From contig JBHIFL010000028.1 in assembly GCA_046761065.1 (NCBI GenBank), positions 1 through 47,578 of the forward strand: a DNA stretch of 47,578 bases, in the 5' to 3' direction. The stretch's first letter is position 1. Each line of letters opens with the position of its first letter. The translations under genes and the position numbers were made by a program. This document shows positions 1 through 47,578 of the stretch, piece by piece. This stretch comes from Candidatus Heimdallarchaeota archaeon (GTDB lineage: Archaea > Asgardarchaeota > Wukongarchaeia > Wukongarchaeales > JBHIFL01). The notes beneath the pieces were generated by a model. It was not told where the DNA came from. It saw nothing but the letters and a program-made list of their open reading frames with translations, and did no database searches.

Positions 1-1023
1 GTAAAAAAATTTCCTTACGAAAATTAGGCGGACGCCTGTTTCGCGTCTCTTTTTTAACCGATCTAGGTAGATATCAAAGTCACCCTTTTTAGGTAAGTTC
101 GAAACGAACTTTTTTTCCGCATTCAGGAATAAAAGCAGGAATGCTTGGCGAGAGTCGTAGAGAACGCGTCGTCCCGTTTTTTCAGCCGCTTGCCAAACGG
201 TTCGCAACCGATCTATATCTGTTAGCGTCATATCATAGAGAATTAAACCTTCTGTATTATCACTAATCAAGATTAGTTTATCGAGAACTTCTTTTTCCGT
301 CTTGAGTTTTTCCAACTCAATTCGATCTTTTGACGGTTCAAGCGTAAGTGACCATTTCGCTGCGTTATTGGGAGTTTGCGCATTGGATTGAACATTGGTG
401 CCTTCACACAAAAGGATGTCGACTTCTTCCTTAGCTACTCTATCCAAAAAATCCGCGGTGAGGGGGCTAGCAAACCCATGAAATCGAAGATCTCCTGTAT
501 AGACAAGAGTTTTGTTTTCAATGTGAATGATAAATCCATAGGCACCTGGAACTGAATGATCCACATGGATAGGCCGGATTACAATATCGTCTGTGACACT
601 TATTTCATCATTCGTTTGAAACAAGGTAAACTTCAAATGTTCCAGCTTTGTATCCCATGTTGAGGGGCTCATATGAGACCTCAGATCGAGCAAGCGTTTT
701 GTGCAGGCCCCCAAGAATATGTTGGTGTCCTTCCGAAGACAAGGAATGTATCCATAATGATCAAGATGGGCATGGGTAAGAAAAATCCCGTTTATTAGAG
801 GGCGAGACTCATCAAAGCGATAAAGACCTTTAAAATCGGGTATAAGCTCAAGTTTCAACAGATCATGAAGGTTGGCGGGACGGAGGACGGGAAATTCAAA
901 GAAATTTCGTTCAATCGAGAAATTTTTTCCAAAATCAAGGAAATTACGGGTGTTCCTTGATTTCATCAAGAACATATTACCACCAATAGTACCGACTCCT
1001 CCATAAAAGGTAATTGAACTCGT
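1..1023 (-). CDS. Metallo-beta-lactamase-fold hydrolase (RNase J-like / beta-CASP-type), 3' end runs off the window
   Basis: Manual translation gives an open frame to position 1: SSITFYGGVGTIGGN...FLTHAHLDHYG...VDHSVPGAYG...YTGDLRFHG...LLCEGTN. An in-frame TAG lies just upstream, and the apparent start is ACG at 1023-1021 after SD AGGAG. Confidence 0.8.
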
Positions 1024-1405
1024 CTTGACCCGCTCCTAATGAAGGATCCAAGAATCAGGCATAAATTTCTTTTGAACAGCTTCAAATATTAAGTCTTTCA
1101 AAAATTTTGAATACTCATTAACCTTTAGATTCAGTTAGCGTGATCTCAGTTCTCAGAAAAGGGAAATCAAAGCTATCAAAATTTAAAATAAGCAAGAATG
1201 GCAAATTGGTGCATATGCAAAACAACATTATAACTCTAAATCAAAGAATTTTGCATCTAAATTGTGAGTTCTATTACTGAGAGTTTGGAATATTGATGTA
1301 AACTCGCTTCGTTAGCACATTCTGAATTTACTTATAAGCGTTTAACAGATCTCTGTGGGATGCCCATCATTGGAACAAATAAGAGAATAAAACATCTTTT
1401 AATAG

Positions 1406-2458
1406 TTATAAAGACCAAAAGGGGGATAAAACATCTTTTAAATAGAATATTGTTTTTTTAATTGTAGTTAGAGTGGACTCATTGCCTAAATTGCCTTGGA
1501 GGCGGCATGTGGGTTCATAGTAGGCGATATGCCCATTAATGCACTCTTTGAATTTAGCAACATCATAGCCACCCTCCAGGGAAGAGGCAATATTCGCCTT
1601 CAGGTGTTCAGCTATCTCATGAATTCGATCAGCAATTGTCTGGTAGCCAAAAGTTGAAAGGCTTAGATGTCCAACAGAATCGCTGAGCAAACCATCAAAC
1701 CCGGCACTAATGAGAATGGTATCTGGAGCAAATTCCGAGACAACAGGGAGTGCAATTTCGTCGAGGATGAAGAGATATTCGCTATCGGTACACCGGGGGG
1801 GAAGGGGAATACAGATATTAAAGCCTTCCCCCGCACCAGATCCAATCTCATCTAAGAACCCAGTACCAGGATAGGAAAAATGGGGATCAGCATGAAGGGA
1901 AACGTAAAGGACCTCATTAGATTCATAAAAAATGTCACTTGTTCCATCGCCAAAATGTTGATCAATATCAATAATAGCAATTTTTTTTGCGAATGGTTGA
2001 CCGGGGGTATTCCTAGCAGTAAGGAGCTTAGTTGCGGAGATGGCGATATTATTAAAAAAGCAAAAACCGGCTGGACGGCTGAAAGAGGCATGATGACCAG
2101 GAGGACGACATAAGCTGAAAGAAAAGCGGCGTCTTCCTAGAGAGAGCATTGCAGCTTTGATCGTACAACCAGCGGCGGCCAAACTAGCCTCAAATGTATA
2201 TTGATTAGCCCGATTATCAGGTGTAAGATAGCCACCACCTCTCTCACTAACTTTCTTGATTAATTCATACAGTTCTGGTGCATGAACGAGGAGGATATCG
2301 TCACGAGTTGCTTTTTCGCCCTCAAGCAACTCAGCCTTTCCAGCCTCTGAAAGTTCTTGAGCCAACTCAAGAGCGATTTGAAGTCGATCAGGGGATTCGG
2401 GATGAAATCCCATTTCATGTTTTAAACAAAGGGGGTTCGAAACAAAAGTGATTTTCAT
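1406..2458 (-). CDS. Histone deacetylase family (Zn-dependent) amidohydrolase
   Basis: HPESPDR, RPPGHHA, GFCFFNN, DIDQHFGDG, SAGFDG and LEGGY motifs. Confidence 0.93.
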   Translation of the reverse strand: MKITFVSNPLCLKHEMGFHPESPDRLQIALELAQELSEAGKAELLEGEKATRDDILLVHAPELYELIKKVSERGGGYLTPDNRANQYTFEASLAAAGCTIKAAMLSLGRRRFSFSLCRPPGHHASFSRPAGFCFFNNIAISATKLLTARNTPGQPFAKKIAIIDIDQHFGDGTSDIFYESNEVLYVSLHADPHFSYPGTGFLDEIGSGAGEGFNICIPLPPRCTDSEYLFILDEIALPVVSEFAPDTILISAGFDGLLSDSVGHLSLSTFGYQTIADRIHEIAEHLKANIASSLEGGYDVAKFKECINGHIAYYEPTCRLQGNLGNESTLTTIKKTIFYLKDVLSPFWSL

Positions 2459-2543
2459 AAAAATTCACCTTGATGTCAGAGAAATCCACACCAATAAAGA
2501 TTTACCATATATTAGGTTCGATCATATAAAATAGTCGATTACC

Positions 2544-3806
2544 TCAGGGGCTCCCCTCCCCTTCCCGAGTCCGCAGGGCCTGAAGTTGGTCTATCACCTG
2601 TTGGTGTAGGATTTGGACCTCGGGTAAGTCTGCGGTGATCACACCCTGCTGGATGAGTGGGATGAGGGCATGTTCCATCCTTCGTCCACACACCGGACAT
2701 TTTGGAGTAGGAGCTTCCCAGATAGTTATCCTTTCAGTAAAGCATGTTTTACAATGCCAAACATCTTTCTTACCCCCAAGTTTGCCACGTTTTGCGACTG
2801 GAATACCTTCCATTTCGACGATATCAAGGGCAAAGTCGACAACCGGAGAGTTACTGATAGAAGTACCGATTCCAAACCCATCTACTTCAGGAATATTCAG
2901 TTTTGTTGCCTCTTTTTCACCAATACCCCCACTAATTAAGATCTTGGTATGTTTGTATCCTCGGATGTCCAATTCCCAGCGGACTTCCTTGATAATATCC
3001 ACAAAATTCCCACGGCGGCTTTGAGGGGTATCAAGACGAACTCCCCAGAGATGATCTCCCAGGGCCGTGGCAGCTAATATGGCTTCAGCTTTTTCATCAG
3101 AATAGGTATCGATTAGAGCAATTCGAGGAACTTCATCTGGTAAAACATCATCAAAGGCTTGCCATGCCTTGCTCTGATCTCCAAACACAATGATAAGGGC
3201 GTGTGGCATAGTCCCCATTGGAGTGAGCCCCAAGCGTACGGCGCTCTCCACGCAAGAGACTCCATCCATACCCCCTATATAGGCCGCACGATCAATTACG
3301 GGACTAATGGCAGGATGCATCCTTCGGATCCCAAAACTCAAGCAGAGTTTATTCCATGCGATTTTCTTGATCCTAGCCGAAGCCGTAGCGATCCCAGTAG
3401 GTTGACAAATTAGGCCAAGGAGGGGAGTTTCCATCTTGGCGAAGGCGCCATAGGGTCCTTCAATGAACATGACTGGGACACGATATCCATATTCATCTTT
3501 TGGTTTAAAGATGGTGCCCTCCGGAAGGCAATATACATTAATGGGCAACCCTTCGAGGAGTTTAGCTACTTCCTCGACCCCGCTCCAAACACCCCACTCC
3601 CAATTGCGTGGTAGTTTTCCTGTAGTGATTTCTGCAACCACTGGTGTGTTTTCAAGACCTTTTGCTTGAAGGACCTGAGTAGCTCGTTCAAAATAGATAT
3701 CTGTTGTCTTGCAGCTTTTAATTGTCGCAAAATCGGCTATCCACCCAATTTGGCTCCCTTTCTTTTGAAATGATTGATTCATGTGTGTCATTTTTTGCTC
3801 TACCAC
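2544..3806 (-). CDS. pncB: Nicotinate phosphoribosyltransferase
   Basis: TDIYF, FGIRRMHP, GTMPH, LIDTY, VRLDTP, SGG, GIGT and KRGK motifs, plus a C-terminal CxxC..CPxC; true start may be slightly downstream. Confidence 0.9.
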   Translation of the reverse strand: MVEQKMTHMNQSFQKKGSQIGWIADFATIKSCKTTDIYFERATQVLQAKGLENTPVVAEITTGKLPRNWEWGVWSGVEEVAKLLEGLPINVYCLPEGTIFKPKDEYGYRVPVMFIEGPYGAFAKMETPLLGLICQPTGIATASARIKKIAWNKLCLSFGIRRMHPAISPVIDRAAYIGGMDGVSCVESAVRLGLTPMGTMPHALIIVFGDQSKAWQAFDDVLPDEVPRIALIDTYSDEKAEAILAATALGDHLWGVRLDTPQSRRGNFVDIIKEVRWELDIRGYKHTKILISGGIGEKEATKLNIPEVDGFGIGTSISNSPVVDFALDIVEMEGIPVAKRGKLGGKKDVWHCKTCFTERITIWEAPTPKCPVCGRRMEHALIPLIQQGVITADLPEVQILHQQVIDQLQALRTREGEGSP

Positions 3807-4170
3807 ACGAATTTCCGTATTAAATCTTTCATCAAAAGCTAGATATAATTTATATTACGTTTATAGGAGGAATCATCCTTAGGTATTAGTATCATGATTA
3901 ACATTTGTTAGGACAATGTTATTTGGTTGATGGTTATGTGGGTTGTTCATAGGGAGCATATAAACAAATGCCTTTATGATTTCATATTTTGAGATAGAAA
4001 CGTGCCAAGTAACTATTAAAAGGTTTATCGTGTCAAATTCATCTTTGAAAGTAGTATCTGTCGTTCTATCACTTTTCATAACAAATGAGGAGCTCGATAT
4101 ATCAAGGCAAACTCGTTTTATTCTGTAATGGGAGTTAACACTCATCCAAACTTACTAGTCACAAGAAAAA

Positions 4171-4400
4171 TGGTGGGGCCGCTGGGAATTTCAGCTAAAG
4201 AGCGAATAGCTCAAAGATCTTGAACCCAGGAACACTTACACGTGCAGACCTATACACTCTGCGCCCCAACTGCCCTTCAGACAGACCAAAGTAGTATTGT
4301 CTAAAGGAAGGCAGGGATTATACCGTTTCTCCTTTGAGAAAGGTTCATACCAATCTAGCCGGGACAGTTGGATCTGTTTCGGAAGCTAGACCACGGCCCC
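4171..4400 (-). tRNA. tRNA-Pro(GGG) with five BHB introns (17/17a, 24/25, 33/34, 42/43, 59/60), CCA encoded
   Basis: Removing 4353-4383, 4318-4344, 4268-4308, 4236-4258 and 4188-4218 gives GGGGCCGTGGTCTAGCTTGGTATGATCCCTGCCTGGGGCGCAGGTGTTCCTGGGTTCAAGTCCCAGCGGCCCCACCA (77 nt). Acceptor, anticodon and T stems pair perfectly. Confidence 0.9.
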
Positions 4401-4760
4401 TTTTCCAAGAGATTTCGTTCGTGTTATTCCTAGATTTTTTGAATTTAGAATATTTCTTTCAATCTAAAGTGGGATTTTTGACTTCGCATTAAAATTTTTT
4501 TACATCCTATGCAACATCCGAATCAGTTATATGATTCGACGTTTAATTGTTTTTGTCGGGTCTTCTAATTAAATAGTGGCCAGTCCACTAAATTTATCGA
4601 CAAAATCTCATGTTTAATGAATCTTGTTAGAGAATAACACGATCTGCAACCAATTAAGTGAACAGTAAGAAGTGCAAACGACACCATATCTACACCTCAA
4701 GCAGATCAAATGTATCAATCCAAACTGTCCAACTATCTCCTTGTGAGATCCATTTAACAA

Positions 4761-5945
4761 TTAAAGAGTTTTTAATCTATTTTTCGTCTCAAGGGTTTTC
4801 GTTACACGTTCGAGTAGAACGGAGGCGGGGACATCGTAAAGAGTGATTCGGCTCCGTCTACCTTTACTACCCCGGATAGGACCGGTCACTATGCCGATAA
4901 TGCCTATTTTTTCAATGCGATCGAGATATTTTCGGACGGACATGGTGGAACGGGGTTTTTCATGATATTCTTCACAAGCAATGCGGTAGTTTTGTTGGAT
5001 TTCTTTGATAGTCGTGGCAGAGATGCCACTATGTCTCAATCTTCGTGTGATTGCAATCAGTGTTAGAAGTTCATGGGTTTCAAGTTCACTAAGCACATCG
5101 ATCCGGAGTTCCGGATAAATCGCGGCCTTGGCCTCACGAATATGTTCTGCGGTGACTTCTCGCGACCCCTCATAGTCTGCTAATTTACCTGCCCTTAAGA
5201 GAATCTCTATACCATGCCTTGCATTTTTCGTGTGGCTGGCAATTTCTGCCACCATTTGGATTATGTCATTAGTAATGGCTGAACCTTTAAAAGCTAAGCG
5301 AGTTCTGTACGTAAGGATTTCAACAAGTTCTTGGAGAGAGTATCCAGGAAATTCAATTTGTTCATGAATGTGGCCGGCAAGGGGGCGATCGAGTTTTGTT
5401 TTCCACTCGAGAGGACGAGAGATTAGGATTAAACTAAGACGACTGTGGCCAAAAAACTCCCCCAGATGAAAAAAGGTAAGGATATCGTCACCTTTCAGCA
5501 TAGTTGCTTCATCGAGGGCTACTAAAAGATGCATATTCTCCCCCTCGAGCCGTTTCATTAACATTTCGAGGATTTCTTCGTCACTAAACCCTCGTGTTGA
5601 AATATGAAATTTTTTACTTAGTAAATTGCGGAGGATAGAAGTCTTCGTTCGAAATGTATAGCAGTTATAATATTCATAATTGATATTCCTTCCAGATTCC
5701 TTTGCCGTCTTTGAGAAAACATCCATAGTACGCTTTGTAGTGGCTGTTTTCCCCACGCCAGCACTTCCGGTTACCACAATATTTGTTCCAAAATCTCCTG
5801 TTAGGAGAGGGCGCATACAGCTAGCAAGACGTCTCATTTCTTTTTCACGATGAGGAAGCTTTTCCGGAACGTATTCTGGGAACAGTGTAGTTTCATCCTT
5901 GAACACGCTATCTCCAAACAAGGTATCCCCTATAATGTCACTCAG
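4761..5945 (-). CDS. cdc6: Orc1/Cdc6 replication initiation protein
   Basis: YVPEKLPHRE, Walker A GSAGVGKT, Walker B LDEA and a C-terminal winged helix. Start extended to CTG 5945 (SD AGGAGG, in-frame TGA just before); the ORF track starts at TTG 5921. Confidence 0.92.
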   Translation of the reverse strand: MSDIIGDTLFGDSVFKDETTLFPEYVPEKLPHREKEMRRLASCMRPLLTGDFGTNIVVTGSAGVGKTATTKRTMDVFSKTAKESGRNINYEYYNCYTFRTKTSILRNLLSKKFHISTRGFSDEEILEMLMKRLEGENMHLLVALDEATMLKGDDILTFFHLGEFFGHSRLSLILISRPLEWKTKLDRPLAGHIHEQIEFPGYSLQELVEILTYRTRLAFKGSAITNDIIQMVAEIASHTKNARHGIEILLRAGKLADYEGSREVTAEHIREAKAAIYPELRIDVLSELETHELLTLIAITRRLRHSGISATTIKEIQQNYRIACEEYHEKPRSTMSVRKYLDRIEKIGIIGIVTGPIRGSKGRRSRITLYDVPASVLLERVTKTLETKNRLKTL

Positions 5946-6144
5946 TCACTACAACCTCCTGATCAGATGAATCAATATCAATTAATTCTCTTCAAATTCT
6001 TGTGGATATGTTCTAATTATATACATTGCTCCTTTTTAGGTTGTCTGGTTTCATAAAAGAGCGAGAGTCAATATGTAGAAAACACATAACATTCGCCTGC
6101 AATTTGGAAGGAGCCAGAAATAACATTTTCCAAATAGAGGAGGC

Positions 6145-7116
6145 TCAGGAATCACTTTCCACTAGTATCTTAATCCGTTTTAGGATAAATGAAATAATTG
6201 TCATCACAGTATCTATCTGATTGGTATTTTCTATAACTGGAAGACCAAATAGTAGGGCTTGATTGATTAAATGGTCTTGGATTTTTCGGATGTCGGCAAA
6301 ATGTTCAATATATCTGGCGGCCGGGCGTTTGACCACGACATTTTGAGAGCGCGCAAAGATTCGGGACAAATGTGAGCCTTCCTCCCTCAATTTTAAGAAG
6401 ACCACAATAACATTAGGTTTCTTGAGTAAGTGTTTGTTCAGGAGCCGTGGACACACATGAACTCCCTCGACGATCAGGCTAATGCCTTCCTCGAGGGCTC
6501 GCTCAATAATTCCTTCGATACCAGCCATCACATGCCGTGCTTGTTCTTCGAACCCCAATGCAACCCTGTCATTTGTGTGGTTTGACATAAAATTCAGACG
6601 TTTCCAAGCTGTGAATGAAGAAGCATGCAGTTCAGGAATGAGGTCCGGGGCAATAACACTCCGCATGGCTTCGCGTACAATGTCAGTCCCGAATACATGC
6701 CGGATCCCAAAGCGAAAGGCTAAATTGGACGCGATCGTTGATTTTCCGACCGCAGTAGCGCCGCCAATTACGATCACGAGGGGAATCTTCCGCTCTTGAA
6801 ACCTACGTAGCAGTTTATAATTAGTAGCCACCTCTGCAGGAAATTTTTCAATTAAAACATTGTAGATGATCTCTTCGAGTTCATTGTTGGTGATGGTTTC
6901 TAGTCCACGACCGCGAAGTTGTTTTTCGACTATTTGTCCTATGGAATGAGCTTCGTATCCTTTTAATCCAATGCTCGTTAGACTCTGCGCAAGGAGTCCC
7001 TTTGAAAAGGGCATGCTGAACTTCTCGTATTCAACTTGAACGATATCACTGGCGATAGCAGCCCTTTCTTCACTTTTCTGAGAAAAATCGACTCTTTCAT
7101 TCATTTTCTTTCCCAT
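6145..7116 (-). CDS. pgk2: 2-phosphoglycerate kinase
   Basis: ATP-cone-like N-terminus (PFSKGLLAQSL), GGATAVGKS, TDIVRE, LHASSF and IVEGVH; directly downstream of cDPG synthetase. Confidence 0.9.
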   Translation of the reverse strand: MGKKMNERVDFSQKSEERAAIASDIVQVEYEKFSMPFSKGLLAQSLTSIGLKGYEAHSIGQIVEKQLRGRGLETITNNELEEIIYNVLIEKFPAEVATNYKLLRRFQERKIPLVIVIGGATAVGKSTIASNLAFRFGIRHVFGTDIVREAMRSVIAPDLIPELHASSFTAWKRLNFMSNHTNDRVALGFEEQARHVMAGIEGIIERALEEGISLIVEGVHVCPRLLNKHLLKKPNVIVVFLKLREEGSHLSRIFARSQNVVVKRPAARYIEHFADIRKIQDHLINQALLFGLPVIENTNQIDTVMTIISFILKRIKILVESDS

Positions 7117-8473
7117 CCGATGATTTTAAAGCAATAACTCCTTTAGCCAAACGAACTAGAATATTTGAGAAAATTTCAGGGGAGATTTTCAGGGGGAGAG
7201 GGAGATTATCACAGTAGACAACACGTTTACCATCATATAAGGCTTCTTTTGTGGCAATATCCACGGCTGCGGCTTTTAATTCTGTTAATAAAATGGTATA
7301 GCGGCCTTTTGCCGCGTTGAGATCAGCTTTCAACAAGGGTCGGTTTGAGAGATTGGAACTGAACCCCACTACCTCGCATTGGTACGTTTCTTCTATATAA
7401 GAACTAATATTTGCCGTGACCACGTGAGAAGGAGCTGTTGTACAATAAAACACACATTGCCCCTTAATATTTTCTAGGGGGAACGGACGAAAGATAGTCT
7501 CAACCACTTTCACGTTCGGATTGATTTCTCTAATCCCTTTAGTTAATCGTGTAATTTCTGCTGGATTTGTTAGTGGCGCTTCACAATTGGTTATAATAAC
7601 CAACTGGGCGAGTTTGACACGATAGGGGCCGAGATAGTCTAGAACAAGGTATGTAGGACGGTTCGCACCAACCACTAATATGAATGCATTCGCAGCAACA
7701 GGTGGTATGGTAGGGCCGCTTCCCTCGAGGATTATCAAATCAACGGGGAGCTCATTTGCGAGTTGCGCTCCCCGTTTCACATTTTCCGTGAAAGGCATTC
7801 CTGCCATACCCCCGGCACATCTGCGACACCCAATAGTCCAAACACGACTTGTTAGCGCATCTTCCCAAAAATCCGAAGCCGCATGTTTCCCCTGCTCCGC
7901 AATTCGAAGTAGGAACTCGGGGGTGATCTCAATAGCATCTCCTTCCACAAGTTCTGGCTCCGCAGGTCCTCCTCGTCCCATAGTCAAAATCCCTGCGGTT
8001 ATTTCCGCCGCTTTCAGCGTCCGAGCTATATATCCGGCGATGGCGGTCTTCCCAACGCGTTTACCTGACCCAATCACACTAAGAGAAGGTTTTTGGATGA
8101 GAGTAGGAAATTTTATGGGCTTCAAAATGAAATCTGCGCCTTCGTATGTGAGTCCATGGTACAGAATACTATTCGCTAGTTTCATTCGTGCTTTGGAGTC
8201 GATGACCGGGTCATCACTCAAATCAAACACGATTTTCGCCGGATATTGTGATAAAATTGATGGCCACATGCTCTCTAAGGCATCCAAATTCTCCGGGAAG
8301 ATCATCGGGATCCCAAAGTAGGTTTCTAGATCTTCTAAGGCGCCGATTTTTTCCATCCCCCCCACAAAAACCGCCGCAACCACGGGTCGGCTCTGCGCCA
8401 ATGTGTGGATCGCGTCCTTCACGACGGGCATATAATGTTCGCCATCTACAAGTAATATGACGCCATCGTTCAC
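7097..8473 (-). CDS. cpgS: Cyclic 2,3-diphosphoglycerate synthetase
   Basis: LVDGEHY, GGMEK, DLSD, GSGKRVGKTA, MGRGGP, GKHAASD, GCRRCAGG, LEGSG and TELKAAA; likely start is GTG 8473 (ORF open from 8593). Confidence 0.9.
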   Translation of the reverse strand: MNDGVILLVDGEHYMPVVKDAIHTLAQSRPVVAAVFVGGMEKIGALEDLETYFGIPMIFPENLDALESMWPSILSQYPAKIVFDLSDDPVIDSKARMKLANSILYHGLTYEGADFILKPIKFPTLIQKPSLSVIGSGKRVGKTAIAGYIARTLKAAEITAGILTMGRGGPAEPELVEGDAIEITPEFLLRIAEQGKHAASDFWEDALTSRVWTIGCRRCAGGMAGMPFTENVKRGAQLANELPVDLIILEGSGPTIPPVAANAFILVVGANRPTYLVLDYLGPYRVKLAQLVIITNCEAPLTNPAEITRLTKGIREINPNVKVVETIFRPFPLENIKGQCVFYCTTAPSHVVTANISSYIEETYQCEVVGFSSNLSNRPLLKADLNAAKGRYTILLTELKAAAVDIATKEALYDGKRVVYCDNLPLPLKISPEIFSNILVRLAKGVIALKSSDGKENE

Positions 8474-8659
8474 AAGGGATTCCCCACTAAGACCGATAGA
8501 GCAGACAGGAACATAATTCATTGGGAGGGGAGGGAAAAAGGTATACGGTTTGATATCAACTCTGCTATCCGCAATCTTTAGTATATATACCATTTACTTC
8601 ATAAGTTTCGTGGATTTGACGAAAACAAAATGATTGTTTAAAATAGTTAAAAACAGGTA

Positions 8660-9127
8660 TTAATATACGCGGGAGGCCAGAACTAAGGCAAGCTGCTTTC
8701 CTTCCATACAAGAAATGGGTTCAAGCTTATGGACGATTCGTACCCGATCTCCGGATCGAAAAAGCAGAGTTTTACACTGGTCCCAATGCGGACAGGTCAG
8801 ATTGGAACAATCCACCCCTGGAGGTTGCCAAGTCAAGATCACTCCCTCAATAGCTAACCGGGATTTGACTATTAGGGTTTGAGGAGGCTCTATGACTTCA
8901 ACAGTTTTTACTCCATCTTCGTGAATTGAACATTTATGATCCACTGCACGCACTTTGGTGATCTCATAGAGACGGTTGGGTTCTAGGTTTGTCATACACA
9001 CTCGAAATAACTTGCAATCCTTGCATGCTGTGGTAGGGCCAGAAAAAATAAATTGGAGCCCCTCTTTTGCCATTTTTGAACCTACAATTGTGATTGCAGA
9101 GACTTTTTTCTCATTTTTAGGCTTCAT
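8660..9127 (-). CDS. UPF0179 family archaeal Cys-rich protein
   Basis: ITIVGSKMAKEG..F.F.G..CKDCKL..VC..NLE..RLYEI..VR..H.C.IHE pattern; likely start is ATG 9127. Confidence 0.8.
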   Translation of the reverse strand: MKPKNEKKVSAITIVGSKMAKEGLQFIFSGPTTACKDCKLFRVCMTNLEPNRLYEITKVRAVDHKCSIHEDGVKTVEVIEPPQTLIVKSRLAIEGVILTWQPPGVDCSNLTCPHWDQCKTLLFRSGDRVRIVHKLEPISCMEGKQLALVLASRVY

Positions 9128-9795
9128 TATGTGTTGATCACTTCCCAAATTGATATTCGGATCCGGAGAGGATCTATTTAGAGTGATATACAAATCCCCA
9201 GCAACTAATAATTCACTTCAGGGTTATAATCAGTAAATTTTACTTCTGAGGGGGGCAATGTATCTAAAGTGTGTGTTTCGATAAACTATATTTAAGGGGT
9301 GCTTTGTTGAATGGTGCCATTCACGTATCACAATATCTTTTTGTTTTACCAAAAGGTCTAACGAATATAAGAGGGTTTTCTGATATTTTTTTGAATCAGG
9401 GAGTGGCTGTGACAATTCACTATAGAGGTCTAGGACAGGGAAATGATTATTCACCATACTAATAAGCCAATTAAACCCTTTTCGATCAAAGTGAGATTAT
9501 TTGATCTACTCTGATTCATTTTTTCATTATCGCTTCACATATAATGAGGTAATCCCAACTTTGAGGAATTTTGACCCAAGTTCAGTATTAAGAAATGTAT
9601 CAGAAAGAATGAGCAGTATAAGAAAAATTTCTTGAAGAGGATTATTTAAAAGAGAGTGTTCGCCTTAGCCAAGACATACATGACCCAAAGCTTAATTAAG
9701 AAGTTCGGAGTTCAACTTTTATAGAGAATCATTTTTGGCGAATTTTTTCTTGCAATCGATGTTTTCTTCTTTAGTTCACTATTGAGGGCTGATAG

Positions 9796-10455
9796 ATGTT
9801 CGATGACTACAGTAATCTTAATAATCGCGTTATTAAGGCATTAAAAGGAACTACAACTGTCGGAGTAGTCTGTAAAGATGGAATAGTTCTGGCTACAGAT
9901 CGAAGAGCAACGGCAGGATATTTTGTTGCGTCCAAACGAGCCCAAAAGATCTTTCCTTTAGATCAACACATCGCTGCAACAATTGCCGGGCGAGTTGCAG
10001 ATGCACAGACGATCATGGATTACGCACGGGCAGAAATTAGTCTTTATCGACTCCAAGAGGGAATGTCAATACGGATTCACTCGGCGGCAAGAATGGTAGC
10101 CAATATCCTCTTCAATGCACGATACTTTCCTTATTTGCTCCAAGCAATCGTAGCTGGAGTGGATGATCTTGGCCCAAAGATGTTCAATCTAGATCCCATC
10201 GGCAGCTTAACCGAAGAAGCCTACCTAAGTACCGGTTCAGGTTCACCTATAGCCTATGGAATCCTTGAAAACAATTACAAGGAAGATATCCTCCTGAAGG
10301 AAGGATTACCACTGGCAGTTGCATCAGTCTGGGCCGCTATTGCACGCGACGCCGGAACTGGGAATGGAGTGAATGCGGTAACAATAACCACCGAGGAAGG
10401 AGTAAAAGAACTAACAGAGGAAGAAATCGCAAAGATCCCCCAAAAACTCTCTTAA
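9796..10455 (+). CDS. psmB: Proteasome beta subunit
   Basis: Short propeptide then KGTTTVG, with DRRAT and STGSGS. Confidence 0.96.
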   Translation: MFDDYSNLNNRVIKALKGTTTVGVVCKDGIVLATDRRATAGYFVASKRAQKIFPLDQHIAATIAGRVADAQTIMDYARAEISLYRLQEGMSIRIHSAARMVANILFNARYFPYLLQAIVAGVDDLGPKMFNLDPIGSLTEEAYLSTGSGSPIAYGILENNYKEDILLKEGLPLAVASVWAAIARDAGTGNGVNAVTITTEEGVKELTEEEIAKIPQKLS

Positions 10456-10599
10456 GTTGAGATCTGCTTTCATCAAGGGGACACTCAAAAGAGAGAAGTT
10501 TCCCCATTATTTATCATGAGGACAGACCCCGAAACAGAATTATTGTTACATTCTATCATGATAAGTGTCAGTAGATTGAAATAGAAGGATAGTATAAGC

Positions 10600-12516
10600 A
10601 TGGACCTAGGAGTGGTAGAAGACGACTTAAAAAAACAACTAGTGAAAAAGTTACCCGCTGAAAGCAATGTAACGCACATTACTTATGAAGGACCTTTCCT
10701 AGTGGTTTACTCCAAAAATCCCAAGGTATTAATGGAAGACGGCGAAATTGTAAAGAATTTAGCTCGTTCACTTAGAAAACGCATCCTCATCAAATCAGAC
10801 CCAGAAATCCGAATGGACAAAGAGCAAGCCGAAGCAATCATCCGTGAACTTGTCCAAGCTGATGCAGAAATCACCAATATCTCGTTTGATGATGACATGG
10901 GTGATATTATTATCGAAGCAAAGAAGCCAGGGATCGTTATCGGAAAAAACGGCGCCACACTGCGGGAGATTGTTAAAGCCGTTTTTTGGAGGCCCATAGT
11001 GGTAAGAACCCCTCCTTTGACGTCTTCACTTATCCAGAATATCCGCCGAATCCTTCAACAACACAGTGCTACGCGGCAAGCGGCACTGCTTAACATCGGC
11101 AAACGCATCCATCGACGGGAACTGAATCGGGACGGAGGGTGGTTACGTTTGACGGCACTAGGAGGCTTTCGAGAAGTTGGGAGATCCTGTGTCCTTCTCG
11201 AAACAGATGATAGTCGAGTTATGATTGATACAGGAGTAAATGTCGGGTCAAGCTCACCAACCCGTATGTTTCCACGCCTAGATCTACCAGAGGTTGAAAT
11301 CGATGAACTAGATGCCATTATTATCACCCATGCCCACCTTGATCACTCCGGGTTTGCTCCCTTCTTGTATAAGTATGGGTATCGCGGACCATTATATTGC
11401 ACGGAACCGACTCGTAACTTGATGACCCTACTCCAGATCGATTATCTAGAAGTTGCAGAACGCGAAGGGAAACTCTCCCCCTATAGTTATCGAGATATCC
11501 AAGAAGAACTCATCCATACAATCCCATTAAAGTATGGAGAGGTAACAGATATCACGCCAGATATCCGTCTGACTTTTCATAATGCAGGCCACATCTTAGG
11601 AAGCGCAATTGTTCACCTACATTTAGGGGAGGGCGTCTACAACGTTGCTTTCGCTCATGATTTTAAATATGCCAAAACACGTCTCTTGGACCCAGCAAAT
11701 AGCCGTTTTCCGCGGATTGAAACCCTAATTATGGAGAGTACGTATGGAGGACCAAGGGACTTTATGCCATCTCGAAAGGAAGCTGAACGCCAACTCACTA
11801 AAATTGTTAATGAGACTGTTAACCGAGGAGGAAAAGTACTCATTCCTGTGCTTTCTGTTGGAAGAGCCCAGGAACTTATGATTGTTTTGGATGAATATAT
11901 TCGGCGAAAGGTTATTGCAGAAGTCCCAATCTATTTAGATGGGATGATCGGCGAAGCTACTTCGATTCACACCTGCCATCCTGAATATTTGTCAGCAAAT
12001 CTTCGGGAACGAATCTTCCATGCTCACGATAACCCATTTCTGAGCGAATGGTTTGCGCAAGTAGATAACCAGAGTACGCGAGATGAAATTGCCGAATCAG
12101 GGTCTTGTGTGATAATGGCCACTTCCGGTATGTTGACTGGAGGCCCGAGTGTGGATCACTTCCGGTTACTCGCATCAGACGAGAAAAATGCTATTGTTTT
12201 TGTCTCCTATCAAGCGGATCGCACCCTTGGTCGTCGTGTACAAAATGGGGCAAAGGAAATTCAAATGACAAGTCCAGAGCAAAAGACCCAAATTGTGAGA
12301 GTGAACATGGATGTCCACACGACTGATGGTTTTAGCGGGCATTCAGACCGGCGTATGCTCTTGAACTATCTCCGCCGCATCAGCCCAAAACCGGAGAAAG
12401 TGGTTCTTGTACATGGCGAAGAAAGTAAAATCCTCGCCTTTGCAAACACAATTCGGCGTTCTATTAGATCAGAGACATTGACCCCTCGCAATCTGGAAAC
12501 TATTCGCTTAAGGTAG
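10600..12516 (+). CDS. fttA: aCPSF1 / FttA (KH-KH-MBL-beta-CASP ribonuclease, transcription termination factor)
   Basis: KH PGIVIGKNG, LGGFREVGRS, THAHLDHSG, AGHILGS, FSGHSD and C-terminal NLETIRL; next to psmB as in many archaea. Confidence 0.96.
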   Translation: MDLGVVEDDLKKQLVKKLPAESNVTHITYEGPFLVVYSKNPKVLMEDGEIVKNLARSLRKRILIKSDPEIRMDKEQAEAIIRELVQADAEITNISFDDDMGDIIIEAKKPGIVIGKNGATLREIVKAVFWRPIVVRTPPLTSSLIQNIRRILQQHSATRQAALLNIGKRIHRRELNRDGGWLRLTALGGFREVGRSCVLLETDDSRVMIDTGVNVGSSSPTRMFPRLDLPEVEIDELDAIIITHAHLDHSGFAPFLYKYGYRGPLYCTEPTRNLMTLLQIDYLEVAEREGKLSPYSYRDIQEELIHTIPLKYGEVTDITPDIRLTFHNAGHILGSAIVHLHLGEGVYNVAFAHDFKYAKTRLLDPANSRFPRIETLIMESTYGGPRDFMPSRKEAERQLTKIVNETVNRGGKVLIPVLSVGRAQELMIVLDEYIRRKVIAEVPIYLDGMIGEATSIHTCHPEYLSANLRERIFHAHDNPFLSEWFAQVDNQSTRDEIAESGSCVIMATSGMLTGGPSVDHFRLLASDEKNAIVFVSYQADRTLGRRVQNGAKEIQMTSPEQKTQIVRVNMDVHTTDGFSGHSDRRMLLNYLRRISPKPEKVVLVHGEESKILAFANTIRRSIRSETLTPRNLETIRLR

Positions 12517-12635
12517 TTTATAGAGCCAAACATTATTTTCTTTCCTCGTACTATGATACATTACATAATGTCATGAAAACTGAATAATCCCTTGTCCATA
12601 TAGAAATAAAAGCAGCATGACTTGGAGGGGCTATT

Positions 12636-13142
12636 CTGATTCGAGTCAAGCGACGTTATGAACTAAGTTCAAGTAAAATCAAGAATTTAGCCAATAGATT
12701 GCAAGAACGCTATGGATCTCAGATCCTTGACTTCATCGACCGTGCAAAAAAAGTTGAGATCCTAGAAACAAAACAAGAATTCATTTATGCCATCGATGGA
12801 AGGATCCTATTCATTGAGAAAAATAACTTGATTTTTCCGACCGTGAAAATGATACAGGAAGAGCCGAAGCAGATAAAACTCCCAGAAATTGTCGTGGATA
12901 TGGGTGCAGTCCCCTTTGTATGTCGTGGAGCAATGATTATGCGCCCCGGAATTGTAGCTTTTTGTAACACAGATCAGTTGAAAAAAGATCAAATTGTACA
13001 AGTTACAGACGAAAAAAATCGAATAGTCATTGCCATCGGGAAATTGCGAATGGATGGGACTGAAATGAAGCAAAAACAAAAAGGTCCTGCAATTGAGAAC
13101 CTTGCATGGGTTGGAGATGCTTATTGGAATTTGTCCATTTAA
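12636..13142 (+). CDS. Pre-PUA/PUA RNA-binding protein (MCT-1/Tma20-like)
   Basis: VVDMGAVPFVCRGAMIMRPGI...VGDAYW. Extended to CTG 12636 after SD GGAGGGG, giving a MIRVKRRYELSSSKIK N-terminus. Confidence 0.88.
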   Translation: MIRVKRRYELSSSKIKNLANRLQERYGSQILDFIDRAKKVEILETKQEFIYAIDGRILFIEKNNLIFPTVKMIQEEPKQIKLPEIVVDMGAVPFVCRGAMIMRPGIVAFCNTDQLKKDQIVQVTDEKNRIVIAIGKLRMDGTEMKQKQKGPAIENLAWVGDAYWNLSI

Positions 13143-13255
13143 GTTTAAAGGAGAATTTCACAGAAGATAGTATAAACATATAGGATATCGAAAAGTCTAA
13201 AAAGAAGATTCTATTCGAGAATCTAGAGAGTAAAGAAACACTATGGAGCACGAAC

Positions 13256-13504
13256 TTGATGAGTCGCCCTATGGAGCTTCTTGATAGAAGTCTAAACAAA
13301 ATCATCCTAATCCGCTTGAAAGGACAACGCGAACTTCGTGGCGTGTTGAAATCGTTTGATTCTCATCTTAATTTAATCTTAGAAATTGCTGAAGATATTG
13401 CAGCTAACGGCCAAAAGAGTAACTTAGGGACTATTTTAGTACGGGGCGATAATGTGGTATTTGTTTCACCTCCGGGGGGAGATACGAAAGCAAGTGGGGA
13501 TTAA
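13256..13504 (+). CDS. Sm/LSm protein (SmAP1-like)
   Basis: [18 protein letters not shown] and ILVRGDNV; followed by L37e. Confidence 0.95.
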
Positions 13505-13505
13505 A

Positions 13506-13694
13506 ATGACGAAAGGTACAGCTAGTTTTGGAAAAAAGCAAAAGAAGACGCATATTCGATGCCGTCGGTGTGGGCGAAGAGCATATCATGTCCGTAAGAA
13601 ACAATGTGCTGCCTGCGGCTTTGGACGAACTAAACGAATCCGAACCTATTCATGGAAAACGAAAACCCCACTGACATTACAAAGAAAAACATAA
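13506..13694 (+). CDS. rpl37e: 50S ribosomal protein L37e
   Basis: [28 protein letters not shown]; ATG at 13506. Confidence 0.96.
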
Positions 13695-13782
13695 TAAGAA
13701 GACATAAAGAGGGGGTCACGGGGATTAATGTAGTTATGAATGAGTAATTTTACTCCAATGCCCAAATGGGATCTTGTAAGAA

Positions 13783-13888
13783 GGGCCGGTAGATCAGCCC
13801 GGAAGATCGCCTCCTTGGCATGGAGGAGGCCCGGGGTTCAAACGAAAGAAAGATGTTTTTCCTTCTGAAAATCCCCGCCGGTCCACCA
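13783..13888 (+). tRNA. tRNA-Ala(GGC) with a 29-nt intron at 59/60 (13843-13871)
   Basis: GGGCCGG/CCGGTCC acceptor with G3-U70, CCTCC-TTGGCAT-GGAGG anticodon arm, BHB TTCA AA|C...TGAA AA|T, CCA encoded. Confidence 0.95.
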
Positions 13889-13999
13889 TTTTCTCATATA
13901 ACAATCTTATATTTTCTAAATTAAATTAATGTCAGTTAGGTAAATTAGGTCTTTTATGAACAAAATCAGGTTGCTCAGTTAAATCACTTTTTCCGATTA

Positions 14000-15283
14000 T
14001 TATGATGGTTTAAATCGTAAAATCGCGGCAATTCCTCCAAAGACCCGCCACAGTTGCTCGCCTTCTTCAGTCTCTGTAGTAATTATTTCAATTTTAGTTC
14101 CGCTCATCTTTGCAAGTTCTGCAAATTCTTCTATTACAGTAATAATATGATCTTCATCCAAATGGAAGGTAGAGCTTCCACATTTTGGGCAAAGACTTCC
14201 ACTAACGTCAGTTTCCATTTGAGAAAACTCAGTTTGTGTGGTAGTTCTTTCTTCGGTATAGTCACAGTTATCACATCGGAATGGCACCTTAATTTTATCG
14301 AGTTCTGTGCTTAAAAGCAGGATCTTAACCGCTCCAAGCTCTAATAAGTGACGGACTATGAAATCGCCATATGCAACCAATCCTGTATCTTTTCCTAAAT
14401 GTTCTAGAAATTGTTGCATTAACCGCTTCTCTTGCATATAACGAAGATTGTTAAGGGTTTCTTGTGCTTTTTCTATTAGTTCTTTGATTCCCTGCTCATC
14501 TGCATATCCAGTATCGGTTATTTCTAGAAGACCTTCCCTCAGACGATAATCTAAATAGTCTTCATTCACAAACCGTTCCTTGATTGGTCCCGGTCCGCCA
14601 ATTAACAATCCTTTTATTTGGGGTTCTCCTTGTTCTTCCCTCATTATCACATAGAGGTTCCGAGCATGTTCTGCTACTCTTTTGAGAAACGAATGGATCT
14701 TTTCCTCCCGAATTCGTTGAAATCGCGCGGCAGACTGCCCTCCGGCTCTTATCTTAGAAGGTACTCCCGATTCCAGTTTTTTATTGATCTCAAGATGGTG
14801 ACCACTCAATGTGGCAAGAGTGGCCCTTCCAGCGTCAAGAACCAGCAACCCAAAAGAATCTTTTTCAACTAATTGCTCCTCAAGGTATTCGACCCTGAAT
14901 TTATTGTCACACACGTAAAGCTTTCGGGAAACGGGGTAAGGTAAATTGTCCATGTAATGATATTCCATTTTTCCCCCCTCAGTTACACCAGTAAATATTA
15001 CAAATCCCTTTTCCTTGGATTTTGCTCCTGGAAGAGTCTTCAGCCGGGTGATCAGTACATTCAAAGCTTGGACAACGTTTTTACGTGTCTTTTTCGATTT
15101 GATATTCTCTGCAGTACCTGCCTCGGACGTAAGATCATTAATGATGTCAGAGAGTTGTCGTCCTGGGGGAACATAAAGAGAAATCAAGCAAGTGCTTAAA
15201 TCATCAGATTTTTTCCGCTTCAACGTCTTTAATCGGGTACAGAACCGCCATCGATCAAAGGAATCACTCAGATTGGCTGCCAT
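14000..15283 (-). CDS. prf1: Peptide chain release factor aRF1
   Basis: NIKS, GGQSAARF and GGIAAILRF; zinc-ribbon insertion CDNC..CPKC. Confidence 0.97.
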   Translation of the reverse strand: MAANLSDSFDRWRFCTRLKTLKRKKSDDLSTCLISLYVPPGRQLSDIINDLTSEAGTAENIKSKKTRKNVVQALNVLITRLKTLPGAKSKEKGFVIFTGVTEGGKMEYHYMDNLPYPVSRKLYVCDNKFRVEYLEEQLVEKDSFGLLVLDAGRATLATLSGHHLEINKKLESGVPSKIRAGGQSAARFQRIREEKIHSFLKRVAEHARNLYVIMREEQGEPQIKGLLIGGPGPIKERFVNEDYLDYRLREGLLEITDTGYADEQGIKELIEKAQETLNNLRYMQEKRLMQQFLEHLGKDTGLVAYGDFIVRHLLELGAVKILLLSTELDKIKVPFRCDNCDYTEERTTTQTEFSQMETDVSGSLCPKCGSSTFHLDEDHIITVIEEFAELAKMSGTKIEIITTETEEGEQLWRVFGGIAAILRFKPS

Positions 15284-15561
15284 TACTCACACCAAGTCTA
15301 TCCAGTTTTTTAACGTAAAACTTCGAAAAAGGAAGGAAAAAATAATTTTTCCCCTTCCCTCCTTATCCATTAAAACTATCTTGCATCTGAACCTAACTAC
15401 AATTATGTGTTCGGATTAGGGAAGACAGAAGAGCCAAACTTACGCCTTAAGTTAACGAGAAGGATCTTATCTTCTTTCTTATCATATTTTCAAAAGATAA
15501 TCAATATATAAAAAAATTATGAGAAAGGATCATCTGCATATGAGAATAGGGTTTATTGATA

Positions 15562-15972
15562 TCACAAGACTTGGTCAAGTTTATCTTTTGCTTTTCGTAG
15601 AGAAAGTAAGAGTAGCCCAAGACGAATCTCTTTTTGGGTTACTACAGTAATCAATACGTCTTTATTAATTCTTTGCAGCACAATGAGTCCCTTTGGGCAC
15701 TTAACAATTAAAACTCTCGGATTACCTTTATCTAATTCCAGACCGACCTGTTCTCCTACACTTATAAGAGCAGCAGTCATTGCACTGAGGATTGTTTCAT
15801 CTTGACTCATGCCGAGCCGTGTTGAAGCAATAGGAAGACCTTCGGAGCTTACAAGCAAGACCGCAAGAACTTCAGGTACTTCAATCTTAATTGAATCTAG
15901 AATTTCACTTAGGAGCTTATCCTGACATGTTCGTTCCGTTCCTATTTGACTCTCCGGTGTATTAATAACCAC
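15562..15972 (-). CDS. Roadblock/LC7 domain protein
   Basis: VLAVLLVSSEGLPIAS...LSAMTAALISVGEQVGLELDKG...LGLLLL. Confidence 0.88.
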   Translation of the reverse strand: MVINTPESQIGTERTCQDKLLSEILDSIKIEVPEVLAVLLVSSEGLPIASTRLGMSQDETILSAMTAALISVGEQVGLELDKGNPRVLIVKCPKGLIVLQRINKDVLITVVTQKEIRLGLLLLSLRKAKDKLDQVL

Positions 15973-16239
15973 TGTGTCCCCCTAAGTTTCTCTTTCTTCA
16001 GCCTTATAAACCCCAATGAATTTTTTGAAATACAATTATAACGAGTAGGTATTCAACTACTCTACATGAGTGAACACACAAAAATCATAAAACTAATTCC
16101 ATAACAGTGGCAAACAATCAAATGAAGACTTTGAAAATTGTGGAGTGGTATTTTTTAAAGTGGAAGAAAACTAGAAATCTTGTTAATGTGATGTGACAAA
16201 CTAAGCAAAATTAAGAGGGTTTCTCTATTTATTTGTGAA

Positions 16240-17292
16240 ATGAACAGAAACTCACATACAGGTAGGCAATTTGTTCGCGAAGCGAGGTTCTATAAAACAT
16301 TAGTGGATGGAAGTGTCAAGTGTGGAACTTGTGAACGCCGTTGTCGGATTTATCCAAAGAAAGTTGGTTTTTGTAAGACCCGCCAGAACATCAATGGTAC
16401 CCTTTATACTCTCGTTTTTGGTCGGGTAGCGAGTTTATCAGTGAACCCAATCGAAAAAAAACCGTTATATCATTTCTATCCAGGATCTAAAGCTGTTACG
16501 CTAGGAACAAGTGGATGCTCCTTCAATTGCCCGTGGTGTCAAAATTATGAACTAAGTAGAGCAAAACCTGATGAACTAAGAGCGCAATATATAGGACCCG
16601 AGGACTTAGTGGAGTTTGCCATCAAAAACAGAATATCAGGATTATCATACAGCTTTAATGAGCCCATTTTACAACTAGAACATGCCTTAGCTGCGTTCCC
16701 TCAGGCTAAAGAAGCCAGATTATATAATACCTACGTGACAAATGGTTATATGACTCTTGAAAGCCTTGATTTACTAATAGATCACGGCTTGGATGCCATG
16801 AATATTGATATTAAAGGGGGTAGAGATGCTGTTCGAAAGTACTGTGGCGGCGATGTGGAATATGTGTGGCGGAACGCGCGCCATTCAATAGAACGAGGAG
16901 TTCATGTTGAAATCACCACTCTAATGATTCCAGGAGTCAACGATGATGAAAACTGTTTGAAAGGGATTGCTAAACGAATCAAAGAAAACCTTGGAGAGAA
17001 CACACCCTTTCATGTATCACGATATTTCCCACATTACAAATTCAATCGCCCCCCAACGTCTGTAAAAAGTCTCGAGCGAGCAAGAGAGATCGCACTTGAA
17101 GAGGGGTTGAAGTTCGTTTACATTGGCAATGTCCCAGGTCACCCCGGAGAGCATACGTATTGCCCCAGCTGCGGCAAGATGGTCATTAAACGTTATTCAT
17201 TCTATGGAACAGAGTGTAAGTTAGTAGAAAAGAGTTGTCCGAAGTGTAATGAAACGATTCCCGTGGTTGGGACATGTATGGGAAACAAATAA
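16240..17292 (+). CDS. amrS: AmmeMemoRadiSam-type radical SAM enzyme (PFL-activase-like)
   Basis: N-terminal CGTCERRC..GFC, PIEKKPLYHF, CxxxCxxC (CSFNCPWC), YIGNVPG and C-terminal CPxC pairs. Confidence 0.88.
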   Translation: MNRNSHTGRQFVREARFYKTLVDGSVKCGTCERRCRIYPKKVGFCKTRQNINGTLYTLVFGRVASLSVNPIEKKPLYHFYPGSKAVTLGTSGCSFNCPWCQNYELSRAKPDELRAQYIGPEDLVEFAIKNRISGLSYSFNEPILQLEHALAAFPQAKEARLYNTYVTNGYMTLESLDLLIDHGLDAMNIDIKGGRDAVRKYCGGDVEYVWRNARHSIERGVHVEITTLMIPGVNDDENCLKGIAKRIKENLGENTPFHVSRYFPHYKFNRPPTSVKSLERAREIALEEGLKFVYIGNVPGHPGEHTYCPSCGKMVIKRYSFYGTECKLVEKSCPKCNETIPVVGTCMGNK

Positions 17293-17904
17293 ACTTATAT
17301 AGGATTCTTTATGGAGAATAAATCCAATTAATTTGCATTGGGTATCCGAGAGGAATTGAGTGAAAGCAATTATCTAAATGGGAAAGCCACATAATTGGAT
17401 GTAAAGAAATACGAAGGGTTTTATTAAGCTGATGATACCGAGAGATCATCGTGTAAATTTTTAGTTTTTTCCATCTCTCCCTGCCACTAGATTTAAATAT
17501 ACTCTTGTTTAATTCTTTATTCTACATTGAAAATGCAAATTCTTAAAGTAAACTATAAAGATAATCCGACAAAAAGCAATATATAATATCATTTACAATT
17601 TAAGGTCATATTGATGTACTTTACGATTATAAATTGTAATTAAGATAGATGGGTTGGCGCGGGGTTTTGCCTTATTTATAACTCTGCTTATGAATAAACA
17701 CAATCGGAACAACTTGTAATGAGTCTTTGATGGATTTTATAGTCAAAAGAATGCCTTAGGAGGAATATATCTTTCAAACACATCCTTATACATACGTATC
17801 CTTACTATGGAAAATAGGAGGTAAGAATTCAAGATTATATAAGGAGTATTGTCCTTTAATTTTAGCGATATATTTCCATAAAAGAACTGGAGTGGAAGAT
17901 ATGA

Positions 17905-19677
17905 ATGATTGAGGTCGGTACTACTAAAGCAAATGGGATGAAGAGCGAGCAAAAAATCACTCTCTCAAAAAACGCTCAAAAAGTTTTAGAAAGAAGATAT
18001 TTGATAACAAATGAGGAGGGTAATGTGATTGAAACTCCAGTAGAAATGTTTCGTCGCGTGGCCAGGAACATAGCATCAGCAGATACCCTCTATGGCCATT
18101 CACAAGAAGAACTCAAACAGATAGAAGAGGAATTTTTCCAAATTATGGCTAAACTAGAATTTCTCCCTAACAGCCCAACTCTCATGAATGCTGGACGAGA
18201 GCTCCAACAGCTCTCAGCATGCTTTGTTTTGCCTATTGAAGACTCAACTGAAAGTATTTTTGATGCCGTTAAACAAGCGGCTTTGGTCCATAAATCTGGA
18301 GGGGGCACTGGGTTTTCGTTTTCACGCCTCCGCCCGAAGAATGATCGAGTTCGATCAACAGGTGGCATCGCTTCTGGACCGGTCTCCTTCATGAAGGTTT
18401 TTAATGTCAGTACAGAGGTAATCAAGCAGGGTGGGACTCGGCGAGGCGCTAACATGGCAATTCTTCGAGTAGATAATCCAGATATTTTGGAATTCATTAC
18501 TTCCAAAAAAGAAGTGGAGGCTTTCACGAACTTTAACATCTCTGTTGCGCTAACTGAGGAATTTATGAAGGCTTTAAAAGAAAATCGGGACTATGATCTC
18601 GTCAATCCCCGTACTCACGAGATTGTCAATCAATTAAACGCCAAATATGTTTGGGATATTATAATAGAGATGGCTTGGAAGACTGGTGAACCTGGAATAG
18701 TTTTCATGGATCGCATAAATGCAGCAAATCCCACCCCTTTACTTGGAGAGATTGAAGCGACGAACCCTTGTGGTGAACAACCTCTATTACCATATGAGTC
18801 ATGCAATTTGGGTTCAATTAACGTAGCGAAAATGGTACAGAAGAATGTTTATGGCGTGATGGAGATAAATTATGAGAAACTCCGGTCTGTTGTCAGGACA
18901 GCTTTACATTTTCTAGACAACGTGATCGATGTAAATGAGTACCCTCTTCCTGAAACCGAAAAAATTACTAAAGGGAATAGGAAAATCGGTTTAGGGGTCA
19001 TGGGTTTTGCAGATATGCTTATTAAGCTAGGGGTTCCCTATAATTCTCTCAAAGCAATAAAAGTAGCTAATGAATTGATGCACTTCATCTCAAGTGAAGC
19101 ACGGAAAAAATCGCAAGAACTCGCAGAAGAACGAGGGGCCTTTCCTAGTTTCAAAGGGAGTATTTACGATAAACCTGGTCATCCAGTAATGCGCAATGCA
19201 ACAGTAACAACAATTGCACCAACAGGAACGCTAAGTATAATTGCTAACTGTTCAAGTGGGATTGAACCTCTTTTTTCTGTAGCGTATATTCGAAACGTAC
19301 TGGAAAACGAGAAGCTCATAGAAGTAAATAATGTCTTTAGAAAGATCACGACAGAAAGGGGCATATACAGCGAAGAATTGATAAGAAAAGTTGTTGAAAA
19401 AAGAACCCTTCAGGATGTCGAAGGTATTCCTCAAGACATCAAAGATCTGTTTGTTACAGCCCATGAGATTTCACCCATCCATCATATTCGGATTCAAGCC
19501 GCATTTCAGAAGCATGTTGACAATGCTGTCTCAAAGACGGTCAATTTGAATTGCAACACGACGAAAAAGGATGTAAATGAAGTTTTCAATCTAGCTTATG
19601 AACTAGGCTGTAAAGGAGTCACAGTATATAGGGACGGATCGCGCCCCAATCAAGTTCTTTCAATAAATTTTAGCTAA
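17905..19677 (+). CDS. nrdJ: Class II (adenosylcobalamin-dependent) ribonucleotide reductase
   Basis: PNSPTLMNAG, QLSACF, RRGANM, TNPCGEQ, CNLGS, TIAPTGT, SKTVN and KGVTVYRDGSR; start may be 17938. Confidence 0.95.
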   Translation: MIEVGTTKANGMKSEQKITLSKNAQKVLERRYLITNEEGNVIETPVEMFRRVARNIASADTLYGHSQEELKQIEEEFFQIMAKLEFLPNSPTLMNAGRELQQLSACFVLPIEDSTESIFDAVKQAALVHKSGGGTGFSFSRLRPKNDRVRSTGGIASGPVSFMKVFNVSTEVIKQGGTRRGANMAILRVDNPDILEFITSKKEVEAFTNFNISVALTEEFMKALKENRDYDLVNPRTHEIVNQLNAKYVWDIIIEMAWKTGEPGIVFMDRINAANPTPLLGEIEATNPCGEQPLLPYESCNLGSINVAKMVQKNVYGVMEINYEKLRSVVRTALHFLDNVIDVNEYPLPETEKITKGNRKIGLGVMGFADMLIKLGVPYNSLKAIKVANELMHFISSEARKKSQELAEERGAFPSFKGSIYDKPGHPVMRNATVTTIAPTGTLSIIANCSSGIEPLFSVAYIRNVLENEKLIEVNNVFRKITTERGIYSEELIRKVVEKRTLQDVEGIPQDIKDLFVTAHEISPIHHIRIQAAFQKHVDNAVSKTVNLNCNTTKKDVNEVFNLAYELGCKGVTVYRDGSRPNQVLSINFS

Positions 19678-20088
19678 CTTTGCTGTTAAGCTCCAAAATA
19701 GATCTTAATGAAATCATTTATGAAAAGAATCACTCAATTGAGAAAATCTTATATCGGAAAGGGCAAGGACGCTTCAGGGTCCTTTAATTCCCTTCTTATG
19801 GTTTTTATCACAGGCATTATAGAGCCTTCTAGGAGTATTGGTAGAATTATATCGTCTGATAAATCGTTTACACCTATTACAAACAAGAACTCTATTGAAT
19901 GGATTAGTTGGAGACTACCATTTTCCCGATCGGGTAGCTAACTTAATCTTATCAAGTGGCTATGAGAATCCATAAAAAATCGCCACATAAAAAAGACGAA
20001 TAAAAATGTGTTTTTCCCTCGTTTATTTGCGAAATGTGTGTAAAACTTTTAAAAAAGTAAATGAAATACGAATAGGTGGAACCTCAAG

Positions 20089-20715
20089 ATGAAAATGGTT
20101 TTAGCGGCGGTACCAGGTGCGGGGAAATCAACTGTTATGCATCTTATTCAAAAAGAACTCCCAGAGATCAATATTGTAACTTTAGGGGATTTCATGTACA
20201 ACATCGCTAAGAAAGACTATGGAATACATGATCGAGATGAGATGCGAAAAAAGCTCTCCCCAACAGGATATCGTGATGTTCAGGAGAGAGCGGCTACAAA
20301 CATTTCACAATTGACAGGTGATGTTCTTATTGATACGCATTTGTCAATTAAAACAAGTTTCGGTTACTATCCCGGCCTTCCAGATGATTTGGTAAGGTTG
20401 ATCCAGCCAGATGTTATTGTCTTACTCGAATTTGAACCGAAAATCGTTTTAAATCGTCGAAAAAAGGATATAGAGTTAAATAATGAAAAGACTACGTTGA
20501 TTGGGACCGTTGTGAAACCAAGAGCTGGGAGAGAGCTTGAGAACCTGGAGGATATCGATCATCAACAACAGTTAAACAGATACTTTGCAGTTGCTGCAGC
20601 CAATGCAGCCAGATGTTCTGTTAAAATAATTGATCTTCGATTTGAGCAACATATCCCTTTTGAACATGCACAAACTGCGGCTAAGGAGCTCATTGCACTC
20701 TTTAAGAATAAATAA
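20089..20715 (+). CDS. adkA: Archaeal adenylate kinase
   Basis: AVPGAGKST, DRDEMRK and IDTH..I....GYYPGLP. Confidence 0.92.
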   Translation: MKMVLAAVPGAGKSTVMHLIQKELPEINIVTLGDFMYNIAKKDYGIHDRDEMRKKLSPTGYRDVQERAATNISQLTGDVLIDTHLSIKTSFGYYPGLPDDLVRLIQPDVIVLLEFEPKIVLNRRKKDIELNNEKTTLIGTVVKPRAGRELENLEDIDHQQQLNRYFAVAAANAARCSVKIIDLRFEQHIPFEHAQTAAKELIALFKNK

Positions 20716-20729
20716 AGATCAAGTTCCCA

Positions 20730-21257
20730 CTATTTCGGGAGGGATTCTTTTTTTCGTCGTTTAAAGAGGACTATAGCCAGAAAAAGCCCAAGTAAGCTGA
20801 GGATTAGAGTGAATCCTCCTATTTGTACATAGATACCAATGTCATAGGTCACCAGTGCATCTGCTTGATTTGAGTTTTCTAACACAAGAGTCCAATTTGC
20901 TTTAGTGGGGATTGTAAATAACGACTTTTCGTCAAATTTTTGTGGGTTGAAATTTCTGTGGAGTGTTCTACTTGTATTTTCGTAGACAGGTGACCAAGGT
21001 AGGTCTTTCACATATAGTTCGTATTGAGCCGCTTCTGCTATGTACAAGCTAACACTAATGCCGTTGGTGACGTTGATATCCCATTGGACTTTAGTATCAT
21101 CATCGAGGATCCCAAGGGTAAAGGCGTAGTGGCTTGTCCCTTTGATTGTGATTTCTCCACTCTTAGAATTTGAGATCATTAAAGGACTGGATAAAAAAAT
21201 AAGCAAAAGCAAAAGAAGCCCTAATGCTTGGTTATTAAGATTGTTACGGATCTGCAT
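20730..21257 (-). CDS. Hypothetical type I membrane/surface protein
   Basis: N-terminal signal peptide, beta-rich ectodomain, then GGF + TM helix + KRRKK tail. Confidence 0.75.
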   Translation of the reverse strand: MQIRNNLNNQALGLLLLLLIFLSSPLMISNSKSGEITIKGTSHYAFTLGILDDDTKVQWDINVTNGISVSLYIAEAAQYELYVKDLPWSPVYENTSRTLHRNFNPQKFDEKSLFTIPTKANWTLVLENSNQADALVTYDIGIYVQIGGFTLILSLLGLFLAIVLFKRRKKESLPK

Positions 21258-21729
21258 CTGTTATCCCACATTGTTTTTACTAAGGTAGCAACAAATCAAT
21301 TTTGTAGCAGAGTAAAAAACTTTCTTGCAAGAAGAAAGGCAGTACTCTGATACTTGCGGATGTCAGAGTTGACATGGCTTATAAAAGTTAGTTTCTACAA
21401 GGATGATTACCTTTGTATTTGGTTAAATGAAAAATGTGTTTTGTCAGCTTCGAATTGACATCTTCCCACAGCTCAAGTTCGTGAGAATCCTTTACTGTTG
21501 TCTTTCCGTAGAAGAGGTAGTCAAACAACCATTAAGTGTGCCATTCCTTGGTTAATATCCTTTTTATGGAGGATCTATTAACATGATCTAAATTCAATGC
21601 TTTCATAATATCCAGGAAGTTCCCACTAATTAGCTGGAATAGTTCGCTATTGTGAGAAACATCACAAAATTTATACAAACCGATACTGCGATTGAAACGG
21701 TGTTGAGTTAGTAGATAATTACTTGGAAG

Positions 21730-22320
21730 GTGCGCTGTTTGGTTAGCCTAGATCCATTAAGAGATGCTCTGATTCGGGCAGGACTCCCATTAAAACCTCC
21801 TGGAGCAACAATATTTGTAATACTCTTCAGTTCGGGTTTATCCCTATTTATAGCTCTTTTGAGTCGCTATATGATTGACGTTGATGAGTTGAAGCGTTAT
21901 ACGCAGGAGATAAAGCAATACCAAGATTTACTGAAAAAATCAAAGCAGACTGCAAATCGTAAGTTAGCGGTAAAATTGAAGCGGCGTGAAGCGTACATTC
22001 AACGGATCCAAAGAAAAATGATGTCCCAACGCTTCAAACCAATGGCTATCTATTTTATTCCTCTTATTATCATGTTTTATGTTCTACGAGGCATTTATCC
22101 TGCACCCACATTGGTATTCGCAGAAGGAACCAAAATAGCTACAGGGGAGTGGATAAAGTATACCAATGTTTTACCTTTTAAGATCCCAGGTCATAGGTTT
22201 GGGACAGCTGCTCCATGGGACAATTCACATACAATTCTATCCTTTGTCTGGTTCTATTTTATGGTTTCACTTACAATTGGTTCAGTAATTCAAAAAATGC
22301 TAGGATTAACTCCAGAATAG
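21730..22320 (+). CDS. DUF106 / EMC3-TMCO1 (Oxa1 superfamily) membrane insertase
   Basis: TM, coiled coil, FKPM motif, then WFY TM; located before L34e. Confidence 0.85.
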   Translation: MRCLVSLDPLRDALIRAGLPLKPPGATIFVILFSSGLSLFIALLSRYMIDVDELKRYTQEIKQYQDLLKKSKQTANRKLAVKLKRREAYIQRIQRKMMSQRFKPMAIYFIPLIIMFYVLRGIYPAPTLVFAEGTKIATGEWIKYTNVLPFKIPGHRFGTAAPWDNSHTILSFVWFYFMVSLTIGSVIQKMLGLTPE

Positions 22321-22333
22321 AGAAGGGATTTTA

Positions 22334-22603
22334 ATGCCACGACCCATGCAAAGAACACGCTCAAAACGTAAAATAAGAAGTAAAACTCCCGGAAAAAGAG
22401 AAATAACCCACCTCTACAAAAGAAAACCCCAAAGAACACGATGTACCTCTTGTGGAGCCCTCCTTTCTGGAGTAAGTAGGAAGAAAGCCACAGCCCTTGC
22501 GAGAATATCAAAAACCAAAAAAAGACCGGCAAGATCTCATACTGGTGTTTATTGTCATCGATGTGTGAGTATCCGCCTTAAAGCTGTTATTAGAGGAAAT
22601 TAA
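22334..22603 (+). CDS. rpl34e: 50S ribosomal protein L34e
   Basis: MPRP..R.RS..KTPG, CTSCG.LLSGV, KRP.R and CHRC. Confidence 0.95.
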   Translation: MPRPMQRTRSKRKIRSKTPGKREITHLYKRKPQRTRCTSCGALLSGVSRKKATALARISKTKKRPARSHTGVYCHRCVSIRLKAVIRGN

Positions 22604-22608
22604 TAATT

Positions 22609-23154
22609 ATGCCAATAATTACCGTTTCAGGACCTGCAGGATCTGGAAAAACGACGTATGCAAAAAAGTTAGCTCAACACTTAGATTTACAATATCTAGC
22701 AGCTGGAAGCATTTTTCGTCAGATCGCTAGGAAAATGGGAAAGACCTTGGCAGAACTAAGTGGAGAATGCGAGGGTGCGCATGAGATTGACCGTCAGATC
22801 GATGAACAGATAAAAAAGAAGGCAGCTAGAGGAAATGTCGTTGCAGACGGCCGTTTGACAGGTTACATTTTAAAAGATTTGGCAGATTTGAAGATTTATG
22901 TTACTGCTTCACCACAAACTAGGATCACACGTATTATGAAGCGAGATGGCGTTTCGGAGAGCCATGCTAAAGAAGAGACATTAGCGCGGGATAGAAGTGA
23001 AAAAAAACGTTTTAAAGAGATCTATCATATTAATATAGACGATTTATCAATTTATGATCTCATATTAAATACAGATAAGTGGTCTGAAAAAGCTATAATT
23101 CAATTGTTGTTATACGCGGTTGACAGCCGCAAACAATTACCTAATGAACATTGA
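22609..23154 (+). CDS. cmk: Cytidylate kinase (archaeal)
   Basis: ITVSGPAGSGKTT, IDRQID, DGRL and DLSIYDL. Confidence 0.93.
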   Translation: MPIITVSGPAGSGKTTYAKKLAQHLDLQYLAAGSIFRQIARKMGKTLAELSGECEGAHEIDRQIDEQIKKKAARGNVVADGRLTGYILKDLADLKIYVTASPQTRITRIMKRDGVSESHAKEETLARDRSEKKRFKEIYHINIDDLSIYDLILNTDKWSEKAIIQLLLYAVDSRKQLPNEH

Positions 23155-23186
23155 TATAATAAAATGGCAAATCATTCGGAGGAGAA

Positions 23187-23465
23187 GTGATGTCGGTTCT
23201 GGAATCAGGACGTTGTGTTGTCAAATTACAAGGGCGAGATACAGGGCGAAAAGCCGTTATAGTAGATATATTAGATAGAAATTTCGTTTTAATAACGGGA
23301 CCAAAGAATATCACTGGTATAAAGAGGAAACGTGCCAATATTAAACATCTAGAACCTTTAAAAGAAAAAATTTCAATCTCTAGGGGAGCTGCCGATGAGG
23401 AGGTCGTGGCAGCGCTTAAGAAAGCTGGTTTGCTGGAGAACTTTAAAACTCCCGTTAAAATTTAA
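23187..23465 (+). CDS. rpl14e: 50S ribosomal protein L14e
   Basis: GRCVVKLQGRDTG..VIVD..D.NFVLITGPK..GIKRKRANIKHLEP. Confidence 0.95.
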   Translation: MMSVLESGRCVVKLQGRDTGRKAVIVDILDRNFVLITGPKNITGIKRKRANIKHLEPLKEKISISRGAADEEVVAALKKAGLLENFKTPVKI

Positions 23466-23580
23466 AAGCAGGGTTTCATAAATGCAATGGAACTTGTGAG
23501 TTAAGACCTTGCGAAAATGAATAATACAAGTAGTACTTACACTCCAATGGAAGCTTAAAGCATATCCGTAACTATAAACT

Positions 23581-23729
23581 GCCGGGATCGCATAGTGGTA
23601 GTAACAGGTGATTATGCACCTATGCAGCTGTATTGCGCTGGCTTGGAGAGCCAGTGGTCTTGACGGACCACGTGGGTTCGAAAGAATGAAGTATAGGTCT
23701 TCATTTCAAAAATCCCACTCCCGGCGCCA
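23581..23729 (+). tRNA. tRNA-Ser(GGA) with two introns: D-loop ~20/21 (23600-23631) and T-loop 59/60 (23683-23712)
   Basis: GCCGGGA/TCCCGGC acceptor, CTGGC-TTGGAGA-GCCAG anticodon arm, long variable arm, G73 and CCA. Both introns are hairpins with relaxed BHB motifs; the D-loop junction is ambiguous by 1-3 nt. Confidence 0.92.
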
Positions 23730-23777
23730 ATGTTCTAAAAATATCACTTCGAAGAATTACTTATAGATGGCTCTATA

Positions 23778-24377
23778 CTATTTAAAGGACAAAAATACTC
23801 GATATCCGGATCGCCGTACCAACACTTCTATATTCCCAAAAATCTGAAGAAGAGTTTCTTTGACTCGGCGACCGCCCTTACGCTGCCGACACACAAGTTG
23901 TATTGTTCCCCCCGGATGAAGATATTTTCGACTGTGGAGAATCATATCATTTATAATAGGCCACCCAGCAGAATATGGGGGGTTGGAGATAATTGCAGAA
24001 AACAATTCTGAATCAAAGGAGTCATATCCTTTGACTTTTAATATTATTATATTTTGAATGTTGTTTAACTCAACATTGCGCCTTGCCAGTTGAATAGCCC
24101 GAGGATTTATATCTGTTGCATAAATGAGTGTGTTTGGGCTTTCTTTCGCGGCAACTATGGCAACAACACCAATGCCTGTACCAAAATCTAGTATTTTTCC
24201 GTGTTTGGGGATTTTCATAACTTGACATAAATATTTAGTCCCCAGGTCAACACGATTGGCTGAAAAAACTCCTGGAGCGGTGTACAACTCCAAGGTGTGG
24301 CCACGAAGGACCACTCTCATTTTCATTACCTTATATGGGGAGGATGGTTGCTGTGAAAAATAATGGGAATTCTTCAT
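23778..24377 (-). CDS. RsmC-like class I SAM methyltransferase
   Basis: HYFS, GVFS..VDLGT, LDFGTGIG and SNPPY. Confidence 0.9.
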   Translation of the reverse strand: MKNSHYFSQQPSSPYKVMKMRVVLRGHTLELYTAPGVFSANRVDLGTKYLCQVMKIPKHGKILDFGTGIGVVAIVAAKESPNTLIYATDINPRAIQLARRNVELNNIQNIIILKVKGYDSFDSELFSAIISNPPYSAGWPIINDMILHSRKYLHPGGTIQLVCRQRKGGRRVKETLLQIFGNIEVLVRRSGYRVFLSFK

Positions 24378-24443
24378 AGAAACACCATCTTTATATCCTC
24401 CTCAACAACTATCTTTCGAACAAAATTACAAGGATTTATTTAT

Positions 24444-25486
24444 TTAGAGTTTCTTATAAGGAGGATACGTTCCTCGCTCCATCAAGACTTTATTCGTCTC
24501 GGCAACAAGTCCAGTCTCGGTCTCTAAGATTCTTGAAGTATTCAAAATTGCTCTTCCTAAGGCTATGGCTTCCCCTTTCAAAGAGAATATGGCAATAATA
24601 GATCCTTTTTTAATATTTGAGTCGATTTGAAGCACCCCCGGAGTAGCTAGATTTGCACCATGGCATATTGCATCAATTGCTGAATCTCGTATTATTATTT
24701 TTGGGATGTGACTTAAAGCAGATTCTAATGGTCGTATACAACGGCGTAGCGGTGTTTCTTCACCATTTTCCTTATACCACATAATGGCATCTTTGAGCTC
24801 GTATAAGGTTACAAGGGTTTCATCTTCTCGAAAAGGGCCAGCACGTGTCCTACGAAGCTCCCGCATATGCGCTCCAGTTCCTAAAGCCAACCCTAGGTGA
24901 TGACACAACATCCGTACATAGAAACCAGCTTGACACCCGATCCTTAAGAGGATATATCTGTCTTTGATTTCGAAGATATCCAGATAGTAGATTTCTCGAA
25001 TCCGCAAGCGCCTAACAACTGATGAACGAATTGGTGGGCGTTGAAAGATTTTCCCGACAAATTCTGATGCAATATTGTGGATTTCCGTCGTAGGAACCTC
25101 TTTATGCAGCCGCATCACACATATATATTCCTTCCCAGCTGGGAGTAACGTCTGAATAACCTTTGTCGCTTTCATCAAAGCAACAGGCAGGACACCAGTC
25201 ACATTGGGATTTCCTTGCTGTATTTTCAGTTCAGCTCTAAGGTCCCTGCATGGCCCGCCTTTTTCACTCCTAGAATCCGTTTAACCCATGCCACTATTTC
25301 GTGGCTTGTTGGGTTTGGTGGCTTATCAATGTTTACTATACCACGTTCGAGCAAAGCCTTGATGGTTCTCTTCGCAGGAATACACCCATAATCCGGATCT
25401 GTTGTGTCCTCTGATTTTATAATTAACTGGCGTTCAATATCCACGGGGAGTATTTTCATCATCTCCACTATTTCATGAACAAGCAT
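24444..25486 (-). CDS. cbf5: Cbf5 / TruB-family pseudouridine synthase, spliced: join(25486..25237, 25210..24444)
   Basis: Two ORFs, IDKP..PTSHE..GHAGTL and VTGVLP..KEY..PUA. Removing 26 nt restores GHAGTLDPNVTG and a 339-codon frame. Confidence 0.95.
25211..25236 (-). other. BHB mRNA intron in cbf5 (26 nt)
   Basis: Strict BHB: GGGA CCTT AG|A GCTG-loop-CAGC AAGG AA|A TCCC; contains an in-frame TGA. Confidence 0.93.
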
Positions 25487-25728
25487 TTCACTACGCTGGA
25501 CAGAAGAAGCTCTACTCTATAAATAAAAGACGAATTAAATATCGCTATTTAAACATACAAAACTTGAAGAACAAATCAATTATCGAAGGAGCAACCTCAT
25601 TCAGAGAAAATGTGGGAAAACTGATCCTATCGTACAGTTAATAAAGCACTGCTGAAAATCCTTGGATAGAATTTTAAAAAGTTACGAGCATCATAAATAA
25701 ACCAACAGTGTTGTGATATGATAGGCAG

Positions 25729-26220
25729 ATGATGAAAGTGGAAAGACCCGAATATATGCATTTAGTACGGTTCGGTGGTACAGATATCGAAGGGAGCCTC
25801 AGATTTCCCTTTGCTTTGAGTCAATTAAAGGGGGTAAGCTATCGCATGGCTTTAGTAGTCGCAAAAATTACAGGGATTGATCCTAATATTCGCTTTGGTT
25901 ATATGTCTGAAAAAGAGAAAGAACAAGTTCTTGCAATTTTGAGTGATCCAGTAAGGCATGGAGTACCGCCTTGGCTTGTGAACCGTCAAAATGACCCTAC
26001 AACCGGAAAAGATAAGCATATTTATGGATCAGAATTGTTATTGACAAACAAGACAGACATCGATCGTCTGAAAAAAATTAAAACCTATCGAGGTATTCGG
26101 CATACCCTTGGTCTTAAAGTTCGTGGCCAACGGACACGAACAACTGGTCGAAAGGGGCAAACTGTTGGAGTTAGAACTCGCAGAATGATTCAAAGCATGA
26201 AAAGACCAATGAAGGGCTAA
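25729..26220 (+). CDS. rps13: 30S ribosomal protein S13 (uS13)
   Basis: PPWLVNR..D..TG and YRGIRH..GLKVRGQRTRTTGR. Confidence 0.97.
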   Translation: MMKVERPEYMHLVRFGGTDIEGSLRFPFALSQLKGVSYRMALVVAKITGIDPNIRFGYMSEKEKEQVLAILSDPVRHGVPPWLVNRQNDPTTGKDKHIYGSELLLTNKTDIDRLKKIKTYRGIRHTLGLKVRGQRTRTTGRKGQTVGVRTRRMIQSMKRPMKG

Positions 26221-26253
26221 GAATCGATCTGTAATCAAGGGAAGATGAGTTAG

Positions 26254-26802
26254 ATGGGCGGACCACGCAAACAGAAGAAAAAGTACATCACTCCCGGTCA
26301 TCCGTGGCAAAAAGATCGACTGAGTGAAGAGTTACGACTAATGGGTCAATATGGACTCCGTTCCAAACGGGAACTTTGGCGTATCAGAACCCAACTCACA
26401 CGATATCGATCACAAGCACGGAAGCTTTTAGCCTTGCCTACAGAGGAGCTGAAACAGCGGGAGTTGGCACTTATAAATCACCTAACTAACCTTGGTGTCC
26501 TGAGAACAGATGCTACTATAGATGATGTCTTTAGTTTAGAAACCGAAGACTTTTTGAAACGTCGACTGCAGAGTATCGTCTTTTCGAAAGGGTTGGCTAC
26601 CACAATTTATCATGCACGTCAGCTTATAACCCACCGCCATGTAGCTGTTCGAGAGAGAATTGTGACATGTCCTAGCTATCTCGTAAGTCAAGAAGAGGAG
26701 GAACATATTTCCTACACTGCAAGTTCTCCTTTGATTGTTAAAGATCATCCTAGCCGACCAAGACCTAAGGCAAGCGTTATTGGACAGGTTGAGGAAGATT
26801 AG
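26254..26802 (+). CDS. rps4: 30S ribosomal protein S4 (uS4)
   Basis: [20 protein letters not shown] and ARQLITHRH. Confidence 0.97.
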
Positions 26803-26821
26803 ATTATACGAGGGATCTGAA

Positions 26822-27220
26822 ATGAGTAATAAACCCAAAGAAAAGTGGGCAATTGCCTACATATATAGTAGTTATAACAATACAATTGTCCATCTAACGG
26901 ATCCAACGGGGGCAGAAACAATCAGTCGCTTCAGTGGAGGGATGGTAGTGCGAGTAGATCGATATGAATCCAGTCCTTATGCCGCCATGAGGGCAGCTCA
27001 TCGCGCAGCTGAAGAAGCCCATGATAAAGGGATAACAGCAATTCATATAAAAGTTCGTGCCCCAGGAGGTCATGGACCAAAGAATCCCGGACCAGGAGCT
27101 CAAGCAGCTATTCGAGCTCTAGCGCGTGCAGGGTTAAGAATTGGCCGTATAGAAGAAGTAACCCCTGTTCCACACGATAGTACAAGAAAGCCTGGAGGCC
27201 GTAGAGGGCGTCGGCTTTAA
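26822..27220 (+). CDS. rps11: 30S ribosomal protein S11 (uS11)
   Basis: [31 protein letters not shown] and GGRRGRRL; ATG at 26822. Confidence 0.97.
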
Positions 27221-27313
27221 ATACTCTTCATTTCTCCAAGTTGACGCTTTCCCGCTTTTATATACCTTATATCGGTTATTAAGGATTAAAGCACGTTAAG
27301 AGGGGCTTAAAAG

Positions 27314-28477
27314 ATGGTTGACTTGGATACAAATTTGTTGATGATTCCAGGACCTGTACCGGTCCATCCGCGAGTCTTTCGAGCCATGTCAAAACCAATT
27401 TTTGGGCATCGAACTGAAGAATACCGTAAAATTCTCAAAGACACCGTTGTTAAGCTCAAAACCATTATGAAAATAAAAACTCATGATGTATTCATTTTTA
27501 CAGGATCAGGTACCCTCAGTCTCCATGCCGCCATGGCCAATCTTGTTGAACCAGGAGATAAAGTATTAAGTTGCATCAATGGAAAATTCAGTGAGCGAAC
27601 TGGTGAAATTGCGGAAAAATTCGGGGGTAATGTGATTCCTTTTACCTGTGACTGGGGGGAACCAATTCTCCCAAAAGATGTCAAGAAAGCTCTTGATAGA
27701 GATCCTGAGATAAAAATTGTAACTCTCTGCCATAATGAAACCTCTACAGGTATTTTAAATCCCTTAAAAGAAATTGGGGCAGTTACCAAAGATCATGGTG
27801 CTCTTATGGTTGCTGATGGGATTACATCTGTGGGAGGAGATAAGGCATACCCAGAGTTAATGAATACGGATATGATGATTTCAGGATCCCAAAAATGTTT
27901 GGGGATCCCTCCTGGCCTAGCTGTTCTCACTGTTGGGCCGGATGCATGGGAAAAAATCAAGAATCGTACAACTCCAATTCGTGATTACTATACAGATCTT
28001 TTGACTCATAAGACTAAGTGGGATAAAGATCAGGATACCCCGTGGACTTCGGCTACTACCTTGATTCAGGGCCTTCATGAATCATTGACTATTATGCTCG
28101 AAGAAGGCTATGAAAATCGGGTTACTAGACATCGACTGCTTGCAAAGGCCTTGCGAGAAGGTATAAAGGCATTAGGATTAGAATTATTTGCAAACGAAAA
28201 ATACGCTTCCAATACGGTGACAGCCATTCGTTATCCGAATGGAATCCAAGATAGTGAATTTAGAAGCCACATGCAAAAGAAATGGGGAGTGACCATCGCC
28301 TCAGCGCAACCCCCATATAAGGGAAAGTTCTTTCGCATCGCTACTATGAATATTTGTCTCCCCAGAGACGTCCTAGCAACCCTCGCGGTAGTTGAACTTG
28401 TGTTAAAAGAAATGGGATACGAGGTGAAATTAGGTACCGGTGTTGGTGCCTCACAAAAAGTTTTCCTTGAAAGTTAA
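27314..28477 (+). CDS. Class V PLP aminotransferase (serine-glyoxylate / alanine-glyoxylate type)
   Basis: LMIPGP, HNETSTG, DGITS and GSQKC (PLP lysine). Confidence 0.92.
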   Translation: MVDLDTNLLMIPGPVPVHPRVFRAMSKPIFGHRTEEYRKILKDTVVKLKTIMKIKTHDVFIFTGSGTLSLHAAMANLVEPGDKVLSCINGKFSERTGEIAEKFGGNVIPFTCDWGEPILPKDVKKALDRDPEIKIVTLCHNETSTGILNPLKEIGAVTKDHGALMVADGITSVGGDKAYPELMNTDMMISGSQKCLGIPPGLAVLTVGPDAWEKIKNRTTPIRDYYTDLLTHKTKWDKDQDTPWTSATTLIQGLHESLTIMLEEGYENRVTRHRLLAKALREGIKALGLELFANEKYASNTVTAIRYPNGIQDSEFRSHMQKKWGVTIASAQPPYKGKFFRIATMNICLPRDVLATLAVVELVLKEMGYEVKLGTGVGASQKVFLES

Positions 28478-28619
28478 TTCGCTGGGGGTTGGTTTCAGGG
28501 AAAACCAATCTGTATCTTTCTTCCTTTTGAATTGGAGAGGAGTTAAAAATTATGTTAAATAGGAAATAGGAATTAAATGACCAGATCATTTGATATTTGT
28601 TCTTTAAAGAGGTGATTTT

Positions 28620-29387
28620 TTGTTTGTCACTTTTTTCGTAGGAACGGCTGGGTCTGGGAAGAGTACTCTTACTAGTATTTTAAATCAATGGTTAGGTATG
28701 AACGAGATTAATGTTGCCACTGTAAACTTAGACCCAGGAGTATTAACTCTCCCTTATGGCCCGGATGTCGACATAAGGGATTATATTACTCTCGAAGCTG
28801 TTATGAAGGAATATGGTTTGGGGCCAAATGGTGGACTTCTTGTTAGTATTGATTTGATATCTAACGAACTCGAACACCTTAAAGAAGAACTTGAGGATCT
28901 GGATCCCGAAATTGTTTTGTTTGATACTCCGGGCCAGATAGAACTCTTCGCATACCGTACTGTTGGCCCATTAATCTTATCTTCTTTAGGGTCTGAGAAG
29001 AGTGTAGTCACATACCTCTTTGATGCTCACTTAACCCGTGACCCCACTGGATTTATTTCGCTTGCCTTCTTGGGCATGAGCGCTAATTTCCGCTTCCGTC
29101 TACCGATGATTTCCGTTTTAGCAAAAGCAGATTTACTTTCTGATTCTGAAATAGAAAGAATCCTTGATTGGGCCCAATCTCCTGCTTTTATACTCAAGGA
29201 TCTCGAACGATCCTCCAAAGGATTATCTCGTGAAATGAGTATTCATCTACTTGAAATGTTGGCACAATTTACAGACTTACCAGAGTTACTCCCTGTTTCA
29301 ATTCAAGAGTTCCAAGGAGTTTCTGAATTATATGGCCTTTTGACACGGTACTGGAGTGCTGGCGAGGATTACATCACAGATATTTAA
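28620..29387 (+). CDS. GPN-loop GTPase
   Basis: GTAGSGKS, NLDPG, LGPNG and DTPGQIE. Confidence 0.95.
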   Translation: MFVTFFVGTAGSGKSTLTSILNQWLGMNEINVATVNLDPGVLTLPYGPDVDIRDYITLEAVMKEYGLGPNGGLLVSIDLISNELEHLKEELEDLDPEIVLFDTPGQIELFAYRTVGPLILSSLGSEKSVVTYLFDAHLTRDPTGFISLAFLGMSANFRFRLPMISVLAKADLLSDSEIERILDWAQSPAFILKDLERSSKGLSREMSIHLLEMLAQFTDLPELLPVSIQEFQGVSELYGLLTRYWSAGEDYITDI

Positions 29388-29512
29388 TGAAATTCATATA
29401 TTTGAAAAATACATGAGTATTACTATTCAAAATGTGGATGTAACAGCAAACGCAAAACAAATTAATCTCTGGATATATCTGAATTCAAGAAATTCCTCTG
29501 TTCATTTAACAA

Positions 29513-30772
29513 CTAAAACCGCTGAAAAGTGCCGGCTTTTTGATAAAATGTTTTCATATTAATAGCCACTTCAAAGACGAGGTCTGTCCAGCAAGCAAAA
29601 CTTAGTAAGATTTCCGCCCTTCCTACTAATTTATCCGGCTTTTTTAAGGCATATAACATGCTAAGTAAAATTATGATTGGTCTTTGCTGGCTGATAAAAC
29701 TCGAATATTCATACAACTGTAATGTAGGCTGGTTATTTAATATGAGTTGAGTATATTCAGTAGCTCTTTTCTTTAACACCCGAAGAACTTTAACCGCTTC
29801 AGGAGTCGTTCTAGCATCTGAAAGGTTTGTTAGAACATTAGAGAATGTGAGTCCAGCAGCTTGTTCACACAATCGTTGGAATTCGATAAAGAAGTGGTCG
29901 ATTGATGTGTTTTCTGATTTATTTGGCTCCAACTGCCACCTTTTTAGGCATAAAAAGTTAATATAACTATTATAAAGGATCATATTGAGTTTTTGATATT
30001 CATATGAAGGACTTAGTGACCCTTGTTGCATCGCTTTCCTCAGTTGCCAATTAAAGTGGGCTTTCAGCTGTTTCTCTTGTGCCGCGGACATCGACCATCG
30101 CATTAATTTGTTTAATGTTTTTCCTCGTTGAAATTTTGACATCCTTTCAACCACAAACCAATCAATTCCCGGAATTCGAAATAGAATAGAGCGGATGATA
30201 TCAAAAGCGGTCAGCAAATCTTCGAGAGTAACCTCTTTACAGTTCTTTTCTCCAGTTAATAGAAGGCCGAGTAGTGTCGCAGCCTCCTTGATCCATGTGA
30301 TAATTACCCTTGCCATTCTCCGATCATTATACATACAAATTAAAAATTCATAAAAGCGATCCAGGTTTTCTTCGAAGCTCTGAGTACTCCATGACGGAAT
30401 TTTACATTGGGATAAAAGATTCAAACAATCCTGAACGGTCCTTATAAGTGGCATTTCAAAGCAAATCTCCTTCTTCCCAGCTTGAAGGTCGATCTTCCCC
30501 CTCGAAAGGATGAAGGCAAATAATGGAATGGTTTCTAAAACCAATTGTGCTGGTGGCTTTTTAGTTGATGAAATTCTTCTTGAAATGGGAAGAGGAACAA
30601 GTAAGAGAAAAAACCTAGCTAAACGCTTCCTCAGCATCGGATCTGATGGTGAAAGTGCATTAATGAACTGATCAATATTCTCTTGTAGTTCTCTGAAGAT
30701 TTTACTCTTATAAATGTTAACTAAGCAATTCAAATAAGCTTTTTGAAGGTTTTCCGGCATCTGCAAGGCCAA
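29513..30772 (-). CDS. Hypothetical helical protein, possibly with two degenerate AAA+/MCM-lid-like modules
   Basis: 419-aa ORF with no P-loop; the EVTLEDLLTAFDII segment resembles an MCM lid. Confidence 0.65.
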   Translation of the reverse strand: MALQMPENLQKAYLNCLVNIYKSKIFRELQENIDQFINALSPSDPMLRKRLARFFLLLVPLPISRRISSTKKPPAQLVLETIPLFAFILSRGKIDLQAGKKEICFEMPLIRTVQDCLNLLSQCKIPSWSTQSFEENLDRFYEFLICMYNDRRMARVIITWIKEAATLLGLLLTGEKNCKEVTLEDLLTAFDIIRSILFRIPGIDWFVVERMSKFQRGKTLNKLMRWSMSAAQEKQLKAHFNWQLRKAMQQGSLSPSYEYQKLNMILYNSYINFLCLKRWQLEPNKSENTSIDHFFIEFQRLCEQAAGLTFSNVLTNLSDARTTPEAVKVLRVLKKRATEYTQLILNNQPTLQLYEYSSFISQQRPIIILLSMLYALKKPDKLVGRAEILLSFACWTDLVFEVAINMKTFYQKAGTFQRF

Positions 30773-31171
30773 CCATCACATCTCATGAAAGCATATTTTC
30801 GTTCTACTTCAACTTTTTAAGTTTTGAAGTTAAATATTGATCATATCTGTGTATTCATAAGCTGTCTTTACCTTTTAAACGGATTGATCCGCGGGAACGT
30901 CTTTTCATAATTTGGTTTGTTCCCACAAAATTCAATCCTATATTAAAAAACAAGAACTTTCTTTTCCCAACTCATTGTAATAGCATTATGCGATTAGATC
31001 TACGTAATAAAATATATAAATTCCTTCAAGTAGAGTAAATATTGAGCTGCTTGTCTAAGAAATTTTTAGAAAGACCTTGGATTATTAACCTGAATCAATG
31101 TTGAAATAAATGTATAATTCGATTATGAAGCAAATACATTTAGAACAAGCTTTTTCGAAGAATGATGGTTC

Positions 31172-32344
31172 TTATTCTGGCAATGTAATAATTTCTCCCA
31201 TGTTCAATGAATCATCTGTTAATCGTTCTAAGTCGAGTTCTTTCTCAAGATTTTCAACTTTCTCAATATTTGCTTTGGTTACGGGATTCGATGCGATTAA
31301 TGAGCAACAATCTTTATAAGATCGAATTGAAATCTGATAGGTTCCAATTTCTTTAGCAAGGGCGATTATCTCTTCCTTATCATAGGTTAGTAGTGGTCTT
31401 AGGATAGAAAATGATACGCTAGATTTCTGGGCATCAAGATTTTCTAGTGTTTGAGATGCCACTTGACCGAGAGAATCTCCTGTCACGATCGCTTGCAAGC
31501 CTTCTTGTACAGCAATTCGCTCGGCGACTCGCAGCATAAATCTCCGAAAGAGTATAAGCTCGTATTTTGGGGGGATGGTCTGTAGAGTTGCTAACTGAAA
31601 AAAGGCTGCGGGAACAATATGAACATTTGCTTGGAAAGAGTATTGGGTCAAAATTTTTATCAAGTCGGTGATTTTAGAGTTTATTGCCATTTCGTTTTCA
31701 CGAAATGGATGAAAATGGAGAAAGTCAACCGCACATCCACGTTTCATAACTAACCAAGCCGCGACGGCCGAATCAATCCCTCCACTAAGCAAACAAAGAA
31801 CTCTTCCGGTGACATCGATCGGAAGTCCCCCCAATCCTCTAATTTTATCAAAAAATATGAATATTTGGTTATCAGCTACCTCAATGAAGATCTGAATTTC
31901 CGGATTCTTCATCGAAACTTTTACACCATACTTTTCTACTAATTGGGCGCCTATTAAGGCCCCTAATTGAGGAGATGTTAGAGGAAACCGTTTGTTTGAG
32001 CGTTTAACAACGACTTTTATGGATACATTTTTTTTCAAAAAAGATTGTACTCTTTTGAAAACCTCTCTGCGTAATTCGTCAAGGTCCGGGCTTGTGGTAT
32101 AGGCAGGGGCGTACCATGAGATCCCAAAGACCTTAGCTAATTTCGAGTTAATCTGAGTCAAATTCGATTTTGTATTTAAATGTAATACAACTCTTCCACG
32201 CTCCATTTGCACCTCATCAATTATTTCAGTTCTTAATGCTTGGTGAATATTTTTTACCAGCTTTTTTTCAAAGAACGGGCGATTTCGTCCTTTGAGAGTA
32301 ATTTCTGCCGCATAATGGATGAGGATACAATCGTAAGAACCCAA
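31172..32344 (-). CDS. thiI: tRNA 4-thiouridine synthetase ThiI
   Basis: EITLKGRNR, THUMP domain, PP-loop LLSGGIDS, GDSLGQVASQT and DCC. Confidence 0.95.
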   Translation of the reverse strand: MGSYDCILIHYAAEITLKGRNRPFFEKKLVKNIHQALRTEIIDEVQMERGRVVLHLNTKSNLTQINSKLAKVFGISWYAPAYTTSPDLDELRREVFKRVQSFLKKNVSIKVVVKRSNKRFPLTSPQLGALIGAQLVEKYGVKVSMKNPEIQIFIEVADNQIFIFFDKIRGLGGLPIDVTGRVLCLLSGGIDSAVAAWLVMKRGCAVDFLHFHPFRENEMAINSKITDLIKILTQYSFQANVHIVPAAFFQLATLQTIPPKYELILFRRFMLRVAERIAVQEGLQAIVTGDSLGQVASQTLENLDAQKSSVSFSILRPLLTYDKEEIIALAKEIGTYQISIRSYKDCCSLIASNPVTKANIEKVENLEKELDLERLTDDSLNMGEIITLPE

Positions 32345-32981
32345 TATGGTAACCTTTTAAGCAATCTTGACAGGTTTTTCGCCCCTGGTAAGCCTCCCAG
32401 TGGGTTACGCTGTTTTTATTTAGGAAACACTATTAAGTGTAATGACTATCTTTTTATAAATTGATACTAATTCTGATTTCTTCCGCTTTATTTTCTCGTT
32501 GCTAAATCAGTTTTCAGAATGGGATTTGGACAATATTTTGATTGTGTTTTGCCTTAAATTTGTGTTTTGCTATAAGTCTTCATATTAACAAATTATATGT
32601 ATAAACACATCATGTACAAAACTCAAGTCCACAATGAATCAATAACCTTAAATCATACCCTTCAGCCAAAGATCTTATAGGGTTTGGTATAACCTAAGAT
32701 GTTGGCTTCGATTTAGTCTTCGTACAGAAACTTGGGAAACAACATAGCGTGGTTACACTGTATATAAACCGTCAATAGATTGATTTCCCTCCTTAGGGAT
32801 CGGAATTATCTTGGTTAAGCAAACCGAACAATGTAAATTTCTGGGGGATTTCTAGAAACACCACAGAAAAATTAGTGAATTTTTAACATGAATTGGGCAT
32901 TTAAGACCATGATATCGCCTGTATACTACAAAATTCACCCAAATGAGACGGTTATACCTAAAGATATACAAGATTAGGTTT

Positions 32982-33980
32982 TTAGGATAGCGGAAAAAGC
33001 TCTAAAAATACTAAGAGTTCAACGGGAAGAACTAAAAGCGCGAAAAAGGTTAGGCTTGAAATGAGAAGACTAACATTCGATTCGGAGAAATGAAAAAATT
33101 TTCCATAGATAATAACGGATACAGCAGGTGGTGCCATACTTTGAATTAATAATGGGAGAGCAACAATAGCTGGAGCGTCCCAGGTTATTAATAGAAGTAA
33201 AGCTAAAGAAGGTGCAACAAGAAACCGTGAGACCGCCACCTGGAAGGTTTTTTTAGAGAAGATGTTTTTTGGAGAAAGCTGGTTTAATTGATTGAATGAA
33301 ACCCCAATTAGTATAAGGGCACCGTATAATGAAAAGTTTTTGATGATATCAAGTCCTGGAATTGCCTCAATTGTTTGTGGGCCATAAACCGAATAAACGA
33401 GAAATCCAATGATCAGAGCCATGATTGGAGGAAATTTAATCATATTAAACGTGAATTCTTTGAGATCAACCTTTAAAGGGGAATCGTGTTTTTTATTAAT
33501 GTTTTGGGTGGGTTCAGGTCTATGCCAGATCCCAATGGCGGCACCTAAACTATTTCTCATTATCATCGCCATGAATAAAAAAATAGTTGCATACAATAAG
33601 GCAGGAGTTCCTGCTACAGCAAGAATTATCGGAAATGGAAAATATATGGAATTAGGAAAAGTAGCACAAAGGACAAATGCTCCGGTTTCTTCTTTTCGTT
33701 GATTTTTCTGGATAATTCGAATGGAAATGTAACTAACTAAATGGATCATAATAGTAACAATTACCACTTGAATAACAACATTCCCAGGAAAAGAGGTCAC
33801 TTTTGCAAACGAAGAGATGATAGATATTGGGAAAAAAACCCAGATTGTCATCTTAGTAAACCATTCTCCGTATTTCGGTCTAAAAAATATTGAAAACCGC
33901 CATAGGATCCCTAGACTTATAACAAAATAGATTATAAATAGACGGGAAAGGAGTTCTAAGAATCCTTCGAGGAAAAGCAT
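32982..33980 (-). CDS. AEC (auxin efflux carrier) family transporter
   Basis: About 10 TM helices, FPNSIYFPFP and AMAPPA-like motif. Confidence 0.82.
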   Translation of the reverse strand: MLFLEGFLELLSRLFIIYFVISLGILWRFSIFFRPKYGEWFTKMTIWVFFPISIISSFAKVTSFPGNVVIQVVIVTIMIHLVSYISIRIIQKNQRKEETGAFVLCATFPNSIYFPFPIILAVAGTPALLYATIFLFMAMIMRNSLGAAIGIWHRPEPTQNINKKHDSPLKVDLKEFTFNMIKFPPIMALIIGFLVYSVYGPQTIEAIPGLDIIKNFSLYGALILIGVSFNQLNQLSPKNIFSKKTFQVAVSRFLVAPSLALLLLITWDAPAIVALPLLIQSMAPPAVSVIIYGKFFHFSESNVSLLISSLTFFALLVLPVELLVFLELFPLS

Positions 33981-34586
33981 CTACAACCAACTGGATCAAT
34001 TTACTGGTCGAAATAACATATGATTCCCTTTGATACTTGAAAAACCCCCCAGTATGAGCAGGTTCAGGACTTTAATGAAATTTATCCTTTTTGTGCAATA
34101 CTAATTTACCAAAACTCAGATTGATAATTACACACAACAATCAATGAGGGCTTTATTCGGTAAGCATTATTATAAGAAATTTTAGTTTCCACGAAAGAAT
34201 AATCATTATTTCTTTACCCATAGAAAAATAATCTAGTCTACTAGTGAAATCATTTTCTCGGAATAATCTAAATATATTGTGAGGTAAAGGAAGAAATCAA
34301 TACCAAGGAAATTAACAATCCAGTAAATTTTATTCCTTAATTCCAAAAAGAGAGATATGAGTGAAAGGGAACCATGATAATTTGATTGAATAAAAGATTT
34401 TATATCGAAGATTTCGTTATGCGATAAATATTCAAAGGATCTTTGATATAAATACTCGAAAACGGCTTAAGCGTAGTTAAACGCTTAAGTAACAACTTAT
34501 TGAGATCATCCAAAAAACTATTGGGCTATAAAGTATGCTGCTTAGCAGCAATATTACTCTCGAGAATTCGCTCTTGTGTGATTGAG

Positions 34587-34826
34587 ATGTCCTTTCGGCT
34601 CCTCGTTAATGAAAAAAGATGCAATGCTTGCGGAAATTGTTGGGTTGCATGCCCAACGATGGCTCTCGTAGAATTCGATCCAGAAAGCGATGCCACGTTT
34701 ACGATCATAAGAACTACTAATGGAGAATGCAAAGTGCTTGATGTGAATGGTTGTAATGGTTGCGGTGTTTGTATAGAAGCTTGCTACAACAACGCTATCC
34801 AACTCAAACTTTTAGAAGAAGATTAA
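34587..34826 (+). CDS. 2[4Fe-4S] ferredoxin
   Basis: CNACGNCWVACP and CNGCGVCIEAC; ATG at 34587. Confidence 0.9.
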   Translation: MSFRLLVNEKRCNACGNCWVACPTMALVEFDPESDATFTIIRTTNGECKVLDVNGCNGCGVCIEACYNNAIQLKLLEED

Positions 34827-34846
34827 TCAGCAATAGGAGGATTCTA

Positions 34847-35293
34847 ATGCCGATCGTCGAGTTTGAACCAAAAATTCTTGTTTTTTGTTGTAGCTGGTGT
34901 AGTTATGCAGCGGCCGACCTCGCGGGGACAAGCCGTATGCAATATCCTGCAAATATCCGTATTCTACGAGTGCCTTGCTCTGGCCGCGTAGACTTGCTTC
35001 ATGTTGTAAAAGCGTTTGAGAGAGGCTGGGATGGGGTTTTAATCACAGGTTGCTTAAAAGGTCAATGTCACTATTTAGAAGGAAACCTAAAAGCAGAAAC
35101 CCGTGTCAGTTTTCTTTCCGACCTTTTAGAGGAAATTGGATTTGATTCGAGGAGATTACGAATTCGTTTTATGAGTGCAGCTATGGCTCCTGAATTTGTT
35201 AAGGAAATTACAGTATTTAAATATCTTATTCAAGAAATAGGACCCTCTCCTTTTAGAAAACACTTGATAGAATCAACAGGCATCACTTCATGA
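34847..35293 (+). CDS. mvhD: MvhD/FlpD-type [2Fe-2S] subunit
   Basis: FCCSWCSYAAAD, RVPCSGR and GC..GQCHY..GN; SD AGGAGG then ATG 34847. Confidence 0.93.
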   Translation: MPIVEFEPKILVFCCSWCSYAAADLAGTSRMQYPANIRILRVPCSGRVDLLHVVKAFERGWDGVLITGCLKGQCHYLEGNLKAETRVSFLSDLLEEIGFDSRRLRIRFMSAAMAPEFVKEITVFKYLIQEIGPSPFRKHLIESTGITS

Positions 35294-35346
35294 AAAAATG
35301 AGATGTATTTGTTAAGGGCAAAAATGGTTTGGTGGTTTTGTAGGCA

Positions 35347-36579
35347 ATGCCCCCCAAAAGCATATTAGTGATAGGTGGTGGCCTTTCGGGCGTATTCCTA
35401 GCGCAAGAATTAGCGGATTTTGGTTATAAACTCAACCTAGTAGAGAAGCTTCCATCAATCGGTGGAATCCTACTAGATTTAGGAAAAGTCTTTCCGACGG
35501 ATGATTGTGCCCTTTGCTACCCTTCAGCGGCTCGGTTTACAGACGGAGGATTTCGGAAATGCCAATTTCGGACACAGGTACAATTTCACCCTAAAATCAA
35601 CCTATTTACTAATTCCGAGCTTGAGACTTATGAACGAAATGGAGGCAAGTTTCATGCAGTGATCCGTAAACGGCGCTTTGGTATTTATGAATCCAAATGT
35701 GTCGGCTGTGGTGAGTGTATAACAGCATGCCAAGCCACACATGAAGAAGATACACAAATACCAATTCGATTCTATCATTCACAAGCTGTTCCACGAGTCC
35801 CCTACATCTCGAAGGAGGATTGCGACCGATGTGGTAAGTGTATTGATGTATGTGAGCCAGGAGCCATCAATTTCGATTGGGAAGATGAAACAATAGAGCT
35901 CGATGCGGATGTAGTTGTCTTTGCCACAGGTTTCCAAGAAATGACACCATACACAATTCTTCGTGAATTTGGCTATGGAGAACTTCCAAGAGTTATTACA
36001 CAAGTGGAATTAGCACATTTTCTAGATCCCCTCCGAGTAAAGGGTAAAAAAGATCTAGATATCGACCAGAAAACGCTCTTTAATCACGTCGTGATGATTA
36101 CCTGTATTGGCTCGCGGGATCAACGCTACTATGCGTATTGTTCCCGAATTTGCTGTACTTACACCTTAAAACATGCTCTTATGCTACGGGAGAAGGATAT
36201 TGAAGTGACTGTTTGCTTTATGGATATACGAACTCCTGGCTTTATAGAAGACTATTACTTACGGTGTAGAGCCAAAGGGGTTAATTTTATTCGAGGACGA
36301 CCCAATTTAGTGGAGTGGGATGCCGAAACGGAATCCTTGGTTGTGGAATTTGAGGATACACTCGCCCAACAATCCAAACACCTTCAGGCAGATCTTGTTG
36401 TTTTAGCTACAGCGCTTTTTCCAAGGCACACAGATCGATATACGGGAAATGAATTGGAAACTACTGTTGAAGGAGAATTCAAGGCAGGTAGTATGATTGA
36501 ACCGCGAAATATACCTGAAACAATAAGAGATGTCGACGCATTATGCCTTAGAATTGTCAAGTATCTTGGGAGCCCATAA
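35347..36579 (+). CDS. hdrA: HdrA-like FAD/[4Fe-4S] protein (short form)
   Basis: GGGLSG, EK.PSIGG, FPTDDCALC, inserted ferredoxin domain, CIGSRD..YCSRICC and DIRT. Confidence 0.85.
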   Translation: MPPKSILVIGGGLSGVFLAQELADFGYKLNLVEKLPSIGGILLDLGKVFPTDDCALCYPSAARFTDGGFRKCQFRTQVQFHPKINLFTNSELETYERNGGKFHAVIRKRRFGIYESKCVGCGECITACQATHEEDTQIPIRFYHSQAVPRVPYISKEDCDRCGKCIDVCEPGAINFDWEDETIELDADVVVFATGFQEMTPYTILREFGYGELPRVITQVELAHFLDPLRVKGKKDLDIDQKTLFNHVVMITCIGSRDQRYYAYCSRICCTYTLKHALMLREKDIEVTVCFMDIRTPGFIEDYYLRCRAKGVNFIRGRPNLVEWDAETESLVVEFEDTLAQQSKHLQADLVVLATALFPRHTDRYTGNELETTVEGEFKAGSMIEPRNIPETIRDVDALCLRIVKYLGSP

Positions 36580-36607
36580 AGATGTGGAAGAGCTAGAGGT
36601 GAGTTCA

Positions 36608-38641
36608 TTGAGAACAGGGGTAATCTTTTGTTCATGCAATAATACGATCAAGCTGAATTTCGAGCGTTTAAAGCAAATCATCCAAGAACGCTATCATCCG
36701 GATACGATCATCCTCAATAATACATTATGTATTGGAAAAGAGAAAGAAAAATTGCTTAAAATATTGAAAGAGCAGTACTACACGGGAATCCTGATTGCAG
36801 CTTGTAGTGAAAACATTTTCCAGGGAATTTTTCCACGCAAAAGTACTATACCATCAGATACCTGTCTTGAAGTGGTTGATCTTCAGGAAGAATGTAAACC
36901 CCATTCCTCGGAGCTTGGGCTTATTAAAGCGGTTTCAATGATTGGGGCAAGCCTATTCAAGTTGGAAAAGCTGAAACCCCTTAACAAAATCCAGCAGGAA
37001 ATTAAGGCTCCAGTTGCAGTCATTGGAAATGGGCTATCACTCCTGAAAGTGGTAGAAAATCTGTCTGACTTGGGAATCCACGTTACGGCAATCTCCCCAG
37101 GTACCGTCGAAGAAACTACTCATCCAGAGGCAGGTACTATTAAATACACTGGAACTCGAGCGAAGCTGAAACAAAAGTTTCAAAAAGCCAAGAAAGTTGA
37201 AATTCTGGAACAAGTCGATGATATCAATGTTTCTGGCCGGATTGGGGATTTCCAAGTTCAGGCCCGTAGAGGGGGGGAGATCACCACACACACCGCAGGA
37301 CTCCTTGTATTTGCTTCAGACGGAGACGAATATAAACCCTTTGATCTCTCACAACATGGATACGGGCGTTTTAAGCAAGTAAAAACCCTGGGGGAAATTA
37401 TCGGAGAATTTCAAGAGAATACAGCCTTACAGGGTCAAAATATAATCATTGCCAATTGTATTGGTTCCCGAGACGAAACGTTGGGGCGCCCTTATTGTTC
37501 TGCTTATTGCTGTGACCAAGGTATTCGTCTTGCTCGCGAATTGACCCAGAAAGGAGCAAATGTCACCATTTGTTATATGGCAGATGTCCGATCCCTATTT
37601 TTCAATGAAGAAGAATACCGTAAAGCACGCATGGAAGGCGTAGAGTTTCTGAGAGCTGGTCTAGGAGATGTCGATGCAGATACGGGTTCAGGTCGACTGA
37701 AAGTTACAATAGAAGATACACTCAGTGGTCAGATCCTTGAGAAATGTGCCGACCAAGTCGTTCTTTCTTGCGCCCTTCTTGCATCTCCTTTCTTGAGGGA
37801 TGTTGGCCAAAGGCTCAAATTGGAGATAAAAGAAGGAGGATTTCTGAAAGAACTCTATTCCAAACTAAAAGCAACTGAGACAAAGCTTCCAGGCGTTTTT
37901 GTATGTGAATCGGTAGTTCAACCGTTACCATTGACCGAAACTCTCAAGAGTGCTGATGCAGTTGCCTTTAAAGTGCTGAAATCCCTCCAAACCGAGTACC
38001 TTCGAACAAACACAACAGCCCAAGTGGACAAAGACCTCTGTGTAGGTTGCGAATTGTGTGTCAAGCATTGTCCAAGGCAAGCTATCACTACTATCGTTAT
38101 AGATGATCAACTTAAAGTGGAAGTAGATCCAACTATCTGTCAAGGCTGTGCGCTTTGTCAAACCTTATGTCTAACTGGAGCAATCCAACTTGCCAATTAC
38201 GAAGATGAGGCACTGATAGGCCAGATAAAAGTAGCAATTGATGCATGGAAAAGCCTTACGAGTTCTCCTTTAATCATGAACATTGCATGTCGTGAATGTG
38301 GTTATTGTGCGATTGAACATGGGCACTTGAGTGGGATCGAGATGCCTGAACACACCATAACTATTCAAGTTCCTTGTGCAGCACGAGTTTCCCCTTTAGA
38401 TCTTCTCACAATTTTGGACTTAGGAGCTGATGCAGTTCTTGTGATAAGCTGTCCCGAGGAAAATTGTCACATGCAGGAGGGTAGCCACACGGCACGTTTA
38501 CATGTGCATTTTGTCAAGAATATTCTTCAACAAATTGGGCAGAATCCTAACCGAGTGGACATCGTTCAATTGTGCGCTGCTGAAGCTAATAAGTACGCTT
38601 CAAAGCTTAAAGCCCTTGAAGCAACTTTGGAGGGATCATAA
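36608..38641 (+). CDS. hdrA: HdrA-like protein with C-terminal ferredoxin and fused MvhD-like domain
   Basis: N-terminal GVIFCSC, CIGSRD..YCSAYCC, two CxxCxxCxxxC motifs, then CRECGYC..VPCAAR..CH. Likely start is TTG 36608 after SD GAGGTGA (ORF open from 36530). Confidence 0.85.
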   Translation: MRTGVIFCSCNNTIKLNFERLKQIIQERYHPDTIILNNTLCIGKEKEKLLKILKEQYYTGILIAACSENIFQGIFPRKSTIPSDTCLEVVDLQEECKPHSSELGLIKAVSMIGASLFKLEKLKPLNKIQQEIKAPVAVIGNGLSLLKVVENLSDLGIHVTAISPGTVEETTHPEAGTIKYTGTRAKLKQKFQKAKKVEILEQVDDINVSGRIGDFQVQARRGGEITTHTAGLLVFASDGDEYKPFDLSQHGYGRFKQVKTLGEIIGEFQENTALQGQNIIIANCIGSRDETLGRPYCSAYCCDQGIRLARELTQKGANVTICYMADVRSLFFNEEEYRKARMEGVEFLRAGLGDVDADTGSGRLKVTIEDTLSGQILEKCADQVVLSCALLASPFLRDVGQRLKLEIKEGGFLKELYSKLKATETKLPGVFVCESVVQPLPLTETLKSADAVAFKVLKSLQTEYLRTNTTAQVDKDLCVGCELCVKHCPRQAITTIVIDDQLKVEVDPTICQGCALCQTLCLTGAIQLANYEDEALIGQIKVAIDAWKSLTSSPLIMNIACRECGYCAIEHGHLSGIEMPEHTITIQVPCAARVSPLDLLTILDLGADAVLVISCPEENCHMQEGSHTARLHVHFVKNILQQIGQNPNRVDIVQLCAAEANKYASKLKALEATLEGS

Positions 38642-39129
38642 TGAGCGCAGAAGGTAAGAAACGAAGAGATCTTCTTAAAACTTTAATGAAAATTGCGATT
38701 AAACCACCAGAGAAACCGATTCCTGTTCCGGAGGATGTACAAGGCTTTGGTATGATTGTGAAAAAAGAAGAGCGTACCGGATCATGCCTATCTTGCCAAA
38801 AATGTGTGGAAATTTGTGAAGATGACGCTATTCATCTTAAGAATGTTTTTGACCTAGCAGCATTTCTCCAATTATCCAAAGAGCAAATTAAGACTGCGCC
38901 TCCAAAAAAACAAGCCTTCTATCATGTTCTAAAAAAGTTGGCGTTAAGGGATCCAGAAGGAATTGTGGAAATTCCTGAAGACATGACCTCTTTTGGTGAA
39001 ATCGAAGTATTTGCCCCAAACTGCATAGCATGTATAAAGTGTGTCGAGATTTGTCCAGAACAGTTATTAGAGAAACTTAATCTTTTTGATCTCCCCACGA
39101 TCTTTTCAGCTCTTGAAAAAGCCGCCTAG
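38641..39129 (+). CDS. 4Fe-4S binding protein
   Basis: CLSCQKCVEIC and CIACIKCVEICP separated by a helical insert. Confidence 0.85.
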   Translation: MSAEGKKRRDLLKTLMKIAIKPPEKPIPVPEDVQGFGMIVKKEERTGSCLSCQKCVEICEDDAIHLKNVFDLAAFLQLSKEQIKTAPPKKQAFYHVLKKLALRDPEGIVEIPEDMTSFGEIEVFAPNCIACIKCVEICPEQLLEKLNLFDLPTIFSALEKAA

Positions 39130-39164
39130 TCAGTTATAAATATCATTAATAGCATATTTATGTA

Positions 39165-39629
39165 ATGGTGTCTTCCATGAACAAAAAGGACTTATTGAAA
39201 CGCAAAGGAGGCATCTTCCCTAAAGGACAAATCACATTAGAGGATATTATCACTACAATGAAACAAGACCCAAATTTAAGCGATGCTGGGACTTTTACCT
39301 GTTTCATAGGGCTAACACGGCGAACATCAAGGAATGGAAAAGCTACAGAGAAGTTGGAAATCGAGACTTTCGAAGAAAAAGCCAATGAAACACTGGACAT
39401 CATTGCACGGGAAATTATCCAAAAGAAGGGGATCATTGATACAAGAATATACCATGCAACGGGGACGTTTGATATCGGGGAAGAGCTTGTTTTTGTAGTT
39501 GTCGCTGGAAGCCACCGTGATGAAGCCTTTCCCGCCCTTCGAGAAGCTGTGGAACGCTATAAAAAAGAAGCTGCGATCTGGAAAAAGGAATATTTAGCAA
39601 CTGGGGAGGCGTATTGGACAACTGAATGA
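39165..39629 (+). CDS. moaE: Molybdopterin synthase catalytic subunit MoaE
   Basis: F.G..R, H..G...IGE, HRDEAF and IWKKE. Confidence 0.93.
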   Translation: MVSSMNKKDLLKRKGGIFPKGQITLEDIITTMKQDPNLSDAGTFTCFIGLTRRTSRNGKATEKLEIETFEEKANETLDIIAREIIQKKGIIDTRIYHATGTFDIGEELVFVVVAGSHRDEAFPALREAVERYKKEAAIWKKEYLATGEAYWTTE

Positions 39630-39661
39630 CTCTATCCTACATTTAAAGTTCAGTAAACAGT

Positions 39662-39776
39662 TGGTGCGGGGAGAGGGATTTCCTGAAGGTGCGAATTTAC
39701 CCTCTTTCGAACCCTCGAAGACCTACGTCATCAGATCTTGAGTCTGACGCCTTTGACCTGGCTCGGCTATCCCCGC
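39662..39776 (-). tRNA. tRNA-Leu(CAA) with a 27-nt intron at 59/60 (39679-39705)
   Basis: GCGGGGA/TCCCCGC acceptor, TCAGA-CTCAAGA-TCTGA anticodon arm, variable arm, relaxed BHB TTCG AA|A...AGGA AA|T, CCA encoded. Confidence 0.95.
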
Positions 39777-39866
39777 ATAAAAGGATACTTGGTATTCCTA
39801 CTAGATAGATGATATTAGTTCATTCCCTCTTTAAAGTTTGTTTCTTTAAATATCATCAAGTAATAA

Positions 39867-41254
39867 CTATGATTTTGCATAAAATTTCCTTTGACTGGGC
39901 ATAGTTTTTTTAGAACCACCGACGAAAAGGGAGAAACATCGAATCGAGAGGTTGTTCACTCACGATTTCGATTCGATGCCTCCCTAGGAATGAAGCCTTC
40001 TTTCTAAAAAGATTTTCTGGTGTGCACATCTTTCACAAGCTCGGCTTCCCTCTCCCGGATCAGCCCATCGCCGCGTTCCAGGCCGATAAGTACAAGAAAC
40101 ACAACACAGTCCGCTCTGCGCTCTTGGCTGTTCTCAGCATGCCCCTAGAAAACGCGGAATCTCTCCGGGACATGATAGCTGGGCTGAATGCTGATCCCCT
40201 CCTCCGCCAGGTCTTCGAATACGGCCAGCCGGTTCACCAGCCCCAGCTCTCCTGCGACCTCCAGACGTGGGACCTCGGCTTAGTTCACCAGATCCTGCAG
40301 GGCCTGGTGGCCCAAGCCAAGCGGCGGAAGGTGGTTCAAGGCTTGAACCACCTGACCCTGATCCGAGAGCTCGCGGGCCAAGATTTCGCTTTCGTTTTAG
40401 CCAAACAGGTGGTGGCTCTCGACTTCATCTTCAAAATCCTCAACCCGACTACCTACCTCCCGGTCGCGTACGGCTACTGCCCCCTGACGGAGCAGATAGA
40501 GCCCGGAATCAAAACCGATCTCGCCTATAACGTCACCGTGGACGCGCCCCTTGGTCTGGAGGTGATATCAGGCAATGTCCATGACTCGACCCAATTCGAC
40601 CCGCTGCTGAGCGGGGTAACCCGAGTCCTCAAGCCTCAAGAGGTCATTCTGACCTATGACAAAGCGTATTACAAGATCGCCCGGTTCGACGAGCAGGGTG
40701 AAGCGGGGTACTTTACGGCTTCATGACCCCCTTGAAGACGAACAGTCTGCAGCGAGCCGAGGTCTTAGGATTCGAAGAGTACCCCCCGGGTAGATGGGCC
40801 GTGAGAGACTGGGTGGTGCGGCTGCACACCGGGAGGCACGAGCTCCGGGCAGTGGAACCCCGAGATGAGGTCAGGGGGAAGGAGTACTACCTCCTGCCCA
40901 ACCTCTGAGAAGTCAAGACAGCCACGTTGAAACAGCTGTACGAGACCCGTTGGCAGATCGAGATCCTATCCCGCGTGGTGAAACAAGCGTTCGGGTTAAA
41001 AACCAAGCGGCCGATTGGGAGGACGCTGAATGCGGTCCTTGTACAGATCTACTGTGCGGTCATCACCTATCAGACGCTCAGTATCTATCGCCAGCTGGTG
41101 TGCGGGGGGATGACAGTGTTCGACCTGCTGAGACAGATTAAATATATGCGGAAGCGGCTGAGTGCGGCTTGTCCCCCTTGGGAGCTGAGAAAAAGGTGTC
41201 CAACTCCGGCTTTAGCCCCCCAGGAGGTGACTTGAGTTTTATGTAAAATTAAAG
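39867..41254 (+). mobile_element. IS4-family insertion sequence (decayed)
   Basis: TIRs CTATGATTTTGCATAAAATT / CTTTAATTTTACATAAAACT (16/20 identical), 10-bp TSD CAAGTAATAA (39857-39866) / CAAGTAGTAA (41255-41264), and visibly higher GC than the flanks. Confidence 0.87.
40022..41235 (+). pseudogene. IS4-type DDE transposase, disrupted by a frameshift (~40710-40723) and an in-frame TGA (40906-40908)
   Basis: VALD, VHDS, YDKAYY and LYETRWQIE (YREK-like) motifs spread over three ORF pieces. Confidence 0.85.
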
Positions 41255-41660
41255 CAAGTAGTAAATCAATTTTTTATAAAATTTTTAATTCTTGTCATCA
41301 CTACTCCCAGATTTTTCTGATATCATCGTTAAACCATCAATTTCGATATATCACGCAGAAACGGTGTCCTCCAAGTCGGGGTAAATTCGTTTTTTAATTA
41401 CCCTGCAAGGTATTCTTGGAGGCGCTAGCAAAAGTGATGATTATTCATCGAAGAGCATTCGAAGATCTTCAAAAAGCTGAAAGAAAATAATGAGTTTTTA
41501 ATTCCTTCAGTTATTCTTTAGGAGTGTGTAGTTTCAAACCCGCATTAGTTGCGAATACCCACATTGATTGTTTTAAGTTTGTATTTTACAACAATTCTAG
41601 ATATTATATTAGATGTAAATTATGAATGAACAGAAAAAGAGGGGTTTTGCAGCTCTGTAA

Positions 41661-42371
41661 TCAACCCAAGACTACTTTAGATCCTATTTTTTCTCCTTTT
41701 ATAGCTTTAAAAATGTTTGTTGGATCTTTACCATTAAGAAATATTACCTCAATCTGTCCTCGTTGCACAATCTGAAGCGCGACCTGATCAAATAGCGGAT
41801 AGTCACCTGCCCGACTGACAGAACGTCCAATTATTTCCGAAAATTCGTCTATATTTAAGCGAGGAATCACTTTGGCGGAGGGATCTTCACGCGGATCTGT
41901 TGGGTAAATCCCATCTACATCTGTTGCATTAAGGAGGAGTTGGGCACCTACGGCCTCCGCCATTAGGGCAGCAACCGCGTTGGTACTCTGCCCAGGGCTC
42001 AATCCACCTAGAACCACAATTTTTCCAGTTGCCACCGCTGTTAACGCTGCTGTGAAAGAAAGAGGAACCTCTGGGTAGGCTTCCTCACCCAACGCTGTAA
42101 TGATAATCCGGGCATTATTGCGAGAAATCTCAATGCCTACTACATCAGCGCTTGCTTCTGATCCCCCACATGCCCTTACAGCTCCGATATATTTCCGGGC
42201 CATGCGACCTCCGCCAACAATCACCAAAAGTTCATGTTCCTGCTCTTGGATATTTCGTATAATCCGCGCTAATTGTTCTATTCGTTCAAGCGCGAATTCT
42301 TCCTTCTCAAAGAGGAGGGATCCTCCCAATTTAATGACAAATCGACTCATGTTTATAACTCCTTGTTTCAA
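41661..42371 (-). CDS. pyrH: UMP kinase
   Basis: VIKLGGS, VGGGRMARKYI, PGQSTNAVAA and TDVDGIY..DP. Confidence 0.95.
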   Translation of the reverse strand: MKQGVINMSRFVIKLGGSLLFEKEEFALERIEQLARIIRNIQEQEHELLVIVGGGRMARKYIGAVRACGGSEASADVVGIEISRNNARIIITALGEEAYPEVPLSFTAALTAVATGKIVVLGGLSPGQSTNAVAALMAEAVGAQLLLNATDVDGIYPTDPREDPSAKVIPRLNIDEFSEIIGRSVSRAGDYPLFDQVALQIVQRGQIEVIFLNGKDPTNIFKAIKGEKIGSKVVLG

Positions 42372-42662
42372 ATATATTTTTTGAGTGGTGATTCACTGGA
42401 AGTGTCATTGAGTTTCCCTCTATTCGACATATGTGAATTCTATTGGATTACCTACAGAGCAAAGTAATCAATAAGACAATAATATCTATGCATTGTTCAC
42501 AATCCATCAAAATATAGGAATTATTTAAAAAGATGGACTCAAATTACTTATGGATCAAAAAGACTTAAATAAAGTATACCGTTTGTTAGAACGTGTTTCC
42601 AAAAAAAGAAGGTTTAAATCTCTTTTTTATATTGAGTTAATTGCTATTTGTGGTGAGATTGG

Positions 42663-43067
42663 ATGCAGGTGCCTGAGAAAAAAGCACGAGATGTGATGTA
42701 CACTCCAGTTGTTTCTGTTTCTCCACAAAAGACAATTGCTCAAATTATTGACATGATGAACATGTATTCATTCTCACAACTTCCTGTGATAACTGATGAT
42801 GGGAAGATTGTTGGTTCTATAACAGAAAGAACACTTCTTGAGGTGTTAGGGAGCCAAGGCAGCGTAGATACCAATAAAACTATTGACACCATCATGGAGG
42901 CCTCCTTCCCCCAAGTGCCGCCTGAAACTTCCTTTTTGGAATTAGTTACAATCTTCTCCAGAGAAAATCCCCATGCGATTTTAGTTGTAGATAAAGAGGG
43001 TGTGAAGGGCATCATCTGCAAAACTGATCTTATCAAGACGATTGTATATAAAAATAAGCCTTCCTAA
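42663..43067 (+). CDS. CBS-domain pair protein
   Basis: ARDVM..PVVSVSP, FSQLPV, VGSITE and GII.K.DLI. Confidence 0.9.
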   Translation: MQVPEKKARDVMYTPVVSVSPQKTIAQIIDMMNMYSFSQLPVITDDGKIVGSITERTLLEVLGSQGSVDTNKTIDTIMEASFPQVPPETSFLELVTIFSRENPHAILVVDKEGVKGIICKTDLIKTIVYKNKPS

Positions 43068-43267
43068 CAATCAAATGATTCTACTCCAAACATGTGATGG
43101 TAAGGAAAGGCTTCTAAACTTTCACGAAAGAAAAAAAGTAAATAGAGCAGCTTTTTTGAATGGCTTAATTTTTATGATTGAATACATCCTTTGTTTTGAT
43201 CGAGTAAGATAAATTATTCTTGAAGGTCTCAATCTTCTAGCTTGTTTGATCACTAGGGGCACTAGAA

Positions 43268-44041
43268 TTGGAGGAAGGTATTAAAACCGCTGCTTACCTG
43301 ATTGTAGAGGCAAAAAAAGTTGTAGCCCTCACAGGAGCTGGGATTTCTACGGAATCAGGGATCTCAGACTTTCGTACTCCGGGGAAGGGGCTTTGGGCAA
43401 AGTATGACCCTGCAATCTACGCTAATTACAGCGTTTTTCGGAGGGATCCCTCTCTCTATTGGCAAATGGCTAAGGACACACGAAGAAAAGTACTAAACGC
43501 AAAGCCAAATCTAGCCCATTTGTCTCTTGCAGAACTCGAAAAAATGGGTAAGCTCGAATCGGTGATAACACAGAACATCGATTACCTTCATCAACGAGCT
43601 GGAAGTTCCAATGTGATTGAGCTCCATGGAACCGCGAGAACTGCATCGTGTATGTTATGCGCCAAAAAATATGATTTCCCAGATGTTATGAAAAAGCTGG
43701 ATGCGGACGAGATACCTCCCCAATGCGATTGTGGAGGCATTTTAAAAAGTGATACAATCCTCTTTGGAGAACCCATGCCTGTTAAGGCAATTAACCGCGC
43801 AAAACAGCTCGCTGAAGAAACTGACTTGATGCTTGTAGTTGGATCTTCTTTAGAAGTCTTTCCCGCCAATAGCCTGCCCCAAATCACGTGGGAACGTGAT
43901 GGAACACATCTTATTTTGGTTAATTTAAGCAATACACCGTTTGATTATATGTGGGACATAGCTCTCTATGGTCGCGCTGGCGAGATTTTACCAAAGATCG
44001 TCTCTCATGTTAAAACTAGGCTTGAAAGTGAAATACAGTGA
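43268..44041 (+). CDS. cobB: NAD-dependent deacylase (sirtuin)
   Basis: TGAGISTESGISDFR, TQNID, ELHG, zinc CxxC..CxC, FGE and GSSLEVFP. Confidence 0.95.
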   Translation: MEEGIKTAAYLIVEAKKVVALTGAGISTESGISDFRTPGKGLWAKYDPAIYANYSVFRRDPSLYWQMAKDTRRKVLNAKPNLAHLSLAELEKMGKLESVITQNIDYLHQRAGSSNVIELHGTARTASCMLCAKKYDFPDVMKKLDADEIPPQCDCGGILKSDTILFGEPMPVKAINRAKQLAEETDLMLVVGSSLEVFPANSLPQITWERDGTHLILVNLSNTPFDYMWDIALYGRAGEILPKIVSHVKTRLESEIQ

Positions 44042-44214
44042 TAATTTTAAGTCCTAAATACCGGAAATCCTACATCCTTATTAGATAAAGCCTAATTAAG
44101 TCCCAGAAACTTATCTCTCTCATGAAGATCTTTAGTAACTAGTTTCGGAGACCCTGTATAAATATACGAAAATATTAGTAAGAATGTTTAAATTAATTAT
44201 AGTTGGAGGTATAA

Positions 44215-44979
44215 TTGCGCAAATTATCAATCCTCCCAATTGCTTTAATATTCACATTAGCCATAATGGTTACCATACTCGTTGTCATACCTATTCTCAA
44301 ATGCCATTACATTCACAACGATAACTTTTCAATAAATCATATGCGAGTTGCCTACTTTAAAACCAGAACTTGGACTACCGAGTGGGTAGACTATACTTGG
44401 TGGGATGGCCTTGATGACACCCAACCCATCTCAACTGACTGGACATTTCAACAAATAATAGATTTATACTGTAGACGGGTCACCGAGAACCAAGAACAGA
44501 TCCCTTCCTTCGCTAACATCATCCAAGACTCTCATCACGGCATCATTTACATCCTGCTAGCTGATCTAAACGAGAAAGAAAAAGTCCTCGACATCATGGA
44601 TCCGTCGTCGCGCATCATTGTCAAATTTATCCATGTTAACTACTCCTTTACTCAACTCCGAGAATGGCAACTCCTCATAAGACAATTATTCGCTAATTCT
44701 AGTAGCCCCCTTTATCAAGGAGAAACACTGGAACAAGAGCTCGGGGTTGATGTGGTCGGGTGGGGAATTACTATGAACGCCACCATTTTATTTGATTTAA
44801 ACATTTGGACGAGGTGTGAAGGGGCAAGGTTAACGCAGGACCAAAAGGATAACCTATTATTACATCATGTCTACCTCTTTACAGATCATATTCTCACGAA
44901 ATACGCCATCCCTTGGGATGCGGTGTGGTTCCAAGAAGTACATCCAATTTTATTATTGGACAATAGCATCATAAACTAA
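44215..44979 (+). CDS. Hypothetical protein with N-terminal TM/signal anchor
   Basis: 254-aa ORF, SD GGAGGT before TTG, hydrophobic N-terminus. Confidence 0.65.
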   Translation: MRKLSILPIALIFTLAIMVTILVVIPILKCHYIHNDNFSINHMRVAYFKTRTWTTEWVDYTWWDGLDDTQPISTDWTFQQIIDLYCRRVTENQEQIPSFANIIQDSHHGIIYILLADLNEKEKVLDIMDPSSRIIVKFIHVNYSFTQLREWQLLIRQLFANSSSPLYQGETLEQELGVDVVGWGITMNATILFDLNIWTRCEGARLTQDQKDNLLLHHVYLFTDHILTKYAIPWDAVWFQEVHPILLLDNSIIN

Positions 44980-45123
44980 CCCATCTCTCTCAAAACATCA
45001 CTTGTTGGAATCTAAAGAGGCAAAAAACGTATAATACAAACTTCCAAATTCTACAACTAATGATGGTTTGGAATCATCGACACGCACTTATGCGGAAATC
45101 GAAGACTCTTTTTTCGGGTCAAG

Positions 45124-45705
45124 TTGACTGCGATGAACACAATTCTGTTTTTTATAGTTATTTTGATCATTGGATTAACTATTACACTCATCTTGTTTTT
45201 TCTTTCAACCGGATTTTCAACGGTCGATACAAGTGAAAATGAAGGTGTCTCCACACGAATTCAAGCTTTTATTGATGAAGTAGTGCAACAGATCAGAGAT
45301 AGCCGAGTGACGGACAAAGTAAGAGAGTTCTGGAAGAATGCCGAAAGAACGTTCAATGATTGGCTTAGTGAAATAGGACTTCGAGAGCCGAAGGAACCTC
45401 AAGAGACCCAACATTCAAGTTTTCCCCTTACTATTGAAAAAGACATCCCTAAAACGAGGCAAACAACGATTCCTCACAAGATGAAATGCTTTACCTGTGG
45501 AGCATCCTTTTCAGGTGGAAATTTTTGCCCGAACTGCGGAAAAGAACATCGAACCTGTCCAATCTGCAGAAAACCTATTTTGTACGGTGAAAACGTAGTA
45601 GAATGTCCAATGTGTGGGATTTTAGCACATACTCCTCACCTCCTTGAGTGGCTCAGGGTCAAAGGAATCTGTCCAAATTGTAAAAGTAAACTAACATTGA
45701 ATTAA
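45124..45705 (+). CDS. Membrane-anchored zinc-ribbon + RING-like domain protein
   Basis: N-terminal TM, CFTC..CPNC, then CPIC-x12-CPMC-x4-H-x2-H-xxxW-x6-CPNC. Confidence 0.78.
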   Translation: MTAMNTILFFIVILIIGLTITLILFFLSTGFSTVDTSENEGVSTRIQAFIDEVVQQIRDSRVTDKVREFWKNAERTFNDWLSEIGLREPKEPQETQHSSFPLTIEKDIPKTRQTTIPHKMKCFTCGASFSGGNFCPNCGKEHRTCPICRKPILYGENVVECPMCGILAHTPHLLEWLRVKGICPNCKSKLTLN

Positions 45706-45863
45706 CTGGTGTCAGAAGGATAAATCTTCTCGAGGGTTTCGTGTGTTCTGGGAATCCATGAAAGACTACAATCTCGAACTGGTTTCAAACCCGATAATAC
45801 GAAAGCAGTCATAGGTGACAGAAAAGCAAAACAATAATATTATTACAGCTTTTGATCTCAAAA

Positions 45864-47264
45864 TTAACTTGACTGGATAAGAGCTCGGGGGTGCGTACGC
45901 TGAATTACTTGACCACTACCTGGCTGAACTTTGATTTTTCTTCCCTCATAAATCACTTCGCCACGTCGGATAGTAATCTGGGGCCAACCAGTAATCTTCA
46001 TGCCTTCATAAATTGAAAACCCTGCTTTTGAAAATAATTCAGCTTTTTTCACTTCACGTTCTTCTGTAGGATCCCAGAGAGCTAGATCTGCATCGGAACC
46101 AACTTGAATTGTACCTTTTCGTGGGTAAAGTCCAAAAAGCTTTGCTACGTTGGTCGAAGTTAGTGCGACAAACCGTTCCAGTGAGATTTTGCCTTTTAAT
46201 ACCCCATTTGAGTGTAACATAGGTAACATAACTTGTAGTTCATTAATTCCAGGTAGTAAATCAGTTATGTTCAGTGATGGATCAAGTTTTTGCTCATGGG
46301 TATGGGGAGCGTGATCTGTCGCGATTGTATGAATAGCTCCTTGACGTATTCCTTCCCAGAGAGCTGCAACGTCACTTGCTTCACGTAGGGGGGGCTGCAC
46401 TATATACAATGCCCCCTCAGGTTTCAGGTATTGCTCTCGAGTAAGATACAAGAAGATTGGTCGTCCTTCAACATAAACCGGGAGAGAACATTTCTGTGCT
46501 TTCTCACACACTTTCAGAGCACGTTCAGAAGATAGATGGACAACATAGATCAGAGCACCAGTCGCTTCACACATTGCCACTGCACGTTGAGTTGCAACCA
46601 CTTCGGAGATTATTGGTCTACTTTCCGCATAATTGGAAAGGGATCCCCGACTTTCAGCCATCAGGGCTTGGCAGGTGGCATTTATGATAGCATTATCTTC
46701 ACAATGGATCATCGTAAGGATACCAGCATTTTTTGCTGCCTGTAACGCCTTTAGATATCCCAGAGAGTATTCATCGAAATTATCTGTACACATGAATACT
46801 TTTACACTGGTACACCCTTTCTCAACGAGTTGGGGGAACTCTTTCAACACTTCTTCTGTAGGAGTTTGTAGAACTGGGTGAATCATGATATCAGCAATTG
46901 CCAGTTTCTGGGCAGCCTTTGTCTCGCGTTTCAGGGTTTCTACGGGAGTTTCATTTGGCTCAGGAACAGATATACACCCAAGTGTCGTAATACCGCCAGC
47001 AAGAGCTGCTTTGGAACCACTCTCGAAATCGTCTGCCCAGTGATATTTTTCAGGAACATTATCAGGTAGTGAGAGATGCACATGAGGATCTATCCCCCCT
47101 GGTAAAATCAATAATCTATTTGCATCAATCTCATGTCCGTTATTTTCAGATTTCGGGAGATTAGAGCCTATTTCCGCAATTTTTTCACCTACTATTCGGA
47201 TATCAGCCTTGTATTGCTTCGTATCTGTCACAATCAAACCCTTTCGGATGACAATTTCGCTCAG
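45864..47264 (-). CDS. hydA: Dihydropyrimidinase / D-hydantoinase (cyclic amidohydrolase)
   Basis: PGGIDPHVH, AALAGGITT, SVKVF, HCED, VVHLS, TDHAP and GSDADL. Extended to CTG 47264 after SD AGGAGTGA (ORF track start TTG 47237). Confidence 0.88.
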   Translation of the reverse strand: MSEIVIRKGLIVTDTKQYKADIRIVGEKIAEIGSNLPKSENNGHEIDANRLLILPGGIDPHVHLSLPDNVPEKYHWADDFESGSKAALAGGITTLGCISVPEPNETPVETLKRETKAAQKLAIADIMIHPVLQTPTEEVLKEFPQLVEKGCTSVKVFMCTDNFDEYSLGYLKALQAAKNAGILTMIHCEDNAIINATCQALMAESRGSLSNYAESRPIISEVVATQRAVAMCEATGALIYVVHLSSERALKVCEKAQKCSLPVYVEGRPIFLYLTREQYLKPEGALYIVQPPLREASDVAALWEGIRQGAIHTIATDHAPHTHEQKLDPSLNITDLLPGINELQVMLPMLHSNGVLKGKISLERFVALTSTNVAKLFGLYPRKGTIQVGSDADLALWDPTEEREVKKAELFSKAGFSIYEGMKITGWPQITIRRGEVIYEGRKIKVQPGSGQVIQRTHPRALIQSS

Positions 47265-47578
47265 GTTGGGTCACTCCTGTTTTTGATAATATATTGACAA
47301 AAAAGTAAAGAAATAAGTAACCGTTTTATTTATCACCTATTTTGAAATATTAAACTTTCGGCAGTAATTTGTTTATAGGTTTTTATCAGGTATATAACTA
47401 GGACACTCCCCATGTTCGGACCGAGGAGGGGAGATGGGTATTCACTTAGGGTCGGTTCTGTAAAGTTTTTGTGGAATCTCTTTTCCAGCCTCCTTTTCAG
47501 TTGACCCTTTGGGTTAGGGACGGTATCGCAAAATATACGCCCAATCTTTGAGGTGTCCTCCCCACCAGGCTCCTGCCG

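Follow-up and report, generated by a model that had tools for sequence, protein, structure and literature searches.

Genes for tRNA that are interrupted by several introns were reportedly described from Thermoproteales by Sugahara et al. in 2007 and 2008. The multiple-intron tRNA genes of this order contain two or three introns each (PMC4090602), and the double introns of the Thermofilum pre-tRNA-Pro are removed by an (alpha-beta)2 splicing endonuclease (EndA) equipped with a Crenarchaea-specific loop, the element that enables cutting of non-canonical introns (PMC3241643). Up to three ectopic and non-nested bulge-helix-bulge (BHB) introns are known from the red alga Cyanidioschyzon merolae, where the order of their removal follows motif stability or position (PMC3728597). 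In Asgard archaea, introns were found in 92-95% of the tRNA genes of three genomes, with up to four introns per gene among the rows of Supplementary Data 4 that were examined (Valentin-Alvarado et al., 2024; PMC11291895). Furthermore, a preprint gives "up to five" insertions for individual Asgard tRNA genes and a mean of 2.2 introns per gene in its three focal families, while stating that none of its new Asgard insertions has yet been demonstrated to be spliced in cells (Goswami, Ghosh and Sinha, October 2026; bioRxiv 10.64898/2026.10.13.758758).

In the window, that is, the whole stretch of 47,578 nt analysed here, a tRNA-Pro(GGG) gene is split by five introns. The first-pass annotation of this DNA had assumed that tRNA genes with at most three introns were known, which does not hold against the four introns of the 2024 supplement (PMC11291895) and the five of the preprint (10.64898/2026.10.13.758758). 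The textbook ceiling of two or three introns per tRNA gene is outdated.

Anatomy of the tRNA-Pro(GGG) gene

As listed in Table 1, 153 of the 230 nt of the gene are intronic, and the coordinates, lengths, junction motifs and five insertion sites proposed for it in the first-pass annotation were all confirmed, as was the lack of an intron at position 37/38.

Table 1. Features of the window and of related tRNA loci. Plain numbers are window positions; loci elsewhere are given with their handles (G, genome, with G000 the host; C, contig; L, locus).
Feature	Position	Strand	Remarks
tRNA-Pro(GGG) gene	4400-4171	-	230 nt
Exon 1	4384..4400	-	17 nt; tRNA positions 1-17; identical in four orthologues
Intron 1	4353..4383	-	31 nt; site 17/17a (D-loop); HBh' motif
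Exon 2	4345..4352	-	8 nt; positions 17a-24; no change across orthologues
Intron 2	4318..4344	-	27 nt; site 24/25 (D-stem 3' strand); 4/4 helix including two G-U pairs
Exon 3	4309..4317	-	9 nt; positions 25-33
Intron 3	4268..4308	-	41 nt; site 33/34 (immediately 5' of the anticodon); strict hBHBh'; 10-bp inner helix
Exon 4	4259..4267	-	9 nt; positions 34-42; contains GGG anticodon and G37
Intron 4	4236..4258	-	23 nt; site 42/43 (anticodon stem 3' strand); HBh' motif
Exon 5	4219..4235	-	17 nt; positions 43-59
Intron 5	4188..4218	-	31 nt; site 59/60 (T-loop); hBH motif; outer helix = T-stem
Exon 6	4171..4187	-	17 nt; positions 60-76; discriminator A73 and encoded CCA
T-rich run	4163..4170	-	abuts CCA
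cdc6/orc1	4761..5921	-	upstream of the tRNA gene; also upstream in L230
Two adjacent ORFs	6145-8593	-	presumably 2-phosphoglycerate kinase-like and cyclic 2,3-diphosphoglycerate synthetase-like (by eye)
tRNA-Ala(GGC)	13783-13888	+	one 29-nt intron at 59/60; undetected by ARAGORN
tRNA-Leu(CAA)	39776-39662	-	one 27-nt intron at 59/60; undetected by ARAGORN
tRNA-Pro(TGG), L169	G000:C1:33630	-	16-nt intron at 17/17a, near-identical to that of L170
tRNA-Pro(CGG), L170	G000:C2:20071	-	three introns; 16-nt intron at 17/17a
tRNA-Leu(TAA), L168	G000:C125:1525-1242	-	5-nt internal exon; 95-nt D-arm intron
tRNA-Trp, L167	G000:C5:32724-32466	-	parsed by hand
tRNA-Val(CAC), L166:519-1040	G000:C19:45318-45839	+	intron of about 430 nt at 59/60
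tRNA-Arg-like gene, first copy	G000:C25:35729	-
tRNA-Arg-like gene, second copy	G000:C25:33765	-	2 kb from the first; ends after the anticodon arm
Freyarchaeia tRNA-Pro(GGG), L224:1501-1718	G037:C1:1798836-1799053		five insertions; 4-nt exon

The gene was spliced in silico and the product was scored with ARAGORN and a custom tRNA profile. The six joined exons gave a 77-nt molecule that ARAGORN accepted as tRNA-Pro(ggg), with all stems intact (7-bp acceptor stem, 5-bp anticodon stem and 5-bp T stem) and a 7-nt anticodon loop. After removal of the inserts, the cloverleaf, the conserved residues, the GGG anticodon, G37, A73 and the encoded CCA expected of an archaeal tRNA-Pro(GGG) were all present, and the mature sequence was near-identical to that of relatives with fewer introns. 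The T-rich run next to the CCA is probably an archaeal terminator. As had been anticipated for standard tRNA finders, the unspliced gene was detected neither by ARAGORN nor by the Rfam model RF00005.

The junctions were assessed by means of a BHB definition comprising 3-nt bulges and a 4-bp central helix, in which exon positions -6 to -3 pair with intron positions -6 to -3. All five junctions had a complete (4/4) central helix, and their motif classes differed. Assignment to the canonical classes (hBHBh', hBH or HBh') further requires at least one flanking helix with at least two contiguous pairs, a rule that introns 1, 3, 4 and 5 satisfied. Intron 2, having one contiguous flanking pair per side, is the weakest of the five motifs in this genome by the two-pair rule; it is stronger in the orthologues L227 and L229, where its inner helix is unbroken. 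When the introns were shuffled, each of them reached a 4/4 helix in 1-3% of trials, which gave a joint chance of about 7e-10. Every junction has two or three equivalent registers that this figure does not take into account; they weaken the estimate somewhat, not decisively.

A blind search of the whole genome, which was given no location and used a tRNA profile built from the genes of relatives together with pair scoring and jumps permitted at BHB-like junctions, recovered this gene at a score of 67 and parsed it into the same five introns, and the same profile yielded no hits on the reversed genome. The five-intron parse stayed best when jumps without any motif and as many as seven introns were permitted, and a class II tRNA parse of the locus scored lower. 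None of the five introns had a significant match elsewhere in the genome, and we saw no sign of within-genome intron copying.

Orthologues and the host tRNA set

A pattern scan of metagenomes recovered four contigs bearing the gene, namely L227, L228, L229 and L230. In L229 and L230, which belong to other assemblies, the same five introns occupied the same sites in a syntenic setting, the neighbouring genes and flanks being 77-88% identical to the window. L227 contained the first three introns before its contig ended, and L228 had three introns only, reading uninterrupted across the 24/25 and 59/60 junctions. The gene of Sifarchaeum subterraneum (L186) carried four introns; it shared the 17/17a and 24/25 sites with the present gene and was uninterrupted at 33/34 and 42/43, where its adjoining exon sequence is unchanged. 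Intron 1, found in L227-L230 and with its site also filled in L186, was in turn missing from two other Asgard Pro(GGG) genes (L175 and L176), in which the 17/17a site was empty. Taken together, L228, L186 and L175/L176 thus provide every one of the five junctions with an empty-site allele, and removal of the introns restores the uninterrupted gene of the relatives.

Mis-assembly was accordingly ruled out by the five introns of the syntenic L229 and L230, given their 77-88% flank identity. The bin does contain 8.2% contamination, which might have favoured an assembly artefact or, failing that, a chance parse of structured intergenic sequence; however, the same architecture in independent assemblies largely refutes the former, and the empty reversed-genome control and the lack of a second copy of the introns in the genome also speak against such an origin, whose probability we consider negligible.

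Across five close orthologues, exon identity amounted to 94-100% and intron identity to 60-88%, and 82 of the 84 central-helix cells were paired. In these five related sequences, five pairs had changed on both sides, whereas shuffled sequences gave 1.7 such pairs and slid controls 0-1. Three pairs with changes on both sides lie within the inner helix of intron 3, and one of the five spans exon and intron, since the pair of exon C38 with a G of intron 4 is T-A in L228. With five related sequences, this covariation lends modest support to the predicted helices and is not conclusive.

The protein Cdc6, encoded just upstream of the tRNA gene, has its relatives in Asgard genomes. At the cdc6 locus, two genomes of the same order were identical to contigs of Wukongarchaeum yapensis and of the MAG DZ1B.339, and a quick Cdc6 tree grouped the window protein with those of W. 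yapensis and DZ1B.339 (SH-aLRT 90). Judging from these sequences, the host is an Asgard archaeon of the order of Wukongarchaeum that forms its own family among the genomes compared. A scan for related loci with Cdc6 alone returned no match. In three Heimdallarchaeia (L011, L117 and L120), cdc6 is closely followed by a Pro(GGG) gene that has no intron or a single one and lies on the opposite strand, whereas both genes are on the same strand here. The contig of L230 linked the start of the window contig (G000:C28) with the end of C50, suggesting that these two contigs are adjacent in the genome.

The host genome is a 4.42-Mb draft with 91.5% completeness, in which ARAGORN detected 17 tRNA genes and RF00005 only 12 above its cut-off. 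Our own searches and hand parsing brought the number to about 45, of which three were intronless, with roughly two introns per gene, as a hand tally and not a validated annotation. The host therefore has a heavily interrupted tRNA set of the Asgard kind, most of its genes containing introns and many of them several. The Pro(GGG) gene has the most introns in the genome, followed by Pro(TGG), Leu(TAA) and Trp with four each, and none of the tRNA genes found in it exceeded five. The commonest site among the tRNA genes of this genome was 59/60, and the sites 17/17a, 33/34 and 59/60 were common to all three Pro genes. Several other candidates were discarded. On contig C125, an ARAGORN call of Pro(tgg) and one GGG parse of that locus both turned out on hand reading to be a mis-parsed two-intron Thr(GGT) gene, and parses with six to eight introns on contigs C65, C104, C19 and C143 relied on long forced jumps, local inspection leaving zero to three introns.

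Some of the other tRNA genes showed features of their own. Box C/D guides are known from archaeal tRNA-Trp introns, and the 37/38 intron of the present tRNA-Trp gene likewise contains one, complementary to the anticodon arm of this same tRNA, with weak matches to Rfam sR3 and sR40. The long D-arm intron of tRNA-Leu(TAA) includes a C-box-like word and gave no Rfam match; it is possibly a guide RNA. The large intron of tRNA-Val(CAC) contains disrupted reading frames, in one of which there is a LAGLIDADG-like motif (LNFDGSIT). A Pfam search with the frame fragments gave no match; such frames possibly indicate a route of intron arrival. The second copy of the tRNA-Arg-like gene is truncated in a way that recalls an integration site or a repeat in the assembly.

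Only one Pro(GGG) gene was present among the roughly 45 tRNA genes tallied, as the first-pass annotation had asked to be checked, although in a draft assembly a second one could be unassembled; intact genes for tRNA-His, tRNA-Ser(GGA) and tRNA-Sec were not found in the searches of this draft genome either. One may consider the locus as a pseudogene or an unspliceable relic, with the CCC and CCU codons decoded by another tRNA-Pro, as genes for Pro(TGG) and Pro(CGG) exist, the genome is a draft and the motif of intron 2 is weak. However, the exons were nearly invariant while the introns had drifted to 60-73% identity with pairing kept, the searches gave no further Pro(GGG) gene, and the CCA and all stems were intact, so that we regard a relic as highly improbable. 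With great confidence, we instead take the locus for the real and probably functional tRNA-Pro(GGG) gene of the host, whose introns would be removed by EndA and RtcB.

Splicing enzymes and possible order of intron removal

The genome encodes two EndA-family proteins (PF01974/PF02778) and one RtcB (PF01139), i.e. both the endonuclease and the ligase needed for BHB introns. The alpha-like EndA aligned with the catalytic subunit of the Aeropyrum pernix enzyme (3p1z_B, E 9e-41) over a region spanning the Crenarchaea-specific loop with its lysine as well as the catalytic triad of Tyr, His and Lys, all of these positions being retained. The host EndA is thus predicted to be of the broad-specificity (alpha-beta)2 type, a heterotetramer of the catalytic alpha subunit and the second paralogue, in agreement with the broad-specificity endonuclease postulated earlier for this locus.

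Cleavage by EndA followed by joining by RtcB is established chemistry in archaea (PMC4090602). In the present case, the 230-nt gene body would be transcribed, and each intron would fold together with the final six bases of the preceding exon into a BHB-type motif, at which the (alpha-beta)2 EndA would most likely cut after the second base of both bulges; RtcB would then ligate the exons, and the cloverleaf would be able to fold after five such rounds. The introns are likely to be cut and joined one at a time because the exons of 8-9 nt would otherwise be held by a few pairs only, and free micro-exons arise only if two adjacent introns are cut before ligation.

No nesting was apparent among the introns: every central helix involves the exon that immediately precedes its intron, no nucleotide is common to the five central helices and bulges, and no motif appeared to form only after removal of another intron. 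In structure predictions, all five motifs could be enforced in one fold lying 13 kcal/mol above the predicted minimum, and the predicted cost of holding a motif open was 1.8 kcal/mol for intron 5, 2.9 for introns 1 and 3, 3.9 for intron 4 and 5.0 for intron 2. As the unspliced transcript can accommodate all five motifs, splicing need not follow a set order.

An obligatory order, in which certain motifs would have to await the removal of a neighbour and the short exons would be released as intermediates, nevertheless deserves consideration, as exons 2-4 are close to the smallest usable size, the minimum-energy fold zips or shifts the bulges of introns 1, 2 and 4, and non-nested motifs are processed in order in C. 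merolae (PMC3728597). We think it unlikely, because the motifs have no nucleotides in common and are enforceable together, and the opening cost of motifs 1, 2 and 4 was almost unchanged by the presence or absence of the other introns; orthologues without introns 2 and 5, or without introns 3 and 4, also exist, an arrangement that a hard-wired order would not favour. The earlier proposal of ordered multi-step splicing with micro-exon intermediates was hence overstated in its obligatory part, and a kinetic order remains conceivable. Any such order in the removal of non-nested introns may be biased by motif stability, as the predicted opening costs weakly suggest and as was observed in C. merolae (PMC3728597), with the T-loop intron perhaps leaving first and that at 24/25 last.

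Geometry would set a limit to further insertions. An internal exon presumably needs 7 nt to serve two adjacent motifs (one bulge base, four helix bases and two bulge bases), and since exons 2-4 exceed this minimum by one or two nucleotides, no further non-nested intron would fit between positions 17a and 42. It is tempting to combine these points into a single reading, by which the gene stands at the geometric BHB limit, strict one-at-a-time coupling of EndA and RtcB is forced upon it, and the gene may evade tRNAscan-SE and therefore also the published census. Were this so, six-intron genes could exist undetected in this clade and the published census may not cover the family; as a whole, however, we hold the combination to be doubtful.

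Comparison with known multi-intron tRNA genes

A full-text literature search for five-intron tRNA genes brought up no archaeal paper among the matches listed. The present case contributes the lineage, the escape of the gene from two standard tools and the natural allelic series; as to the lineage, the word "Wukong" is absent from the main text of the preprint (10.64898/2026.10.13.758758). The intron-rich phenotype is hereby extended to a family in the order of Wukongarchaeum, and its sister family (G001), with one intron in a likely Pro(GGG) gene, looks less interrupted than this genome. The case leaves knowledge of the splicing mechanism itself unchanged. Nature nonetheless supplies alleles with three, four and five introns that encode almost the same tRNA, and the motifs are clean at every junction; this series is thus a good substrate for testing Asgard EndA/RtcB splicing, its order and the coupling of cutting to ligation.

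Among the systems described previously, C. merolae differs in its eukaryotic enzyme, in having at most three introns and in that its processing was seen by RT-PCR, whereas here it is predicted from the gene sequence. The Thermoproteales genes are alike in having BHB and relaxed motifs at non-canonical sites and an (alpha-beta)2 EndA with the Crenarchaea-specific loop; in contrast, intron families are common to several tRNA types there, and here the introns have no significant copy in the genome. The resemblance to the published Asgard sets is closer, including several short non-canonical BHB-type introns per gene in the D-arm, anticodon arm and T-loop, an EndA of two paralogues and genes missed by annotators, the difference being the lineage, a family in the order of Wukongarchaeum.

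The nearest counterpart is the Pro(GGG) gene of Freyarchaeia, for which the 2024 data list three introns (PMC11291895). Spliced here as five insertions, it gave an ARAGORN-valid tRNA. The first-pass annotation had suggested that five introns may be a record; with this gene and the "up to five" of the preprint (10.64898/2026.10.13.758758), the present number is a tie and not a record. The two genes have the number of insertions and the 24/25 and 59/60 sites in common. Some junctions of the Freyarchaeia gene fall outside the simple BHB motif, which suggests nesting or relaxed motifs, whereas the gene described here has a full 4-bp helix at all five junctions and no nesting.

Follow-up and report, generated by a model that had tools for sequence, protein, structure and literature searches.

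Results

tRNA genes and introns of the window

The window, meaning the whole 47,578-nt stretch of DNA analysed, holds exactly four tRNA genes, located by a profile search that allowed inserts and used no BHB term, and then by a BHB-aware search. These are tRNA-Pro(GGG) (4171..4400, minus strand), tRNA-Ala(GGC) (13783..13888, plus strand), tRNA-Ser(GGA) (23581..23729, plus strand) and tRNA-Leu(CAA) (39662..39776, minus strand), and each is the genome's sole copy for its anticodon. All four encode CCA, and after intron excision each folds into a cloverleaf with 20-21 of 21 pairs together with the conserved positions. ARAGORN and Rfam reported no tRNA anywhere in the window and missed all four genes because T-loop inserts are absent from their models.

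Every one of these genes is interrupted between nucleotides 59 and 60. The sequence-only reading of this DNA had placed an insert of 27-31 nt there in four of four genes, and the BHB-aware search reproduced its coordinates exactly. The Pro(GGG) intron is 31 nt long (4188..4218, minus strand) and that of Ala(GGC) 29 nt (13843..13871, plus strand, strict BHB), each with a central helix of 4/4 pairs; the Ser(GGA) intron measures 30 nt (23683..23712, plus strand) and the Leu(CAA) intron 27 nt (39679..39705, minus strand), each with 3/4. As had been proposed, the T-stem forms the outer helix in all four and T54-T55-C56-R57 the central helix; these four bases pair with intron positions -6 to -3. The relaxed BHBs described for Ser and Leu were also borne out, since Ser carries a C56.A mismatch and Leu a G57.A mismatch plus a T55.G wobble. 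The Ala(GGC) 59/60 intron is 81% identical to that of Ala(CGC) on contig C5.

Beyond that reading, Ser(GGA) has a second intron and Pro(GGG) four more, giving five in total. The additional Ser(GGA) intron lies in the D-loop at about 20a/20b (23601..23630, plus strand, 30 nt, relaxed BHB, boundary +/- 2 nt). Those of Pro(GGG), all on the minus strand, comprise a 23-nt intron at 42/43 (4236..4258), a 41-nt anticodon-loop intron with a strict BHB at 33/34 (4268..4308), a 27-nt D-arm intron placed at 24/25 with a boundary uncertain by a few bases (4318..4344) and a 31-nt D-loop intron at 17/17a (4353..4383). The parser assigns the D-arm intron to 20b/21 in relatives. The anticodon-loop intron is thus not at 37/38, and the claim that no gene in the window has a 37/38 intron holds (0/4).

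Intron sites across the genome

The census covered 47 tRNA genes, i.e. all 46 standard anticodons and one duplicate, in a metagenome-assembled genome with 8.2% contamination. Parses of Asp(GTC), His(GTG) and Ser(TGA) were curated by hand, and two calls of 10-11 nt in class II variable arms were removed as false. Introns interrupt 44 of the 47 genes and number about 100, or roughly 2.1 per gene; this total, like the 20-22 genes counted at 37/38, is approximate because the middle introns of His and a 95-nt D-arm block in Leu(TAA) are ambiguous. Position 59/60 is the most used site, occupied in 29/47 genes (62%), while about 21/47 have an intron at 37/38 and 12 have both. The excess at 59/60 (17 vs 9) is not significant (P 0.17). 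The sequence-only reading had gone further and suggested a lineage-wide shift of the default site to the T-loop, of which one part stands: 59/60 is the commonest site, but it has not replaced 37/38, and abandonment of the latter is ruled out by the 21 or so genes that use it. Given these genome frequencies, the window's four of four at 59/60 (hypergeometric P 0.13) and none of four at 37/38 (P 0.10) are ordinary draws.

The structure seen in the window extends to the whole set. All 29 genomic 59/60 inserts have at least 3/4 central-helix pairs and 17 have 4/4, compared with 19% and 2% of inserts shuffled at a fixed boundary, although these statistics are partly circular because boundary placement used a BHB bonus. 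The inserts themselves were recovered without that bonus, by the insert-tolerant profile search. The outer helix forms in 29/29 and the central helix carries a mismatch in 12/29. Across the genome, Rfam's tRNA model exceeded its cut-off at just 12 sites; together with the genes missed in the window, this means that such tRNA sets are under-annotated.

Predicted splicing of the inserts

EndA typing predicts an (alpha-beta)2 architecture, with two paralogues encoded on contigs C15 and C2. The catalytic subunit (195 aa, triad Y133/H141/K172) has 3p1z as its best PDB match (E 7e-41) and a CSL-type loop in which K50 aligns with K44 of the Aeropyrum enzyme in that structure; the second subunit (214 aa) lacks the catalytic His. 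Sequence comparison thereby supports assignment to the broad-specificity (alpha-beta)2 type, and RtcB is also encoded (E 5e-160). There is a biochemical precedent in ARMAN-2, whose EndA cleaves the 59/60 intron of pre-tRNA-Cys(GCA) in vitro (Fujishima 2011, PMC3239211). In the proposed pathway, the pre-tRNA would fold a BHB at each insert. At each bulge the (alpha-beta)2 EndA would cut behind the second base, and the exons would then be joined by RtcB, yielding the cell's sole tRNAs for Ala(GGC), Ser(GGA), Leu(CAA) and Pro(GGG).

The inserts would have a different meaning if they stayed in the RNA, as parts of pseudogenes or as assembly artefacts, and the mismatched central helices (12/29) could be read in that way. 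Such an account is scarcely credible when the genome has no second gene for the anticodon of any of the four, when a 30-base insert in the T-loop would ruin the tRNA elbow, and when the inserts recur in independent assemblies with conserved exons. The five introns of Pro(GGG) are also present in relatives L003, L005, L006, L008, L009 and L010. Ala and Leu exons are identical among relatives while their introns differ at up to 7/27 bases, and the intron stems of Leu and Ser show two two-sided compensatory changes. The central helix of the Ser(GGA) 59/60 intron is fully paired in L012 and L014, and the G57.A mismatch of Leu(CAA) is retained in L177-L179. By sequence the inserts are almost certainly archaeal tRNA introns, and we infer that they behave as such in the RNA.

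Distribution of the site among archaea

In the genome's two GTDB relatives from the same order the T-loops are intact, with interrupted ones found only at chance level, so the 59/60 expansion is restricted to this lineage. The site itself is not unique to it; that idea was ruled out, as 59/60 recurs in many archaeal lineages, and the introns of unrelated archaea are unrelated in sequence. NCBI labels the genome's close relatives as Heimdall- or Hodarchaeota. The family also comprises the MAGs GCA_046758425.1, GCA_975961345.1 and GCA_048887365.1 and the ZHAO22 scaffolds.

Likeness among the 59/60 introns

In several features the 59/60 introns resemble a family that has been exchanged among paralogous tRNA genes. 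The 28 short members are all 27-34 nt long, compared with 14-82 nt for introns at 37/38 (Fligner P 8e-5), and 26/28 have a purine-rich 5' arm that is absent from introns at other positions. This strand polarity is shared with families f16 and f18, and not with the 59/60 introns of Micrarchaeota or Thermoplasmata. Identity is higher between tRNAs for the same amino acid (0.50 vs 0.42; permutation P 0.002) and tracks the identity of the flanking exons (Mantel rho 0.22, P 0.002). In the Borrarchaeota-family genome G020, Arg(TCG) equals Arg(CCT) in both the 59/60 intron and the 3' half, while the two differ in genome G030, and the intron types of Leu(CAG) and Leu(GAG) are swapped between genomes.

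The family resemblance is faint overall. Identity reaches at least 80% in only 1/378 pairs of 59/60 introns, both members being Ala, and mean similarity is 0.422 against 0.414 for a composition-matched shuffle, so any copying is mostly old or partial. The likeness between isoacceptors could instead stem from ancient duplication of whole genes. A fully independent origin of each intron, by local duplication or hairpin capture and with retention simply because 59/60 is spliceable, would dispense with copying altogether. It accords with pairs that are mostly no more alike than composition predicts, with recurrence of the site in unrelated archaea bearing unrelated sequences, and with the many separate gains reconstructed in a 2026 Asgard preprint. 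We nevertheless consider it doubtful, since it leaves unexplained the identical introns of the two G020 Arg genes, the isoacceptor and Mantel signals, and the strand polarity shared with f16 and f18.

A long intron in tRNA-Val(CAC)

The tRNA-Val(CAC) gene on contig C19 carries a 59/60 intron of 427 nt, and at the same locus three metagenome contigs are either empty or hold versions of 106 nt or 167 nt with the same ends. The alleles of 0, 106, 167 and 427 nt are thus empty and occupied states of one site. By eye, the long intron contains a broken frame with a LAGLIDADG-like helix, raising the idea that an intron encoding a homing endonuclease directed at the conserved T-arm seeded most of the 59/60 introns, which later shrank to about 30 nt. 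Exon sequence shows a bias of the kind expected of a sequence-specific target: the 59/60 intron is absent from all seven genes in which U60 or the pair G52-C62 is changed but present in 29 of the remaining 40 (post hoc Fisher P 5e-4). The same bias is equally accounted for by homology or by the needs of splicing, however, and the short introns have no visible likeness to the termini of the 427-nt intron. Searches with Pfam, HMMER and Atlas gave no significant match that would identify the decayed frame as LAGLIDADG, and a 42-aa piece of it had two weak matches, in long multi-stretch proteins of a representative library. The search for free-standing LAGLIDADG genes gave none; the matches above cut-off lie in frames of 434-1718 aa and are probably inteins. 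Seeding of most of the set by such an element is therefore judged unlikely.

Introns and integration

Since the tRNA 3' half is often targeted by integrases (PMC6563490), the sequence-only reading had proposed that the 59/60 introns might block the integration of viruses and plasmids; on this view selection would keep them because they break the attB sites there. This is an older published hypothesis of Randau and Soll as it appears in summary in PMC4090602. Two observations fit. Not one of the 33 IMG/VR contigs matching the pattern has a tRNA gene interrupted at 59/60. On small contigs there are three tRNA 3' fragments free of introns, and these resemble tRNAs without the 59/60 intron. Even so, all four tyrosine recombinase matches in the genome lie on contigs without a tRNA gene, and two of them resemble integron integrases. 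A search for att repeats in the genome returned only a 125-bp duplicate, which covers the flank and 5' half of Arg(TCG) and has no integrase, and the tRNA fragments on small contigs. Among Asgard relatives, no tRNA lies within 1.5 kb of any of 40 integrase loci, in 2 of 11 regions of 20 kb tRNA genes occur 5-7 kb away, and no att repeat was found at tRNAs near integrases of the intron-rich relatives. Neither the genome nor these loci yielded an element integrated in a tRNA gene. The 18 genes without a 59/60 intron are still open targets. In the others a stretch of 14 bases downstream of the intron, plus CCA, is uninterrupted, and archaeal att sites can be this short (median 17 bp; PMC6563490). 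In Thaumarchaeota, 10/39 tRNA-targeting elements sit in intron-containing genes (PMC6563490), and the 2026 preprint, at low power, did not link Asgard introns to mobile elements. A virus- or plasmid-blocking role finds no support here and is improbable.

Discussion

The data are probably best explained by spliced BHB introns that occupy a geometric hot spot and fill it by copying, although the parts of this explanation differ in strength. That 59/60 is a hot spot follows from BHB geometry and is very likely, because the T-loop, like the anticodon loop, is a 7-base loop on a 5-pair stem. An intron at 59/60 would use 54-57 for the central helix and the T-stem for the outer one, just as an intron at 37/38 would use 32-35 and the anticodon stem. 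As TTCR is near-invariant, any hairpin that ends with YGAA and two further bases would be spliceable in almost every tRNA gene. The conserved T-arm furthermore supplies flanking homology between tRNA genes. It is somewhat more plausible than its negation that the site was filled mainly by copying of introns of about 30 nt between paralogues, through gene conversion or homing, that it is largely neutral, and that it was added to the 37/38 set without replacing it.

Introns at 59/60 have been described in ARMAN-2 (Ca. Micrarchaeum acidiphilum), likewise with strict or relaxed BHBs, but there the enzyme is of the epsilon2 type (PMC3239211), whereas the enzyme here is of the (alpha-beta)2 type and the site is occupied in 62% of tRNA genes; further archaea with such introns are listed by Yoshihisa 2014 (PMC4090602). 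Intron transposition in the Thermoproteales (Fujishima 2010), as outlined in PMC4090602 and the 2026 preprint, also involves related introns across the tRNA genes of one genome and an (alpha-beta)2 EndA with a CSL loop. In that group, cross-tRNA families of at least 80% identity account for 28% of introns, while one Ala pair reaches this identity among the 59/60 introns here; the large share of such families that marks Thermoproteales-type transposition was not found. The 2026 Asgard preprint agrees in several respects: more than 90% of tRNA genes contain introns (here 44/47), there are about 2.1-2.2 per gene and up to five in one gene, they cluster at 37/38 and in the T-arm, and the EndA is (alpha-beta)2. 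It differs in reporting fewer than one intron per gene in several Heimdallarchaeia (about 2.1 here), and its main text neither singles out 59/60 nor has it outnumbering 37/38. Copying between tRNAs is rare in the preprint (1.5%, focal Asgard families), compared with a weak copying signal here.

The findings are mostly confirmatory, in that both introns at 59/60 and Asgard tRNA genes laden with introns are already published; the small addition is a 59/60 set that looks like an intron family exchanged among paralogues. One practical use is to flag under-annotated tRNA sets in these genomes. Tight length, strand polarity, isoacceptor likeness and the empty and shrinking Val(CAC) alleles make this a workable lineage for tests of intron spread. 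Only tentatively, 59/60 might be regarded as a second 'canonical' archaeal site, filled by homology-driven copying and possibly seeded by a homing intron of which Val(CAC) would be the decaying remnant. If true, this would provide a concrete route of arrival for Asgard tRNA introns, a question that the 2026 preprint leaves open.

Results

ARAGORN and Rfam found no tRNAs in the window, and a custom profile aligner that tolerates inserts, run once without a bulge-helix-bulge (BHB) term and once with a BHB bonus that fixes boundaries, found exactly four tRNA genes. Each has an insert between nucleotides 59 and 60 of the T-loop (59/60), placed by profile and BHB alignment at 4188-4218 in Pro(GGG), 13843-13871 in Ala(GGC), 23683-23712 in Ser(GGA) and 39679-39705 in Leu(CAA), and none is interrupted at the classic anticodon-loop site, 37/38. 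Intron positions -6 to -3 pair with bases 54-57 in all four and the T-stem closes the motif, both of which can be read directly from the fold predicted for the Ala pre-tRNA. The sequence-only reading had described these inserts at identical coordinates, their BHB layout, the absence of 37/38 introns and a central-helix mismatch in Ser (C56.A) and Leu (G57.A), and all of these were confirmed. That reading did not list an additional D-loop intron in Ser(GGA) or four of the five introns in Pro(GGG) (4171-4400, minus strand), which lie at 59/60, 17/17a, ~24/25, 33/34 and 42/43, are all retained in six related contigs and equal in number the published Asgard maximum per gene. A split, IS-like DDE transposase (40022-41235, plus strand) lies ~250 bases upstream of, not within, tRNA-Leu(CAA) and is missing from two relatives (L177 and L179).

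The inserts are introns and, judged by sequence, would be spliced out. Each window gene is the sole one for its anticodon in the cell; comparison with related assemblies shows no exon differences in Ala and Leu and few in Pro and Ser, whereas as many as 7 of 27 intron positions vary with the motif retained. These assemblies also hold one two-sided compensatory change in the Leu intron stem and one in that of Ser, whose central helix is fully paired in relatives. RtcB ligase is encoded in the genome, and typing of the splicing endonuclease EndA, which the earlier reading had proposed, gave two paralogues: one of 195 aa with Tyr133, His141, Lys172 and a loop lysine matching Aeropyrum K44, which confers broad specificity (PMC3241643), and one of 214 aa without the catalytic-site histidine. 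The ARMAN-2 enzyme cut a relaxed-motif 59/60 intron in vitro (PMC3239211).

The window's cbf5 gene (24444-25486) is interrupted in its catalytic Asp codon by a 26-nt strict BHB intron (25211-25236, minus strand), conserved in four related loci (L012-L015), whose excision leaves an uninterrupted 338-aa frame. Its position is that of the crenarchaeal cbf5 mRNA intron. In L012 (~6870-7135), a methyltransferase gene is separated from the 3' end of cbf5 by ~265 bases of GC-rich, hairpin-like DNA that the window lacks and that had no Rfam match.

The source MAG, G000 (4.42 Mb, 42% GC, 91.5% completeness, 8.2% contamination), of which the window is contig C28, contains 47 full tRNA genes: a single gene for each of the 46 standard archaeal anticodons and an extra Lys(TTT) copy on a 2-kb contig. 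Introns number ~100 in total and interrupt 44 of the 47; 59/60 is occupied in 29 genes, 37/38 in about 21 (20 parser calls and Ser(TGA), assigned by hand) and both in 12. Four genes drawn at random would all carry a 59/60 intron with P 0.13 and all lack one at 37/38 with P 0.10, and 59/60-only genes outnumber 37/38-only genes by 17 to 9 (P 0.17). The T-loop site is therefore the most frequent in the genome without displacing 37/38, and the proposed shift of the default site is not supported. Every one of the 29 inserts at 59/60 forms three or more of the four central pairs and 17 form all four, against 19% and 2% of shuffled inserts, a null that is somewhat generous because it keeps the boundary fixed.

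Elsewhere in G000, tRNA-Leu(TAA) (L170, G000:C125:1245-1525, minus strand) has a 95-nt D-arm block, maybe two introns, as well as introns at 32/33, 37/38 and 59/60, and tRNA-His on contig C22 possibly has five introns as well. A 125-base segment (L169, G000:C25:35635-35759, minus strand) duplicates, at 97% identity, the 5' half of tRNA-Arg(TCG) together with its upstream flank and two of its introns; it lies 2 kb upstream of the complete gene, on a contig where no integrase was found.

For a BHB intron at n/n+1 the central helix is formed by n-5 to n-2, and n-6 must pair with n+2, giving 32-35 and 31:39 for 37/38, and 54-57 and 53:61 for 59/60. Since the offsets are equal, the T-loop is an exact geometric twin of the anticodon loop, in accord with which 29 of 29 introns at 59/60 and 19 of 20 at 37/38 have an outer helix, compared with 4/54 at the remaining sites. 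A single intron end suits nearly all tRNA genes because TTCR is almost invariant. None of the seven genes whose T-arm deviates from U60 or G52-C62 has a 59/60 intron (P 5e-4, post hoc).

The site is widespread: pattern matches in GTDB genomes, verified as tRNAs by parsing, placed 59/60 introns, among the matches listed, in Micrarchaeota, Woesearchaeota/Nanoarchaeia, Thermoplasmata, Methanosarcinales and Bathyarchaeota and in genomes labelled Borr-, Thor-, Heimdall-, Hod- and Promethearchaeota, and in no bacterial tRNA. Six verified loci (L059, L098, L104, L056, L072 and L106) belong to Methanosarcinales/Methanotrichaceae and Thermoplasmata, groups whose EndA is usually described as narrow-specificity. 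When interrupted and intact T-loops were compared among 40 Asgard relatives, the ratio was 23:16 in G000, 11:8 to 19:21 in family f16 and 13:11 in genome G037 (6 of its 13 interrupted hits parse as tRNAs), against 2:33 and 4:29, equivalent to the control level, in two same-order genomes; the expansion is therefore lineage-restricted and has arisen more than once. Those two were the only genomes of the same order in the GTDB sample searched, which held none of the same family. NCBI labels on 90%-identical relatives of the genome's proteins are Candidatus Heimdallarchaeota or Hodarchaeota, which identifies G000 as an Asgard archaeon; the f16 genome G030 matches a Borrarchaeota record (L068). At 7399-10266 of L011, a relative, a ribonucleotide reductase gene holds a LAGLIDADG intein that is absent from the window counterpart (17905-19677).

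All 28 short 59/60 introns measure 27-34 nt, compared with 14-82 nt for introns at 37/38. Of the 28, 26 combine a purine-rich 5' arm with a pyrimidine-rich 3' arm, a polarity seen at no other intron position of the genome. It is shared by families f16 and f18 and absent from the 59/60 introns of Micrarchaeota and Thermoplasmata; the site itself therefore does not impose it. Intron-core identity is 0.50 for same-amino-acid tRNAs and 0.42 otherwise (P 0.002), correlates with flanking-exon identity (rho 0.22, P 0.002) and reaches 81% between the 59/60 introns of Ala(GGC) and Ala(CGC). Adjacent tRNA-Arg(TCG) and tRNA-Arg(CCT) genes in the f16 genome G020 (L207, G020:C48:12950-13600) match each other exactly in their 59/60 intron and 3' half, whereas the G030 orthologues (L216) do not; the shared stretch is, to judge by this pattern, a recent conversion tract. 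Furthermore, the intron types of Leu(CAG) and Leu(GAG) change places between f16 genomes. Isoacceptor likeness, the tracking of exons, the Arg identity and the Leu exchange together point to probable copying between tRNA paralogues via T-arm homology. Against this, one of 378 intron pairs in G000 has at least 80% identity, and mean intron similarity is 0.422 compared with 0.414 for a composition-matched shuffle.

The only long 59/60 intron, 427 nt, is in tRNA-Val(CAC) (L168 600-1026; G000:C19:45399-45825), and metagenome relatives (L174, L175 and L176) have alleles of 167, 106 or 0 nt with conserved ends. From this allele series, at least one 59/60 intron appears to have arrived as a long element that is now shrinking. 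The 427-nt intron contains a broken frame with a LAGLIDADG-like helix, and searches with this frame did not confirm an endonuclease.

Discussion

The 59/60 introns of the window are real, and their kind is already known: the site is in a published list of non-canonical positions (PMC4090602), and Asgard genomes with 92-95% of tRNA genes interrupted have been reported (PMC11291895). A 2026 preprint on intron-laden Asgard tRNAs gives 2.2 inserts per gene, concentrated at 37/38 and the T-arm, and (alpha-beta)2 EndA in 44/60 genomes; it reports no mobile-element link and rare copying, and leaves the introns' arrival route as an open question.

An anti-integration role, which the sequence-only reading shared with Randau and Soll and which a passage of a review says cannot be the sole reason (PMC4090602), found no support. 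None of the genome's four integrases is on a tRNA-bearing contig, and two resemble integron integrases, perhaps on contaminating contigs; no att repeats were found at its tRNAs or near integrases of intron-rich relatives, and none of 33 IMG/VR pattern hits was a viral contig with a 59/60-intron tRNA. Of 39 thaumarchaeal elements that target tRNA genes, 10 are inserted in genes with an intron (PMC6563490). Cassette-like genes adjoin integron-type integrases at L171 and L172 (G000:C94 and C178), on contigs that are possibly contaminants. Two small contigs (G000:C179 and C228) carry intron-free Ser-, Gln- and Ala-like tRNA 3' fragments, which may derive from a second strain, a contaminant or att remnants.

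The window contributes a lineage labelled Heimdall/Hod, at the upper end of the intron range, in which 59/60 is the top site and there is a modest signal of copying.
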